Made by a program: the position numbers and the translations under genes. A model generated the notes under the pieces. It did no database searches and was not told the DNA's origin. It saw only the letters and a list, made by a program, of their open reading frames with translations. 64,000 bases of DNA, from assembly GCA_963733035.1 (NCBI GenBank), contig CAVTBU010000010.1, positions 128,001 through 192,000 of the forward strand. Direction: 5' to 3'. Below are positions 1-64,000 of this stretch, one piece after another. Position 1 is the stretch's first letter, and each line of letters starts with the position of its first letter. This DNA is from Pirellulales bacterium. GTDB taxonomy: Bacteria > Planctomycetota > Planctomycetia > Pirellulales > PALSA-1355.

Positions 1-11
1 GAAGCGAACGG

Positions 12-455
12 TCAGCGCTTCTTGCCTGGCACGTTCGGGAATTCACAGAGCGGCTTGCTGGGGTTGGGGTCGGCGAGCAACTCCGCGACAGTCGAGGCGC
101 GAAACGCTTTTTCCACGCCCGCCAGTGCATCATCCAGACGCCGATGCATGGGGCACAGGTTCACGCCGTGCGATTTGAGTCCCAGCGGGCAGGACTTGAT
201 TCGCTGGACGGGGTCGACCGCCTCGATCACCTCCCAGACGGTGAGTTTCTTGGGTGCTTTCCGGAGGGTGAAGCCGCCGTGCAGGCCGCGCTGAGAGTGC
301 ACCAGCCCGCCGCGGGCCAGGCTTTGCATGACTTTGGAGAGATATCCGGCCGGCACGCGCGTGGTGGCGGCGATTTGCTGCGTGGTTTGCGGAACGTCCT
401 GTCCGGCCAGGTAGACGATGGCCCGCAGGGCGTATTCGGCGGTTTGCGAAATCAT
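12..455 (-). CDS. Rrf2 family transcriptional regulator (Cys-containing)
   Basis: MISQTAEYALRA start, YLSKVMQSL HTH, SQRGLHGGFTL wing, C-terminal CPLG...LCPMH; start moved to ATG at 455. Confidence 0.92.
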   Translation of the reverse strand: MISQTAEYALRAIVYLAGQDVPQTTQQIAATTRVPAGYLSKVMQSLARGGLVHSQRGLHGGFTLRKAPKKLTVWEVIEAVDPVQRIKSCPLGLKSHGVNLCPMHRRLDDALAGVEKAFRASTVAELLADPNPSKPLCEFPNVPGKKR

Positions 456-470
456 GGCCGGCTCCGTTTC

Positions 471-503
471 TGGATATCTGGACCTTGACATCCATAATAT
501 CCA
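471..503. promoter_or_regulatory. Imperfect inverted repeat, candidate Rrf2 operator
   Basis: TGGATATCTGGA-ccttgaca-TCCATAATATCCA between the divergent Rrf2 and heme-protein genes. Confidence 0.45.
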
Positions 504-578
504 CTGACACAATCGGCTGCCAGAGGAATCGTATATGGCACCACGTTTGTTTGGTCCTTTTCTGGGAGGATAGTGGAT

Positions 579-1121
579 ATGAGGCGGAATCTAAGGATCG
601 TGGCGTGCGGGGCGATGGCGGCCGGAGGCCTGGTGGCTTTGGCCGTGGCGGCCGACAAGGGCGCGCCTGTGGCCCAAGCAACGGCCACACCGGGCCCGGC
701 ACTGTCGGTCGAACACGCGCGCCGCGAAGTTCGGATGCTCGATGACTTGTACAAAACGGCCATTGTCTACATGAACGACGTTTATGTCGAGGATGCCAAT
801 AGCGTGGCGGCCGGGCAGACTGCCCGCGATATTTTTGCCGCGATGAAAGCCAAGGGCTGGCACGATGCCCGACTGGTCGATGCCACGGGCGAACCGGTGA
901 ACGACGAGAACGAGCCGCAAAATGCGTTTGAAAAAGCGGCCGTGAAAAAAATCTTGGCTGGCGAGACGTACTACGATCAGGTTGTCAGCGAGGACGGACA
1001 CTCGTATTTGCGAGCGGCCACGCTGGTGCCGGCGGTGAACGAAAAGTGCATTCTCTGTCATCCGGGCCACAAGGTGGGCGATGTGCTCGGCATGGTGAGC
1101 TACAAGATTCCGCTCGAATGA
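579..1121 (+). CDS. Exported c-type heme protein, DUF3365/Tll0287-like
   Basis: Signal peptide, PVNDENEPQNAFE segment, C-terminal CILCH heme motif, GGAGGA RBS. Confidence 0.8.
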   Translation: MRRNLRIVACGAMAAGGLVALAVAADKGAPVAQATATPGPALSVEHARREVRMLDDLYKTAIVYMNDVYVEDANSVAAGQTARDIFAAMKAKGWHDARLVDATGEPVNDENEPQNAFEKAAVKKILAGETYYDQVVSEDGHSYLRAATLVPAVNEKCILCHPGHKVGDVLGMVSYKIPLE

Positions 1122-1131
1122 GCGTTTGTCG

Positions 1132-1175
1132 GCGCGGTTGCCAAACGGAAACGCAGCCGCGCCGGCTTCTTTTTG
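1132..1175 (+). terminator. Candidate intrinsic terminator
   Basis: GCGCGGTTG...CAGCCGCGC hairpin followed by TTCTTTTT. Confidence 0.4.
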
Positions 1176-1445
1176 CCGCGAACGGAATCGCGCTGGTCGC
1201 CCCTCCGAGCGAGTTGTGTGCTCGTGCCGCTCGTAAAACACCGAGTAAAACGCGTGCAATTGTGCAACAGTTGTTAAACCGCCGCGCTGCCTCTACAATA
1301 GGTTTTCGGGCGGTCGGCGACGGGGTGTTTTTGTTGCGGTGGCGGCCGCGTTCTCCTCACCGGCTATTGGACGCGCACTGCAAGGAATTTCACGGGCGTG
1401 CTCGGCGGCACATGGACGCCACCCGCCGGAACCGGCAGATTCTTC

Positions 1446-3116
1446 ATGAGTGACTTGTTTCACGAATGCGGCGTGGCCGCCGTTTATCACCTGCCGGGGC
1501 GGGGAGCTAGTGCGCTCTGTCCGGATCAGGGGCCGGAAGAGGTCTCACGACTTATTCCGCGGATGCTGCTTGATATTCAAAACCGCGGGCAGCTGTCCGC
1601 TGGCTTCACCACGTTCAATCCGCGCCGCAATCAACTGCTTGATACCTACAAGGATCTGGGCGGTGTCAGCGAGGTGTTTCGACTTAGCCATCGCGGCAAG
1701 TTCGAAAGTCTGATGCGAAAATACGCGGGCCGCGCCGCCATCGGCCAGGTGCGCTATGCGACCTGCGGTTCGGAAGACCGCAGCTACGCCCAGCCCTTCG
1801 AGCGGCACCACGTGCAAAAGCACAAATGGTTCAGCTTTGCGTTCAACGGCCAACTGGCGAATTACCAGGAACTGCGGCAGAACCTGCTGGCCGATAGCGA
1901 CAACTACCTGGCCCGCGATACCGACACTGAAATCATCATGCATGAGATCGGCCGCGAGTTGTCGGGCAATTTGCGGCCCAGCCTGATCGAGATCATGCGG
2001 TCAATCAGCACGCGGTTTGACGGGGCCTATTGCCTCGTGTTGCTGAACGCGTTGGGCGACATGCTCGTGGCGCGCGACCCGCTGGGCCTGCGGCCACTCT
2101 GTTATGCGATCGATGGCCCGCTGTTTGCCGCGGCCAGCGAAAGCGTGGCCCTGGTGAACCTGGGTTTTGCGCCCGAGAACATCAAATCGCTGCTTCCCGG
2201 CCAGGCGATTACGATCACCGAGGGGCAACTCGAAATCCAGAGCTTTGCCCGCAGCCCGCGGCGAGCCCATTGTTTTTTCGAGTGGATTTACTTCGCCAAC
2301 GTGGCCAGCACAATGGACGGTCGCAGCGTCTATCTGTCGCGCAAGGCACTGGGCGAAGAGCTGGCACGGCTGGAAACGGTGCCTATCGACGAGGATACGA
2401 TCGTCGTGCCGGTGCCCGACACCAGCAAGGCGGCGGCCGACTCGATGGCCTTCAAGCTGGGCATTCCCTCGCTCGAAGGGCTGATTCGCAATCGCTATAG
2501 CGGCCGTACGTTTATCGAGGGGAGTGGCAACCGCAAGCGTAAAGCCGAAACCAAGTACACGCCGCTCCGCGAGGTACTCGAGGGAAAACGCGTGATCCTG
2601 GTCGAGGACTCCATCGTCCGGTCGACGACGATGAAGGTGCTGATCAAGCGGATTCGCGAAATGGGGCACGCCCGGGAGATTCACGTTCGCGTGGCCTGTC
2701 CGCCGATCGTCGCGCCATGCTTCTACGGCATTGACATGTCGACGATCAGCGAACTGTTCGCGCCTCATTTTCTCAAGGGCGGCCCGCTCACCGAGCAAAC
2801 CCAGGATGAAATGGCTCGTGCCCTGGAGGCCGACTCGCTCCGTTACTTGCCGGTTGAGTCGATTGCCCGCGCTATCGGTTTCGACGCCGACCAACTCTGC
2901 CAGGCCTGCCTGACCGGGGAGTACCCGTCGCCGGCCGGCCGGGCCCTGTACCAAATCGCGCTCGAGCACAATCAAAACGGGCAGGATCGAGCGCACCTAC
3001 GAAAGCCAGGTGGCCGTCACCGCGGAGCGGGCGCCGAGCTAGCCTCTTTCAGAAACTCCGCACGGTACACCGGCTGGCTGTGCAGTCGCATGCGGCGCTC
3101 GAAGTGCGTGCGGTAG
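1446..3116 (+). CDS. purF: Amidophosphoribosyltransferase (true stop probably near 3042, frameshift near 2990)
   Basis: HECG N-terminal nucleophile, QNRGQ, VRYAT, FNGQL, PRPP motif [16 protein letters not shown]. Confidence 0.95.
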
Positions 3117-3684
3117 TCGAGATCGTGATCGGCCGGCTTTTCCTGGACTTCGTGCGGACCGGACAGGCCGGTGTGTTCGGCGATGGTTTCCAACGCGGCG
3201 TGAAAATACTCCTCGACGTCGGTCCAGAAATGCAGTCGGCCAGTGGGTACGAGCACGCGTTCGACGTCCTTGAGAAAACGCTCGTTCATCACCCGCCGCT
3301 TCTTGTGCCGAGCTTTCCACCACGGGTCGGGAAAGTAGACGTGCACGGCACGGACCGAATTGCCGATGAGCCAATCGCGAAAGAAATATTGTGCGTCGCC
3401 GTGCATGATGCGGGCATTGGAAATCTCGCGCTTGGCCAGCCGGGCGGCGATGAAGCGGGCATACTTGTGCATGATTTCGATGCCCAGGAAGTTGGCGCTG
3501 GGATCGCCCTCCGCGGCAGCGCTCAAAAACAAGCCCTTGCCGCTGCCGACTTCGATCTCCAGCGGCGCATTGCGCCAAAGTGTTCGGCCGGCTGAAACGG
3601 TCGCGGTAATTCCTCGCCGAGCGTCAGCAGGTGACGCGACAGGTCGAGCGCCGGATCAATTCGACGAAGTGCTCTGCGGCCCAT
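3017..3684 (-). CDS. trmB: tRNA (guanine-N7)-methyltransferase, N-terminus offset by a frameshift near 3580
   Basis: [13 protein letters not shown] motif, [27 protein letters not shown] at 3684 ([10 protein letters not shown]) lies in another frame. Confidence 0.9.
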
Positions 3685-3726
3685 CGCTAGATAATGTCCC
3701 TTTGCCGTTGCTGGCCCGATGCGTGC

Positions 3727-4548
3727 TTAGAAGCGACGCGCTTCGTCGTCGGGCGAAGTGAAATCGAAGTGCTTTTTAATTTCCTCGGCCCACGAGGTAC
3801 CGGGCGGCGGAGCACCGAACGAAAGAATTGGCATCAAGAACGCTCCGGCGGCGAAACCGCCAATGTGCGCCCAGACGGCCACGCCGAGGTCCTGCTGGAA
3901 GAATGCGTCGACTAGTTGTCCGCCGAGCCAAAACAGCAGCCAGAGGATGGCCGGCACTTCGATGACCGTGATGAAGCCGAAGAACACCAGCGTGCTGACC
4001 GTGGCCTTGGGATAGGTAACGGCATAAGCACCCAGCACCGTTGACACCGCGCCGCTGGCGCCGATAACCGGCACCGCGCTCTGCGGATCGTAGGCCCAGT
4101 GGCAGGCCGAAGCCAATAGCCCGCCGACCATGTAAAAGATCAAATACAGCACGTGTCCCAGCCGGTCTTCGATGTTGTTGCCGAAGATCCACAGAAACCA
4201 CATGTTGCCGGCCAGATGCATCCAGCTGCCATGCAAAAACATGCAAGTGACGAGCGTGACCGCGATGCTCGCCGGGTCGGGTTGAAAGGCGACCTTGGCC
4301 ACGGGACGCTGCACGATCTGGCCGTTGCCGAGGCCCACCTGCTCGACAATCGGCACCTCGACCTTCAGGTTGGGGTTGTTGATCTGTGCGATCCGCGCGG
4401 GCACGAAGCCGTGCGTGATGTCGAACCGCTGTTGCTGGACGGGGTCGAGCGTGCTCAGGTAGAGCATGACCAGAGTATTCAAGGCCACCAGAGCATAGGT
4501 GACAAAGGGCGTGCTAAAGATCGGATTGTGGTCTTTGAGCGGAAACAT
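3727..4548 (-). CDS. Rhomboid family intramembrane serine protease
   Basis: FLHGSWMHLAGNM, GASG catalytic Ser, AHIGG catalytic His. Confidence 0.93.
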   Translation of the reverse strand: MFPLKDHNPIFSTPFVTYALVALNTLVMLYLSTLDPVQQQRFDITHGFVPARIAQINNPNLKVEVPIVEQVGLGNGQIVQRPVAKVAFQPDPASIAVTLVTCMFLHGSWMHLAGNMWFLWIFGNNIEDRLGHVLYLIFYMVGGLLASACHWAYDPQSAVPVIGASGAVSTVLGAYAVTYPKATVSTLVFFGFITVIEVPAILWLLFWLGGQLVDAFFQQDLGVAVWAHIGGFAAGAFLMPILSFGAPPPGTSWAEEIKKHFDFTSPDDEARRF

Positions 4549-4624
4549 GACCGGACCAGGGGGCCCCGAAATAGCGTGTCAAACGATGGGGGCCACTCCG
4601 CTTGTCCGACGGCGGCCGCGAGTC

Positions 4625-5152
4625 TTAGCTGGCGGCATCGGCCGGGTTGGTTAGTGCATCGACTGGCAGCGGAATGCCCTTGATCTTGCCGTCGGCGACC
4701 ATGATTTGGCCGACAAACGCTTGGAATCGGCAAACGATAATGGCCCCGGGCCGCACCTTTATCATTTTACACACGATCACCAGCCGGTCCCCCACGCGCA
4801 CCGGGTCGCGAAACCGCACGTCTTCCAGCCCGCCGAACCCCACCACTTTGCAATCACCCAGCAGCTTGTGCTTGTGGGCGAAGTAGCTGCACATCTGGGC
4901 GGCCGACTCGCAGATGAGCACGCCGGGCATCAGCGGCATGCCGGGCATATGTCCGCGGACCCAGAATTCGTGGTCGGTAATGTCCTTGTAGCCCGCACAA
5001 ACCTTGCGGTCATAGTCGTCGAAACAGATGGCCGTGAGTTGCTCCATTTCGAACCGCTGCGGATTGTAGCGGCGGATTTCATCCAAGTCGGCGACGACCC
5101 GGTTGAAATCGATCTCGGACAGATCGAGGAGCAACTCTTTCGACACGACCAT
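4625..5152 (-). CDS. fabZ: Beta-hydroxyacyl-ACP dehydratase, FabA/FabZ family
   Basis: NPQRFEM, GHMPGMPLMPGVLICESAAQ, VRFRDPVRVGD. Confidence 0.8.
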   Translation of the reverse strand: MVVSKELLLDLSEIDFNRVVADLDEIRRYNPQRFEMEQLTAICFDDYDRKVCAGYKDITDHEFWVRGHMPGMPLMPGVLICESAAQMCSYFAHKHKLLGDCKVVGFGGLEDVRFRDPVRVGDRLVIVCKMIKVRPGAIIVCRFQAFVGQIMVADGKIKGIPLPVDALTNPADAAS

Positions 5153-5409
5153 TCTCTCCGACAACTTTCTGCAGATGGTGTAGAGGCTTCAGGCCGCGCA
5201 TTCTAGCCCCTGCTCACAGCTCGGGCAACTTCGAGTGCGCTGAGGATGCGCGGTTCAGCGCACGGTGCACAACCTCGTCCACCGCAAAGAGTTGGCAAGA
5301 GCGCATGCGTGAGAGCCAGGAAAAGACGACGCGGGGGGGAGTGGCTGGTAGACGAAAGCAGCCGCTGGGACCTCGGGGGCTCGATTCAGCCCCGTGAGGT
5401 GCTGACCGC

Positions 5410-5508
5410 TCAGGTGCGGATGTCTTTCCGCTTCAGTCGACGCGCCTTGCTGTTGGCGGGCCGCTTGCCGTGGTTGGCTTTCTTCAACTTGCGATGGGGT
5501 TTGGCCAT
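5410..5508 (-). CDS. Small basic protein, bL37-like 50S ribosomal protein (32 aa)
   Basis: MAKPHRKLKKANHGKRPANSKARRLKRKDIRT; KANHGKRP matches the actinobacterial bL37 core; GGAG RBS upstream and hairpin downstream. Confidence 0.75.
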   Translation of the reverse strand: MAKPHRKLKKANHGKRPANSKARRLKRKDIRT

Positions 5509-5802
5509 GAGTGCATTCTCGTACGGAGCAACCGGGAAACGCTCTATTATAGAAATCCCGTCGGAAGTTGCTAGGCGTGCCCTCGGCGAAACCGGAATTC
5601 GGGCTGTCAACCAGGTTGGCATCGACTGCTGGCACCGACCTACCGTCATTTTGGGTCCCGGGCAACGCGGATTGACCGAGTTGGGGGTTTTCGGTACAAG
5701 TCCCGCCACTTTTCCCGTGCCCGGCGCACTTTTGCGGGGGCCGAGCAGCGTACTCATTTCGCCCTGCGCGGCAAGAATTGTCGCGGTTCGAAGGTTCCAC
5801 GG

Positions 5803-7215
5803 ATGGACACTGTCAATCAGGTGACGGCTCGCGCTGCCGAGCTGTTTAAAGCGATGAACCCCACCGCGCGGCTGCTGGCTGCGCTGTCGGCGGCTCTGAT
5901 CGTGGTGAGCCTGATCTGGCTGTTTGGCCGGCACTTGGAGCCGAGCGAAGTTTACCTGATGGGGGGCCAACCGTTTTCTCCCGCCCAGCTGCGGCACATG
6001 GAAAGCGCTCTCGGTCAGGCGGGCCTCGGCGACTATGAAGTCGAAGGTACGCGGATGCGCGTGCCGCAAGGGCAACAGGCAAAATACATGGCTGCCCTGG
6101 CCGAGGCCGGCGCGCTACCGGCCGACTTTGGCGAGTATCTGCAAAAGGCCGTCAATACCAGCAGCTTTATGCTCTCCGGCCCGCGGCAAGAGGCTCAACT
6201 CAAAGTCGCCATCCAGAGTGAATTGCAGGGGGTGATCAACAACTTCCATGGCATCGAGCGCTCGTCCGTGCAGATTGCCGAAGAGACCAGCCAGGGATTT
6301 CCCCGCACGAAAACTGTTACCGCCTCGGTCGGCGTCCAGCCCAACGGCAAGCAGAAGCTCGACGAACGAACCGTTTCGGCCATCCGTTGGATCGTGGCCA
6401 GCGCCTGGGGCGGGCTCAAGCCCGAGAGTGTGACGGTTGTCGACTGGAGCAGCTCGCGGCTGTTTGCCGGCCCGCTCGACGGCAACGGCCCGGCCGCGGG
6501 TGCCTACGCGGACAACAAGAAGCAACTCGAACTCGATTGGGAAGAGAAGATTGTCCGGTTACTCGGAATCGCCGGTGCCGTCGTTACGGCCAATGTCGAA
6601 CTGAGCGACGATGGACATGCACCGCGTCAGGTCTCGGTGTCGGTCGCCGTCCCGCAAGCCTACTTTGAAGCCGTGTGGCAAGAGCAGTACGGCGCGCCGG
6701 CCGGCAAACGACCGTTGAAGCTCGATCCGGCGGCCTTCGCCCAACTCCAACAGAGCGAGAGCGAACGAATCAAGCAGGCGATCGTCCCTCTGTTGGTGAC
6801 GGCCGATTCGGCGGTGGATCGAGATTCGCTGGTCGCCGTGAGCACGATTTACGCCGCAGCCGCGCCAGCCGCGGCACAACCCGGCTACCAACAGGTGGCA
6901 CTCGCCTGGCTGGCCGAGAACTGGCGAGCGGTCGGAGTGGGCGTTTTGATTCTGGTCGGATTGGTGATGTTGCGATCTGCGTTCGGCGCGGCCGATCCAA
7001 CGCCTGCGGTGCAAAACGAGTCGCCGGACGGCAATCAGCAGTCGCTAGTACTTGTGACGGACGATGAACACGAGCCATCGTCGACAGGCGGTGCGCCGAT
7101 TCCGCCGCCGCACATTCCTGCCGAGGCGCGGCGGGCCGAGCTGGCCGAAATGATTCGCCAGGATCCGGAGGCCGCCGCAAGCGTGCTTCGAACCTGGCTA
7201 GGCAACGCGAGCTAA
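5803..7215 (+). CDS. fliF: FliF-like MS-ring protein, internally shortened
   Basis: N-terminal TM, TASVGV...VASAWGGLKPESVTVVD RBM2 motif, C-terminal TM, terminal DPEAAASVLRTWL FliG-binding motif. Confidence 0.85.
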   Translation: MDTVNQVTARAAELFKAMNPTARLLAALSAALIVVSLIWLFGRHLEPSEVYLMGGQPFSPAQLRHMESALGQAGLGDYEVEGTRMRVPQGQQAKYMAALAEAGALPADFGEYLQKAVNTSSFMLSGPRQEAQLKVAIQSELQGVINNFHGIERSSVQIAEETSQGFPRTKTVTASVGVQPNGKQKLDERTVSAIRWIVASAWGGLKPESVTVVDWSSSRLFAGPLDGNGPAAGAYADNKKQLELDWEEKIVRLLGIAGAVVTANVELSDDGHAPRQVSVSVAVPQAYFEAVWQEQYGAPAGKRPLKLDPAAFAQLQQSESERIKQAIVPLLVTADSAVDRDSLVAVSTIYAAAAPAAAQPGYQQVALAWLAENWRAVGVGVLILVGLVMLRSAFGAADPTPAVQNESPDGNQQSLVLVTDDEHEPSSTGGAPIPPPHIPAEARRAELAEMIRQDPEAAASVLRTWLGNAS

Positions 7216-7218
7216 CCC

Positions 7219-8208
7219 ATGACGACGACAGAGCGCAACGTCCGCAAAGCGGCCATCTTGCTGGCCTGCCTCGACGACGAGCATGCTGAAACGCTGTTGC
7301 GCCAAATGTCGCCGGCGCAAGACCATGTGTTGCGTCAAGCCGTGGAACTTCTGGGCGAGATTGACCGGGCGGAACAGGAAGACGTGATCGAGGAGTTTTT
7401 CCGCGTCGGGCTCTTGATACCGGATTCTGACCTGGCCGGTATTGAACTCGATGCGCAGCTACCGCACACACTGACGCTTGGTATCACGGAGGCCAGTACG
7501 ACCGGGGCCACGCCGTTTCGCTTCCTGCATGAAGCCCCCCCGCATAAGCTCGTGCCGTTTTTGGAGCGTGAGCATCCGCAAACAGTGGCGGTTGTCGTGT
7601 CTCACCTGCCAGCCGATCGCGCCGCCGAAATCCTGGCGCATCTGCCCGGCGAGTTGCAGATCGACGTGGCCCGCCGGCTGGTCGACCTTGAGGAGACGGA
7701 TCCCGAGGTTTTGCAGGAAGTCGAACGGGGGCTTGAGTCGTGGTTGTGCTCACAAATTCACGGTGATCGTCCCAAGCGAGACGGCGTGTCGGCGCTGGCA
7801 AACATCCTGAGCGCCGCCGACCCTCAGGCACGACATCACATACTGTCGAACCTTGCCCGGCATGACCGGCGGCTGGCCGAAAAGTTGGAAGCACCGGCCG
7901 CGCCTCCGCTTTCGTTTGCGGATTTAGAGTGCATGGATTCGGCGTCGCTGGCCGTTGTTTTGCATCACGCCGAACGCGAGTTGTTGGTATTAGCTTTGGC
8001 CGGCGCCGGCCCCGAATTCTGCGAGCGAGCGCAGAGCCTGTTGGGTGGCCAGGGGATGGCGATACGACAGGCTCTACGTCATCTGGGGCCGACACGGCTC
8101 AGCGACGTCGAGGAAGCCCAGCGTCAATTGGCCGAACTGGCTCGATATCTGGAACAACGTGGCGAAATCGTGCCCGAGGTGCGTGGGCGATTGAGCCTGG
8201 CAATTTAA
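7219..8208 (+). CDS. fliG: Flagellar switch protein FliG-like
   Basis: RKAAILL N-terminus, EHPQ motif, LGPTRLSDVEEAQ. Confidence 0.9.
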   Translation: MTTTERNVRKAAILLACLDDEHAETLLRQMSPAQDHVLRQAVELLGEIDRAEQEDVIEEFFRVGLLIPDSDLAGIELDAQLPHTLTLGITEASTTGATPFRFLHEAPPHKLVPFLEREHPQTVAVVVSHLPADRAAEILAHLPGELQIDVARRLVDLEETDPEVLQEVERGLESWLCSQIHGDRPKRDGVSALANILSAADPQARHHILSNLARHDRRLAEKLEAPAAPPLSFADLECMDSASLAVVLHHAERELLVLALAGAGPEFCERAQSLLGGQGMAIRQALRHLGPTRLSDVEEAQRQLAELARYLEQRGEIVPEVRGRLSLAI

Positions 8209-8237
8209 CGCTAAACTCTTTCTTTGGTGATTGACGC

Positions 8238-8891
8238 ATGCCACGCGTACTGAAAGCTCCACCCACATCCGAGGCGATGGAGTTTTTGACATTTGCCTTT
8301 GACGACTTGGAGGAGTCGGCTCGTTCGCAACTCGAAGCGGCGCGTCGCGAAGCCGCCGAACTGCTGACCGCGGCTCGCCAGGAAGCCGAGCAATTGCGCC
8401 GACAAGCCGAGGAGGACGGTCGCGCTGCGGCCGGCCAGGCGATCGAACAAATCATTGCCGAGCGGGTTGCCACGCAAGTGGCAACGACCATGCCGGCGCT
8501 CGATCAGGCGGTTGCCGACCTGCGCGCCGCCAAAGCCGACTGTCTGGTTCGTTGGGAAGAAGCCGCGCTAGGCGTGGCCACGGCGATTGCCGCTCGCGTC
8601 ATTCGCCGTGAGGTCTCCCATTCGCCGGAAATCAGTTTGTCGCTCGTTCGTGAGTCGCTCGAACTGGCGGCCGGGAGCACCGATTTGCAGTTGCGCATGC
8701 ACCCCGACGACCTGGCAGTGCTCGGGGCGGAGGTTGAAGATCTGCTTGGTCAACTTGTGCGTAGTGGCGAGAGGGCGCTCGTGGCGGATGCCACGATCAC
8801 GCGCGGGGGCTGCCGCGTTGACACGCGTTCGGGCAGCATCGACCAGCAATTCGAGGCCCAATTGGCCCGCATCGAACAGGAACTGCGTTAG
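8238..8891 (+). CDS. fliH: FliH/SctL ATPase regulator
   Basis: Helical AxxxA repeats, MHPDD, DATITRGGCRVDTRSGSID. Confidence 0.9.
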   Translation: MPRVLKAPPTSEAMEFLTFAFDDLEESARSQLEAARREAAELLTAARQEAEQLRRQAEEDGRAAAGQAIEQIIAERVATQVATTMPALDQAVADLRAAKADCLVRWEEAALGVATAIAARVIRREVSHSPEISLSLVRESLELAAGSTDLQLRMHPDDLAVLGAEVEDLLGQLVRSGERALVADATITRGGCRVDTRSGSIDQQFEAQLARIEQELR

Positions 8892-8917
8892 TAATTCACC
8901 GCCGAGGACTTTCGCCG

Positions 8918-10243
8918 ATGCCACTGCTGCTCGACAACCTCCACGCTCGGCTGCGCGAAATGGTGCCGGCCGACTTGCGCGGCCGCATCGTGCGTACGTC
9001 GGGGTTGACGGCCGCCGTCGCCGGGTTTCCGGCACCAGTCGGATCGCTGGTAAGCATCGAGCGGCACTCGGGCGAGCCGCTATCTGCGGAAGTGATCGGG
9101 TTTGTCGATGATTTGACCCTGGTTTCGTTGCTCGACCGAGCGCAAGGTCTCAGGCACGGTGACCACGTTAGGTTGGTGAAAACCTCGCGATGGATTCGCG
9201 TCGGTGACGGATTGTTGGGCCGCGTGATCGACGCCCGCGGAAAGTGCATCGACGGTTCGCCACAGCCGGCACTCGAGCACCGCGCTCCGCTCGAGCGAAC
9301 CGCACCGTCGGCCATCTGCCGCCCGCGTATCGATGAGTCCATTTCGACGGGTGTGCGCGCGATCGACGGCTTGCTCACCTGCGGCAAAGGTCAACGGCTG
9401 GGCATCTTTGCCGGATCGGGCGTCGGCAAGAGCATGACACTCGGCATGATCGCTCGATATACGACGGCGGATGTGAACGTCGTGGCGCTCGTCGGCGAGC
9501 GCGGCCGAGAGGTGAACGAGTTCCTGCAGCGCGACCTGGGGCCTGGGCTGGCCAAGAGCGTTGTCGTGGTAGCCACCAGCGATGAACCGGCATTGGCGCG
9601 CGTGCAGGCGGCGCTGGTTGCAACCACAGTGGCCGAATTCTTTCGCGATCAGGGAAACGACGTGCTGTTGATGATGGATTCGCTCACGCGGCTGGCGCTC
9701 GCGCAACGCGAGATTGGTCTGGCCGCCGGCGAGCCGCCCACGACGCGCGGTTTCCCACCGTCGACATTCGCGCTATTGCCGCGGTTGCTCGAACGGGCCG
9801 GCCGCACGGAGCAGGGGAGTATCACCGGGCTTTACTCGGTGCTCGTCGAAGGGGACGACCCCCAGGAACCCATCGCCGACACGACGCGCGGTTTGCTCGA
9901 TGGGCACATCTGGTTGTCGCGAGCGCTGGCCGCGGCGGGGCACTATCCTGCGATCGACGTGCTGGAAAGCGTGAGCCGCTCGATGCATGACGTTGTCGAC
10001 GACGATCATCGGCAAGCCGCCCTGGAAGTCCGCCGTCTGTTGGCCACCTATCGTCAACATGAGGACCTGATCGCCGTCGGGGCTTATCGCCAGGGAACCA
10101 ACGCCAACGTCGATCGGGCGATCGCACTGCGAGACGAGATTCACACCTTGCTTCAGCAGCGCGTGGATCAGCGCGCAAGCGTGTCGCAGGCCAAGGAAGC
10201 TCTCGTTCGGCTGGCCGCCCGGGCTACGCAGGATGCGCCATGA
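8918..10243 (+). CDS. fliI: FliI/SctN export ATPase
   Basis: GQRLGIFAGSGVGKS Walker A, VGERGREV, GEPPTTRGFP, DGHIWLSR. Confidence 0.96.
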   Translation: MPLLLDNLHARLREMVPADLRGRIVRTSGLTAAVAGFPAPVGSLVSIERHSGEPLSAEVIGFVDDLTLVSLLDRAQGLRHGDHVRLVKTSRWIRVGDGLLGRVIDARGKCIDGSPQPALEHRAPLERTAPSAICRPRIDESISTGVRAIDGLLTCGKGQRLGIFAGSGVGKSMTLGMIARYTTADVNVVALVGERGREVNEFLQRDLGPGLAKSVVVVATSDEPALARVQAALVATTVAEFFRDQGNDVLLMMDSLTRLALAQREIGLAAGEPPTTRGFPPSTFALLPRLLERAGRTEQGSITGLYSVLVEGDDPQEPIADTTRGLLDGHIWLSRALAAAGHYPAIDVLESVSRSMHDVVDDDHRQAALEVRRLLATYRQHEDLIAVGAYRQGTNANVDRAIALRDEIHTLLQQRVDQRASVSQAKEALVRLAARATQDAP

Positions 10244-10710
10244 AACCGTTTGCCTTTCGTCTCGACGGCCTACTGAAATTGCGCATCGCCCAGCGCGACG
10301 TCGAGCGCGTCGACCTGGCGGCCGCACTTGCCGAGCAGGTTCGGCTGACCGCTCTGTGCCATGCGCTGCAAACGCAATTGTCGCGCCTGCTAGCCGAACA
10401 GCGTACCGCGCGGATTGCCGGTACCGTGCTGCTTGAGTCGCTGGTCCGATTAGAGCACTTCGCAGCAGCCACACGGAGTAAGCTCGCCGCGGCCAACGGA
10501 GCTCGGATCGCGGCAGAGCAGCGAGTGGCCCATTGTCAGCATGCGGTGGCAGCAGCCGAACGCGACGTTGACGTGCTCGAAAAGCTGCGCGAGCAAGCGC
10601 AGGTTCGCCATCAAAGGGAACTCGCACGCCGACAGGTCAAGCGGCTCGACGAGGTTGCCGGGCAATGTTTTGTCCGTGCGGCGGTGCGGTCATCCGGCGG
10701 ACCACGCTAG
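10240..10710 (+). CDS. fliJ: FliJ-like stalk protein
   Basis: MKPFAFRLDGLLKLR start, coiled coil, LEKLRE...LDE end; ATGA overlap with fliI. Confidence 0.8.
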   Translation: MKPFAFRLDGLLKLRIAQRDVERVDLAAALAEQVRLTALCHALQTQLSRLLAEQRTARIAGTVLLESLVRLEHFAAATRSKLAAANGARIAAEQRVAHCQHAVAAAERDVDVLEKLREQAQVRHQRELARRQVKRLDEVAGQCFVRAAVRSSGGPR

Positions 10711-10960
10711 CATCACGGTGCTGGAGCTAGTCCACTGGCCGGCGGTATTTCGCGATCTGACCTTGATCGAAAATTGCTTTTCGAGGACAAACCCGCCCGA
10801 CTCTGGCCCAGGCACATCTCGCCAGAGTTGTCGTTCGACAACACATATCCTTTTGCAAATCGTCCACGCGTATCTGGCGCATTGCCGCCGCGCGCTTTGC
10901 GGGTGATTCGATCCGCTGGCCGCACGCCGACATGTGGCAGCCGTGGCAGGATTCAATAGC

Positions 10961-11209
10961 ATGGTCGATCGCATGCCATCGCCGCGCGGCGACAGGAATT
11001 TAAGAATTGAATTGGGACGGGCGCGGCTGCCGTGGCAGGAGTTTACGAAGTTAGCCAAGGGGAGCGTGGTTTCGCTGGAGACGCTGGTGGACGAGCCCGT
11101 CGATATCGTCGTGGGTGGCCGGCTGGTGGCCAAAGGCGAGGTGCTCGTGCTTGACGGTTGCTTTTGCATTCGCGTTACGCAGTTGCTCGGTGGCAAGGGA
11201 GCCGCTTGA
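10961..11209 (+). CDS. fliN: FliN/FliM-C SpoA-domain protein
   Basis: IELGR, GSVVSL, EPVDIVVGGRLVAKGEVLV. Confidence 0.88.
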   Translation: MVDRMPSPRGDRNLRIELGRARLPWQEFTKLAKGSVVSLETLVDEPVDIVVGGRLVAKGEVLVLDGCFCIRVTQLLGGKGAA

Positions 11210-11261
11210 GCGCAAGTTCGAAGTCCGAAGGCACCCGTGGGTGCGATGAGGAGGTGGCAGG

Positions 11262-12017
11262 ATGCCACGCGTCGCAAGCTTGCTGATGTTAGGGCTGGTG
11301 CTAACGGCATTCGCAGCTGGTGGTGCCGCCGGACAGAGTCCCGCTCAAAGCGGCGGGCAGGTCCGTTGGGGCGACCGGCCGGTGAGCCCACCGCAAATCC
11401 CATGGACGGGCGGTACCGCGGTTGCCCGGCCCGTCGAACCACCGCGGCTCTTGCCCGCGGGATATCAATCGCCGCCCGGAGGGGCGAGTAATACGGCGGC
11501 ATATCGCCGCCAGGTGCGCACGGTGGGCGGTCAACAGCCGCTGCCGCTGCCGCCTCAGCCAGGCGGCGTGGCGGCGCCAGGAGCCAAACCGCAGCTGCCT
11601 CCGCTGGTCACAGGCGCGGCCAGCCTGGGCATCGTGTTAGGGCTGTTTTTATTGGTGGTGTGGAGCGTACGGCGCGGGATGCCCAGGGGCTCGGGCATAC
11701 TACCCAGCGGGGCCGTTGAAGTGCTGGGACGCGCGCCGATCGCGGGCCGACAAAACGTGCACCTGGTGCGCTGCGGCAACAAGATCGTGTTGCTGAGCAT
11801 TACGGCGACCAGTGTTGAGACGCTGACCGAGATTTCGGACCCCGACGAGGTCGATCGACTGCGCGAACTTTGTCGCCAAACTTCCGCGCCGGCCACGGCG
11901 TGGCAGCATCTGATGGGCCGACTTGGCAACCTGGGGCAAGGCGTCGACATTCAGGAAAGGCGGCCGGACCAAATCGATTTCGGCCACCTCGAAGTCGGCA
12001 CTCAAACTCGGGCTTGA
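11262..12017 (+). CDS. fliO: FliO-like export scaffold
   Basis: Pro-rich N-terminus, one TM, VEVLGRAPIAGRQNVHLVRCGNKIVLL; position between fliN and fliP. Confidence 0.78.
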   Translation: MPRVASLLMLGLVLTAFAAGGAAGQSPAQSGGQVRWGDRPVSPPQIPWTGGTAVARPVEPPRLLPAGYQSPPGGASNTAAYRRQVRTVGGQQPLPLPPQPGGVAAPGAKPQLPPLVTGAASLGIVLGLFLLVVWSVRRGMPRGSGILPSGAVEVLGRAPIAGRQNVHLVRCGNKIVLLSITATSVETLTEISDPDEVDRLRELCRQTSAPATAWQHLMGRLGNLGQGVDIQERRPDQIDFGHLEVGTQTRA

Positions 12018-12025
12018 GGAGCGGC

Positions 12026-13105
12026 ATGACCATGAGCCAATTCTTACGACCGAAGAAAAGCGGCTGGCCGTTGGCCGGCGGGCTAGTCGCGCTTTGTGTT
12101 TTCGCATTGGTGTTGTGCTGGGCGCATTGCGCGGTGCGCGCGATGCCGATGGCGCAAGAGCCTGCCGCGGTGGAAGCCCCGCCGGTGGTTGCGCCTGTGT
12201 CGACGGCGGCTGCCGCGATGCCGAGTCCGCCGGGAGTGCCACCGATCAAGCCCGTTCCGCTGGAAACGAAAACGGACCAAGCGCACGGGGGCGAATCGGA
12301 GCTGCTGTCGCCACCAGGCACCGATCTTTCGGCCCCACAACCGATTGAAAACGCCGCTCAGCTACCGACGGATCCGCCGTCCGCTCAAGATGCCCACCAA
12401 TTTTCCTTGCCGGGCGGCCTTGGCGGACCGGAGCAGTGGACGAGCCCCGAGGGAATTTCCTCGGCCCTGCAAACGCTGGCGCTGTTGACAGTCGTCAGCC
12501 TGGCACCGGCGGTGCTGATGATGACTACTTGTTTCGTGCGAATTGCCATCGTCCTGGGGCTGTTGCGACAGGCGCTTGGCACGCAGCAGCTGCCTTCGAA
12601 CCAGGTTGTGACGTCGCTGGCGCTCTTCATGTCGCTCCTGATTATGGCGCCGGTTTGGAACCAGGTTTATGAAGACGCCGTGGTGCCGTACGCCGCGCAC
12701 GAGATCTCGCTGCACCAGGCCTGGGATACGGGCATCAAGCCGGTTCGCGGATTCATGAGCGCGCAGATCGAGCGGACAGGCAATAGCGGCGACGTGTGGT
12801 TGTTCTACAAATACTTGCCGGCCGACACGCCGGCACCGTCGAGCTACAACGACGTGCCGCTGACGGTACTTATGCCGGCCTTCATGCTCAGCGAACTGAA
12901 GACGGCGTTTCTGATCGGCTTTCAGGTGTTCCTGCCGTTTCTCGTGATCGACCTGGTCGTTTCGAGCGTGACGATTTCGATGGGCATGTTCATGGTTCCG
13001 CCCGTGCTCGTCTCGTTGCCGATGAAGTTGCTGCTATTCGTACTGGTCGATGGCTGGCACCTGGTCGTGGGGATGTTGATGGATAGCTTCCAACTTGTTG
13101 CCTGA
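12026..13105 (+). CDS. fliP: Export gate protein FliP with Pro-rich N-terminal extension
   Basis: LLRQALGTQQLPSNQV, PAFMLSELKTAF, MGMFMVPP, KLLLFVLVDGW. Confidence 0.95.
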   Translation: MTMSQFLRPKKSGWPLAGGLVALCVFALVLCWAHCAVRAMPMAQEPAAVEAPPVVAPVSTAAAAMPSPPGVPPIKPVPLETKTDQAHGGESELLSPPGTDLSAPQPIENAAQLPTDPPSAQDAHQFSLPGGLGGPEQWTSPEGISSALQTLALLTVVSLAPAVLMMTTCFVRIAIVLGLLRQALGTQQLPSNQVVTSLALFMSLLIMAPVWNQVYEDAVVPYAAHEISLHQAWDTGIKPVRGFMSAQIERTGNSGDVWLFYKYLPADTPAPSSYNDVPLTVLMPAFMLSELKTAFLIGFQVFLPFLVIDLVVSSVTISMGMFMVPPVLVSLPMKLLLFVLVDGWHLVVGMLMDSFQLVA

Positions 13106-13116
13106 GGTTCGCGCGA

Positions 13117-13383
13117 ATGAATCCCCAAGATGCCGTCGATTTGGGTCGCCAGGCCACCAACATAGCCTTGATGTTGGGAGGTCCGGTGCTGCTTTCGGCG
13201 CTGGTCGTGGGACTGATCGTGGGTTTGCTACAGGCGGCCACTGGCGTGCAGGAACAAACCGTGTCGTTCGTACCCAAGCTGGTGGCCGTGGTGGTTGCAC
13301 TCAGCCTGATGCTGCCCTGGCTGATCGAGCAGATGGTGCAGTATTCGCATGACGTGATTACGAACATTCCGCTGTCGCTCTAG
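13117..13383 (+). CDS. fliQ: Export gate protein FliQ
   Basis: QAATGVQEQTVSFVPK. Confidence 0.95.
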   Translation: MNPQDAVDLGRQATNIALMLGGPVLLSALVVGLIVGLLQAATGVQEQTVSFVPKLVAVVVALSLMLPWLIEQMVQYSHDVITNIPLSL

Positions 13384-13394
13384 GTGCTGGCCCG

Positions 13395-14174
13395 ATGTTA
13401 CCGCTGGTCGAATATCTACACGACCACCTGGCCGTGATTGCCCTGGTACTGACTCGCGTCGCGGCGCTCGTGTTCGTGGCGCCGCTGTTGGGGCCGTTCG
13501 CCGTTTCGTGGCGCATTCGGGCGGGCCTGACGGTGGCCGTGACGGCCCTGGTGGTGCCGCTGGAGATCGAACGAGCTACGAGCCCGCCGGAGAATCTCGG
13601 GCAGTTTTTGGTGCTGGCCGGCGGCGAGGCACTGGTCGGGCTGATGTTGGGACTCGGCGTGCGGATTTTGTTTTCCAGCATGCAGGTCGCCGGACAATTG
13701 ATCAGTCAGATGAGCGGCCTGCAGTTGGCCGAAGTGTTCAGTCCGGCAATGGGGTCCAGCGTGCCGGTATTTTCGCAGTTGTTGCTGTTGGTGAGCACGG
13801 CGGTGTTCTTTCTGATCGGCGGTCATCGGCAAATGATCGAGGCCTTGCTTGACAGTTTCGCCTGGTTGCCCTCCGGGCAGGCGGCCGCCTCTCGTTCCGC
13901 ACTCGACGCGGTTACGGCCCTCGTTTCGCAGAGCTTCATCCTGGGGCTGAGGATCGCCGCGCCGGCGGTCGTGGCGCTGCTTTTGTCCACGTTGATCGTG
14001 GGCTTTATCAGCCGCACGCTGCCGCAATTGAACAGCCTGTCGCTGGGGTTCGGCATCAACGCCTTGGTGGCGGTGGCGGCCGTTGGGCTGTCGCTGGGTG
14101 GCGCTTGCTGGATCTTTCAGGAAACGCTTGGCCCCGTGCTGCAAACGGCGCTTGAGTCGTTACATCCGCAATAA
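13395..14174 (+). CDS. fliR: Export gate protein FliR
   Basis: Polytopic membrane protein, AGQLISQMSGL, GGHR, SRTLPQLN. Confidence 0.93.
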   Translation: MLPLVEYLHDHLAVIALVLTRVAALVFVAPLLGPFAVSWRIRAGLTVAVTALVVPLEIERATSPPENLGQFLVLAGGEALVGLMLGLGVRILFSSMQVAGQLISQMSGLQLAEVFSPAMGSSVPVFSQLLLLVSTAVFFLIGGHRQMIEALLDSFAWLPSGQAAASRSALDAVTALVSQSFILGLRIAAPAVVALLLSTLIVGFISRTLPQLNSLSLGFGINALVAVAAVGLSLGGACWIFQETLGPVLQTALESLHPQ

Positions 14175-14201
14175 TTTTCCAATCATCGAGAGCCGAATAC
14201 G

Positions 14202-15068
14202 ATGGCCGATGACGCCGATAAAACGCAGGCTCCCACAGTGCGCCGCCGTCAACAGGCACGCGAGGCGGGGCAAGTCGCGCACAGCCAAGATCTCAGTTCG
14301 GCACTCCTGCTGTTGGGCTGTTTCACGCTGGTGGTCACCACCGGCGGTGCGCTGGTTGCGTTCCTGATGGAACTGCTGCAATCAAGCCTGGGAGGTAGTG
14401 CGTGGCGGGCCGGGCTCGAATCGAACGCCACGCGCGAAACGTTTCTCGCGCAGTGGCACATGCTGGTGGCGTCGCTCGGCGAGCGGTTGCTGCCGGTGTT
14501 GGCGGGGGCGACCCTGTTGGCGCTTGGCGTCCATTGGTTGCAAACCGGCTTCATTTTTTTGCCGGCCCGGGCAATGCCGGACTTTTCACGGGTCAATCCG
14601 GCGAAGGGTTTCGGACGCATGTGGTCGGGAGAGAATTTTTCGCGGCTGCTGTTTGGCCTGTTCAAGGTGGTGGTGGTGGCGGCCGTTGGTCTGGCGGGCG
14701 CGTGGAGCCGCCGCAATGAGATCGCGGCGCTCGCCGGAGTCGACCTACCGGAGTTGGCATCCGACGCTTGGGAAATCTGCCTTTGGTCGTGCGTCGAAAT
14801 GGGCGGCGCGCTGCTTGCGCTATCGGCGCTCGACTATCTCTACCAGCGCGCGAGCCTGGAACGGTCTCTGCAGATGACGCCGCAGGAAGTTCGCGAGGAA
14901 ATGCGCGAGCTGCAAGGCGATCCGCAAATCGCCGCCCGGCGCCGGCAAATCGCTCGTCGCACAGGGGGGCAGCAGGATAGCGGCGCGAAAGGGGAAACGC
15001 ATCCCACAGATCGCCGGGCGATCGCGACTTCGCCGGCCCAGATCGGCGCCGTCGATTCGATTCGTTAG
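14202..15068 (+). CDS. flhB: FlhB-like export switch protein, C-terminally truncated
   Basis: KTQAPTVRRRQQAREAGQV, four TMs, MTPQEVREEMRELQGDPQI; no NPTH motif. Confidence 0.88.
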   Translation: MADDADKTQAPTVRRRQQAREAGQVAHSQDLSSALLLLGCFTLVVTTGGALVAFLMELLQSSLGGSAWRAGLESNATRETFLAQWHMLVASLGERLLPVLAGATLLALGVHWLQTGFIFLPARAMPDFSRVNPAKGFGRMWSGENFSRLLFGLFKVVVVAAVGLAGAWSRRNEIAALAGVDLPELASDAWEICLWSCVEMGGALLALSALDYLYQRASLERSLQMTPQEVREEMRELQGDPQIAARRRQIARRTGGQQDSGAKGETHPTDRRAIATSPAQIGAVDSIR

Positions 15069-15084
15069 GCGAAGCCGCGTCCGA

Positions 15085-16245
15085 TTAGCCCGCGGTTTGG
15101 GCCGGCGTGGGCTGGCAGTAGCCATAGTGACGCATGTGAGGTCCCCAGCGCTCGTCGATTTTGCTTCGCAAGTCGTCGGGAATGTCGTAGCTGCCGATGC
15201 GATAGTTCTGCCGATCTTTGAAGTATTCTTCGAGCTTGGGCCGCGCCGTCTCGAATTCGCCCAATTCCAGATGTTCGTATAAGGCCTGCATCCGGCCGAT
15301 CGGATCACGCACCAGGTCTTCGTAGCGAACCTCGAAAAACCTTGCTGGGTCCAACAACTCGCGATCGCGATCGAAGGCCTGATACATCATCTCGAAGCAG
15401 GAAAAGACATATTCTTCCAACTGATCGTGCCGGGCTTCCTGCAACGCTTCGAATTTGTAAAGCGTCTTCCAGAGCTTCACGGTCGAGCCGAAGAGCGGAT
15501 ACGGATCGCGCACGATGTGCACGAAGCGAGCATCCGGAAACAATTCGAGCAGCGTCTTGATACGCCCGGTATGTGGGGGCGACTTGAGAATGATTCGCTT
15601 GGGGCTGCGAAACGTGACGCGCTTCAAAAACCACTCGAGCCCCTGTTTCCATGCGGCGAGGTCCCGGTCGCTGAGCCCCTCGAGCGTCAGGTACTGCTGG
15701 TAGTCGGTCGACTCGTTGGGGAAGGCCATCTTCAAATACGGGGATGGCAAGCCCATGTTGCACAGCGCGAATTCGTCTTCCTGCGGCTTGTCAAAGCCGG
15801 CGGCCATGTGGTCCATCGGCCGCTTCGAAGGGAGCAGGAATTTGAACTTGGTGAGGAACCAGTCGCTGATCAGAAAATGGTTGGGCACCAGGCACTGGTA
15901 GGTCGTCGGAAACGTGTATCGCCCGTCGAGCACCATCAGCTCATGCAACAGCGTGGTGCCCGAACGCCAATGACCGACGATGAAGATCGGCGCGTCCTTG
16001 ATTTGCATCCGCTCCAGGTGCCGCTTGAGCAGGAGCTCTTGGAGCGGCTTGAGCGTGGAGTTCATCAGCGATGCGCCAGTGACCGTGGCGGCCAGCCCCC
16101 ATTTGGTCAGGCCGATCCGGAACTTGTTTCGGGCCAGTAGCCTGATCCAAGTGCCGAAGCCCATGCCGTGCCAAAAGCGGGCGTGCCAGAAGTGATAAGG
16201 GTTCACTTCGACGCGTTTCGACTTTGGATCGGCGCTGGTTGCCAT
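15085..16245 (-). CDS. Sulfotransferase family protein
   Basis: PIFIVGHWRSGTTLLH PAPS-binding motif, LKSPPH, HIVRDP, RYEDLV. Confidence 0.88.
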   Translation of the reverse strand: MATSADPKSKRVEVNPYHFWHARFWHGMGFGTWIRLLARNKFRIGLTKWGLAATVTGASLMNSTLKPLQELLLKRHLERMQIKDAPIFIVGHWRSGTTLLHELMVLDGRYTFPTTYQCLVPNHFLISDWFLTKFKFLLPSKRPMDHMAAGFDKPQEDEFALCNMGLPSPYLKMAFPNESTDYQQYLTLEGLSDRDLAAWKQGLEWFLKRVTFRSPKRIILKSPPHTGRIKTLLELFPDARFVHIVRDPYPLFGSTVKLWKTLYKFEALQEARHDQLEEYVFSCFEMMYQAFDRDRELLDPARFFEVRYEDLVRDPIGRMQALYEHLELGEFETARPKLEEYFKDRQNYRIGSYDIPDDLRSKIDERWGPHMRHYGYCQPTPAQTAG

Positions 16246-16480
16246 GAGTTTCTCCGCGGTTGCATGCCGTTCGGCACCGGCTCGTCCGTCAAAGACACGT
16301 AGTCGAGCGGTCGCCGCCGGCAAGCGCGCCGGCTCAAGGGGCGATGCGTCCTCCGCGGACCCGCGCGTCGGACCTCCGCCGTCTGCCGGATGGAATGTTG
16401 CCAGCGTCAAAGATAACAGTCTCCGTTCGAGAGGGCCACCGCCGCAGGGGCGTCTTGCCCGAGGCCGTTTTTCATCGTTT

Positions 16481-17002
16481 TTATTGCAAATCGCCCGCGC
16501 TGGCGTCGCTTCGCCGTGCCACGTGCTGCAGTGCTGCCTGCATGGCCATCATCACCTGGTGCCCTGGCTTCTTGCCGACCACCCGTTCCAGCGGTACACC
16601 CCGCGGTGAGAGGAATTGGATCGTGGGATAGCCGGTCACCTGAAATTGCCGGCAGACTTCCGGTTCGACGTCGGCATCGATCAGGACACAGACAAATTGG
16701 TTGGAAAGACTAACGACCTGCGGGTGCGTAAAGGCTTCCTCGGCCATCTGCCGGCAATACTCGCACCATTTGGCCGTGAAGTACAACAGCATGGGCTTCG
16801 ATTGCCGTACACTTTCGGCGTAGCCCTGGCGGTATCCGACGACGAACTGCAGTTCGCCGTGCGCCAAATAACTGGCTCCCACGGCGCGGCCATCTGCCGG
16901 ACGTTGTTCGACGGCGCTGTCTGGTGTCTCGACACCAAGCTCACAGCCGTACTTGAGGGCCAGCAGTGCTAGCAAACAAGCCCCGAACGCAAAGTATTTC
17001 AT
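16481..17002 (-). CDS. Exported thioredoxin-family protein
   Basis: FTAKWCEYC, GYPTI cis-Pro motif, hydrophobic N-terminus. Confidence 0.85.
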   Translation of the reverse strand: MKYFAFGACLLALLALKYGCELGVETPDSAVEQRPADGRAVGASYLAHGELQFVVGYRQGYAESVRQSKPMLLYFTAKWCEYCRQMAEEAFTHPQVVSLSNQFVCVLIDADVEPEVCRQFQVTGYPTIQFLSPRGVPLERVVGKKPGHQVMMAMQAALQHVARRSDASAGDLQ

Positions 17003-17499
17003 GATGCTTTGGGGAAATCGATAGAACGGCGGGGCACAGTGGCAAGGTGGCGTCGCGCGGCAGGTAAACGGGCGGATGACAACGAGGCGCGCACGCAACA
17101 TATCGTCGCGCCGAGAAAGTGAACTTGAGCGAGCTGCGACGATCGGTACCGAACGGCGTCCCGAATGCCGCATGATTCCCCCCTGGCTCTCATGCGGAGC
17201 CGTGTACCATTGGAAGGTGCAGCAACACGAGTTGCGTCGCAACTTCGGCGGTCTATCGATGCAATCAGGGGGTTGGTGGCTGGGCTGTCCAAACTATGAA
17301 AATCTCGCAAGGGCTATTTCCCCCAGAGGTGGGCATCGGTGCGACTGCACTTGGGCGTGCTAGCGGCCTATTTCCCGGTTCGCGTGGGCGCAAGACCGAC
17401 CTGGACACTGGCACGGGGTTTCAGTAACTTCCCGCCTCCTTTCTGCCACACGCACCTCGTCGTTCTGACAACACCGTTTACCGCCGGAATCGAATTCGG

Positions 17500-19593
17500 A
17501 TGGCTACCGCTGCCGTGCCACGCGTGCCCCGTTCGCTAGCGCAGGTGCAAGACCTCGTCTTGCCCGTCGCTGCGATTGCTAGCGTGCTGGTGATTCTGGT
17601 GCCGCTGCCGACACCGGTGATGGACTTACTGCTAGCGGCCAACATTGCAGTGGCCGTGATCGTTCTGTTGACGACGATCTACGTCCGCACGCCGCTGGAG
17701 TTCAGCGTGTTTCCGACGTTGCTTTTGGCCACCACGCTCTCGCGGTTGGTGCTCAACGTGGCCACCACGCGGCTGATTCTGAGCGACGCGGGTGATCGCG
17801 GCCTGATGGCGGCCGGCGGTGTGGTGCGCAGTTTCGGCGAGTTTGTGGCAGGCGACAAAATCGTCGTGGGGCTGGTGATCTTCGCGATTATCGTCGTGAT
17901 TCAGTTCGTGGTGATCACGAAAGGCGCCACCCGCATCAGCGAAGTTGCGGCCCGGTTTGCACTGGATGGCATGCCGGGGCGGCAAATGGCCATCGATGCG
18001 GATCTGGCGGCCGGCAACATCAGCGAGAAACAAGCCCAGACGCGTCGTCAGGAAGTGACCCAACAGGCCGACTTCTTCGGCGCCATGGACGGTGCCAGCA
18101 AATTCGTCCGCGGCGACGCAATCGCGGGCATCATCATCACGCTGATCAACATCCTGGGCGGACTGGTTATCGGCATTGTCGAATATCGGATGGGCATTGG
18201 CGAAGCCGCCGATTTGTTCACCCGCCTGACCATCGGCGATGGTTTGGTCAGTCAGATTCCCGCGTTCTTGATTTCGCTGGCTGCCGGCTTATTGGTGACG
18301 CGCAGTTCCTCGAGCGTCAACCTGCCGGTTCAATTTCTGAACCAACTGTTTTCACGCCCGCAAACGCTGGCCGTGACGGGCGTCTTTCTGGGTCTGTTAA
18401 TTTTCACGAAACTGCCGGCGGTGCCGCTGGTGGGATTGGGAGGCGGTTGTGTCGGACTGGCCATGCTACTCACCCGTCGCCAGCACGAAGCCGAAGCATT
18501 GGCCCGACAACAGGCGGCGGTGCCCCAGAAGCTGCGCGATCAGCGCGTCGAGGACTACCTGGCCGTTGACCCGATGGAAATCGAGATCGGTGCCGGCTTG
18601 ATTCGGCTGGCCGACCCGAAGCGTGGCGGAGATCTGCTCGACAGGATTCAACGTTCGCGCCAGGCGATTGCGGCCGAGATGGGGCTGATCATGCCCAAGG
18701 TTCGAATCCGCGACAATCTGCGGCTCGGCGCGCGGCAATATCGCATCAAGATCGCCGACCTGCCGGTTGCCGAAGGCGAATTGCAGCCCGCTATGTTGCT
18801 GGCCGTCGATTCCGGCAATGCCAGCGGAAACATCAGCGGACTGGCGACGCGCGATCCGGCGCACGGCATGCCCGCCACCTGGATCGAGCCGTCGGCGCGA
18901 CAACAGGCCGAGTCACAAGGCTATCACGTTGCCGAACCGATTAGCGTATTGGTTAACCACCTGACCGAGACCGTGCGGTCGCACGGCGACGAAATACTGA
19001 CGCGGGACGCGACTCGGCACCTGGTCGATGAGCTCAAGAAGACGTCGCCTACGGTGGTTGACGAGCTGATTCCCGACCAGATGAAGCTGGCCGAGGTGCA
19101 GCAGGTGTTGCAGCTCTTGCTGCGCGAGCAAGTGCCCATCCGGCAACTCGCGAGCATCCTCGAAGCGTTGGGCGAAGAGGTCTCGCGCACCAAGGATCCG
19201 ATCGCGCTTAGCGAACGAGTGCGGCACCGGCTGGCCCGGGCCATTTCGACGCGGTATCGCGACAAGCATGGACGGCTGGCCGTTGTCACGCTCGACCCGG
19301 CACTGGAGGAGCGAATTCGGGCCGCGACACAGCGCGTCGGCGGAACGCTTACGGTTTCGCTCTCACCGCAAGTCGTCGAGACTCTTTGTCAAAGGTTAGC
19401 CGGTGAGTTGGCGCGGCATGCCGGCTCCGGACGAACAGCCATCGTGTTGGTCAGCCCGGCGATACGACCGGCGCTCAAACAAATCACGATGGCCGCGCTG
19501 CCGCGTTTGGTCGTGCTGAGCTACGACGACGTGACACGCGACACGCAATTGGAATCCTTGGGATTGGTCGAATTGGAATCCGTCGACGAATGA
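17500..19593 (+). CDS. flhA: Export apparatus protein FlhA
   Basis: KGATRISEVAARFALDGMPGRQMAIDAD, FFGAMDGASKFVRGD, full cytoplasmic domain. Confidence 0.96.
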   Translation: MATAAVPRVPRSLAQVQDLVLPVAAIASVLVILVPLPTPVMDLLLAANIAVAVIVLLTTIYVRTPLEFSVFPTLLLATTLSRLVLNVATTRLILSDAGDRGLMAAGGVVRSFGEFVAGDKIVVGLVIFAIIVVIQFVVITKGATRISEVAARFALDGMPGRQMAIDADLAAGNISEKQAQTRRQEVTQQADFFGAMDGASKFVRGDAIAGIIITLINILGGLVIGIVEYRMGIGEAADLFTRLTIGDGLVSQIPAFLISLAAGLLVTRSSSSVNLPVQFLNQLFSRPQTLAVTGVFLGLLIFTKLPAVPLVGLGGGCVGLAMLLTRRQHEAEALARQQAAVPQKLRDQRVEDYLAVDPMEIEIGAGLIRLADPKRGGDLLDRIQRSRQAIAAEMGLIMPKVRIRDNLRLGARQYRIKIADLPVAEGELQPAMLLAVDSGNASGNISGLATRDPAHGMPATWIEPSARQQAESQGYHVAEPISVLVNHLTETVRSHGDEILTRDATRHLVDELKKTSPTVVDELIPDQMKLAEVQQVLQLLLREQVPIRQLASILEALGEEVSRTKDPIALSERVRHRLARAISTRYRDKHGRLAVVTLDPALEERIRAATQRVGGTLTVSLSPQVVETLCQRLAGELARHAGSGRTAIVLVSPAIRPALKQITMAALPRLVVLSYDDVTRDTQLESLGLVELESVDE

Positions 19594-19638
19594 TCGAGTT
19601 GTGTTAACCACTAGCGGAAAGCCGCAGGCGGCTTCGCC

Positions 19639-20775
19639 ATGAACGTCAAGACTTATCGCGCCAAAACGATGCAGGAAGCACTGGCCCTGGTGCGCAACGA
19701 CCTGGGGTCCAAAGCCTCCGTATTGCGCACTCGCGAGATTCGTCCGCGGGGCCTGTCGCGTTTGTGGAGCGCGGTTGGCATGATCGAAGTCGTTGCCTCG
19801 GCGAATGTGTCCGTACCGAGTCGACTGCCAAGCCGGCAGCCAATTATGTCGCCCGTTGCCGTGCCGGCAACACACGCGGGCCTGGATCTTTCGGCGGCAT
19901 CTTCGGAAGTGCGATTGCCACAAGGTTCTGCGGCACGTTCGGGCGGAGACAAGCACGAGCCGTTGGGCGTCCTCTCGCAGGTTCTGGCCGAGCTGCTGGC
20001 CACGGGACTCGACGAGTCTTATGCCCGAGAGCTGATCACGCGCGTTCGTCGTTTGCACGGCGAAGCGATGGTGGCCGACTCGGCAACGATGCGGCAGTTG
20101 TTGGCTGCCGCCATTGAAAAGGAGATTCGGGTCGCGGGCCCGATCTCGACGACGCCCGGGCAGAGACGTTTGGTGGCTCTGGTTGGCCCAACCGGCGTGG
20201 GCAAGACGACGACGCTGGCCAAGTTGGCGGCACACTATCGGGTGTTTGAGAATCGCCGCATCGGTTTGATCACCTGCGACACGTATCGCGTGGCCGCCGT
20301 CGAGCAACTGCGGACGTATGCCGACATTATCGACGTGCCGCTGGAAATCGCCTCCACGCCGCGTGAAGTCAAACAGGCCGTGGCGCGGATGTCGGACGTT
20401 GACCTGGTGCTGATGGATACCGCCGGTCGCAGTCCGCACGACGCGGCAAGAATTCAGCAGCTCAACCTACTCCTGTCCGAGGCAGCGCCCGACGAAGTTC
20501 ACCTGGTCCTTTCCAGCGCGGCTAATGCGGACGGCCTATGCGAGACGATCGAACGATTCGCACCTGCTCGTACGACCGCGCTGCTGCTAACCAAACTGGA
20601 CGAAGTCGCATCGTTGGGAAGCGTGTTCAACGTAATTCGACGTCGGCACATACCGCTTAGCTACCTGACGTATGGTCAGGACGTGCCGGCCGATATTGTC
20701 GTGGCCGATCCCGCACCGCTGGCGCGGGCGGTGGTCGGATTGGTCCGGCTGGCCGGACATCAACCTCCCCGTTAG
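19639..20775 (+). CDS. flhF: SRP-family GTPase FlhF
   Basis: KTYRAKTMQEAL, GPTGVGKTT, DTYRVAA, DTAGR, TKLDE, GQDVP. Confidence 0.93.
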   Translation: MNVKTYRAKTMQEALALVRNDLGSKASVLRTREIRPRGLSRLWSAVGMIEVVASANVSVPSRLPSRQPIMSPVAVPATHAGLDLSAASSEVRLPQGSAARSGGDKHEPLGVLSQVLAELLATGLDESYARELITRVRRLHGEAMVADSATMRQLLAAAIEKEIRVAGPISTTPGQRRLVALVGPTGVGKTTTLAKLAAHYRVFENRRIGLITCDTYRVAAVEQLRTYADIIDVPLEIASTPREVKQAVARMSDVDLVLMDTAGRSPHDAARIQQLNLLLSEAAPDEVHLVLSSAANADGLCETIERFAPARTTALLLTKLDEVASLGSVFNVIRRRHIPLSYLTYGQDVPADIVVADPAPLARAVVGLVRLAGHQPPR

Positions 20776-20784
20776 CACAAAACT

Positions 20785-21618
20785 ATGTTTCGCGATCAAG
20801 CCACCGAACTCCGAGAACTAGTTCAGCACCGCACGCCCGCGGGCGGTGCCTCAGGAGAGATTGCGCCGCTGGTCGTGGTCGGCGGTGGAAAAGGGGGCGT
20901 CGGAACGACAACCATCGCGGTGAATCTGGCGGTTGCTCTTGCGCGCGAAGGACGCCGCGCCGTGTTGGTCGATGCCGACCTGGAGCACGGCGGGCAAATA
21001 CACTTCACGTCTCAGCGCGACCCGGGCAACATCCTGGACGTGCTCAGCGGACGGCGCGGCTTGCACGAAGTCCTCGCGCGCGGACCAGCGGGCGTGCAAG
21101 CGGTGACGGGCGCCTGGTCCGCAACCGAACCCAACGCGTGCTCCGCCGCGCGGCAGGCCAGATTCGTCGATCAACTCAAGTCGCTCGCGCCGCACGCAGA
21201 AGTGATTGTGGTCGACGCCGGCAACAGCCGCACGCCGTTTGTGCGCTTGTTCTGGCACGCGGCCGATGTGATTTGGGCGGTGACCACGCCCGAAGATGCC
21301 GCGGTTTTGCAATGCTACGCGGCCATCAAGGCCAATTTAGCCGGATGCAGTCGGCCGCCGCTACAAACGCTGGTCAATCGAATCGACGAACGGCTGGCTG
21401 GCGACGTGCACGCGCGGCTGGCCGAGGCCTGTCACCGATTTCTCGCCGTGCGCGTCGACGATGCTGGTAGCGCCGCAGTTTGCGAGCCGCGGGACGAGGT
21501 CTTATTTCACACCGGCTCGTTGGCGGAGCATGCCTTCGACCGTGCGGCCGAACGGTTATGGGCTTACCTGCAACGGGGTGACCGCGGCCTGTTGGACCGC
21601 GATCGGGGAGTTGCGTGA
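20785..21618 (+). CDS. flhG: FlhG/FleN MinD-like protein with altered Walker A
   Basis: DQA N-terminal motif, GKGGVGTTT, LVDADL; position between flhF and fliA. Confidence 0.8.
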   Translation: MFRDQATELRELVQHRTPAGGASGEIAPLVVVGGGKGGVGTTTIAVNLAVALAREGRRAVLVDADLEHGGQIHFTSQRDPGNILDVLSGRRGLHEVLARGPAGVQAVTGAWSATEPNACSAARQARFVDQLKSLAPHAEVIVVDAGNSRTPFVRLFWHAADVIWAVTTPEDAAVLQCYAAIKANLAGCSRPPLQTLVNRIDERLAGDVHARLAEACHRFLAVRVDDAGSAAVCEPRDEVLFHTGSLAEHAFDRAAERLWAYLQRGDRGLLDRDRGVA

Positions 21619-21718
21619 GGCGCTAGCGGTGCTGTCCAAACGATCAAAAATGTTCATGCGTAGCGCATGAGAAACTGACACAGAAATCCCGAGGAATCGT
21701 ACGAAGCACGAAATAAAC

Positions 21719-21746
21719 TCAATCCCGGGCTTTGGCTGGCCGATAA
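21719..21746 (+). promoter_or_regulatory. Candidate sigma-28 promoter upstream of fliA
   Basis: TCAA-N16-GCCGATAA with a perfect -10 box. Confidence 0.55.
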
Positions 21747-22087
21747 CAACGGACACCTCTTTCAGCCGCGCCGTCCGATAAACTTTGACGACTGCGGTGA
21801 GTTTAACGCGAAAGTGAGCGAGGTCTTCGTGAATCGCCAGCGAGGCACATCGAGTCGTCAGACCGCCCCAGGCGCCCTCGGAAGACTCTACGGCAAAGCC
21901 GGAATCGAGTTTCAGCATCCGCCGAAACGGCATGCGGCGCTATTTTGTTCTTTCGCTGCCAGAGTGAGCGGACTCTGGTGCAAACCATAACCCGGGCAGC
22001 GTTTCGCCCCGGCCAGGATGGCCGCGAAACGACGGCCCAACGACGACACTCTACGCACAAAACGCCAGACGCGAGTAATCACGGAGG

Positions 22088-22879
22088 ATGGTAATGGCGA
22101 TGACCACGATGGCGCCCGAGGACGTGGCGCAGATTTGGCAACAGTTCAAGCAGGATATGGAGAACCAGGAGCTCCGTAACCGGCTGGTGGAAATCTATCT
22201 GCCGCTGGTCAAGTACAACGGCGAGCGGATCTGGTCGCGGTTGCCTGAGGGCGTGGAACTGGACGACCTGATTTCGGCCGGTGTGTTCGGCCTGATGGAC
22301 GCCATCGACGCCTTCGATCTATCGCGCGGCGTCAAGTTCGAAACCTATTGCGTGCCGCGGATCCGCGGTGCCATGCTCGACGAACTGCGGACGATGGACT
22401 GGGTGCCGCGTCTGGTCCGCTCGAAAGCCAGCAAGCTCAACGAGGCAATCAAGACGCAGGAAGCCCGTCTGGGCCGCGCTCCCAGCGAAATCGAGTTGGC
22501 CGAGCACATGGGCATCTCGGTTCCTGAGCTCGAAAAGATGGTGATGGAGGCCAACGCCGTCAACCTGATCAGCCTGAACAAGAAGTGGTATGAGACCGAC
22601 AGCTACAAGGACGTTCGCGAGATCGACATCCTCGAGGACAAAAAGGGAGAAGATCCGACGCGACGGATCCAGAAGCACGACCTGATGCGGCTGGTTACCA
22701 AAGGGCTCAACCGCAACGAACGGCTGATTATCATCCTCTACTACTACGAAGAGCTGACGATGAAAGAGATCGGCGCCACGCTCGATCTCTCGGAAAGCCG
22801 CGTCAGCCAGATGCACAGCTCGATCGTCCAGCGTCTGCAAGGCCAACTCCGTCGGCGCAGGCCGGAGTTTGGAACCTAG
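22088..22879 (+). CDS. fliA: FliA/WhiG family sigma factor
   Basis: DDLISAGVFGL, KFETY, RIRGAMLDELR, DWVPR, LSESRVSQ. Confidence 0.95.
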   Translation: MVMAMTTMAPEDVAQIWQQFKQDMENQELRNRLVEIYLPLVKYNGERIWSRLPEGVELDDLISAGVFGLMDAIDAFDLSRGVKFETYCVPRIRGAMLDELRTMDWVPRLVRSKASKLNEAIKTQEARLGRAPSEIELAEHMGISVPELEKMVMEANAVNLISLNKKWYETDSYKDVREIDILEDKKGEDPTRRIQKHDLMRLVTKGLNRNERLIIILYYYEELTMKEIGATLDLSESRVSQMHSSIVQRLQGQLRRRRPEFGT

Positions 22880-22906
22880 TCGAGCCTCGCGCAACACGTA
22901 ACTTCC

Positions 22907-22935
22907 AACCCACTGATTCACAGTGGGTTTTTTTT
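22907..22935 (+). terminator. Intrinsic terminator
   Basis: AACCCACTG-attca-CAGTGGGTT stem followed by a T-run. Confidence 0.85.
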
Positions 22936-23051
22936 GCGCTGTGACCAAGCAACCGCGTCCGGCTACGAACCATCAATGGCGAATCGCTGGCGCCTGTGGT
23001 ATAAGTTGTCAGCGCCAACCCTTGCCCGTGCTCTCCTGCGAACGGTCTTGC

Positions 23052-24368
23052 ATGCTCCAGTCCGACGCCGCCACGCCGCCGCTCAAGAATCAGCGTCGGG
23101 AGATATTCGCCTGGGCTACGTATGATTGGGCGAACAGCGCCTACTCGACGATCCAAATCACCGTACTGGTCGATTATCTCACGCGGGGCGTCGACCTGCC
23201 CGATAAGCAAGGGGCCTTGCTTTACGGCTGGATCATCGGCGTGACGATGATGATCACGGCCGTCGCGTCGCCCATCTTCGGCGCCGTTGCCGATGCTCAC
23301 GCCAGCAAGCGCATTTGGTTGGCCGGCAGCACGCTGGTCGGCGCTGGAAGTGCGGCGCTGATGTTTTTCGCCACGCCCGATCGTCCCTGGCTGTTCGTGG
23401 CGCTATTCGTGCTGGCAAACCTGGGATACGAGCAGGCCTGGGGATTCTATAATGCCTTTCTTCCCGAGATCGCCGACGACAAATACATGGGGCGCGTTTC
23501 GTCCTGGGGCTTCGGCGCCGGCTACGTCGGCGGCGGCCTGTTGCTGCTGATTGCAATTCTGATCTTCACGTTTGGCGATCGCTGGGGGATCCCGAGCGAA
23601 AACGGGTTTCGCTTTCGCTTGTCGCTCTCACTAACGGGACTGTGGTGGGGCGTGTTCAGCCTGCCGATGCTCTTGATGGTCAAGGATAAGCGCGCTCCGT
23701 CGCGCGAGCGTCAACCGATTTGGATCGCCGCCCGACAGGCGGTGGGCGAAGTGTGGACGACGCTCACGCATTTGCGCCGTTACCGGATGCTCGTCATCTT
23801 CTTGGTCGGCTTCCTGATTTATAACGACGGCGTGCAAACCATGATCACGCAGGCCTCGGTGTTTGCGACCGACGTGCTGACCATGGAAACGGCCGAACTG
23901 GTGAGCGTGATTCTGATGATCCAGTTCGTGGCCTTGCCTGGCGCGTTGATCGTCGGCTGGTCGGCGGATCATATCGGCCAGAAGTTCACATTGATGGTCT
24001 GTTTGGGGATTTGGGTGACGCTGTTGATTTCTGCGTTCTTCATCACCGAGAAATGGCAGTTCTGGACGATGGCTGTGTTTGCCGCCCTGGTGCTCGGAGG
24101 CACGCAGTCGGTCAGTCGCACGATCATGGGCCTGATGACGCCCGAGGCGCGCAGTGCCGAATTCTTCGGCTTCTTCAATCTCTCGGGCAAGGCAGCCAGC
24201 ATGCTGGGGCCGATTGTGTTTTCGACGACGATGTACGCGACCGGCAGCGCCCATCTGGCGATCCTGAGCTTGCTCGTGTTCTTTATCCTCGGCTGGGCGA
24301 TCGTGGCTCCGTTGAACATCGCCAAAGGCCAGCAGCAAGCCGGCAAAACGGGCGAGGCCGCCGCATAA
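23052..24368 (+). CDS. MFS transporter, UMF1 family
   Basis: WATYDWANSAY, about 12 TMs, AEFFGFFNLSGK. Confidence 0.88.
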   Translation: MLQSDAATPPLKNQRREIFAWATYDWANSAYSTIQITVLVDYLTRGVDLPDKQGALLYGWIIGVTMMITAVASPIFGAVADAHASKRIWLAGSTLVGAGSAALMFFATPDRPWLFVALFVLANLGYEQAWGFYNAFLPEIADDKYMGRVSSWGFGAGYVGGGLLLLIAILIFTFGDRWGIPSENGFRFRLSLSLTGLWWGVFSLPMLLMVKDKRAPSRERQPIWIAARQAVGEVWTTLTHLRRYRMLVIFLVGFLIYNDGVQTMITQASVFATDVLTMETAELVSVILMIQFVALPGALIVGWSADHIGQKFTLMVCLGIWVTLLISAFFITEKWQFWTMAVFAALVLGGTQSVSRTIMGLMTPEARSAEFFGFFNLSGKAASMLGPIVFSTTMYATGSAHLAILSLLVFFILGWAIVAPLNIAKGQQQAGKTGEAAA

Positions 24369-24477
24369 CGCGGCGGTCTTGGCGTAACGGTTCGCTTGGC
24401 TAGCCGTTGCGAGGCGCTCGGTGTAGACTGAAGGCTTCCACCGGTTTTGTCTCCGCTCACGATAGGAATTCGTTTCC

Positions 24478-25101
24478 ATGCTCGGTGCCACGCTCGGCAT
24501 TCCCCAATACGTTGCTCGCCTGCAAGAAGAACTTGATCACGTTGATAAACGGGAGATTCAGGCCTGGGCCGACCTGGTCTACGAAGCCTGGGAGAACGAA
24601 CGGTTTATCTTCGTGTTCGGCAACGGCGGTTCCGGAACGACAGCCACGCATATCTGCGAGGACTTGGGAAAAAGTTCGCTCCGCCAGGAAGAATTGCACG
24701 ACGAGTCGAAAAAGCGGCTGAAAATCCTCAGCCTGACCGACAACCTGGGCTGGATTCTGGCGCTGGGCAACGATGTGGGCTACGATCACATCTTCGTGCA
24801 GCAACTGATGAACTACGGCTCGGCTGGCGATCTGTGTATCGCCATTAGCGGCTCCGGAAATAGCCCCAACATTTTGAGCGCCGTTGATTGGGCCAACCGC
24901 CACGGCCTCAAAACGTTCGGCCTCACCGGTTTCGACGGCGGCAAGCTTCGCAAGCTGGCCCACGCCGGCATGCACGTTCCGCTCAACGACATGGGCATGG
25001 TCGAGAGCATTCATTTGGCGCTATTTCACTGGGTGCTGAACGATGTCTTCGCCCGCATCAATGGGGAAGGTAGGCACGCGGTCGTCGGTAGTCGTTCGTG
25101 A
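24478..25101 (+). CDS. gmhA: SIS-domain sugar phosphate isomerase, GmhA-like
   Basis: FGNGGS, ALGNDVGY, ISGSGNSPN, LTGFDGGKL. Confidence 0.8.
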   Translation: MLGATLGIPQYVARLQEELDHVDKREIQAWADLVYEAWENERFIFVFGNGGSGTTATHICEDLGKSSLRQEELHDESKKRLKILSLTDNLGWILALGNDVGYDHIFVQQLMNYGSAGDLCIAISGSGNSPNILSAVDWANRHGLKTFGLTGFDGGKLRKLAHAGMHVPLNDMGMVESIHLALFHWVLNDVFARINGEGRHAVVGSRS

Positions 25102-25228
25102 TGGGTGGTAGGTGATACGCGGGGGACATCGCTTTGCCTTTGAGCCCGCACCTGGCATCGTTGCTGCATGATCGTGCCCTGTTCCGTCTTATCTTCACCT
25201 GCCACTAGCCACTAGCCGTTACTTCACC

Positions 25229-26257
25229 ATGTTTCTTGGCATCGAAATCGGCGGCACGAAATTGCAGCTTGGAGTCGGTGCGGGCGACGGCCAGCTGGTT
25301 GCTCTCGAACGCTTCGACGTGCAAACGAAACGCGGTGCGAAGGGTATTCTCGAACAAATCCGGGTGGCGAGTCGTGAGCTGTTCGCGCGGCACGACATCA
25401 AGGGTGTCGGCATAGGTTTTGGCGGGCCGGTGAACGTTGCGACGGGTGTTGTCGTCAAAAGCCATCATGTTCGTGACTGGGAGGATTTTGCCCTCGTCGA
25501 CTGGTGCCGAAAGGAGTTGAAACTTCCCGCCGTGCTCGAGAACGATTGCGACGCGGCGGGTCTGGCCGAGGCCAGCCACGGAGCAGGGCAGGGGCGCAAT
25601 CCGGTCTTTTATGTCACGGTCGGCACCGGAATTGGAGGCGGGCTCGTGGTCGATCGTCAGGTTTACCGTGGTTCGGGGCATGGTGCTGCCGAGATTGGGC
25701 ACCTACGCCCCGGCGTGCTGGCGGATCGGGCCGAGTCGACCGTCGAATCGCTGGCCAGCGGGTGGGGCATCGCCGCGGCGGCGCAGGCGCGACTGAGCGA
25801 CCCTGTGTCGCACGCGTTCGTTCCACTGACCGCCGGTCTTCGCAATGCGACGCCGGACGACGTTCGCCAGCGGCTGATCGACAGCGAGGAAGCCGCCGCT
25901 GAAGATCTGGCCGACCTGTGGCGGCGGTGCGACGGAAAACCGAATCGCCTCACCGCCAAGATGGTCGTGGCGGCTGCCGGCGAGGGGAACGACATCGCCT
26001 TGGAGGTGCTGGGACGCGCGTGCCAAACGCTCGGTTGGGCCATTGCCCAGGCCATTACGCTCGTGTCGCCTGAAGTTGTTGTGCTGGGGGGCGGTGTGTC
26101 GTTGGCCGACGAACGTCTGTTTTTAGTTCCGCTGCGCGCCGAGGTGGGCCGCTATGTCTTCCCGCCACTGGCCGACCGCTACCAGATCGTGCCGGCCGAG
26201 TTGGGCGAAGAGGTCGTCGTGCACGGCGCCTTGGCGGCGGCTCGGGCGCGCTGCTGA
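25229..26257 (+). CDS. ROK family sugar kinase
   Basis: GIEIGGTK, ENDCDAAGLAE, GTGIGGG, AEIGH. Confidence 0.9.
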   Translation: MFLGIEIGGTKLQLGVGAGDGQLVALERFDVQTKRGAKGILEQIRVASRELFARHDIKGVGIGFGGPVNVATGVVVKSHHVRDWEDFALVDWCRKELKLPAVLENDCDAAGLAEASHGAGQGRNPVFYVTVGTGIGGGLVVDRQVYRGSGHGAAEIGHLRPGVLADRAESTVESLASGWGIAAAAQARLSDPVSHAFVPLTAGLRNATPDDVRQRLIDSEEAAAEDLADLWRRCDGKPNRLTAKMVVAAAGEGNDIALEVLGRACQTLGWAIAQAITLVSPEVVVLGGGVSLADERLFLVPLRAEVGRYVFPPLADRYQIVPAELGEEVVVHGALAAARARC

Positions 26258-26260
26258 GGA

Positions 26261-26390
26261 CTAGAGCGGTTTTAATTGGCGTGTAGCGTGGCTAGCGTCC
26301 AGTTCTATCGCGTTTTTTCCGAGAGTGGCTTCAGTTGCCAGCTGCTGATAGCGGCGAAATGTCGCTACACCCAACGTGAAACCGCTCTAG
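26261..26390. mobile_element. 130-bp MITE-like element with CTAG ends
   Basis: TIRs CTAGAGCGGTTTtAatTgGcGTGTAGCG / CGCTACACcCaAcgTgAAACCGCTCTAG; non-coding interior. Confidence 0.7.
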
Positions 26391-26848
26391 TCCGCTTTGG
26401 CGGCTCGCAGCTTCTCTTCCAAAAGTTCGATCTCGGCAGAGAGTCGCGCGCGTTGCGCCATGGTGTAGGTAACTGCTTCGCCGCCTCGACTGCCCGTTCG
26501 AAACAGGGCCTCGATCTTCGACTCGATTTGCCCAGCTGCTTTCAAACGCTCTTCACATGCCGAAACACGTTGGTCCGGTGTGGTTGCCGCTGCCAGATGA
26601 GCTTCGGCACGCTTTTCGACGGCGTCGAGCAGGACGTCGAGCGTTATATGGCCGGACGCGTACGCCGCATTCGCGGCCTCAAAGGCACGTTGTGCGACCA
26701 GCACGCGCTTACGTTGCGCTTGTGTGAGCCGCTCCTCCAACTGGGCGACGTTGTCATCCTGAGTTTCAATCGTGTCTCCCGCCCGCAGCAATGAGGCACC
26801 CGGCAAGCAGGCGAATAGGGCCAGCACCAGTACGTATTGCGCTCTCAT
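26387..26848 (-). CDS. Exported helical hypothetical protein (paralog 1)
   Basis: Signal peptide MRAQYVLVLALF, AGGAG RBS, amphipathic helices. Confidence 0.7.
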   Translation of the reverse strand: MRAQYVLVLALFACLPGASLLRAGDTIETQDDNVAQLEERLTQAQRKRVLVAQRAFEAANAAYASGHITLDVLLDAVEKRAEAHLAAATTPDQRVSACEERLKAAGQIESKIEALFRTGSRGGEAVTYTMAQRARLSAEIELLEEKLRAAKAD

Positions 26849-26906
26849 GATCATGCTCCTGGGGGTTCTATGAGATTCATTCTTATCATGCCGCGTTGCC
26901 GGTGCG

Positions 26907-27412
26907 TCACTCGATGTCGTTTCTTCGTTCGTCGAGCAGCTTCTCTTTCTCGTGCGTGCGCCGAGCGACCTTGAGCTTCGCTTCGAGCAGAGCGAGCTCC
27001 GCCGTTTCACGCTCGCACTTGACGATCGCATACGCATCGGCCTCGCCGCCGCGCATGCCGGCTTCGAAGAGTGCCGCGATGTTTTTCTCGATCCGCTTGA
27101 GGCTGCGCAAATGTTCGTCGAGGGCCTGGATTCGTTCGGTGGGCGTAGTGGCGACCGCCAGGCGTGCATCGACCAACTGTTGATGAGCAAACAGCAGCGT
27201 GGTAAGCAAGTTCGTACCGGCAGCGTACGAACGCTCGTTCGCTTCCACCGACATCGTTGCCGTGGCCACGCGCTCCGCGCACGCGCGCCGATCTTGTTGC
27301 TCAATTCGGCCACTTCTGGCGAGTCCGCCGGCTCGGCCGCCCAGATCCCCGAGACATAGGCAACGTGGCCCAAGAGCATCAACGCAGCAGCGAAAGCTGT
27401 CGCCAATTTCAT
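26907..27412 (-). CDS. Exported helical hypothetical protein (paralog 2), frameshift near 27280
   Basis: Signal peptide MKLATAFAAAL in one frame; body aligning with paralog 1 (ATTP..R, F..G.RGGEA..Y) in another. Confidence 0.6.
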
Positions 27413-27493
27413 CCTGCACCTCATCTAATCGTGTGTTAGTAGCCGCCCATTGTCGGCAACAGGAACGCGCTGCGCGGTAGTGTAACAGATACG

Positions 27494-27880
27494 TCACTCC
27501 GACCGCCAACTTCCGCCGGACTTCCGCTCCATTTCTGCCCGCACCTCGGGGAGAGGATAGTCGATGATCGGCAAGTCGAGGTGGGCGATTTCTCGGAGCC
27601 GGCGATATCCGCGCGTAATCAGCGTCTCGCGTTCGCGCACGTAGTCGGCGTCCAAGCGTCGCTTGTCGAAGTCTCCCTCGACGACGACGGGCTCGAACTC
27701 CTCGTGCACGATGAACTGTGCCAGCACGGGGTTGCAGCGGATGTGGCGCTCGCGGGTTGTGTGCAGCGTCTCCGGGTCGAGCATGCCAACAACGTATCGC
27801 AGATAAAGATCGCTGTCGGTGATCACCTCTACGTCACCGCCGCAAACATCGCAAAGATACCCTTCTTCGCACTTGGCCAC
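27494..27880 (-). CDS. Hypothetical protein with Cys motif
   Basis: MAKCEEGYLCDVCG, HIRCNP; gene-like codon usage downstream of dapB. Confidence 0.75.
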   Translation of the reverse strand: MAKCEEGYLCDVCGGDVEVITDSDLYLRYVVGMLDPETLHTTRERHIRCNPVLAQFIVHEEFEPVVVEGDFDKRRLDADYVRERETLITRGYRRLREIAHLDLPIIDYPLPEVRAEMERKSGGSWRSE

Positions 27881-27886
27881 GGCTGT

Positions 27887-27980
27887 CGAAGGCAGAAGAA
27901 TGAAGGACGCAGGATGAGAAATGCCTGGCAGGTCAAAATCTCCTTCGAACTCATCCTCATCCTGCTGACTTCTGCCTTCT
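27887..27980. repeat. Long imperfect intergenic hairpin
   Basis: GAAGGCAGAAG pairs with CTTCTGCCTTC and GCAGGATGAG with CTCATCCTGC. Confidence 0.5.
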
Positions 27981-27984
27981 CCTC

Positions 27985-28779
27985 CTATAGTCCTAGCACA
28001 TCATTGATGGAATACAGGCCCACGGGCTTGCCGGCCAGAAACTTTGCCGCTGCCAGAGCACCGTGAGCGTAACAATCGCGATTGGTGGCCCGCACGGTGA
28101 TCTCCAGCGTTTCGCCGAGCAGCCCGAATACGATGGTGTGTTCACCTGGATTGTCGCCCGTCCGCAGCGCGTGGTAGCCGATTTCACCATGCGGTCGCTG
28201 GCCCGGTCGACCGGAGCGGCCGTGGCGTTCGTCTTTTTGGCCCATGACGCCGGCGATGATTTCGCCGAATTTCAAGGCCGTGCCGCTGGGAGCGTCTTCT
28301 TTGAAGCGATGATGCCGCTCAATAATTTCGACGTCGGCGCCGCTGGGATGTTCCTTGAGCGCCTCGGCAGCCGTTTCGGAAAGCTTCATCGCGAGGTTAA
28401 CCGCCAGGCTCATGCTGGGCGCCCAGAGCACGGGAATCTGCTTCGCGGCGGCGCGGATTTTTTCCTGTTGAGCTGGTTCCAGCCCGGTCGTGGCGACGAC
28501 CAGCGGCACACCGTTTTCCAGGCAACTGGTCAAAATGGCCGCGCACGCCTGCGGCACCGAAAAGTCGACCACGACGTCGACCTCTTCCGGCAAGGTGCTG
28601 GAGAGCGAGACGCCGATCGGGCCGACACCGGCCACCACACCCGCATCGACACCTGCCCTGGGGTGCGACGGTTGTTCGAGGGCCGCCACCACGCGCAAGT
28701 CTGGATCGGCGCTAGCCAGCGCGATCAAGCGTTGTCCCATTCGTCCGGCGGCACCATTGATTCCGATCCGAGTCGCCAT
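27985..28779 (-). CDS. dapB: 4-hydroxy-tetrahydrodipicolinate reductase
   Basis: GAAGRMG, VVDFS, ERHHRFKEDAPSGTA. Confidence 0.96.
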   Translation of the reverse strand: MATRIGINGAAGRMGQRLIALASADPDLRVVAALEQPSHPRAGVDAGVVAGVGPIGVSLSSTLPEEVDVVVDFSVPQACAAILTSCLENGVPLVVATTGLEPAQQEKIRAAAKQIPVLWAPSMSLAVNLAMKLSETAAEALKEHPSGADVEIIERHHRFKEDAPSGTALKFGEIIAGVMGQKDERHGRSGRPGQRPHGEIGYHALRTGDNPGEHTIVFGLLGETLEITVRATNRDCYAHGALAAAKFLAGKPVGLYSINDVLGL

Positions 28780-28968
28780 TGTGTCGAGCTACCTTTTCAG
28801 TGAAGTCTAGTGGCATGCCGGTCATTATGTCGGGTTCGAGCAAATCAATCCATGGGCCGGAGTGTCTTGCCGCGCTTTCGCCGCCGCTCTTGCTTTGTTT
28901 GCTGACACCGCGCCCGTGGCTCGGTTCGCGCGGCGGGCCGGCGTGTAACCGCGTCACGTGAAAGGGAT

Positions 28969-30363
<1,395 letters not shown>

Positions 30364-30675
30364 AGTAGCGACACGAATGGCATCACGCTCCTGAAAAGTG
30401 CCGCCCGGCAGTCGTCGCCAGCAGGCTCCCAAATCGTAGTCTAAGTCAGCTTTCAGGGGGTTGTCCAGTTGATTTGGCTTGGGCAGCCCCCTGCGCGGTA
30501 CTTGTTGAACGGTCGGTACTTGCGACGCGCATCAGTCGTTTTGAACAGAGTCGTTGCACCTGGTTGGTGCCAGCTTGGTGCGTTTGACAGTCGTTTCAAG
30601 GCGTTTTAAAATGGTGATTTTGTAGGTGCCCCGCGGGGGGTGACCAGTGGGTCGTTGCTCTTGGAGACGTCAGCG

Positions 30676-31045
30676 ATGAAGAAGGCTGATATGAAGGTGT
30701 ACAAGGAACGGCTGTTGCTCTTGCGCCCGGCTGCGCGGCGACGTCAATGCGATGGCCGATGCCGCACTGCGAAAAACTCGCTCGGAGGCGAATGGTGACC
30801 TCTCCAGCATGCCCATTCACATGGCCGACATCGGCAGCGATAACTACGAGCAGGAATTCACGCTATCTCTGATGCAGTCCGAGGAGGTCGCGCTGGAGTT
30901 GATTGAATCGGCCATTGAAAAGGTCGAGGATGGCGTTTTTGGTACCTGTGAAGAGTGTTCCGGGGCGATTACCAAAGCCCGACTGAACGCCATTCCGTAC
31001 ACGCCACTGTGTATCAAGTGTGCACAGAAGCTCGAAAGTCGCTAG
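30676..31045 (+). CDS. dksA: DksA/TraR family C4 zinc-finger regulator, frameshift near 30727
   Basis: MKKADMKVYKERLL in an upstream frame; HMADIGSD, CEEC...RLNAIPYTPLCIKC. Confidence 0.85.
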
Positions 31046-31606
31046 TTATTCGCTTCCCGTCGGAGACCGCTGCCTTGGCGGCTGGCGCGCGGTTACGCGT
31101 TCCGTTGTAATGCGCTAGGAGCGCTCACGCAGTCGACCGTACCTGGTGCGACTGATTTACCCGCAAGTGCCGGCCGGCATGCAACTTCCCATCTTGGCGG
31201 CGGGGCATTGCGCTCGGTCGTTACCTGGATTATCGGGGGGCATTGCCGTCGCATCGGGCAGACGCCCGGGTAGCGATTGACGTGTATCTATTTGTCAGAT
31301 TGTCGGTTGCGCGAATTGGCAAAACCCCCTTCTGGGGAATTAATTGTTTTGACAACAAATGAATTTCCTGGGAGATTTGTGAGCAGCAGCCACTTCTCTC
31401 ATGGGTGAGCTGTGCGGCCAACTGGTAGGGTTCCGAGCCAGGGTAGGCGAGGCCACCCGGTAAAGCCGCGAGAGTTGCGTGCGTTCTACTGTGATGTGGT
31501 GTCACTGGCAGTCGTCGTGGGGGCGGCTACCACCCAGCTTATGCCGGACTGATGTCCCTTCTCGATGGGAGCAGACCGGCGTCACTCTCCATTGGGCACC
31601 CGACGG

Positions 31607-32026
31607 ATGAAGATTTCACGCACTGTGCTGTACGCGGTACAAGCCATTCAGCAACTAGCCGAGGTTCAATCACAATTGCCGATTCCGTGCAGTCGATTGG
31701 CCGAGCAGGGCCGGATGCCCGAACGGTTTTTGCTGCAGATTCTGCGAAATTTGGTGAACCACGGCATCCTCCATTCCACGCGTGGCGTCGACGGGGGGTA
31801 TACACTTGGACGAAGCCCACTCGAAATCTCGCTGCTCGACATTATCGAAGCCATTGAAGGGCCGTTCGTAGCGGAATTGCCGCCCGCCAAGGGGAGCGAG
31901 GCCGTGCGACATCATCGCCGACTGCAGGAGGCGTTTGACGGTGTGGCGGCCAACGTGCGCCGGCAAATGTCGACGATTCGTATCTCGGATCTGCTCGGCA
32001 AAGGGCAGTTGGCAAAGCTTGCCTGA
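31607..32026 (+). CDS. Rrf2 family regulator lacking C-terminal Cys ligands
   Basis: PERFLLQILRNL, STRGVDGGYTL, ISLLDIIEAIEG. Confidence 0.9.
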   Translation: MKISRTVLYAVQAIQQLAEVQSQLPIPCSRLAEQGRMPERFLLQILRNLVNHGILHSTRGVDGGYTLGRSPLEISLLDIIEAIEGPFVAELPPAKGSEAVRHHRRLQEAFDGVAANVRRQMSTIRISDLLGKGQLAKLA

Positions 32027-32073
32027 GCCGACCGCCGCTTGGCAGGCATTCACGCCAGCGTTACGCTCTGGAC

Positions 32074-32865
32074 ATGAGCAATTCCGAACTTGATGCGCGA
32101 TATCAGCTCGCCGTGGAAATCGCCCGTGAGGCCGGCGCGCACACGCTACAGTACTTTCAGCACCCTGATTTGGTTGTCGAATTGAAGTCCGATGCGTCGC
32201 CGGTCACGATTGCCGACCGGCAGGCCGAAGAGCTGCTCCGCCGGCGGATCGCCGCGCAGTTTCCGCGCGACGCCATCCTTGGCGAGGAGTTTGGCGACCA
32301 GCATGGTACCAGCGGTTATCGGTGGATTCTCGACCCAATCGACGGTACCAAGTCGTTCGTGCATGGCGTACCGCTCTACGGGACGCTCGTGGCGGTCGAG
32401 TACGGCGAACGTAGCGTCATTGGCGTGATCTTCCTGCCGGCTTTGGACGAATGCGTGCATGCGGCGGTCGGCAAGGGCGCTTGGCAAATCCGGGGTACGA
32501 CGCCGCCACAGCCTGCGCAGGTGTCGGCAACGGCGACGTTACGCGAGTCGCTGTTGCTCTCGAGTGAAATTCGCTTTCCGACGCCGGCCCGGCAACAGGC
32601 ATTGATTGATTTGGCCCGCGGCGCGCGCATCAGCCGTACCTGGGGTGACTGCTACGGCTATCTGCTCGTGGCGACCGGCCGGGCCGACGTGATGATCGAC
32701 CCAATCATGGGCTTGTGGGACATTGCCCCTTTGCAGCCGATTCTGGAAGAAGCCGGCGGCACGCTCACCGATTGGCAAGGCAATGCCACGATCTATTCCG
32801 CCGAAGCGGTTGCCACCAACGGCAAGGTGCTCGACGAGGTGTTGGCGGTCACGCGGAAGGCCTAG
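32074..32865 (+). CDS. hisN: Histidinol-phosphatase / inositol monophosphatase family
   Basis: SPVTIADR, GEE, LDPIDGTKSF, GDCYGY, WDIA. Confidence 0.85.
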   Translation: MSNSELDARYQLAVEIAREAGAHTLQYFQHPDLVVELKSDASPVTIADRQAEELLRRRIAAQFPRDAILGEEFGDQHGTSGYRWILDPIDGTKSFVHGVPLYGTLVAVEYGERSVIGVIFLPALDECVHAAVGKGAWQIRGTTPPQPAQVSATATLRESLLLSSEIRFPTPARQQALIDLARGARISRTWGDCYGYLLVATGRADVMIDPIMGLWDIAPLQPILEEAGGTLTDWQGNATIYSAEAVATNGKVLDEVLAVTRKA

Positions 32866-34211
32866 CGCGCGTCCTTGCTTAACAGCTCGGCGGCTACGGC
32901 GTCCAATTCCTTGAGCCCTTGGTCCTGCTGGACATCGTACGTGCCGACGTGGTAGTGCAGGATTGTGCCCTCGGGGCCCACGACGACGAACAGCGGCAAA
33001 CTGGCTCCAACGACGCGGGGATCGCCAAACTGCCGCAGCAGACCGCCCTCGTCCAGCAGCACCGGATAGCTCAGGTTCATGAACGACTTGAGCTTTTTCG
33101 TGCTCCGCACGGCAGCGGCGCGCGTGGATTCGTCGGACAGCCGAGGATTCACGGCCACGCCGTAGACCTGCAAGCCGGCCGTTTTATGGCGGTGATACAA
33201 GAAGTCGAGATAACCGACCTGGCCATAGGGCTCGCGCAGGGGCTCATCTCGATAGTCCCAGAAGTGCAGGACCGTGATCTTGCCTTTGAGGTCTTCGGCC
33301 CGCAGGGTTTCACCGGCGGTCCCGCGGATCGAAAACTCCTCGACAGGGTGTCCGACGAACCGGGCCTGCATGGTGGCCACGGCGTCGTTGCGGCCTGCTT
33401 GCAGCTCCAGGTCGCGGTTGGCGGCCGTCACCAGCTTCGATAGCGGCGTGCCGGCGGCCAACTCTACCAGGGCCGGCAGTTCTTTGGCAAGCAATTCTGC
33501 CTGTTCGGGCTTCCACTGAATGTCCTGGCTTTGGGACGCCAGATTGAGTTTATTTCGCAGCGAGTGGGCCGACTCGACCGTCCTGGTCAGGGCGTCGATC
33601 GCGCCTTTTGATAACTGCTGACTATCGACCAGTTCGAGTTGCAGTCGATACGGCTGGCCACGTCCCATCGTCAGCCGTTCGTCCATTTCCAGCACAAGCG
33701 GTCCCTGTTGTGCGACCACCAACGTACGTTTTGGGCCAAACGGATCGCTAACGCTGACGTGCCAGGCTGCCTGCTCGCCGCGCTTGGTCGCTTTATCCAC
33801 CTGAAACTCAAGCTTGCCTTGGGTAAACGTGGCGCCGGCGGCCAATGGCTCGGCGGGCGAGAGGAACGGCCACAACACTGGTACGATGCTCTGGCCTTCA
33901 CCCCGATCGTAGAGTAGCGCGGGCGACGCCATCGACGTGCGATATCGCGGGTCGAGCGTGGCGGTTCCGAATCGCGAGGGCCAGGGGAACTCACCGTTGC
34001 CGCGTTCGTCGACCAGCCAGAAGACCTCCGAGCCGGTTTCGCTGGCCGACAGGATCCACAACGTAAGGTCAAACGTTTTCGGGCTCGCGTCGGCGTCTTC
34101 GCTGACGGCCTCGACCGATCCGCGATACGATAGCTGGGTGCCGACCGGCAGCGCCGCATCGGCCGCAACCACCAGCGGAGCGAGCGCCAGCGAAAAGAGA
34201 ACGTGCAGCAT
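32862..34211 (-). CDS. Exported protein with C-terminal TlpA/redoxin-like domain lacking CxxC
   Basis: Signal peptide; DLKGKITVLHFWDY...LSYPVLLD...LPLFVVVGPEG thioredoxin fold. Confidence 0.7.
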   Translation of the reverse strand: MLHVLFSLALAPLVVAADAALPVGTQLSYRGSVEAVSEDADASPKTFDLTLWILSASETGSEVFWLVDERGNGEFPWPSRFGTATLDPRYRTSMASPALLYDRGEGQSIVPVLWPFLSPAEPLAAGATFTQGKLEFQVDKATKRGEQAAWHVSVSDPFGPKRTLVVAQQGPLVLEMDERLTMGRGQPYRLQLELVDSQQLSKGAIDALTRTVESAHSLRNKLNLASQSQDIQWKPEQAELLAKELPALVELAAGTPLSKLVTAANRDLELQAGRNDAVATMQARFVGHPVEEFSIRGTAGETLRAEDLKGKITVLHFWDYRDEPLREPYGQVGYLDFLYHRHKTAGLQVYGVAVNPRLSDESTRAAAVRSTKKLKSFMNLSYPVLLDEGGLLRQFGDPRVVGASLPLFVVVGPEGTILHYHVGTYDVQQDQGLKELDAVAAELLSKDAR

Positions 34212-35339
34212 GGGAAGGGTTCCAGGGGGAAGGTGGGTACGTTGGGCCGTCCGCTGGCCGCCGTGGGCGAACTCCCTTATTCACCGCCAATTGTAGTCAT
34301 CCGACCTTGGAAAGTCGCTACTGGGGTGTCGAAAAGCACGCGAGACCGGGGGCAATCGCCGGGCTGGGCGTCGTTCATGACCGGCAGTGTTCGGCCAACT
34401 TGGAGGCTTGCAGATCGCCCGTGGCCGCCGGTAGCAATTGTCCGGCGCCTGCCCATCGCAGTTCGGGTCGCCGGGAAGCAAACGGAAATTGCCCCCGCCG
34501 CACAGGCAAGTATGGGGTAAATGCTGGCCCGGTTTCAACCTTGCGAGCGGGCGCGGCATTTTTTCGGCGTCCCGACTCATCTCTGAGTCGATCGCCGGCG
34601 GGCTCGCTTGGCAGCCCGTTGGCCCGGTTCGGAATTCGCAAAGTTTTCGAGTGGCCTTTTTTCGGGATGAAAGTTGCGCGCACTTTTCTTTTCGCCTTTT
34701 GTAACCTGAAAAATGACACATGTAGTAGCCCGCAGCTTTCGCATTTTGCCCGGCATGAAACATGAAACCTCCCCGCGCGGCTCCTGTGCAGAATTTGCCG
34801 ACCGTAGGCTAGCCCAGGTGCTGGCTCGATTGATAGAGGCAAAAGTGTGGAGGGGCTTACAACACGCGACACGGCGGGAAAAATGCGGGAGAGGCGCGAC
34901 GCAAACTCGCCGCAAGTCGCAGCCGTCGCAGAGGTCCAAGTCACCATCCGCGTAGGGAATGGGTTAGAATGCAAGTCGGGTGCCGCTCCTTGAGAAGTTT
35001 GGCGGGCGTGCCGCTGTACTTCCGCCACAACAGCCGATCATCAGGCCACGGAGCCAGAGGCTGGCAATTGAGGTTACTTTTGAGCTCACTTCCGCAACCG
35101 CTTCGCTCAGAGGCAGTGGTTCGCCCACATCACGACGCCTTTGACCGTCACTGGCCTGAGTCACGATTTGGGAAGTCGAAGTTTGAATTGACTACAAGAG
35201 AACAATCTCGAGTTGAGTGAGTTGCACATAATGGGGTAAGGCACTGATCTATCGAAAGCAATCGGAACATGCGTTTTTCACTGGGTTGGTTGTGGCTTGG
35301 GATTTGAACCTACCCACGTTTGGTGGGCGCGCTGTGGGG

Positions 35340-36383
35340 TTATTTGTTGGACATTGGGTTTGAGTTTGGGGTATTGGGTTGGCGACCCGCGAGACCCTTC
35401 GCGGGTCTTGCGCGGTCGCGGTGCTCGTGGGCGGATGATGCTTGGAGAGCGGTATCTGCCAGAGTCCGCCGGAAGGCTGGGGCGCCGCTGGCGAGGCTTT
35501 CTTCGTACTCCACCGGGCTCAAGTGCCCCAGCGACGAATGACGCCGACGACGATTGTAGAACACTTCGATGTATTCAAACAGGCTTTGTCGAGCGACCTC
35601 TTGAGTCGTGTACTGTTCGTGATACACCAGCTCCGTCTTCAGCGTGCCGAAGAAGCTTTCCGCGACGGCATTGTCGTAGCAGTTGCCACGGCGACTCATG
35701 CTGGCTTGCAGGCCATACCGCGTGAGCAAGCCCTGGTAGTCGTCGCAGGCGTACTGCACGCCCCGATCGCTGTGATGCAACACCTCGTTCTGCGGCCGCC
35801 GCTGCTCGATCGCCAACCGCAGCGCCCGCAGGCACAAGTCCGCAGCCAGCGAATCGCTGGTGGCCCAGCCCACGATCTTCCGCGAGCACAAGTCGATCAC
35901 CACCGCCAAGTACAACCAGCCCTCGGCCGTGCGGACGTACGTGATGTCGGCCGCCCAGGCCCGATCGGGCTGCGGCTGGTAAAACGCCCGATTCAGCCGG
36001 TTCGGAGCGATCGGATGGGCGTGACGGCTTTCGGTCGTCCGGACGCGGAACCGGCGATGCATTTTCGAACGCAGACCGGCGGCACGCATCAGCTTGGCCA
36101 CCGTGTTCTTCGAGCAGCGAACGTCTTCTGCGATCAGGTCGCGATGCACGCGCGGCGAGCCGTACACCGCGCGGCTCCGCTCGTGCACGCGGCGGATCTG
36201 GTCGGTCAGCTTCGCCCGCCGCTCGGCGGTTACGCTCGGCGCACGCTTCCACCAGGCGTAGTAACCGCTCCTGGTTACCTGCAAAACTCGGCACATCACG
36301 TTCACCGGAAACTCCCGCATGTGATCCTTGATGAACGCGAATCTCAGGGCTGGTGCTTGGCGAAGAAGGCCGTCGCTTTTTTT
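35340..36383 (-). CDS. IS3 transposase OrfB (DDE), reached by -1 frameshift
   Basis: YGSPR, WAADITY, HSDRGVQY, DNAVAESFF; A7G slippery site at 36376-36383. Confidence 0.92.
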   Translation of the reverse strand, partial: KKSDGLLRQAPALRFAFIKDHMREFPVNVMCRVLQVTRSGYYAWWKRAPSVTAERRAKLTDQIRRVHERSRAVYGSPRVHRDLIAEDVRCSKNTVAKLMRAAGLRSKMHRRFRVRTTESRHAHPIAPNRLNRAFYQPQPDRAWAADITYVRTAEGWLYLAVVIDLCSRKIVGWATSDSLAADLCLRALRLAIEQRRPQNEVLHHSDRGVQYACDDYQGLLTRYGLQASMSRRGNCYDNAVAESFFGTLKTELVYHEQYTTQEVARQSLFEYIEVFYNRRRRHSSLGHLSPVEYEESLASGAPAFRRTLADTALQASSAHEHRDRARPAKGLAGRQPNTPNSNPMSNK

Positions 36384-36625
36384 AAAATCTCACGCTCCAT
36401 GAGGAGCCGCTTGTTCTCCTCCCGCAGCCGCCGCAGTTCCGCCCGCAAAGCCGAGTCACCGCTCGCGCTGACGCCCACTTCCGGCCCGAACTTCTTCAGC
36501 CAATTGCGGATCGAGGCGGCGTCCACGCCCAGGCTCTTGGCCGCCTCCACGACCGTATAGCCCTGCTGGTTCACCAACTTGACCGCCGACACCTTGAACT
36601 CACGCGAATACACTCGACGACCCAT
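36344..36625 (-). CDS. IS3 transposase OrfA
   Basis: YSREFKVSAV HTH, leucine zipper, EREILKKATAFF. Confidence 0.92.
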   Translation of the reverse strand: MGRRVYSREFKVSAVKLVNQQGYTVVEAAKSLGVDAASIRNWLKKFGPEVGVSASGDSALRAELRRLREENKRLLMEREILKKATAFFAKHQP

Positions 36626-37233
36626 GACACGCTCCTTTCACCGGCATTATGCCAGTTCTGTCGCGCGCCCACGAATCGTGGGGAAGGTCAATTACGCTTG
36701 CCGGATATGCTACGTGTGCTCTCGTTTACCCATCATTGGCGATGTACGAATTCGTTCGATCGACAACGCTGATCGTGATTCTCGTCCTGAGTTTGATCGC
36801 TACTTTACCTGGGACGCGGCGACGACGAGCCTCGCTGGCAGCCCTTTTGGGCGTCTGGGGACACCTATTGTTCGTGCAGTTCTTTGCCACTAGTCTAGGT
36901 GAAAATGATTTAATCTTCTCAACACGTCTTGTCCATTGGTGGTGGGAATTAATACGCCAACCGAGTCCAATGGGGCCCGGAGTTCAACAGATGAAGTGGG
37001 TTGCACTTGAGCCAGAGTGGTTTGTTTTTCGCGGCATTGGAGTCCAGGTGATATCGCTTGGGATCGGTTTGCTCTTGGGGTTTCTTGCATCGCGGTTCCC
37101 CGATCCTGTTCACAGCGAGAGCGTCCTAGATAATAGACGATGACGGCCACACGGGACTTCATTGAAGCTGGGAGGATGGGACCAACTCGAACAACAGGTT
37201 TGCGGAGAACGGCGCGGTCGTCGTCGTCAACAG

Positions 37234-37322
37234 GGGACGGAAAAGGGGACATCACTGGACATCACTGATTGGTGACCAACCCGAGGAGCGGATATCAGTG
37301 ATGTCCCCTTTGTGCCTCCCAA
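37234..37322. repeat. REPIN-like palindromic repeat, copy 1
   Basis: AAAGGGGACATCACTG...CAGTGATGTCCCCTTT inverted arms with a local GACATCACTG duplication. Confidence 0.8.
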
Positions 37323-37578
37323 TAATTGCAAGTGCGAGGCAGAAAGGCTTGTCCGGGAAGCCGAGCGATTGAGAAGCGAGGCAATGCGCGACGCGGCGAT
37401 ACGTGAACGCGAAGCAGCGGAAAAACTGCTTCCGGCGGACGAGCTGGCTCGTTTGGAACAGCAACGCGCGCGTTGGGAACGGGAGAGATTTCGGTCTGGA
37501 TATTTGCAAAGGAGCCACTCGACGACTGCCGGTCAGTGGCAGGGTACTGGAAGTTTATATCGTCAGGGGCCATGAGGC

Positions 37579-38571
37579 ATGAAACGCCGCGAAGCCGCGA
37601 CAGTCAAGTTCGGAATATCGGCCTGCACGCTGTTCGGCTTGTTTGTCGTTTTGTTAGGCTGTAGTCCTCCAGAACCGCCGAACGATGGGAGTCTTCATTC
37701 GGATGTGCTCGCAGTCGCCGTCTGCAAGGACAAAGTAATCTCTACCGGTTCGGACTACCGAGTATGCACAGTTGACGGTCAAACTCTACAGGTGCAAAGT
37801 GAGGCCCGGCTTCCCAGCCAGTGGGGCAATGGAGTTGCTGTGCGGCCCGGAAGGTTGGAGTGTGCCGCCGCCTGCAGCGACGGCTCGATTGTAAGTTATC
37901 AGCCGGGTTCCACAGAAGTGCTGTCTAAAGGGCGTATCCATTCTGAATGGGCCCTATGCGTTGCGTTTCAAGATCCCCAGGTGATTGTGTCCGGTGGCCG
38001 TGATCATAAAGTTATATTTTCGACCTGGGATTCCGGCGAAAGGCTATTCGATCTGGAGGCGGATTTTTGGGTCGAATGCGTGGCCCTTTCTCCTGACGGA
38101 CAATTCGTCGCTGCGGGATGCTGGCGTGGAACGGTCTCGCTCTGGTCGCTTGCTGACCGCAAGCTCGTTAAGAGCGCCAACGTCGTGGGCCGGCATTATG
38201 CGGTATTGTCACTTGCTTTTAGTCCGGATAGCAGATTCTTGTACATTGGCACCCAAGATGACGACGTGACGCGACGGACGATTCCAGAGTTCGAAGAAGA
38301 CATGCGTTTACAAGGGCACACCGATTGCGTATCGGCCATGGACTTCTTGGATGCAACCCTGATTACCGCCAGTAACGACGGCACGATTCGGTCGTGGAAT
38401 GTTCAGACCGGCAAGCTAATGGACACAGTGTCGCCAGGAATTGGTGCCCTGAAATGCATGGCCATTGCGCCAGACGGAAAATGCTGTTACGTCGGCAGTC
38501 GACTTGGAGTCCTGGCGCGGTCGGAATTGCCAAAGACGAGCTCGGACGGCGGTGTTATCGCGACGGAGTAA
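37579..38571 (+). CDS. WD40-repeat lipoprotein
   Basis: LLGC lipobox; GH...TASNDGTIRSWN, ALSPDG and FSPD repeats. Confidence 0.85.
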   Translation: MKRREAATVKFGISACTLFGLFVVLLGCSPPEPPNDGSLHSDVLAVAVCKDKVISTGSDYRVCTVDGQTLQVQSEARLPSQWGNGVAVRPGRLECAAACSDGSIVSYQPGSTEVLSKGRIHSEWALCVAFQDPQVIVSGGRDHKVIFSTWDSGERLFDLEADFWVECVALSPDGQFVAAGCWRGTVSLWSLADRKLVKSANVVGRHYAVLSLAFSPDSRFLYIGTQDDDVTRRTIPEFEEDMRLQGHTDCVSAMDFLDATLITASNDGTIRSWNVQTGKLMDTVSPGIGALKCMAIAPDGKCCYVGSRLGVLARSELPKTSSDGGVIATE

Positions 38572-38708
38572 GGGACGGAAAAGGGGACATCACTGATTGG
38601 TGACCAACCCGAGGAGCCGAGGAGCGAATATCAGTGATGTCCCCTTTGTGCCTCCAACCCGAGGAGCCGAGGAGCGAATATCAGTGATGTCCCCTTTGTG
38701 CCTCCCAA
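38572..38708. repeat. REPIN-like palindromic repeat, copy 2, with 50-bp tandem duplication
   Basis: Same unit as copy 1; 38606-38655 is repeated at 38656-38705. Confidence 0.8.
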
Positions 38709-39045
38709 CGTGCTTGAGCATCTGGTTGTCGAGCGAGAGATCGGCCACCAGTTGCTTCAGCCGGCGGTTCTCGTCTTCCAGCTCCTTGAGGCGTTTGGCC
38801 TCCTGGGCCTTCATGCCGCCGTATTGCGCGCGCCAGCGGTCCAGCGTCGACCGGCTCACCTCCAGGGCCTGCAGCACGGCCGCCTCGTCCTTGCCTGCAT
38901 TCAGCATCGCTTCGGCATCACGCAGCTTCCGCACAATCTGCTCGGGCGTGTGCCGCTTCCTACATCTGGTCATCTCAAAGGTCTCCTTGCCCTACGGGCA
39001 TCAAGACCTTCATAACCGATGGATCAGTTTTTCAACAGCAGGTCA
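38709..39045 (-). mobile_element. Truncated IS3-family (IS407-group-like) element: left end plus orfA
   Basis: End TGACCTGCTGTTGAAAAACTG at 39045; orfA RKRHTPEQIVRKL...YGGM...LEDENRRLK cut off at the repeat; no orfB. Confidence 0.8.
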
Positions 39046-39187
39046 GGGGGTGACCAGCCACCAAATTTTGGTTCAGAGGTCGGTGGCGAAAATGCCCCGT
39101 CATCTTCGCTTGCGTGCCGCCCTAAACTCGCTATACTGGCGGTTTTGCGATTTTCTCGCCAGGACCATCTAGCAAGGCGTTCGTGCG

Positions 39188-39463
39188 ATGTCGAAACAAT
39201 GTGAAGTCTGCGGCAAGGCCCCCGTGCTTGGCAACCAGGTGACCATTCGGGGTAAGGCCAAGTACTTGGGGGGCGTCGGTACCAAGGTGACCGGCATCTC
39301 GCGACGGCAGTTTAAGCCCAACCTGCAGAACGTGCGGGTCACCACGGCCAACGGCACCAACAAGACGATGCGGGTTTGCACCCAGTGCATTCGCAGCGGC
39401 GCGGTGACCAAGCGTGTGCGAAACGCACCCTTCAAGCTGCCGACGGGGGCCAAGGCAAGCTAG
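39188..39463 (+). CDS. rpmB: 50S ribosomal protein L28
   Basis: CEVCGK, RRQFKPNLQ, RVCTQCIRSG. Confidence 0.95.
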   Translation: MSKQCEVCGKAPVLGNQVTIRGKAKYLGGVGTKVTGISRRQFKPNLQNVRVTTANGTNKTMRVCTQCIRSGAVTKRVRNAPFKLPTGAKAS

Positions 39464-39558
39464 ACGGGAAAGCGGCTTGCGCGTCGGTTCGTAAAACACC
39501 TGACCCGACCCAGCTGCTTTTCTTGCGTACCCACTGACCTCTAGCCGATCACTCTCCC

Positions 39559-39846
39559 ATGCTCACCCGCGCTCAAGTCGAAAAGGTCTCGCTATTGGCC
39601 CGCTTGCAGCTCACGGACGACGAGCTCGACCTGATGACGTCGCAATTGGGACAGATCGTTGGCTACGTGGAATCGCTTGCGGAACTTGACACGCAAGACG
39701 TCGAGCCGATGGCGCATGCCCTGGACGTCTCGAACGTGTTTGCGGCCGACGAGCCGCGGCCGAGCCTGGAGCGCGAAGCGGCGCTGACCAACGCGCCGCA
39801 CCACGATCGCGAGTTTTACTTGGTTCCCGCCGTGCTGGGTGATTAA
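39559..39846 (+). CDS. gatC: Asp/Glu-tRNA amidotransferase subunit C
   Basis: LLARL, LDTQDVEPM, NAP...FYLVPAV. Confidence 0.95.
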   Translation: MLTRAQVEKVSLLARLQLTDDELDLMTSQLGQIVGYVESLAELDTQDVEPMAHALDVSNVFAADEPRPSLEREAALTNAPHHDREFYLVPAVLGD

Positions 39847-39849
39847 GCC

Positions 39850-41391
39850 ATGTCCTTGGTGCGTCGTAGCGCTACCGAATTGCTGGCCCAGCTGAATTCC
39901 GGCGAAGTCACGTCGGTTGAACTTACGCAGGCTTATCTCGATCAGATCGAGCGCCACGACGGCGACGTGAAAGCCTTCCTGCGCGTCAATAAAACAACCG
40001 CGCTGGAGCGCGCGGCGGACATTGACAAGCGTCGCCGCGAGAAGCAGCCGCTCGGCCGGCTGGCTGGTTTGCCGGTCGCCGTCAAGGATTTGCTGTGCAC
40101 CAAGGGCGAACCGACGACCTGCGCCTCGCGGATGCTGGAAGACTTCCGGCCGCCATACGATGCGACGGTGATCTCGCGGCTCAAGGATGCCGACGCCGTG
40201 CTGATCGGTCGCACGAACATGGACGAGTTTGCCATGGGTGCCTCGACCGAGAATTCCGCGTTCAAGCAAACGGCGAACCCCTGGGGACTCGACCGCACGC
40301 CGGGTGGATCCAGCGGTGGCGCGGCTGCGTGCGTGGCGGCCGGCATGGCGCCGTTGTCGGTGGGTAGCGATACGGGTGGTTCGATCCGACAGCCGGCCGG
40401 GTTGTGCGGCATCACGGGGCTCAAGCCGACCTACGGTCGCGTCAGCCGTTATGGCCTGGTGGCGTTTGCCAGCAGCCTCGACCAGATTGGTCCGTTGGCA
40501 CGCACCGCTGAAGATGCAGCGCTTTTGTTGGAAGTGTTGGCCGGGCACGATCCACTGGATTCGACGTCGGTCGAGGTGCCGGTGCCGAAGTACTCCGAGA
40601 CCGTACGGCAGCCGCTCAAAAACTTGCGGCTGGGCCTGGTTCGCGAGCATTTTGGCGAGGGGCTCGAACCGAACGTGGAACAGGCCGTGCGGGCGGCGGT
40701 CGACGTCTACAAGTCGCTGGGGGCCACGGTCAAAGATATCTCGTTGCCGCACGGCAAGTACGGCGTGGCGACTTACTACATCATCGCCCCCTGCGAGGCC
40801 TCGAGTAACCTGGCCCGCTACGAGGGCGTGCACTACGGTCATCGCACCGACGAAAAGAAGATGGTTGCGGCGCTTGCGGCCGAACGCGACAAGTTGCTGG
40901 CGGCTGGCAAACAGGCCGAGGCCGACGCGCTCGACAACCCGCTCGTGCGACTGTACCGGCAAAGTCGGGCAGAAGGTTTTGGCCCGGAAGTCAAACGCCG
41001 GATCATGCTCGGCACGTATGCCCTAAGTGCCGGCTACTACGACGCCTACTACCTCAAGGCCCTCAAGGTCCGCCGGCTGATTCGGCAGGACTACGACGCG
41101 GCGTTTGGCGAAGTGGATTTGATCATCGGTCCGGTGACAACGAGCCCCGCGTTCAAGCTGGGCGAAAAAGTGGACGATCCGCTGGCGATGTACCTGGTTG
41201 ACTTGTACACGGCCAGCGCGAACCTGGCCGGCATCGGCGGAATCGCGCTACGGTGTGGCACCAGCGGCGGGTTGCCGATCGGCTTGCAGTTGCAGGCTCC
41301 GCCGTTCGAGGAAGATCGCCTGCTGCGGGCGGCCCACATGTATCAGCAGGCCACCGATTGGCACAAACAGTTTCCGGCAATGGTACCCTGA
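39850..41391 (+). CDS. gatA: Asp/Glu-tRNA amidotransferase subunit A
   Basis: VAVKD, GGSSGG, GSDTGGSIRQPA, EVKRRIMLG. Confidence 0.97.
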   Translation: MSLVRRSATELLAQLNSGEVTSVELTQAYLDQIERHDGDVKAFLRVNKTTALERAADIDKRRREKQPLGRLAGLPVAVKDLLCTKGEPTTCASRMLEDFRPPYDATVISRLKDADAVLIGRTNMDEFAMGASTENSAFKQTANPWGLDRTPGGSSGGAAACVAAGMAPLSVGSDTGGSIRQPAGLCGITGLKPTYGRVSRYGLVAFASSLDQIGPLARTAEDAALLLEVLAGHDPLDSTSVEVPVPKYSETVRQPLKNLRLGLVREHFGEGLEPNVEQAVRAAVDVYKSLGATVKDISLPHGKYGVATYYIIAPCEASSNLARYEGVHYGHRTDEKKMVAALAAERDKLLAAGKQAEADALDNPLVRLYRQSRAEGFGPEVKRRIMLGTYALSAGYYDAYYLKALKVRRLIRQDYDAAFGEVDLIIGPVTTSPAFKLGEKVDDPLAMYLVDLYTASANLAGIGGIALRCGTSGGLPIGLQLQAPPFEEDRLLRAAHMYQQATDWHKQFPAMVP

Positions 41392-41419
41392 CGGCGTTAT
41401 CCAGAACGCGAGCACGCGC

Positions 41420-42889
41420 GTGAGCGACCCTTACACCATCATCATCGGCCTGGAAGTCCACGTGCAGTTGCAGACGCGCACGAAGTTGTTCTGCCGCTGC
41501 AGTACGAAGTTTGGCGCGCCGCCCAACACGCAAACTTGCCCGGTCTGCATCGGCATGCCTGGCACGTTGCCGGTGATGAATCGCGAGGCGTTTCAACTCG
41601 CGTTGCGCACCGCGGTGGCGCTCAATTGCGAGATTGCCAATTTCACCAAATGGGATCGCAAGCAGTATTACTATCCCGATCTGCCCAAGGGCTATCAAAT
41701 TAGCCAGTACGACTTGCCTTTCTCACACGACGGACAGTTGGCGATCAGCGATCCGAAGGGGCGTTTCGAGCCGAAAAAGATCGGCATCATTCGCGCGCAC
41801 TTGGAAGAAGACGCCGGCAAGAGCATGCATGACGAAGTCACCGGTCAGGCCGACAGCCGCATCGACCTGAACCGCGCCGGCACGCCGCTATTGGAAATCG
41901 TCAGTCAACCGGACATGCGGTCGCCTGCCGAGGCCAAGGCCTACTTGCAGGAAATGAAACTGTTGCTCACCTACCTGGGCGTGTCGGACTGCAACATGCA
42001 GGAAGGGAGCCTGCGAGTCGACGCGAACATTAACCTGCACATCGACACGCCCGACGGAAAAATTGCCACGCCGATCGTCGAAGTGAAAAACATGAACAGC
42101 TTCCGCGCAGTGGAAAGGGCCATGGAATACGAAGCCGTCCGCCACTACGAAGTCTGGAAGGAAACCGGCGAGCGGTTGGGCGACGTGCCGAAGCAGACCC
42201 GCGGCTGGGATGACGTGGCAAATGTCACCCGCGGCCAGCGACACAAGGAGGAATCGAGCGACTATCGTTACTTTCCCGACCCGGACCTGGTGCCCGTGCG
42301 GACAAGCGACGCCGAGATTGAAGCGGTGCGGGCAAGCCTTGGCGAGCTGCCCGCCCAGATGCGCGAGCGGCTGGAAAACACCTACGGCATCAAGCCGTAC
42401 GACAGCGACGTGTTGGTCAGTGCAGGGCGCGGACTGGTCGATTACTACGTCGAATTGGCCGAATTGGTGGGTGATGGCAAGCTGGCCAGCAACTGGGTGC
42501 AGCAGGACGTAATGCGGACGCTCAACGAGCAGAAGGTCGAGGTCGAAGCATTCTCGCTCCGGCCGAGGCAGCTGGGCGATCTGCTGACCGCGATTCAGAA
42601 GGGCGATATCGACACCAGCCGGGCTCGCGAGGTGTTCCTGGAAATGGTCGCCTCGGGCAAGAGTGCGGCCGATGTGATGAAGGCCCAGGGTATCGAAAAG
42701 GTCGACGAGAGCCAATTGGTGGCGCTTTGCCAGGAACTGATCGCCGCGAATCCCAAGATCGTGGCCGACATCCAGGGTGGAAAGCTCCAGGCCGCCGGCA
42801 ACCTGATCGGCCAGGCCAAGAAGAAGAATCCAAACGTCAACCCGGGCCGCTTCCGCGAGCTGGTGATCGAACTCGTGGGAAAACTTTAA
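41420..42889 (+). CDS. gatB: Asp/Glu-tRNA amidotransferase subunit B
   Basis: IGLEVHVQL, YPDLPKGYQISQ, HLEEDAGK, DYRYFPDPDL; GTG start. Confidence 0.97.
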   Translation: MSDPYTIIIGLEVHVQLQTRTKLFCRCSTKFGAPPNTQTCPVCIGMPGTLPVMNREAFQLALRTAVALNCEIANFTKWDRKQYYYPDLPKGYQISQYDLPFSHDGQLAISDPKGRFEPKKIGIIRAHLEEDAGKSMHDEVTGQADSRIDLNRAGTPLLEIVSQPDMRSPAEAKAYLQEMKLLLTYLGVSDCNMQEGSLRVDANINLHIDTPDGKIATPIVEVKNMNSFRAVERAMEYEAVRHYEVWKETGERLGDVPKQTRGWDDVANVTRGQRHKEESSDYRYFPDPDLVPVRTSDAEIEAVRASLGELPAQMRERLENTYGIKPYDSDVLVSAGRGLVDYYVELAELVGDGKLASNWVQQDVMRTLNEQKVEVEAFSLRPRQLGDLLTAIQKGDIDTSRAREVFLEMVASGKSAADVMKAQGIEKVDESQLVALCQELIAANPKIVADIQGGKLQAAGNLIGQAKKKNPNVNPGRFRELVIELVGKL

Positions 42890-42959
42890 GAGCATCCGAG
42901 CGTCGTGTGATTCTGGCCTGCTCACGCGGCGTGAGCATGGCACCCGAGAGGGTCCTGCC

Positions 42960-43751
42960 ATGGCACAGCCCCGCATTATCACGCTTACCACCGATTTCGG
43001 CGCGAGCAGCCCGTACGTGTCGGCCATGAAGGGCGTGATTTTGTCGATCAACCCGGCGGTCACGTTGGTCGACATCACGCACGCGGTGCCGCCCCAGGAC
43101 GTGCGCGCCGGCGCGTTGGTGCTGGCCGACATGACACCTTGGTTTCCGCCCGCCACGATTCACGTGGCCGTGATCGATCCGGGTGTTGGCACGCGGCGGA
43201 AAATTGTCTATGCGCGGGTCGGGCAACAGCATTACGTGGCTCCCGACAATGGATTATTAAGCCGTTTGGCGCTCGACCCCGACGACTCTACAATCGTTAC
43301 CGTTGCCCGGCCGGAGTTCTGGTTGCCAAGCGTGTCGTCGACGTTTCACGGACGTGACATCATGGCTCCGGTCTCGGCACGGCTCAGCCTGGGGCTCGAC
43401 CCCACGCGGCTGGGACCTAAGCAAGAGGACATTGAACGATTGGATTGGACGGAGGCACGCGTGACGGCCAACAAAATCGAAGGAACCGTGCAGTCGATCG
43501 ACTCGTTCGGCAATTTGATCACCGACATTTCGGCCGACGTGCTCGCCGACGTGCCACGCGGCGAGGAGACCACGATTGTTTGCGACGACCACCAAACGCA
43601 CGGCATCTTTAATGCCTATGCCGACCAACCCGAGATGACGCTCATTGCCCTGGTCGGTTCCAACGGCAAGCTCGAGTTGGCGATTGTCGGCGAGAGCGCG
43701 GCCCTGATGCTGGGTGTGGCCGTTGGCACGCCGGTAAAAGTCACCTGGTAG
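42960..43751 (+). CDS. SAM hydroxide adenosyltransferase / chlorinase family (DUF62)
   Basis: ITLTTDFG, VIDPGVG, PDNG, TFHGRD, DSFGN. Confidence 0.92.
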   Translation: MAQPRIITLTTDFGASSPYVSAMKGVILSINPAVTLVDITHAVPPQDVRAGALVLADMTPWFPPATIHVAVIDPGVGTRRKIVYARVGQQHYVAPDNGLLSRLALDPDDSTIVTVARPEFWLPSVSSTFHGRDIMAPVSARLSLGLDPTRLGPKQEDIERLDWTEARVTANKIEGTVQSIDSFGNLITDISADVLADVPRGEETTIVCDDHQTHGIFNAYADQPEMTLIALVGSNGKLELAIVGESAALMLGVAVGTPVKVTW

Positions 43752-43794
43752 CCGCGGCTTGCGACGAGCGGCATCTGACAAAGGCGGAGCCCAT

Positions 43795-45188
43795 ATGCTC
43801 AAATCCGGGCCACCAGCGGAGCGCGGTATCCGCGCGGAACCTTCGCGGACGGAACTCATCGAGTGGGATCGCCAGATCGTCTGGCATGCATTCACCCAGA
43901 TGAACGAATACGAACCGCTGATCTTCGAGCGAGCACACGGTTGCACGCTGGTCGACATCGATGGGAATGAATACCTGGATGGCTGCGCGAGCGTGTGGTG
44001 CAACGTGCACGGGCATCGGCATCCGCGTCTCGACGCCGCCCTCCGCGAGCAGCTGGACAAGGTGGCCCACGTCACCTCGTTGGGCTCGTCGAATCCTACT
44101 ACGATCAAGTTGGCCAAGCGGCTCGTGGATTTGGCACCCGCGGGTCTCGAGCACGTTTTTTTCTCGGACAGCGGCGCGACGGCCGTCGAAGTGGCCCTCA
44201 AGATGTCTCTGCAGTATTGGCGGCAGCGCAGTGATCCGCGTCCCAACAAAACGACCTACGTGGCGCTGGGCGACGCGTACCACGGTGATACGCTCGGCAG
44301 CGTTAGTGTCGGAGGCGTGGCTCGGTTCCACGCGATGTTCGATCCGCTGCTGTTCGAGGTGTTGCGCGCCGACGCCCGACATGTATCGTTTGCCCCAGGG
44401 AGTGACCCGGGAGAATGTGCTCGCGCACTACTGCGCGTGCAATGGAAGAACTGCTTGCCCGCCAGCACGAGCGGGTTGCGGCCGTGATCTTGGAACCCTT
44501 GGTACAGGCCGCGGCGGGCATGGTAATGCACCCGCCGGGATACCTGGCGGCGATTCGCGAGCTGACGCGGAAATATGACGTGCATTTGATCGCCGACGAA
44601 GTGGCGGTTGGCTTTGGCCGCACGGGAACGATGTTTGCCTGCGAGCAGGAGCACGTATCTCCCGATTTCCTGTGCCTGGCCAAAGGATTGACCGGTGGAT
44701 ACATGCCCGTCGCGGCCACCCTGACCACCGGCGATGTATGGTCTGCCTTTCTGGGTACGTATGCTGAATCGAAGAGTTTCTTTCATGGCCATACGTATGG
44801 CGGAAACCCGTTGGGATGTGCGGTGGCGCTGGCCACGCTCGACGTCTTCGAAGAAGAACACACTTTGGCGGGATTATCCCCCAAAGTCGCCCGGCTGGCC
44901 GAACACCTCGATCGCATCGCTGAGCACCCTCACGTGGGCAATGTTCGTCAGCGCGGCTTGATTGCCGGCATCGAACTGGTGCGCGACAAGGCGACGCGCG
45001 AAGCGTATCCGTGGGAGGAAAAGCGAGGGCTGGCGGTTTGCGACTGGGTTCGTCGGCAGGGCGTGCTATTGCGACCGTTGGGAAGCGTGTTGGTGGTTTT
45101 CCCGCCGCTCTCGGTGACGCTTGACCAACTGGACCGCATCGGTACGGCGCTCGAGGCGGGAATCGTGGCCGTAACGGAAACGGAATAG
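43795..45188 (+). CDS. bioA: Adenosylmethionine-8-amino-7-oxononanoate aminotransferase, two frameshifts (~44370, ~44433)
   Basis: WHAFTQM, SGATAVEVALK, YHGDT, DEVAVGFGRTG, AKGLTGG, HGHTY spread across three frames. Confidence 0.88.
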
Positions 45189-45216
45189 CCGCGCCTGGTC
45201 TTGCTCTGCAGAATGG

Positions 45217-46194
45217 CTATTGCGCGGACGATTTACTGCCGTTGGGCGAGGCTCCGATCGGCATGCCATCAGGCAAGGGTCTCGCTGCGACCGTGTAGCC
45301 CATGTCGTAGAGCTCTTTCTTCAGACGTGCGAACTCCGCGAAACTGTCGGGATACGTCCAAATGGTGATCGTATAGCGCTCTGGCGACAGCCGGGAGAGC
45401 GTGCGGCGGAAGTCGGAACCCGACTTTAAGGCTTGGTCCAATGGCTCGCCCAGTTGATTGGTGACCGGCAGAAACTCCACGTAGGCCAGTTCGAACAGCG
45501 AACCTTGCGGCATATCGTGGCGCTGAATTACGTAGCGAAGGCGAAATCCCTCGATGGGTCCCAGCGTGTCGACCATTTCCGAGCGGCTGCCCATCTCGTT
45601 GACGGCGGACCGCAATTCTCCGCGCAGCCGGCCCATCAAGGTTTCGTAGGGCAGCACGGCCAGACGACCGTCGTAGAGTCTGAGGTGCGCCTCGTCGCTA
45701 TCGACGAGTTTGCCAAGCGGCGTGGGGTGATTCTCGATCTTGACCGTCTCGGGTTTGGCCGCCTGCTCGGCCATTTCCTGCTCGGCTTCCAACCGCTTGA
45801 GTTCATCACGAGCCTGGGCCATTTCGCGGTCGTATTCAAACCGCTTTCGCGCCTCGTCGTCGAGCGCTTGACGCCGCTGGTCCATGTCTTTCTCAATCGC
45901 CGTGACCAGCACGCTCAACCGCCCGCGCTCGATGGCCTTGGCCTGCGTGGCCGCCTGAATCTCGGCCATCTGGGCCGCCAATCGGTGCACGTCGTCCTCC
46001 AACTGCTGCGACTCGGCTCGGGCTGCCGTCAGTGCTTGGTTGGGAGCCGGAGCGGGCAATTCGACGGGCGCGGTCTTGGCGCGTTCGCCCACGACCATCA
46101 CCAGGATGATGAGAATACCCACGAGATTCGTAATGATGTCCAGAAAGGAATCGCTTCCGGCGCCTTCCTGGTCAGCGGCTTTGGGTCGTGCCAT
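45217..46194 (-). CDS. Single-TM protein with ExbD/TolR-like TM Asp, coiled coil and C-terminal domain
   Basis: DSFLDIITNLVGILIILV TM, long coiled coil; third gene of the motA-like operon. Confidence 0.7.
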   Translation of the reverse strand: MARPKAADQEGAGSDSFLDIITNLVGILIILVMVVGERAKTAPVELPAPAPNQALTAARAESQQLEDDVHRLAAQMAEIQAATQAKAIERGRLSVLVTAIEKDMDQRRQALDDEARKRFEYDREMAQARDELKRLEAEQEMAEQAAKPETVKIENHPTPLGKLVDSDEAHLRLYDGRLAVLPYETLMGRLRGELRSAVNEMGSRSEMVDTLGPIEGFRLRYVIQRHDMPQGSLFELAYVEFLPVTNQLGEPLDQALKSGSDFRRTLSRLSPERYTITIWTYPDSFAEFARLKKELYDMGYTVAARPLPDGMPIGASPNGSKSSAQ

Positions 46195-46219
46195 GATGCG
46201 GTGCGGTCAGTCTATGAGT

Positions 46220-48346
46220 CTATTTGCGCGGCGACGCGGCAGGTTGCCGAGCCGTCGGAGGTGGATTGCGTCGATCCACGTCGAGTCCACTGCTGGCCAA
46301 GAGTGCCTTGACCTCTTCGAAGCGTGCTTCGCCCCCGGGACGGACGTCCATCTTGAGTGTCGGTCGCCAATGCAGTCCGCGTCCGGCCTTGCCCCAGACT
46401 TTCATGTAGTCCCAAACCGACGAGACAAGTTGGTCCATCGAATCTTCGGTATGCTCGCCAAGCTTGATTTCCTGAGGTTTCTGCGCGCGTGATTCGGGTA
46501 CCAACACAAGCCGATCGGGAAAGCACAGGACCAGAATCGGCCGCGAAGCGGCAATGGATCCGCGGCCTCCGCCAAGCAGCCCCCAGTCCTCGCCCCGTGT
46601 GTCGGCCATGCTTTGAGGTAGCTTTTTGCGCTTGCCGAGCATGAGGTCGCTGGGCCGATTTCCGGCCGTGAGACTCTGTGGCACGTTGTGATAGGCAACA
46701 TCTGGTAAATCGAGTATGGTCTTCTCGCCATCCGACTCGCCGCCGTCGCCACCCTCGGAGTTCGGATTGCGAAATTTCGGTTTGGCGCCCTTGCTTTCCA
46801 GTCGGTTGTGTTTTGGTGTGTCACCGCGCGATTCCATGTTGTGCGCGGGTCCCTCCGGAATCTGACACGAATCGCCTCCGTTGTTCTCTCCGCCGGGACC
46901 GTTTTGTTCGCCCGTCGTCTGGCCGACATGCTGGCTGCTCTGCTGACCGCTTTGCTTTCCACTGTCCTGGGCCTCGCCGCCATTTTGACCTTCACCTTGC
47001 TGTCCGCCTCCGCTGCCACGGTACTGGCTCGTAGGCCCGTACCCAGTTTCCCCGCCGTGTTGCATGTCGGCGAACTGGGAACCGTCGATCGTTTGGCCTG
47101 CTCCGTTGCCGGTGCCTTTTCCTGTTCCCTCTCCCTTCTGCTGCGGCGCCAATCCGCCCGGCTCGGCGTAGGGATCGGCCGCCGGCGCGCCGCCGAACTT
47201 AGCGTACTCGTCCAAGCTGCCTGACGCGGTGCCACCCGACTGATCGCCGTAGCGCCCCGGGCTGTCCGTTCCGCGGGGTCCATCACCGGCAGCCGACTTG
47301 CCCCAGTCGTCTTGATAGTCGTCCCAACTTCCCAACCCGCTGCCGTGAGGACCGTCGCCTGTACCGGGCTCCTTGGCGAAACCGCCGTGCGATTTGGCAT
47401 GGTAGACCGGACGCGGGCGACGTCTGGCGATCTGGTTCGACGACAACACGTATTCGCGGTGCCGTTGCCTGGCTTCTTCAATGACGCGCTGGGTGAGTTC
47501 TGCCAAGGCTGGGTCGCGTTCGGGGAATTTCAGATCCCAGTCCGCGCCGACCAACTCGTAGCCAAACTCGCTGCCCCAGGAGTCGAGTGCCGCACGGGCG
47601 GCGTAATAAGCGGCAATGCCGTCGGGCCGGACAAGCATTAGCGGATAGGGTTCCTCGGCAAGCTTTCCGCCGGCCGTCCGTTGCGCGAAGTATTCACGCT
47701 GCGCTCGCAAGGCCGAGGCCAACGGGTTTCCCGGGCCGAAGAAACCGATGAAGTCGCCCGGCGTCAACACGATGCCCTCGGGCTGCAGCAAAATCTGGTT
47801 GTCGCGACATTCGATGTACACCGGACGGCGGTGTGTGGTGTTGCGTCCCTCGAACGGTACGACGGAATAGTTGACGGCTTTGAATTTTCCCTGCTTGCGA
47901 GCTTTGGCGACGGCCTGGCGGGCGGCGGCAAGTTGCTCTTTTGTCTCGGCCAACTCGGCTTCGTTTCGCTCCAACTCGTCGGCTGTTGCCGATCCGACTT
48001 GTTCGAGTTGAGCGTCGGCCGCCTTGAGCTGTTCGAGTTTCGACAGCAAGCGTCGCTGGTGATCCTCGACGTGACTTAACTTCAATCGCTCTTCGGCCAG
48101 CTGGGCCTGTGTCTTTTCGCGTGCCTCGCGCAAATGGCCAACGCGCCACTCGAAGAAGTCGGCATCGAGTTCATCTTGTTCCCGTTGGGCGCGCATTTTG
48201 GCCTCGGCCGTCTTGGCCGCCTGTTCTTGCCCGTGCCGAGCAAAGGCATGCAACAGGACCACGAGCGCCCCCATGGTGCAGATTAGAACTGCGAGAAAGG
48301 GGAACATCTGGATGCCCGTCGGTTTGGCACCTCCGCGCCTGCTCAT
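46220..48346 (-). CDS. Single-TM coiled-coil protein with duplicated ExbD-like domain and Gly-rich linker
   Basis: FPFLAVLICTMGALVVLL TM; RPVYIECRD..VRPDG and RPILVLCFPD..VRPGG repeats. Confidence 0.7.
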   Translation of the reverse strand: MSRRGGAKPTGIQMFPFLAVLICTMGALVVLLHAFARHGQEQAAKTAEAKMRAQREQDELDADFFEWRVGHLREAREKTQAQLAEERLKLSHVEDHQRRLLSKLEQLKAADAQLEQVGSATADELERNEAELAETKEQLAAARQAVAKARKQGKFKAVNYSVVPFEGRNTTHRRPVYIECRDNQILLQPEGIVLTPGDFIGFFGPGNPLASALRAQREYFAQRTAGGKLAEEPYPLMLVRPDGIAAYYAARAALDSWGSEFGYELVGADWDLKFPERDPALAELTQRVIEEARQRHREYVLSSNQIARRRPRPVYHAKSHGGFAKEPGTGDGPHGSGLGSWDDYQDDWGKSAAGDGPRGTDSPGRYGDQSGGTASGSLDEYAKFGGAPAADPYAEPGGLAPQQKGEGTGKGTGNGAGQTIDGSQFADMQHGGETGYGPTSQYRGSGGGQQGEGQNGGEAQDSGKQSGQQSSQHVGQTTGEQNGPGGENNGGDSCQIPEGPAHNMESRGDTPKHNRLESKGAKPKFRNPNSEGGDGGESDGEKTILDLPDVAYHNVPQSLTAGNRPSDLMLGKRKKLPQSMADTRGEDWGLLGGGRGSIAASRPILVLCFPDRLVLVPESRAQKPQEIKLGEHTEDSMDQLVSSVWDYMKVWGKAGRGLHWRPTLKMDVRPGGEARFEEVKALLASSGLDVDRRNPPPTARQPAASPRK

Positions 48347-49674
48347 GCGGCCTGGCCTTTTCGCGAGTTCTTTAGATCAATCCGCGACGTTTCGAGAGGT
48401 TGTCCCAGCCGCGCGCTGAGCAGGCCGATGGCGGCCGAGAGGGAGATGACCGTTTCCTCAAAGTGATTGGCGCCGGCCAAGGCCGACAGGTTGCGATTGA
48501 GCTCTTGTTCGAGTCGCGTGACTTGTTCCGTGGCGCCGACGACTTGCAGCAACAATTCGCCTTGTTTGCTGAGTTCGCGTTGTTGCGTCACGACGGCATC
48601 GGCATTCTGTTGTAGAGCCTGTTGGACTCCTTGCCAGTGCCGATGGTTTTGTTCGGCGACCGCATGCTCCGCCGCCGTCAGCGCGGCAGCGTGCTGTTCG
48701 ACGTTTTTGGTCAACGCCCCGGCAAGCGCCGTTTCAATTGTCTGACCGGCAGCCACGGTTTGCTCGCTCCAGTGCTGGTGCACGGCGCGCATGCTCTCCT
48801 GCCATAGCTCGGTTTGTCGCACGACTAACTTGTCGAGCGCCGAGAGGACCGTTTCAGCGATCCGGCGCACGGTGGCCGTCTGCGGGTCGGCACTACTCGC
48901 GGCGTCCTCGAAGCGTCCGACAAGTTCAGCATTCGTCCGCTCGTCGACGCTCGCCAGTAGACTGGTTTCCGCTCGATCGACGAAGTATTTTACGAACATC
49001 AGCACGATCGAAAGCGACAACGACAGCGCCGTGGTGTCAAACGCCACACCGAGCCCTGAAGTCACGCCGGACAGCGACTCCTCCAGCGCCTTGGGGCTCA
49101 AGTTGCCCACGGCGCCGGTGATGCCGAGAATCGTGCCCAAGAAGCCCATAATTGGCACGGCCCAGATGATGAACCAAATCAGCGCATACGACGATTGCAT
49201 GCGGCCGGCGTCCAGGTCCGACAGGTAGCGGATTTCTTCGTCGAGTCCGGCCGCTGAATTCTTGCGGTAGACGAATTCCAAAGCTTCACGCAGCCGCCGC
49301 ACGAGATAGCTTTCCTGCCAGCTCTCGGGCTGCCGGGCCAGACGCGCCAGCAGGTTTTCGCAATGGCCCACGTTCTGTCCGCCCGGCGGAATGCCGTCGA
49401 GCAACGGCACCGCGAGGATGGACCTTTGGATCATAAGGTTCAGCACCTTCAGGGTGAGCGCCGCCAAGCCGACGAAGAACATGAGCGTCGTCACGTACTC
49501 CACCCAGTGACCGGCGAAGTAGCGGTCCACGAACGGGTGGGAAAGAAAACGTCCCCAGCCGTGTGGAGAAAGCTTGGCCAATTGGATGGGGGTATAGAAA
49601 GCCATGGTGGCCAGTCCACCCCACACGACGGGCGACCACACAATGGCCCGGGCAATTCGGTTGACCTGGTTCAC
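48343..49674 (-). CDS. MotA/TolQ/ExbB proton channel protein with long C-terminal helical tail
   Basis: PIMGFLGTILGI and GLGVAFDTT channel motifs; about 200 aa Q/E/A-rich tail. Confidence 0.85.
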   Translation of the reverse strand: MNQVNRIARAIVWSPVVWGGLATMAFYTPIQLAKLSPHGWGRFLSHPFVDRYFAGHWVEYVTTLMFFVGLAALTLKVLNLMIQRSILAVPLLDGIPPGGQNVGHCENLLARLARQPESWQESYLVRRLREALEFVYRKNSAAGLDEEIRYLSDLDAGRMQSSYALIWFIIWAVPIMGFLGTILGITGAVGNLSPKALEESLSGVTSGLGVAFDTTALSLSLSIVLMFVKYFVDRAETSLLASVDERTNAELVGRFEDAASSADPQTATVRRIAETVLSALDKLVVRQTELWQESMRAVHQHWSEQTVAAGQTIETALAGALTKNVEQHAAALTAAEHAVAEQNHRHWQGVQQALQQNADAVVTQQRELSKQGELLLQVVGATEQVTRLEQELNRNLSALAGANHFEETVISLSAAIGLLSARLGQPLETSRIDLKNSRKGQAA

Positions 49675-50009
49675 CCGATGGACTCCTTATACTGAAAGCG
49701 AAGGCGCGGATCCGGCAGCGCGCATCCCTGTGCGGAGCGCTGTCCTTAAAATCGGCGTAATCGGCAAAGTTTATGAGTGGAAACTTTCCCAAAGCGGCGG
49801 ATGCTGGCAGTGACTTGCCAGCCCCGCACTGGGGCTGAGGGAGGGGCAACTTGTTTGTTGCCGAACCGTAAGATTTTCCTCACTGCCCGATCGCGCCTAA
49901 CCGATAACTCTTGGGTCACCACCGAAGAGGGTGACGCTAAACAAATCCATCGCCGTGCCGCCCGCCCTCCGACGGCACGTGCCCACCGCGTAAATCCCAG
50001 GGGGGACTG

Positions 50010-50056
50010 ACAGTCCGGTGATGGCCCGCCGCGGGCCTCCCGGACTGTTCTTTTTG
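50010..50056. terminator. Strong hairpin downstream of queD
   Basis: ACAGTCCGG..GGCCCG/CGGGCC..CCGGACTGT followed by TTTTTT on + strand. Confidence 0.5.
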
Positions 50057-50067
50057 ACAGCTGCGTC

Positions 50068-50469
50068 TCACTCGCAGTACGTCGCAAAACACCGCGGTGT
50101 TTCCCACAGCCGAGCTTCGACGATCGGAAAACCCTGACTCTTCGTAAAATCGAAGATCAGTTTCGCGATGTTCTCGGCCGTCGGGTTCACGTCGACCAGG
50201 TAGATCGGCTCGCCTAAGTTTTCCAGCGCTTCGCGGGCCGGATCGTCGCGGTGCAAGATCATGCGATGGTCCAGGTTTTCGTCGATCCAGTTGCTGACGA
50301 CTCGCTTGATATCCGAAAAGTCGAGCACCATGCCCCGCGCATCGAGCTGGGCCGACTCGATCGTGATCACGGCCCGACCGTTGTGACCGTGCAGGTGCTT
50401 GCACTTGCCGTCGTAGTGGAGCAGGCGGTGGCCATAGCAAAAGTCGATTTCGCGAGTCACGCGGAACAT
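50068..50469 (-). CDS. queD: 6-carboxytetrahydropterin synthase
   Basis: CYGHRL, CKHLHGHN, GMVLDF, LDH, NPTAEN, ETP. Confidence 0.9.
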   Translation of the reverse strand: MFRVTREIDFCYGHRLLHYDGKCKHLHGHNGRAVITIESAQLDARGMVLDFSDIKRVVSNWIDENLDHRMILHRDDPAREALENLGEPIYLVDVNPTAENIAKLIFDFTKSQGFPIVEARLWETPRCFATYCE

Positions 50470-50486
50470 GCTTGCCTTTCGTAATT

Positions 50487-51179
50487 TCAGTGCGAAGGTA
50501 GGGGAGTTGGGACCGCGGCATACATCGTCGGGTCCGGCATTTCCGCATGGCGAAAGGCCTGCTGGCGTTCGGCGCACTTGTTGCAATTGCCACAGTGTCG
50601 GCCGTCGGTCGGTGCCAAACACGAAAATGTGAACTCCAGCGGCAGGTCGCGTCCCAGTTGCATCACCTGGTGCTTGGCCAGGTGGCCGAGCGGCCGCACC
50701 AGTTCGACGTGTCCCGAGATGGCCTGATCCATGGCCGCTTCGAAGTAGCGGTAGAAGTCCTCGGTCGAGTCGGCGAACGGGTTGCTCGCCAGCGCGCCTA
50801 GGGCCAAGCGGCCCACTCCGTGCAGACGGCACCAAATCTGGGCCTTGATTAACAGGAGCGGATTGTGCCCCGGTAAGTAAACGTGTTCGTCGGGTTCATC
50901 CGCGCCGGGAACGTGCTGTCCGGTGATGCTCCAATGGTCGTCGTACAGATCGGCCAGCGGCATTTGCAATTCGACCAGTGCTTCGAGCCCGGGATGAGCG
51001 ATCGCACTGAGAAACTGACACCCGGCCCGCAGTTCGGCGGTTTGCCAATGCCATTGGCAATTGACAAACAGCGGCCACACCCGGTGGCCGGTTGCTAGCA
51101 GCTGACCAACCAAGATCGAGCTATCCAAGCCGCCGCTAAACAGGACGGCCACCCGTGTTACACCTGACTGCCCGATCAC
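50487..51179 (-). CDS. queC: 7-cyano-7-deazaguanine synthase-like protein (start approximate)
   Basis: SGGLDS PP-loop, TFSC...HCGNCNKC Zn site. Confidence 0.82.
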   Translation of the reverse strand: MIGQSGVTRVAVLFSGGLDSSILVGQLLATGHRVWPLFVNCQWHWQTAELRAGCQFLSAIAHPGLEALVELQMPLADLYDDHWSITGQHVPGADEPDEHVYLPGHNPLLLIKAQIWCRLHGVGRLALGALASNPFADSTEDFYRYFEAAMDQAISGHVELVRPLGHLAKHQVMQLGRDLPLEFTFSCLAPTDGRHCGNCNKCAERQQAFRHAEMPDPTMYAAVPTPLPSH

Positions 51180-51639
51180 GAAATCCCCGTCACTACGGTT
51201 GCCAGCAAAACGAAACAGGGCGTGGGCGCCACGGCGGCTCGCCGCGTTCCCCGAGGCAATTGTAGGCCCCGCCAGCGTGCCTCGGGAGGGCCTGTTGACT
51301 TGCCCTTGCCCCGAGGCCCAGGGAGGACTACACTCCCGGCCCAAAATTCCCATCATTCCATCCGTTCGGATCGACGGCCGCCGACTTGGGCCGGGCAGTG
51401 GGTCGCGTGAACACGTCCTCGCGAGATTAGCACCTGAGGATTGACCAGATGCGCAAGCGCGGAGCGCAGGCGCCCGGCAATCCTGGGGGCCGGTGGCCTA
51501 TGTACCTGTCTACACGTGATTTAGCGACGGAAACCGAGCCGGGAAAGGGCAGGATTTTTGTTGAATTGGAAAACGGGGCTTTTACAATGGATAAGGTTCG
51601 CCCTGTTTTCCGCGTAACTCCTAAGTTGAAAGGTGACTT

Positions 51640-51981
51640 ATGAGATTGGCGGTGGTCGGAGCGAGCGCTTTGGCAAGTCTTGTGGGAGCGGTGCTCGTGG
51701 GCACGGTCATGCCCAGCGAGGGGTTTGCCCAACGGGCACCCGTCGCGCCGGCATTGGGGGGCGAAGGGTTAATTGCCCTGACCGCCCTGGTCGGCGACCA
51801 GCGGCAACAGGTGACGGTGATCGACCCGGCGACGCGTGTGATGGGTGTCTATCACATCGAATTGTCATCCGGAGAAGTCACACTCAAATCGGTGCGCCGC
51901 ATCCATTGGGACTTGCAAATGAATGAGTTTAACGCAACCCATCCGCTACCGGGTGAAGTCCGCTCGATGATCGAGCAATGA
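51640..51981 (+). CDS. Exported hypothetical protein
   Basis: Signal peptide, beta-rich VIDP...VYHI...LKSVRRIHWDL. Confidence 0.7.
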   Translation: MRLAVVGASALASLVGAVLVGTVMPSEGFAQRAPVAPALGGEGLIALTALVGDQRQQVTVIDPATRVMGVYHIELSSGEVTLKSVRRIHWDLQMNEFNATHPLPGEVRSMIEQ

Positions 51982-52131
51982 CCTCCTCACCTGGTTCCGC
52001 AGGGAAACCTGGAACAAGAACCGCACAAATCAGCAAGCGGCCGTCGGTTCGAGGCTTCGGCATCGACCGGCGCGCGCACCGGACAACTTGCGGCTCGGCA
52101 AGTTGCCCGCGCATTGGGGGTAAAACGTCAG

Positions 52132-53646
52132 ATGGCCACTCGCAAATTCATCGACCTGGACGAAGCCGCCAAGATGTTGGGTGTCTCCACCGACACGGTG
52201 ACCGAGATGCGCGATCGCGGCAAGATCCACGGTTATCGCGACGGCGCAAGCTGGAAATTCAAGCCCGAGGAAATCGAACGAGCGATTGCCGAACGTGAAG
52301 CGGCCGAAGAAGAAGGCGAGTTTGCCGAGGTGGATGAAGACCCCGATTCGATCCTGCTTAGCGAAGTCGAATTGGGCCAGTCCGACGAAAGTACTTCCAG
52401 CACGATCATCGGCGGCAAGAGCAGCCGTGATTCGGCCGATAGCGACATTCAATTGGCGGCACCCAAAAGCGATAGCAGCGTCGATCTCGATTCGGCGCTG
52501 ACGCTCGACCCCAGCACCGGTTCTGACGTGCTGGGCGGATCGGAGATTGGCGTTGGCTCAAGTGCCTCTGGGTCGGGATCGGGGGCGGAATCGGGATCAG
52601 GCGTGAGCCCGATGTTCGATGAACTCGATACGCTCGACCTGGATCTGCCCACGGCGGCGGATAGCGGCATTTCGTCCAAGATCTTTAGCGACGTCGTGGG
52701 TGGCTCCGATGTGGGGACCAGCAAGACCGTGATGGGCTCGGGCGCGCCGGCGGCCGAAGGTTCGGGATTGGGTTTGGCGAACGAAGACGAGCTCGCGCTC
52801 GGCGAAGCGGAGAGCAACGAGGGCAACGAAGGCGGTGTGGGTGGTGACGAGCTGGGTGGCGATGGTGATGACGATATTCTGCTGGACGTCGATTCGGGCG
52901 GTTCGGCAATCGATTTGGCCGAAGACATTGACGACGACCTGGTGCTCGGTGGCAGTTCGCACGGCGACTTGTCGAAGACCGGCGACAGCGGCATTTCGCT
53001 GCTCGATCCGGCCGACAGCGGTCTGTCGCTCGAATCGCCCCCCCTGGAATTGGGTGGTTCGGCTGTCGAGTCGCTCGACTTGGGCGTCGACGAAGACATG
53101 CTGCTGACCGAAGATGAAGCGGCGGAGGTCGAGGAGGGGAGCGAGGTAGCGGCGGACGAGCAATCGGACGACGACTTCTTGCTCACCCCGCTTGAGGAAG
53201 CAAGCGCCGAGGAGTCGGATAGCGGTTCGCAGGTCATCGCGCTCGATGACGACGTTGAGTTTGAAGATGCCGGCGGCGGTGTTGGACTCGAGGACGCCGG
53301 CGGACTTGGGGGCGAACTCGAAACGGGCGGCGGTTTGCTCGAAGACGATTTGGGCGAAGGACTGGGTGGTGGCGGATTGGGTGCCGCCGCTTTAGAGCCC
53401 GCTCCCATGCAGGGTGTGGCGGCTGCCGCGGCCACGTCAACGACGGCCGCGGCCCCCGGACCGGCCGCGGCCCCGGAAGCTCCCTTTAGCGGATGGAATG
53501 TGGCCAGCCTGGCGGTCTGCTCGGTGATGTTGTTGCTGTGTGGCATGTTCGCCTTCGACCTGCTGCGAAACATGTGGAGTTGGAACGAGGCCTACAGTGT
53601 CAATAGCAGCATGATGGACATGGTATTGAGCTGGTTTGAAGGCTAG
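52132..53646 (+). CDS. Excisionase-like HTH protein with long acidic linker and C-terminal TM
   Basis: LDEAAKMLGVS...RDGASWKF HTH; D/E/S/G-rich middle; hydrophobic C-terminal helix. Confidence 0.8.
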   Translation: MATRKFIDLDEAAKMLGVSTDTVTEMRDRGKIHGYRDGASWKFKPEEIERAIAEREAAEEEGEFAEVDEDPDSILLSEVELGQSDESTSSTIIGGKSSRDSADSDIQLAAPKSDSSVDLDSALTLDPSTGSDVLGGSEIGVGSSASGSGSGAESGSGVSPMFDELDTLDLDLPTAADSGISSKIFSDVVGGSDVGTSKTVMGSGAPAAEGSGLGLANEDELALGEAESNEGNEGGVGGDELGGDGDDDILLDVDSGGSAIDLAEDIDDDLVLGGSSHGDLSKTGDSGISLLDPADSGLSLESPPLELGGSAVESLDLGVDEDMLLTEDEAAEVEEGSEVAADEQSDDDFLLTPLEEASAEESDSGSQVIALDDDVEFEDAGGGVGLEDAGGLGGELETGGGLLEDDLGEGLGGGGLGAAALEPAPMQGVAAAAATSTTAAAPGPAAAPEAPFSGWNVASLAVCSVMLLLCGMFAFDLLRNMWSWNEAYSVNSSMMDMVLSWFEG

Positions 53647-53727
53647 TTGATGTCCTCGCAATCGCGATACAAAAGCTAAATCGACCAGACACGTTGATTC
53701 CGTGCTGATTCGAAAGGAGTCGAATCG

Positions 53728-54495
53728 ATGCTCGAATCCCTTAATCGCAAGATGCCCGAGTGCCTGGCCACGCTGGTCGCTGTGGCCTTGCTGACTGCCT
53801 GTGGTTGCCAGACAGATGGCAAAGTCGCCAATCTGCAATCGCAGAACCGCGTGCTCACCGAGCAGACGCGCGCGCAACTCGCCGAGATTGAGAATCTCAA
53901 GATCCATAATCGCCGCGTCGAGGACGAATTGATCCAGGCCGAGCAGGAGTTGGCTCAGCTCGATCGGCGTTCGCGGCAGCACCTGGCCGGTTCGGGCATG
54001 CCCGCCAGCATCAGCGGCCGGCTGGCGGCCTTGGCGGAACGCTACCCGAGCCTGCACTTCGATCCCCGCACCGGAATCAGCAAGCTTGACAGCGATGTGC
54101 TGTTCGACTCTGGGGATGCCTCGCTCAAACCGGGCGCGGATCAGGTGCTCAATGAGATTGCCGAGATCTTCACGTCCGGTGACGGTCGCGAGTTCAAGCT
54201 GATGGTTGTGGGGCACGCCGACGATCAGGCGATCAAGGGGCGCGAGCTGCGCGAGCAATATCCGAGCAACTGGCATTTGAGCGCCGGCCGGGCCTTGAGC
54301 GTGGCCGACTGGCTCCGTCACGCGGGCGTGCCGGAATCGCGGATGGGCGTCGCGGGATTTGGCGAGTACCAACCGATCGCCAGCAACGACTCCGACGATA
54401 CGCGGAGTCGCAACCGCCGCGTGGAGATCTACGTGCTCGGGCCCGAGACGCCGGTCGTGGGCTGGGCGGACACATCCGGCAGCTTCTATCGGTAG
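53728..54495 (+). CDS. OmpA/MotB-type peptidoglycan-binding lipoprotein
   Basis: LTACGC lipobox, DVLFDSG, GHAD, SNWHLSAGRA, GFGEYQP, NRRVEI. Confidence 0.88.
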   Translation: MLESLNRKMPECLATLVAVALLTACGCQTDGKVANLQSQNRVLTEQTRAQLAEIENLKIHNRRVEDELIQAEQELAQLDRRSRQHLAGSGMPASISGRLAALAERYPSLHFDPRTGISKLDSDVLFDSGDASLKPGADQVLNEIAEIFTSGDGREFKLMVVGHADDQAIKGRELREQYPSNWHLSAGRALSVADWLRHAGVPESRMGVAGFGEYQPIASNDSDDTRSRNRRVEIYVLGPETPVVGWADTSGSFYR

Positions 54496-54782
54496 GGGCT
54501 TGGCTGATCCGGCGATGAAATCCTCGGCTGCGACACGACTTGCGCCGGGCGGTTGTACTTTTTCGCCGCTTGGCGACTATAATCCACTGTGTGGGAAGCT
54601 GGTGGTACCCCCGCAGTTTTCGGAGATTGCCTCGTAACCTGCCTGAGGCAATTTATCCAGTGCGTCCTCTTCCCTCGCCCCGACGCCCTTTTGGGGCGGA
54701 TCCCGTTGCGTCAAACTGTTTCACATTGTTCCCGCGTGGACCGGCGAGCCCGAGTTCGCTTCAACCGACGGTGCGATTGCTC

Positions 54783-55457
54783 ATGTTGTTTCGCGAACGA
54801 GGTCTCCTACTCGTCGGCATCTTGACAGTCGTCGCCCTGGCCGGCTGTGGTGACCGGCCTCCGATTAAGACTTACACGGTCAACAAGCCCGCACCGCTCA
54901 AGCCGATTCGGAATCCGCACGACGCTGGGCTGCCGATGACGCCTCCGGGACAGGTCGAGACGCCGCCGACCGGTGAACCGACCGACCGCACCTTAGCGGC
55001 CATCGTGCCGCTGACGCCGCAAGGGTGGTTCTTCAAGCTCAGCGGCCCGATCGACGCCGTCGCGGCGCAAGAAGACGCCTTCAACGCCTTTCTCAAGACG
55101 GTCAAGTTCACGGGTGGCAAGCCCGAGTGGACGCTTCCCGAGGGATGGGAGGCGCGGCCCGGCAACGCGTTTCGCTATGCGACGCTCGTCATTCCCAGCG
55201 AAGGAAAGCCGCTGGAGTTGACTGTCTCGGCCTTGCCCAACACGGGCGAGGACGACGAGAGCTATGTGCTGGTGAACGTCAATCGCTGGCGCGGCCAACT
55301 GCGGATGCCGTCGATCACGGCCCAGCAGCTTCCGACGGAAACCACGACCATCGACGTGGGTGGCACGCCATCGACGCTGGTCAATCTCGCCGGACACGCC
55401 GCCCCGAACAGCATGGGCCGACCGCCTTTCTTCTCTGGAGCAACCGATGGCAACTGA
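54783..55457 (+). CDS. Hypothetical lipoprotein coupled to the cytochrome c synthase gene
   Basis: LAGC lipobox, WFFKL, NVNRWRGQL; overlaps the next start. Confidence 0.75.
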   Translation: MLFRERGLLLVGILTVVALAGCGDRPPIKTYTVNKPAPLKPIRNPHDAGLPMTPPGQVETPPTGEPTDRTLAAIVPLTPQGWFFKLSGPIDAVAAQEDAFNAFLKTVKFTGGKPEWTLPEGWEARPGNAFRYATLVIPSEGKPLELTVSALPNTGEDDESYVLVNVNRWRGQLRMPSITAQQLPTETTTIDVGGTPSTLVNLAGHAAPNSMGRPPFFSGATDGN

Positions 55458-58400
55458 TGCCCCCATGCAGGAAACGCTGAGTACCCGCGACGTCGACGAG
55501 CAATTGGCGGCGTATCGCGTGCGCACCATCGCGCACGACGTGCCGCTGTTGCGGTGGCTGATGCCGCTGGCGTCGCTGAAGTTGACCGTCGTGCTGATGA
55601 TGGCTGCCATCTTCTTGGTCTTTGCCGGCACGATGGCGCAGGTCGACATCGACATCGAACAGGTCAAGAAACTATTCTTCCGCACACCGCTGGCGTGGAT
55701 CGATCTGCAGATCTTCTTTCCACAGTCGTTCACCGGCACCCGGTGGAATGTGCCGGGTGGTTTCTACTTTCCCGGCGGCTGGTTGATTGGCGGGGCCATG
55801 GGCGTCAACCTGCTGGCCGCGCATGCGCTGCGTTTCAAGATACAGGCCAAGGGCGCTCGGTTGATTGCCGGTTTGGCCGTCATTGCCCTGGGATGCATGC
55901 TGACCTGGGTTGTGGTGGTTGGCGGTTCGGGAAAGGACACCATTGAATCGGCCGAGCAGTTGGAGTGGTCGACGCTGTGGACCGCGATGAAGTGGACGCT
56001 GGTTGTCTTGTGGGGGGCCGCCGGCTTCACACTCTGGCAGCTCGACCGTTCGCGAAAGCTTGAGCGCTGGCTATTGGTGGGCTTCGAAATCGTACTGGGC
56101 GCGCTTGTGCTGTTTTTGTTCACGATGGGCGATCAGGCCTCGCTCGGCGATTCGTCGATGAGAATCCTTTGGCAATTGATCAAGGGTGGCCTGGCGGGGC
56201 TGGTTTTGCTGGCCGGCTGCGTCTTCGTGTTTCGTAAGCGGGCGGGCATCGTGCTGCTGCACGGCGGCATCGCGCTGGTGATGGCCAACGAGCTGGTTGT
56301 GCACAATCTGCATAGCGAGTCGCAGATGCAACTCACCGAAGGGCAGACGGTGGATTACGCCTACGACATTCGCGAGATCGAATTGGCGGTGGTCGATCCC
56401 TCGGATCCCAAAAGCGACCAGGTGGTGGCCGTGCCGCAGTGGATGATCGAAGAGCGGCCGACGATTCGCGACGAGGCATTGCCGTTCGACATTGAGGTAG
56501 TGAAGTACCTGAAGAACTCGGCGCTGGTCCGTCCAAAGGAGGGAGATAAAAACCCGGCCACCCAGGGTGTGGGCCTTGAAATCGAGGCAGAACCGCGCCC
56601 TGCCGGCACGGGCACCGACGCCGGCGGCAAGGTCGATATGAGTGCCGCTTATGTCAAGCTGCTGAAGAAGGGGAGCAAGGATGCGCTGGGCACCTACCTG
56701 GTGGGCATTGGCGTGCCGGATCAGAAAGTCGAAGTCGGCGACAAGGCGTACGAACTCGCGATGCGCTTCCGGCGCGAATACAAGCCGTACTCAGTCACCC
56801 TCGACGATGTGCGAGCCGACATGTATCTGGGCACCAACACTCCCAAAAACTACTCCTCCGACATTCGCCTGGTCGACAAGTCGAAAAACGTCGATCGCGA
56901 CGTCCACATCTGGATGAACAACCCGCTCCGCTACGAGGGCGAGACGTTTTATCAGACGTCGTACGATCCGGGCAGCGGCGGTCGCGAGATTACGGTCTTG
57001 TCCGTGGTGAGGAATACCGGCTGGATGATTCCTTATGTGGCCTGCATGCTGGTCGGTACGGGCATGCTCGCGCACTTCTCCATTGCGCTGATGCGTTTCA
57101 TGCGCCGCCGCGATCAGCAGGACATGGCCGCCATCGTGCGCTCGTCGCGCAAGCGGAACGCCGCCGCGGCCGGTCCGAGTCTGATCGGTCAACTGGTGCC
57201 TCTCGCCGTCGTGGGAGTGATTGGGCTGAGCGTGATCTCAATGGCGTGGCCTCGCCCGCTCCCCACCACGCAGATGAAGCTCGATGAGTTCGGCCGCCTG
57301 CCGGTCGTGTACGACGGTCGCGTGAAGCCGCTCGATTCGCTGGCCCGCGGCACGCTCAAGAACCTTTCCGGCCGCGAGACATTTAAGGACGCCTCGGGCA
57401 AGAAGCAGCCGGCGATCAAATGGTTTGTCGACACGATTGCCGACCCGGCCGAGGCGCGCAAGGATCCGGTGATTCAGATTTACAATCTGGACTTGCTGGA
57501 GACGCTGGGGCTCAAGCGACGGGAGGGCTTTCGCTATTCGATCGACGAATTTGCCAGCAAACTACCCGAGATAAGCAAGCAGGCCCAGCAGGCCTCGCAG
57601 CTCGATCCGTCGGAACTGACGATCTACCAAAAGAAACTCCTGGAGCTGGTCCGCAAGCTGGAAACCGTGCGGCGATTTGAGTTGTCGTTTGAGCCGCTGC
57701 AAATCCGCAAGGAGCACATCAAGGAGGATCTGACCGCAACGGTTCAACAGCTGCAAGGGCTTGCGCAAATGTCGCTGCCGCTTGTCGTGCCGCCAACCGC
57801 GGCCGGGCAGCCGTGGGACTTCTTTGCCTCGGGCGAGTTCGAGAACTTCAAAAGCAAGGTTCTGGGCAAGGAGCCGAACCCGGCCACGATGGCGCTCGAC
57901 CGGATCCTGGCCGCGTATGCCGCCGGCGATACGGAGAAATTCAACGGCGAACTGGCACGGTATCAATCGTGGCTCGCGAAGGACGGTCCGGCCGACTACA
58001 ACGAACAGCGAGTGAGCTTTGAGGAGTTTTACAACGCCTTTTCGCCGCTGTTTTGGGCCTGCTTTTTGTATCTGGCCGCCTTCGTGCTGGCCGCGCTAGG
58101 GTGGTTGGGTTGGACCGCGCCGCTCAATCGCACGTCGTACTGGATGATCCTGCTGGCCTACGGGCTGCACACGTTCGGGCTGATCGCACGGATTTATATA
58201 TCCGGCCGGCCGCCGGTGACGAACCTTTATTCCTCGGCGGTGTTCATCGCTTGGGGAGGCGTGGCGTTGGGGCTCGTGCTGGAACGGATTTATCGCCTGG
58301 GCATCGGCAATGTCGTCGCGTCGGTTGCCGGGTTTCTGGGGCTGTCGGTCGCCATTTTTGGCTTGGACGATGGCAGCGACACGCTCGGCGTGATGCAGGC

Positions 58401-58959
58401 CGTGCTCGATACGCAGTTCTGGCTGGCAACGCACGTGGTGTGCATTACGCTCGGCTATGCCACGACGTTCATCGCCGGCTTGCTGGGTATTGTGTATATC
58501 TTGCGCGGCGTACTGACGCCCAGCTTGACGCCGGAGGTCGGCAAGGACCTCAGCCGCATGATCTACGGCGTGCTCTGCTTTGCTATCTTCTTCAGCTTCG
58601 TCGGCACGGTGCTTGGCGGGCTGTGGGCCGACGATTCCTGGGGCCGCTTCTGGGGTTGGGACCCCAAGGAGAATGGTGCCCTGATGATCGTGCTTTGGAA
58701 CGCCTTGGTGCTGCATGCCCGCTGGGGCGGCATGGTCAAGGAACGTGGCCTGGCGGCCCTGGCCGTGGCCGGGAACATCGTGGTCGGCTGGTCGTACTTT
58801 GGCGTCAACGAGTTGGGTGTCGGCTTGCACTCCTACGGCTTCACCGAGGGCGTGCTGCTGATGCTGGGCCTGTTTATCGCCACGCAGCTGGGGATCATCG
58901 CGCTGGCAATGGTGCCGAAGAACCGCTGGTGGAGCTCGCGGGTGGGCCCTGCCGTCTAG
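55447..58959 (+). CDS. ccsA: System II cytochrome c biogenesis protein, ResB/CcsB-CcsA fusion
   Basis: LASLKLTV, NNPLRY..FYQ ResB motifs; WADDSWGRFWGWDPKE WWD domain, GLHSY. Confidence 0.9.
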   Translation: MATDAPMQETLSTRDVDEQLAAYRVRTIAHDVPLLRWLMPLASLKLTVVLMMAAIFLVFAGTMAQVDIDIEQVKKLFFRTPLAWIDLQIFFPQSFTGTRWNVPGGFYFPGGWLIGGAMGVNLLAAHALRFKIQAKGARLIAGLAVIALGCMLTWVVVVGGSGKDTIESAEQLEWSTLWTAMKWTLVVLWGAAGFTLWQLDRSRKLERWLLVGFEIVLGALVLFLFTMGDQASLGDSSMRILWQLIKGGLAGLVLLAGCVFVFRKRAGIVLLHGGIALVMANELVVHNLHSESQMQLTEGQTVDYAYDIREIELAVVDPSDPKSDQVVAVPQWMIEERPTIRDEALPFDIEVVKYLKNSALVRPKEGDKNPATQGVGLEIEAEPRPAGTGTDAGGKVDMSAAYVKLLKKGSKDALGTYLVGIGVPDQKVEVGDKAYELAMRFRREYKPYSVTLDDVRADMYLGTNTPKNYSSDIRLVDKSKNVDRDVHIWMNNPLRYEGETFYQTSYDPGSGGREITVLSVVRNTGWMIPYVACMLVGTGMLAHFSIALMRFMRRRDQQDMAAIVRSSRKRNAAAAGPSLIGQLVPLAVVGVIGLSVISMAWPRPLPTTQMKLDEFGRLPVVYDGRVKPLDSLARGTLKNLSGRETFKDASGKKQPAIKWFVDTIADPAEARKDPVIQIYNLDLLETLGLKRREGFRYSIDEFASKLPEISKQAQQASQLDPSELTIYQKKLLELVRKLETVRRFELSFEPLQIRKEHIKEDLTATVQQLQGLAQMSLPLVVPPTAAGQPWDFFASGEFENFKSKVLGKEPNPATMALDRILAAYAAGDTEKFNGELARYQSWLAKDGPADYNEQRVSFEEFYNAFSPLFWACFLYLAAFVLAALGWLGWTAPLNRTSYWMILLAYGLHTFGLIARIYISGRPPVTNLYSSAVFIAWGGVALGLVLERIYRLGIGNVVASVAGFLGLSVAIFGLDDGSDTLGVMQAVLDTQFWLATHVVCITLGYATTFIAGLLGIVYILRGVLTPSLTPEVGKDLSRMIYGVLCFAIFFSFVGTVLGGLWADDSWGRFWGWDPKENGALMIVLWNALVLHARWGGMVKERGLAALAVAGNIVVGWSYFGVNELGVGLHSYGFTEGVLLMLGLFIATQLGIIALAMVPKNRWWSSRVGPAV

Positions 58960-59045
58960 ACGCGATCTCGCGCGCCTTTTCCTGATACGCATTTCCACGA
59001 GTCGCAAGTATTTGCGGCGTTGTCAACGAATCTTTGCGCGCGCTC

Positions 59046-59080
59046 TTGCAATAATTTAGTGTATTGCTACACTAATACAC
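59046..59080 (+). promoter_or_regulatory. Sigma-70-like promoter overlapped by a YtrA-type operator
   Basis: TTGCAA-N16-TACACT; palindrome GTGTATT-N8-AATACAC ending immediately before the ATG. Confidence 0.7.
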
Positions 59081-59483
59081 ATGGCCGCCGACTTCCTATT
59101 TCAGGTGTTTCCCAACTCAGGTTTGCCGATCTACCGGCAAATCGTCGAACAGGTGCTGCGCCACGTCGTTAGCGGGCGCGTGAGAACCGGCGACTTCCTG
59201 CCTTCGGTACGGCAAGCGGCGCTGGAGTTGGAGGTCAACCCGATGACCGTTTCGAAGGCCTACTCGCTGCTCGAACGAGACGGCGTGGTGGAACTGGTGC
59301 GAGGGCAGGGGATGCGCGTTGCCCCGCGCCTGGCGCCCAGCGAGAACGGTTCGCTCCGCGAGCGGCAGGAAAAACTGATGCCGCTGCTGCGGCAGGTGGC
59401 AGCCGAGGCGTATCAGTTGCACCTTTCTGGCGCAAGTCAAATCGCTCATCGATCGCGTCCTCAAGGAGCTCGACGGACCATGA
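59081..59483 (+). CDS. GntR family regulator (YtrA subfamily), frameshift near 59428 fuses it to the ABC gene
   Basis: PIYRQIV, LPSVR, VNPMTVSKAY; alternate frame AQVKSLIDRVLKELDGP* ends in an ATGA overlap. Confidence 0.85.
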
Positions 59484-60367
59484 ACGCACATCAAAACGTC
59501 CTCGAACTGCGTGCCGTCTCGAAGCTCTACGGCCAGCGGCCCGTGCTCGACCGTCTGGACTTGGAGATTCCCACTGGCAGCGTTGTCGGCCTGCTTGGCA
59601 AGAATGGCGCTGGCAAGACGACGCTGCTGCGTTGTGCCTTGGGGCTGGCCAAACCGCAGCACGGCACCGTCACCATCCTGGGCGAAGCGGCCTGGACGCT
59701 CAGCGCCAGTGCCAAGCAACACATCGGCTACGTGCCGCAAACGCCGCAGCTGTATCCCTGGATGCCCGTGCGGCAAATCATCCAATACACCGGCTCGTTC
59801 TATCGCCGCTGGAATCCGGCGCTGGTACGCCGCCTGGTGGCCGAATGGCAGATCCCGCTTTCGCAACGCGCCGGCACACTCTCAGTCGGCGAGGCGCAAA
59901 AGTTGGCTCTGGTCTTGGCCCTGGGGCACGAGCCGGACTTTTTACTGTTGGACGAGCCGGTCGCCAGTCTGGATCCTTCCGCCCGGCGGGAGTTCTTGAA
60001 AGTCGTGCTCGACATCGCCGCGGGCGGCAACCGCAGCGTGTTGTTTTCGACGCACATCACGTCCGATTTGGAACGGGTAGCCGACCGCGTGGCGATTCTG
60101 CAAAACGGCAAGATCAGCTTCTTTGGCGAGCTGGGCGAGCTGAAGGACCAGATCAAGCGGCTGCGGCTGGTCTCCGCGAACACCTTCCCCGAGCGGTTTG
60201 ATCTGCCCGGCATCCTGCACCAGCGAATCGAAGGGAACCAGGCGATGGTCACCACGCGGCTGGTCACACCGGAATTGCTCGATCAGATCGAAGCCTCGTG
60301 GCACGCCACGGTCGAAGTGCAGGACTTGAACCTTGAGGAAATCTTCCTGGAGCTGCACGATGAATAG
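59480..60367 (+). CDS. ABC transporter ATP-binding protein
   Basis: GKNGAGKTT, LSVGE, LLLDEP, STH, NLEEIF. Confidence 0.93.
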   Translation: MNAHQNVLELRAVSKLYGQRPVLDRLDLEIPTGSVVGLLGKNGAGKTTLLRCALGLAKPQHGTVTILGEAAWTLSASAKQHIGYVPQTPQLYPWMPVRQIIQYTGSFYRRWNPALVRRLVAEWQIPLSQRAGTLSVGEAQKLALVLALGHEPDFLLLDEPVASLDPSARREFLKVVLDIAAGGNRSVLFSTHITSDLERVADRVAILQNGKISFFGELGELKDQIKRLRLVSANTFPERFDLPGILHQRIEGNQAMVTTRLVTPELLDQIEASWHATVEVQDLNLEEIFLELHDE

Positions 60368-61754
60368 GTATTGGCATGTATTGCAGACCTACCTGTGGCG
60401 GCCCCGATTCTGGGTGCTGGGTGCTCTGTACCTGTTGCTCGCCTGGGGGGCCTTGTGGACGATCATAGAAGCCGAAGAAGCTGATCTTTCGGATCGCACC
60501 ATCCTCCGCAATCAGGCGATTGTCTCCGCCGTGTATGCCTGCCTGGCCGGATGCTTTCTGGGGCTGCATGTTCGGCGGCAATTCAGCCATTCAAGTGCGC
60601 AACTGCTGCCCGGCTATGCAACGCCGCACCTTGTCGTGGCGGCACTGGTCGCCCAGTTGCTGTGGTTCATCCTGCCTAGCGTAGCGATCCTGCTCGATTT
60701 CTGGCCGCCCGGCGCATTGGCGTTGCATGCCTGCGGGGCACTCCTTATGTCCATTGTCATCTGCTGGCCCCGCGGACTGCTGTTGGTGGCGGCCGTTCCC
60801 GTGTTGTTGATTTGGGGAAGTCGCCGCATCGACCCGCACCAGCTTCCTCCCATGATTCGCCTGGCTGAAGGCGAAATGCCGCTATTTGCCGCGACTTTGG
60901 TCGCAGCGGCCGTTGTGGGTCAAATCGTTGCGGCCGTTGCGCTGCTGAGACTGCCGAGGAGTGGTGTCGCAACGAACGATGACTTGTCGATCGATTCCGC
61001 GGCCGCGGTTCAGGACCTCAACCTGGTAAGTCACTGGCTGCTCTCGCTGCGCGACGTCGCTTCTGAAAGGCTGATGGATTCCAAGCTGTCTGTATCCATT
61101 CAGCGATGGCGGGTGCCGATGGCCGTTTCTCCGGTGCACTTGGCACTGCCAGCGGTGGCGGTGCTTGTGGCAGCGCTCGTGGGTGCGCTGTTTGGCGATT
61201 GGATCACGTGGGGAAGCCTGGCGATCATGGTCACTTGCGCCGTGCTGCTATTGGTGCCGCTGAGTCCCTGGGACACACGGCGGCGGGCAATGGGACAGGA
61301 ACTGTTGCGACCGGTCACACGCCAGCGTTATTACCGCGAAGTTATCCTTTCGCTGGCGTTCGATACGACCCTATGGATGGCCGTGGCATCCGCGATCATT
61401 GTTGTGTCCGTGGCGATCGACGTTCTGACGACGCAGGAGTCTGATTTCGGGCTGCGGACCTGGATTCAGTTGGCCATTTTGCTGAGCATCTTGTGGAGCC
61501 TGGCGACTTTTGTTTTCGGGGCCGGTTTGTACACGCTGCGCTGGCCGATGCGGCTACCGATTGTCGCCGGGATCACAATGGTCTGGTTTTTTGGCGGCCT
61601 AGCGATTTACGTTCTCTCCGCTGATTGGTATTTCGGACCCAACCGGACGGACTTCCATTACTTCCTGTTGATATTTGTTCCGGCGACTTTCGCCACCGGG
61701 CTCTTTCTCGCGCGATCAACTTACCGCCGCTGGTTGCGCAGCGATGTCCCGTAG
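60360..61754 (+). CDS. Putative ABC exporter membrane subunit
   Basis: Many hydrophobic helices; overlaps the ATPase stop. Confidence 0.75.
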   Translation: MNRYWHVLQTYLWRPRFWVLGALYLLLAWGALWTIIEAEEADLSDRTILRNQAIVSAVYACLAGCFLGLHVRRQFSHSSAQLLPGYATPHLVVAALVAQLLWFILPSVAILLDFWPPGALALHACGALLMSIVICWPRGLLLVAAVPVLLIWGSRRIDPHQLPPMIRLAEGEMPLFAATLVAAAVVGQIVAAVALLRLPRSGVATNDDLSIDSAAAVQDLNLVSHWLLSLRDVASERLMDSKLSVSIQRWRVPMAVSPVHLALPAVAVLVAALVGALFGDWITWGSLAIMVTCAVLLLVPLSPWDTRRRAMGQELLRPVTRQRYYREVILSLAFDTTLWMAVASAIIVVSVAIDVLTTQESDFGLRTWIQLAILLSILWSLATFVFGAGLYTLRWPMRLPIVAGITMVWFFGGLAIYVLSADWYFGPNRTDFHYFLLIFVPATFATGLFLARSTYRRWLRSDVP

Positions 61755-61932
61755 CGCCGCCAGGCCGCGTATGCCCGCCGTCCGGGCCAATAAACTCTAC
61801 GCGATCGGTGCGATCGGCCTGTTCTGGCAATCGCCTTCCCAGGGCTTGGGGGGCTTGATCGCTTCTGGCAAGTTTCCGGGCTAGAATTGCGTGGTCCCGC
61901 ATGAACGCTTCCACCACCGGTCTGCCACTGCC

Positions 61933-62448
61933 ATGACCAATTCCGATTCGCGCGTCGCCGTCTATACCGGGTCGTTTGATCCGATCACGCTGGGGCATTT
62001 GAATGTCATCGAGCGGTCCAGCCGGCTGGTCGATCGGCTGATCGTCGGCATCGGCATCAATATCGAAAAGCAATCGCTGTTTACACCCGACGAACGACTG
62101 AAGTTGGTCGCCAGCACGATCGCGCATCTGAAGAACGTCGAGGTCCGCACATTCAGTGGCCTGGCCGTCTCGTTTTGCCGCGAATGTGGATCGCGGGTGT
62201 TGCTGCGCGGCGTCCGTTCGTTGGGCGACATCGAGAGCGAGTTCACCATGATCATGGCCAACCGCAAACTCGATCCGAACATCGAAACCGTGTTGCTGAT
62301 GGCCGACGAGCAGTATTCGCACATCTCCAGTTCGCTGATCAAGCAGATTGCCGCGATGGCGGGCGACGAGGAACTGAGCCGCTTCCTGCCCGGCGAAGTT
62401 GTGCGGGCGATTCGCAAGAAGATTACCGGCAACGGCAAGAAGGCCTAG
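61933..62448 (+). CDS. coaD: Pantetheine-phosphate adenylyltransferase
   Basis: YTGSFDPITLGH, RGVR, ISSSLIK. Confidence 0.96.
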   Translation: MTNSDSRVAVYTGSFDPITLGHLNVIERSSRLVDRLIVGIGINIEKQSLFTPDERLKLVASTIAHLKNVEVRTFSGLAVSFCRECGSRVLLRGVRSLGDIESEFTMIMANRKLDPNIETVLLMADEQYSHISSSLIKQIAAMAGDEELSRFLPGEVVRAIRKKITGNGKKA

Positions 62449-62602
62449 CAGCCAGTTGAAAAATGCCGTCGTGGCATTTTTCAACCTCGCCAAGTGCGAA
62501 GCAAAGCTCCGCACGGCTCGCAAAATAACGACTTAGGTCGCTATTTTGGCATCGCATCCATGCGATGACGCAGGCGCGTCGAATTCTTCAACAGCCTGCA
62601 AG
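62445..62602. mobile_element. 158-bp MITE-like element
   Basis: Imperfect TIRs CTAGCAGCCAGTTGAAAAAT / ATTCTTCAACAGCCTGCAAG; internal hairpins. Confidence 0.6.
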
Positions 62603-62640
62603 CGCGGGATCCACGGGCGGGCGTGACGCCCATGCGATGC

Positions 62641-63717
62641 TTAATTGGCGTCGTCGCCGTCGCCGTTGTTTTTGTTCAGGTGGCGACGCAGGTAGCGGGC
62701 CCGTTCGATGTTGCGGTCGGCCGTGTCGAGCTCGATGCCGCGAAGCTTTTGCAGGTGGGCGGGCTGCGTGTGGATGAACAGCTCGTTGAGCAGCGGGATT
62801 TGCAGGTCTTCGATCAGCCCCAGGTTGACGCCCATGCGGACGCTGGAGAGCAGGTGCATGGTTTCCTCGGAGCTGATCGTCTGAGCGGTGCGGAGAATGC
62901 CGTAGGCGCGGCTCACTTTGTCGTGCAGGTTTTCGTGGCTTTCGCGAACCAAGAAGTCGCGCGCCCGGCGTTCGTAGTCGATGAGCACGGGCACGATGTC
63001 GCCGACCTGCTTGACCAGTTCGATTTCCGCTTTGCCGAGGGTGATCTGGTTGGAGATCTGGTAGAAGTCGCCCATCGCCTGCGAGCCTTCACCATACAGA
63101 CCGCGCACGGCCAGGCTGATCTTTTGCAAGCTGCGGAACACTTTGTCGATTTGCCGGGTGATGACCAGTGCCGGCAAGTGCAGCATTACGCTCACTCGCA
63201 GTCCGGTGCCGACGTTCGTGGGGCAGGCGGTGAGGAAGCCGAGCTTGGGGTGGTAGGCGAAGTTGACCGATTCGGCCAGCAGCGAGTCGAGCCGGTCGAT
63301 CTGCTGCCAGGCGCCTTCCAGGTCAAGCCCGCTATGCATCACCTGGATCCGCAGATGGTCTTCCTCGTTGATCATCAGGCTGACTTGCTCGTTGCGGGCA
63401 ATGGCCACACCGCGGGCGCCTTCGCTTTCGGCGTGTTCGCGGCTGATGAGTTGCCGCTCGACCAGAAACTGGCGGTCGACGCCCTTGAGTTCGTTGACGT
63501 TGACGTACTCGAGGTCGCCGGATTCCTGCATTTCGAGCACGCGGTCGCGGAGGATGTTTTCAATCTCGGTGCGGTCTGCTTGCGATGCGCGGCTGATGAA
63601 GGGAAACTCGGCCAGGTTGCGGGCCAGGCGGACGCGGCTGGAGATGACAATATCGCTCTCGGGACCACTGCCCCGGAGCCACTCGCCGCTCGTGCTTACC
63701 AATTCGTTTAAGTCCAC
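62641..63717 (-). CDS. mcsB: Protein arginine kinase
   Basis: SSRVRLARN, INEEDHLR, CPTNVGTG, RGLYGEGS, QPAHLQ. Confidence 0.95.
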   Translation of the reverse strand: MDLNELVSTSGEWLRGSGPESDIVISSRVRLARNLAEFPFISRASQADRTEIENILRDRVLEMQESGDLEYVNVNELKGVDRQFLVERQLISREHAESEGARGVAIARNEQVSLMINEEDHLRIQVMHSGLDLEGAWQQIDRLDSLLAESVNFAYHPKLGFLTACPTNVGTGLRVSVMLHLPALVITRQIDKVFRSLQKISLAVRGLYGEGSQAMGDFYQISNQITLGKAEIELVKQVGDIVPVLIDYERRARDFLVRESHENLHDKVSRAYGILRTAQTISSEETMHLLSSVRMGVNLGLIEDLQIPLLNELFIHTQPAHLQKLRGIELDTADRNIERARYLRRHLNKNNGDGDDAN

Positions 63718-63806
63718 CGCTGTCGTTCCACGCCGCGCCAGTTGTTCGTCGTCTGTCTTGGGAGGCGGCTGCCAATCGCGAAACTGGCGGCAGCCCGAGG
63801 TCGCCG

Positions 63807-64000
63807 CTATTGGGTCTTGGGCGGCTCTTCAATTCTACGAATATCGTCGCGCAACTTCGACGCCAACTCGTAATCTTCCTCGTCGATGGCTTCCTTCATT
63901 TCGCGCCGCAGGCGAATCAGTTGCGTGCGACTCTCGGTTCCCTCGGGATGCCGAGCCGACTTTTTACCGACATGCTCGGTTTCGCCATGGATGTTGAGGA
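63807..64000 (-). CDS. mcsA: McsA / UvrB-UvrC motif protein, 3' part only
   Basis: Hand translation IHGETEHVGK...AIDEEDYELASKLRDDIRRIE*; directly upstream of mcsB. Confidence 0.85.
   Translation of the reverse strand, partial: LNIHGETEHVGKKSARHPEGTESRTQLIRLRREMKEAIDEEDYELASKLRDDIRRIEEPPKTQ

Follow-up and report, generated by a model that had tools for sequence, protein, structure and literature searches.

A flagellum-derived export locus without detectable rod, hook or stator genes in a Pirellulales bacterium, and its possible role in the control of FliA by FlgM

The window analysed here is a stretch of 64,000 nucleotides from a Pirellulales bacterium (assembly GCA_963733035.1, contig CAVTBU010000010.1, positions 128,001 to 192,000). 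According to Pfam, it carries a cluster composed of fliF-G-H-I-J, fliN-O-P-Q-R, a C-terminally truncated flhB, flhA-F-G and fliA, all on the + strand. The features are as follows, with dN/dS values from a comparison of G001 with G003, both rodless species.

5803-7215, + strand, fliF, MS-ring protein of 470 aa (Pfam YscJ_FliF; dN/dS 0.225)
7219-8208, + strand, fliG-like cluster paralogue with N, M and C domains (Pfam and paralogue alignment; dN/dS 0.16)
8238-8891, + strand, fliH (Pfam FliH; dN/dS 0.17)
8918-10243, + strand, fliI, export ATPase (Pfam ATP-synt_ab and T3SS_ATPase_C; dN/dS 0.09)
10240-10710, + strand, fliJ (Pfam FliJ; dN/dS 0.44)
10934-11209, + strand, fliN, 91 aa (Pfam FliMN_C; dN/dS 0.11)
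11262-12017, + strand, fliO (Pfam FliO)
12026-13105, + strand, fliP (Pfam FliP; dN/dS 0.08); among the start candidates, probably the ATG at 12026, after the fliO stop
13117-13383, + strand, fliQ (Pfam Bac_export_3; dN/dS 0.07)
13395-14174, + strand, fliR (Pfam Bac_export_1; dN/dS 0.085)
14202-15068, + strand, flhB, 288 aa (Pfam profile positions 2-239 of 335; dN/dS 0.096, rounded 0.10)
15085-16410, - strand, sulfotransferase gene (Pfam) between flhB and flhA, not a machine part
16481-17242, - strand, thioredoxin-like gene (Pfam) between flhB and flhA, not a machine part
17500-19593, + strand, flhA (Pfam FHIPEP, 802 bits, profile positions 2-656 of 657; dN/dS 0.076)
19639-20775, + strand, flhF (Pfam SRP54), full here
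20785-21618, + strand, flhG, MinD/ParA-type ATPase (Pfam), after flhF as in relatives
22088-22879, + strand, fliA, sigma-28 type (Pfam sigma-70 regions r2, r3 and r4; dN/dS 0.02)

The fliI product contains the GSGVGKS, ERGREV and LLMMDS motifs, and the flhA product is full length, cytoplasmic domain included. An earlier note had described the cluster as uninterrupted, which is inaccurate since the two minus-strand genes split flhB from flhA; the same pair occupies an equal position in flagellated relatives (G004, G019 and others). No flagellar gene lies upstream of fliF, where the note had observed that flgBC/fliE are missing, and fliJ and fliN are separated by 223 bp. In the flagellated genome G004, of the same family, the order is flgB-flgC-fliE-fliF...fliJ-orf-fliK-flgD-flgE-motA-motB-fliL-fliN..., which places flgB-flgC-fliE at the position that is empty here. 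This synteny shows that the list of genes proposed to be deleted before fliN (fliK-flgD-flgE-motAB-fliL-fliM) was right with one exception: fliM stands apart from this interval as its own gene in the Pirellulales.

In the genome itself, assembled in 10 contigs and 92.3% complete, no rod, hook, FliE, flagellin, FliK, FlgD, MotA/B, FliL, FlgA/H/I/K/L or FliS was found, the L and P rings being among the parts not found. Rod, rod C-terminus, flagellin and FliE profiles returned nothing with an E-value threshold of 0.1 (PF00460: 0.001), the rod profile being short, with 31 positions. Similarly, when 17 proteins of the axial structure, stator and rings from a genome of the same family served as tblastn queries, none matched at E <= 1e-3, while the retained genes were matched in the same comparison at 44-85% identity. 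Three genomes of the same genus, 97-100% complete, also lack any rod or flagellin match, which agrees with the earlier view that the locus does not encode a motility organelle. Encoded outside the cluster are FliM and FlgM.

Two retained proteins have lost defined parts, as the earlier note had proposed. FliF keeps RBM1, RBM2, the S-ring domain and the C-terminal FliG-binding helices while its beta-collar is gone: Pfam reports YscJ_FliF alone, without YscJ_FliF_C, the collar segment measures 0 aa compared with 80-88 aa in 10/10 flagellated relatives, and the alignment to the solved Vibrio FliF jumps over about residues 302-415. In an AF2 model, strands 260-267 and 274-284 are joined by a 6-residue loop, and the best Foldseek matches are FliF. 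Alignment with full-length relatives shows that FlhB consists of the transmembrane domain and linker and stops just past a QGDPQ..ARRR motif, about 20-25 residues short of the cleavage position, with neither autocleavage site nor cytoplasmic C-domain; the cluster copy is the sole FlhB match in the genome, with no second piece. The C-domain is lost in at least 14 other rodless relatives. The autocleavage and switch motif TNPTEL is intact in 16/16 flagellated relatives and destroyed in 11/11 rodless relatives with a full-length FlhB, a count from which G020 was left out because no single alignment spanned the site. The FlhB switch, the FliF collar and FliS are lost in step, and the losses track domain boundaries.

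In contrast, the claims that FliG had lost its charges and that the switch complex was stripped were not borne out. The cluster FliG is a paralogue, and a second, canonical FliG was lost here: the FliG_C score of the cluster copy is 53.6 bits, whereas the stand-alone canonical FliG, present in 30/31 flagellated relatives, reaches 139-155 bits. Its C-terminal helix, LGPTRLSDVEEAQRQLAELARYLEQRGEIV, resembles the cluster copy of flagellated relatives and, in an alignment of both paralogue groups, keeps the torque-helix charges. A full FliM, with both FliM and FliMN_C domains, is encoded at G000:C5, scoring 45 bits compared with about 205-225 bits in flagellated genomes, and the fliN product is cut down to the SPOA domain (82-91 aa; 180 and 199 aa in two flagellated relatives).

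The rodless, gate-keeping pattern is widespread in the order: no rod match was obtained in 30/61 genomes, and 29 of these 30 retain FlhA and 28 retain FlgM. The FlgM N-terminus, MQI[Y/H]GPSQ.HGAQ, is equally conserved in rodless and flagellated genomes. Purifying selection acts on the retained genes, whose dN/dS is 0.02-0.44 at dS of about 1-1.5 (adjoining housekeeping genes, 0.07-0.13), and fliA is the most conserved member of the set (92-95% identity across genera of the family). Together with the retention of FlhA and the domain boundaries of the losses, these values support the earlier statement that the locus is not in random decay. Neither a full flagellar set elsewhere together with motile relatives carrying the same shortened proteins, nor dN/dS near 1, was seen on checking. 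Reduction has gone furthest in G035 and G046, in which FliH, FliI, FliJ, FliN, FliM, FlhF and FlhG gave no match, while a short FliF, FliO/P/Q, a FlhB without C-domain and FlhA are retained (in G035, the short FliF is fused to a FliG-like part and FliR is also kept). In both, FliA adjoins flhA and FlgM lies 2-3 kb off. Beyond the order, FlhA and rod are both gone in 58 of the 151 phylum genomes sampled. FlgM is above the cut-off in 3/58 of these, all marginal, while a close FliA homologue persists in 50/58; hence loss of the gate takes FlgM along whereas FliA stays, and FliA as such is independent of the gate. No FliA regulon was found, a flagellin-type promoter motif occurring at chance frequency in every genome.

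Since shaft, hook, filament and stator genes are missing while the export machine, the sigma factor and the anti-sigma factor are under selection, the machine probably works as a switch of gene regulation and no longer as part of a motor. We tentatively propose that the locus encodes an exporter without a rod, which carries FlgM and thereby gates FliA. This is in line with a gene content that includes the gate, rings, ATPase, FliA, FlgM and FliM, whereas axial, stator and late-chaperone genes were not found. The purifying selection, the joint retention of FlhA and FlgM in rodless genomes, the loss of FlgM along with the gate across the phylum, the conserved FlgM N-terminus, the fate of the TNPTEL motif and the Salmonella precedent described below also speak for it. 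A flagellum-derived machine that builds nothing any more would comprise an MS ring of FliF without its rod-holding collar, a C-ring-like platform of the FliG paralogue, FliN and the separately encoded FliM, an ATPase complex of FliH, FliI and FliJ, and an export gate of FliO, FliP, FliQ, FliR, FlhA and the shortened FlhB. Because rod, hook and FliK are missing and FlhB no longer carries its inhibitory C-domain, the gate would be permanently in late mode and FlgM would be its remaining substrate, moved across the inner membrane to the periplasm or at minimum captured at FlhA. Removal of FlgM would free FliA, which may have tasks beyond the flagellum in this phylum. Evolution could thus have locked the machine in: while FlgM is present, the gate would be the sole way to free FliA, so that it could not be lost before FlgM.

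Some observations are counter-points to FlgM export. Four genomes of the phylum family f69 keep FlhA without rod or detectable FlgM. FliG, FliM, FliN, FlhF and FlhG are not obviously needed by a bare FlgM exporter, yet are kept in most rodless genomes. On the Salmonella model described below, no FlgM export is expected from the 11 rodless genomes whose FlhB C-domain is still there but uncleavable, unless that domain is already inactive; the additional genetic changes that the Salmonella mutants required are a further counter-point. The persistence of FliA homologues in genomes that have no gate, and a promoter motif no commoner than chance, also count against the proposal.

A repurposed inner-membrane export or signalling machine, as the earlier note had suggested, is the best reading, and nothing points to secretion across the outer membrane. 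It is unlikely, though worth weighing, that the machine is a general exporter sending at least one non-flagellar protein into the large planctomycete periplasm, with FlgM and FliA merely regulating it. The ATPase complex, the FlhA cytoplasmic domain and the C-ring docking parts are intact and constrained, and the f69 genomes lack a detectable FlgM. However, FlhB_C, the docking site of early-type substrates, is lost, FliS is gone, no candidate substrate or chaperone was found and no mapped rodless locus has an added gene in the cluster. Non-flagellated Lysobacter enzymogenes is reported to secrete non-flagellar proteins via its remaining flagellar export genes, but it has rod, hook and L/P rings (PMC7688988), whereas no conduit through peptidoglycan and outer membrane was found here.

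Rather improbable is a structural platform without export, such as a polar landmark, a membrane-remodelling base (e.g., in nanotubes) or a scaffold for polarity or the cell cycle that FlhF/FlhG would position. The CORE (FliO, P, Q, R, FlhB, FlhA) was reported as necessary for nanotubes, CORE-only genomes were noted in Myxococci, Chloracidobacterium and Succinatimonas (PMC6456723), and the minimal sets of G035 and G046 come near it. Nevertheless, gene maps show FlhF shrunk to about 100 aa in G001, G002, G003 and G007, and no FlhF/FlhG turned up next to flhA in G035 or G046; therefore polar placement is dispensable. A platform also leaves the tight co-occurrence of FlgM and gate unexplained.

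Slow decay of a functionless relic, at stages differing by lineage, is already disfavoured and has a slim probability. It would account for the graded series of losses (cleavage motif, then FlhB_C and collar, then FlhF, then C-ring and ATPase), for the drop in FliM score and for the frequency of complete loss elsewhere in the phylum. On the other hand, every dN/dS is far below 1, open frames persist across genera at just 40-75% identity, nearly all rodless genomes of the order keep FlhA, and, measured against FlhA, rodless lines show no acceleration in the cluster FliG or in the membrane part of FlhB; true decay looks different, as in G161, whose FlhA match contains 17 stop codons. A hidden flagellum, with axial and stator genes too divergent to detect or in unassembled parts, is likewise disfavoured and very improbable: incomplete assembly and a short rod profile leave room for it, against which stand the empty profile and tblastn searches, the same-genus genomes, the clean deletions in synteny and the joint loss of collar, FlhB switch and FliS.

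Among known systems, the flagellar basal bodies of non-motile Buchnera lack a filament and have been viewed as a transporter. Buchnera resembles the present case in that a non-motile bacterium keeps the flagellar base, but Buchnera keeps rod, hook and ring genes, which were not found here. Similarly, L. enzymogenes OH11 is non-flagellated and keeps flagellar export genes, which are expressed and have a non-motility role; as described, it also keeps hook, rod, L ring, P ring and hook cap, hence a channel through the envelope (PMC7688988), whereas none of these was found here. In Bacillus subtilis, a role as a platform for nanotubes was proposed for the CORE; CORE-only genomes likewise keep the gate with most flagellar genes missing (PMC6456723); the present genome keeps more, namely rings, ATPase, FlhF, FlhG, FliA and FlgM, with a FlhB lacking the C-domain. 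Abby and Rocha (2012) described reduced type III systems in Myxococcales that are also flagellum-derived and miss motility-essential parts; their sequence and gene order are conserved over long times, and they were argued to be functional. In the same report, partial loci were of flagellar origin in 59/61 replicons with partial sets (PMC3459982). Those Myxococcales loci belong to the non-flagellar T3SS lineage, whereas the present one is an in-place remnant of its own flagellar operon, undeleted in flagellated sister species, with FliA, FlgM, FlhF, FlhG, FliO, FliG and FliM also kept in the cluster or genome.

In Helicobacter pylori, control of sigma-28 by FlgM depends on basal-body FlhA (Rust et al. 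2009, via the review PMC6978683) and FlgM is predominantly cytoplasmic according to that review, which would be a non-secretory version of the proposed switch, in a bacterium that, unlike here, is fully flagellated. In Salmonella strains devoid of every rod and hook gene, selection for periplasmic export of FlgM-Bla via the T3S apparatus yielded, as reported, mutations solely in the C-terminal cleaved domain of FlhB, including domain-removing stop codons, one at residue 258 (PMC13344023). FliK was unnecessary for this export, which also required that Flk be lost and basal-body genes be over-expressed, while the non-cleaving FlhB N269A did not switch to late mode (PMC13344023). The domain-deleted mutants resemble the present case in having no rod, hook or FliK function and a FlhB cut shortly before the autocleavage site; their basal export apparatus sends FlgM to the periplasm with sigma-28 active (PMC13344023), as we infer may occur here. 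These are laboratory mutants, whereas the condition described here occurs in nature, has become fixed in many species and shows purifying selection.

In the Pirellulales genome under study (G000; 6.65 Mb in 10 contigs, 92.3% complete), the window carries a cluster of flagellum-derived export genes, whose gene order matches that of the flagellar operon in flagellated relatives. The features discussed are the following, with Pfam assignments for the cluster.

5803-22879, plus strand: ORFs for FliF, FliG, FliH, FliI, FliJ, FliN, FliO, FliP, FliQ, FliR, FlhB, FlhA, FlhF, FlhG and FliA
22088-22879, plus strand: FliA
5246-5824: 192-aa ORF upstream of fliF, most likely spurious
about 5413-5511, minus strand: small, highly basic ORF of some 32 aa (MAKPHRKLKKANHGKRP...), antisense to the 192-aa ORF
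48343-49674, minus strand: 443-aa protein of the MotA/TolQ/ExbB family
46220-48346, minus strand: large protein without a Pfam match, after the 443-aa MotA/TolQ/ExbB-family gene
45217-46194, minus strand: second large protein without a Pfam match, next after the first

All CORE components (FliO, FliP, FliQ and FliR together with FlhB and FlhA) were found in the cluster by Pfam, and the five gate proteins FliP, FliQ, FliR, FlhA and the membrane domain of FlhB score well over the Pfam cut-offs. The ATPase complex FliH, FliI and FliJ is also present, with Walker and catalytic motifs in FliI. The short interval between fliJ and fliN described in the earlier note (about 250 bp) was borne out at 223 bp. 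The same note had called the cluster uninterrupted; its gene set was confirmed by Pfam, but two minus-strand genes, encoding a sulfotransferase and a thioredoxin-like protein, lie between flhB and flhA. No flagellar gene was found upstream of fliF in the window, the remainder of which consists of housekeeping genes, and secretin, needle and SctD-type ring genes are absent from both the cluster and the rest of the window. The 192-aa ORF is not taken to be a gene, being rich in Arg, lacking Pfam matches and showing a dN/dS of 0.47-0.59; that it looks conserved is explained by a small basic ORF encoded antisense to it. The very basic minus-strand ORF is apparently conserved in the relatives G001 and G003.

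In G004, a flagellated reference of the same family, the main locus reads flgB-flgC-fliE-fliF-fliG-fliH-fliI-fliJ-orf-fliK-flgD-flgE-motA-motB-fliL-fliN-fliO-P-Q-R-flhB (361 aa)-[sulfotransferase, thioredoxin]-flhA-flhF-flhG-orf-fliA, and a second locus reads flgF-G-A-H-I-(J)-K-L. When proteins of G004 were searched against G000 by tblastn, no hit was obtained at E <= 1e-3 for FlgB, FlgC, FliE, FliK, FlgD, FlgE, MotA, MotB, FliL, FlgF, FlgG, FlgA, FlgH, FlgI, FlgK or FlgL, while counterparts were found for FliF (44% identity), FliG (45%), FliI (66%), FliP (73%), FliR (49%), FlhB (47%, residues 4-237 only), FlhA (72%), FlhG (47%) and FliA (85%). Profile searches of G000 found no match for the rod N-terminal (PF00460), rod/hook C-terminal (PF06429) or FliE (PF02049) families, and none for flagellin (PF00669) at E <= 0.1. 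The absences that the earlier note had read from the window extend, by profiles and tblastn, to the whole genome for rod, hook, FliE, FliK and MotA/B. The MotA_ExbB family has five hits in G000, none of which corresponds to the G004 MotA; the 443-aa protein at 48343-49674 likewise has no tblastn match to it. FliS was found in the flagellated G004 and G019 but not in G000, G001 or G016. None of these five genomes, the flagellated two included, yielded a CheW-domain gene, hence swimming in this family may be possible without the classical chemotaxis pathway. Outside the cluster, G000 encodes a full FliM (331 aa, FliM and FliMN_C domains) and, on contig C7, the anti-sigma factor FlgM (39.7 bits, above cut-off), so that both FliA and FlgM are encoded in this genome.

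The rodless state, defined by the lack of a rod-profile match, is lineage-wide and not an artefact of a single assembly. Within the genus, all four genomes lack a rod match, three of them being 97-100% complete. Across the order, 29 of 30 rodless genomes keep FlhA, and the exception is only 74% complete.

Profile matches in the order sample (61 genomes including G000)
FlhA: 60/61
Rod profile: 31/61; 21/42 among high-quality genomes
Flagellin: 28/61; 0/30 in rodless genomes
FliM: 59/61
FlgM: 58/61; 28/30 in rodless genomes

Gene maps of 20-kb stretches revealed the same deleted architecture, in which fliF comes first and fliJ is followed directly by fliN, in G001, G003, G009, G013, G014 and G016, in G039 and G059 from other families and, as far as the contigs extend, in the rodless part of genus g3. 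Another g3 genome, the flagellated G019, retains motA-motB-fliL before fliN. The synteny comparison suggested in the earlier note describes the rodless loci as a G004-type flagellar operon minus its axial and stator genes. At the level of the phylum, flagellum loss elsewhere usually removes the gate also, whereas in this order it almost never does.

FlhA and rod matches in the phylum sample (151 genomes, each at least 90% complete)
Both FlhA and rod: 82 genomes
Rod only: 3 genomes
Neither FlhA nor rod: 58 genomes
FlhA without rod: 8 genomes (G000, G063, four of family f69, G171 and G201)

The four f69 genomes (G105, G141, G173 and G187), which lie elsewhere in the phylum, have a divergent FlhA (663-713 bits), no rod matches and no detectable FlgM. 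Another intermediate state may be represented by G053, which at 99% completeness shows just three rod-profile matches and lacks a flagellin match at E <= 1e-5.

Several of the retained proteins have lost parts that coincide with functional domains. The FlhB of G000 (288 aa) covers positions 2-239 of the 335-position Pfam profile and, in the alignment, ends before the TNPTEL position, about 20-25 residues short of the cleavage site; a profile search found no further FlhB piece in G000, so that the truncated FlhB is its sole one and the C-domain loss claimed in the earlier note stands. FlhB is reduced to its membrane part in 14 rodless genomes, five more being ambiguous because of contig ends or frameshifts, and every truncated FlhB stops right after the conserved QGDPQ..ARRR linker motif, followed by an unrelated short tail. 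The autocleavage motif is TNPTEL in 16/16 flagellated genomes examined and is destroyed in all 11 rodless genomes with a full-length FlhB, where it reads NPAE, SPEG (twice), D-KA, DSSR, NSAG, TSAD, APTG, GRAD, NQAE or DAEG; G020 was left out of this count, as no single alignment spanned the site. Among protein-atlas clusters, those nearest to the G000 FlhB contain short FlhB forms of 248-261 aa (50-134 members), with Planctomycetota as their commonest source, and FlhB as a query among genome contigs retrieved only distant loci of other phyla.

A second loss concerns FliF, for which G000 has only the N-terminal YscJ_FliF family match in Pfam. In Salmonella, the FliF beta-collar (residues 271-381, between RBM3a and RBM3b) "accommodates the proximal rod" (PMC11739650). 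The missing collar described in the earlier note was found again, with 0 aa in G000 versus 80-88 aa in each of ten flagellated genomes.

Length of the FliF collar segment
Flagellated genomes (10): 80-88 aa in 10/10
Rodless genomes with full-length FlhB (9): 84, 82, 81, 67, 65, 33, 23, 18 and 6 aa
Rodless genomes with truncated FlhB (8): 0, 0 and 0 (G000, G001, G016), 6, 8 and 17 aa, and two outliers of 75 and 89 aa without conserved motifs

The AF2 model of the G000 FliF has moderate confidence only (alignment of 8 sequences, mean pLDDT 67.3, pTM 0.30). It contains RBM1, RBM2 and a domain of the S-ring type, whose strands 260-267 and 274-284 are predicted to be joined by a 6-residue loop. FliF structures came out on top in Foldseek, with a TM-score of 0.92 for RBM2. 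With the FliF of G039 as a lone query, no solved structure was matched by sequence. The FliG-binding C-terminal helices of FliF are conserved.

The flagellated genomes of the order encode two FliG proteins, a stand-alone canonical copy (L105-L134) and a divergent copy in the fliF cluster, where it takes the customary fliG place behind fliF (L031:7417-8460 and L135-L149). FliG paralogues are known from spirochetes. The canonical FliG, with a FliG_C score of 139-155 bits, is found in 30/31 flagellated genomes, and a score of at least 139 bits in 0/30 rodless ones; the cluster copy scores 29-76 bits and is the only FliG kept by rodless genomes, apart from a weaker canonical copy (109-117 bits) in G005 and G027. 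The earlier note had proposed a loss of the FliG torque charges. An alignment of 27 canonical, 16 flagellated cluster and 13 rodless cluster sequences speaks against this, as the charged C-terminal helix of the cluster copy (consensus LGPtRLsDvE.AQ..LA..A..Le.rGeI) is retained in flagellated and rodless genomes alike. Judging from the sequences, the rotor FliG appears to be gone together with the stator; the retained paralogue was already divergent in flagellated kin. Here, FliN measures 82-91 aa and has the SPOA domain only, compared to 180 and 199 aa in the only two flagellated genomes measured, hence this shortening is a weak trend. In G037 (L062), the frame with the FliN SPOA domain extends over 478 aa and may be a fusion with another protein. 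FlhF is full-length in G000 (378 aa) and cut to about 100 N-terminal residues, without the GTPase domain, in G001, G002, G003 and G007 (L046, L047, L048 and L049).

Reduction goes furthest in G035 and G046, where FliM is missing and no separate FliG, FliH, FliI, FliJ, FliN, FlhF or FlhG was found in the loci examined. Both retain a short FliF, FliO/P/Q (FliR also in G035), an FlhB without C-domain, and FlhA and FliA side by side with FlgM nearby. In G035, the N-terminal half of FliF is fused to FliG M/C-like domains (L064:4865-6763), and in G056 (L212, an 818-aa ORF) a FliG_C match lies inside an 827-aa frame continuous with FliF. The core left down to the most reduced rodless genomes comprises the gate, FliF, FliA and FlgM (FlhA 29/30, FlgM 28/30).

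The number of independent losses was estimated from an FlhA gene tree (43 rows, midpoint-rooted, obtained by a short IQ-TREE search with SH-aLRT as the only support). In it, the family's rodless genomes group in a single clade with good support, and the flagellated G019 sits in the basal polytomy of this clade. Rod loss maps to three changes and FlhB truncation to four, at least two of each being forced by supported branches; the very long rodless branches of G046, G035 and G057 make their placement unsafe. The differing collar sizes argue for several independent deletions and, together with 10 different wrecked cleavage motifs and different FlhB tails, for repeated events. The taxonomic codes suggest one further loss within genus g3.

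FliA is the most constrained gene of the set, with 92-95% identity across genera. A close homologue occurs in 134/151 genomes of the phylum sample and persists in 50 of the 58 that lack both FlhA and rod (e.g., 74% identity in G165), suggesting that FliA has a flagellum-independent role in Planctomycetota. Some genomes of the phylum have two to four FliA copies. The presence of FlgM is tied to the gate: it is found in 28 of the 30 gate-keeping rodless genomes versus 3 of the 58 genomes without FlhA and rod, where the matches are marginal (25-27 bits). The N-terminal 20 residues of FlgM are equally conserved in rodless and flagellated genomes.

A precedent for FlgM export through a rodless apparatus exists in Salmonella. 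In a strain without any rod or hook genes, selection for periplasmic export of FlgM-Bla is reported to yield mutations in the FlhB C-terminal domain only, many of them stops or frameshifts, one at residue 258, with no requirement for FliK (PMC13344023). The authors concluded that this domain is an inhibitor keeping the apparatus in early mode (PMC13344023, 2026). With neither rod, hook nor FliK and with its FlhB cut short of the cleavage position, G000 is a natural equivalent of these mutants; in Salmonella the effect also required loss of Flk and over-expression of basal-body genes (PMC13344023). Based on the co-retention of FlgM and gate, the conserved FlgM N-terminus and this precedent, it is proposed that FlgM export could free FliA. 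The rodless apparatus, constitutively in late mode, would export FlgM and so gate FliA. Alternatively, FlgM could be bound by FlhA acting as a sink, as suggested for H. pylori (review PMC6978683). In either case the machine would be maintained by lock-in between FlgM and the gate. That a late-mode FlgM exporter or an FlhA-bound FlgM sink gates FliA and is kept by such lock-in is given just short of an even chance.

Several observations stand against the FlgM-exporter model. The 11 genomes with an uncleavable FlhB C-domain should stay in early mode, since the Salmonella N269A variant is reported to be unable to switch (PMC13344023). Family f69 has FlhA yet no detectable FlgM, and FliA persists in many gateless genomes. 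The model also leaves unexplained the constraint on FliG, FliM, FliN, FliH, FliI, FliJ, FlhF and FlhG in most lineages. Furthermore, no FliA regulon was found with the flagellin-type motif in the 61 genomes: the consensus CCTAAAG-N15-NNCGAT(A/G), derived from 9 of 16 flagellin upstream regions, occurs at the frequency of the reversed-pattern control in all of them (in G000, three strict sites versus about two expected), so that no regulon can be deduced from it. A 28-mer common to G013 and G016 has no counterpart in G000. Another motif, GAACAAGCGAATCAGAACTG(T/C)CCGA, is conserved some 140 nt upstream of where flgM starts, in the family's flagellated as well as rodless genomes (L066, L155-L162, L168 and L169) and may be a promoter.

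A wider reading, held tentatively and somewhat short of an even chance, is that of a checkpoint without an organelle, in which the export base would have survived flagellum loss as a secretion-gated transcription switch. FliA would have flagellum-independent, possibly developmental targets and FlgM would be removable only via the gate, the machine being trimmed domain by domain several times independently. Trimming would have removed the switch domain of FlhB, the rod collar of FliF, the N-terminus of FliN and the canonical FliG, as well as the ATPase and C ring in some lines. Survival of the machine would then follow from the targets that FliA took on in budding bacteria and from the gate being the only way out for FlgM.

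A general periplasmic exporter, for which the gate and ATPase motifs of G000 are in place, is an unlikely reading. A structural or CORE-type platform, perhaps for nanotubes, with which the complete CORE set and the reduced content of G035 and G046 are compatible, is improbable. Slow decay of the cluster, to which the lost domains might point, is more improbable still. The earlier note had named a dN/dS near 1 as the sign of decay, and Nei-Gojobori ratios between G001 and G003, for which the entire path is rodless as both species are, range from 0.02 to 0.44 for the retained cluster genes; dS is about 1-1.5, near saturation, so that these ratios are, if anything, over-estimates.

dN/dS between G001 and G003
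FliA: 0.02
FliQ: 0.07
FlhA: 0.076
FliP: 0.08
FliR: 0.085
FliI: 0.09
FlhB: 0.096
FliN: 0.11
FliO: 0.14
FliG: 0.16
FliH: 0.17
FlhG: 0.22
FliF: 0.225
FlhF remnant: 0.31
FliJ: 0.44
Neighbouring sulfotransferase, thioredoxin and MFS genes: 0.066, 0.068 and 0.134

Comparisons of G000 with G001, G016 and G009 gave 0.04-0.41. When scaled to FlhA divergence, neither the cluster FliG nor the membrane part of FlhB evolves faster along rodless lines than it does between a pair of flagellated genomes. The contrast case, from elsewhere in the phylum, is the 99%-complete genome G161, with a dead flhA (G161:C1:618126-620040) carrying 17 stop codons in the best match. This genome still has six rod-profile matches despite its decayed flhA. 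The locus is thus real and not decaying. A hidden flagellum is scarcely credible, the profile and tblastn searches of G000 having turned up no rod, hook, stator or flagellin gene.

The order provides a replicated experiment of nature that separates the parts of the flagellar base working for export from those working for rod and motor. Once the axial substrates have gone, and only then, the FlhB C-domain with its cleavage motif and the FliF beta-collar appear dispensable; this does not hold for the gate, for the cytoplasmic domain of FlhA or for the link between FliF and FliG, which in two lineages is even a single protein. The model of the FlhB C-domain as an inhibitor whose removal opens late-type export becomes testable outside enterobacteria. 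If the proposed mechanism is true, the exact genotype yielded by the Salmonella FlgM-export selection recurs in nature, and a flagellum-independent role of sigma-28 may bear on the dimorphic life cycle of planctomycetes. Living relatives that lost motility parts and kept the export core display, side by side, the sort of flagellum-injectisome intermediate that has been postulated, and the checkpoint reading, if true, would repeat the opening step that was at one time suggested for how the injectisome arose.

Literature searches covering loss and retention of flagellar genes did not find this pattern described for Planctomycetota; supplements and subscription journals might hold presence/absence tables. 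A 2025 review of the phylum contains no occurrence of 'flagell', and a 2026 preprint on the ancestral flagellum none of 'Planctomyc'. The hat-shaped structure (10.1101/2021.09.03.458937) was considered and set aside as unrelated, since it is not built of FliF or gate proteins. Reduced systems as such have precedents. Buchnera, which is non-flagellated, has a reduced flagellum-derived export set. The non-flagellated Lysobacter has a flagellum-derived export set (PMC7688988), the Myxococcales have reduced systems and many partial flagellar loci are described (PMC3459982), and CORE-only genomes are known (PMC6456723). New here are the occurrence throughout a planctomycete order with flagellated sisters at hand for comparison and, as far as can be judged from sequence comparison, the apparently repeated, domain-precise cutting back of FlhB (its C-domain and motif) and of FliF (its collar), the probable loss of one of two FliG paralogues, the putative natural FliF-FliG fusions and the pattern of FlgM-gate co-retention.
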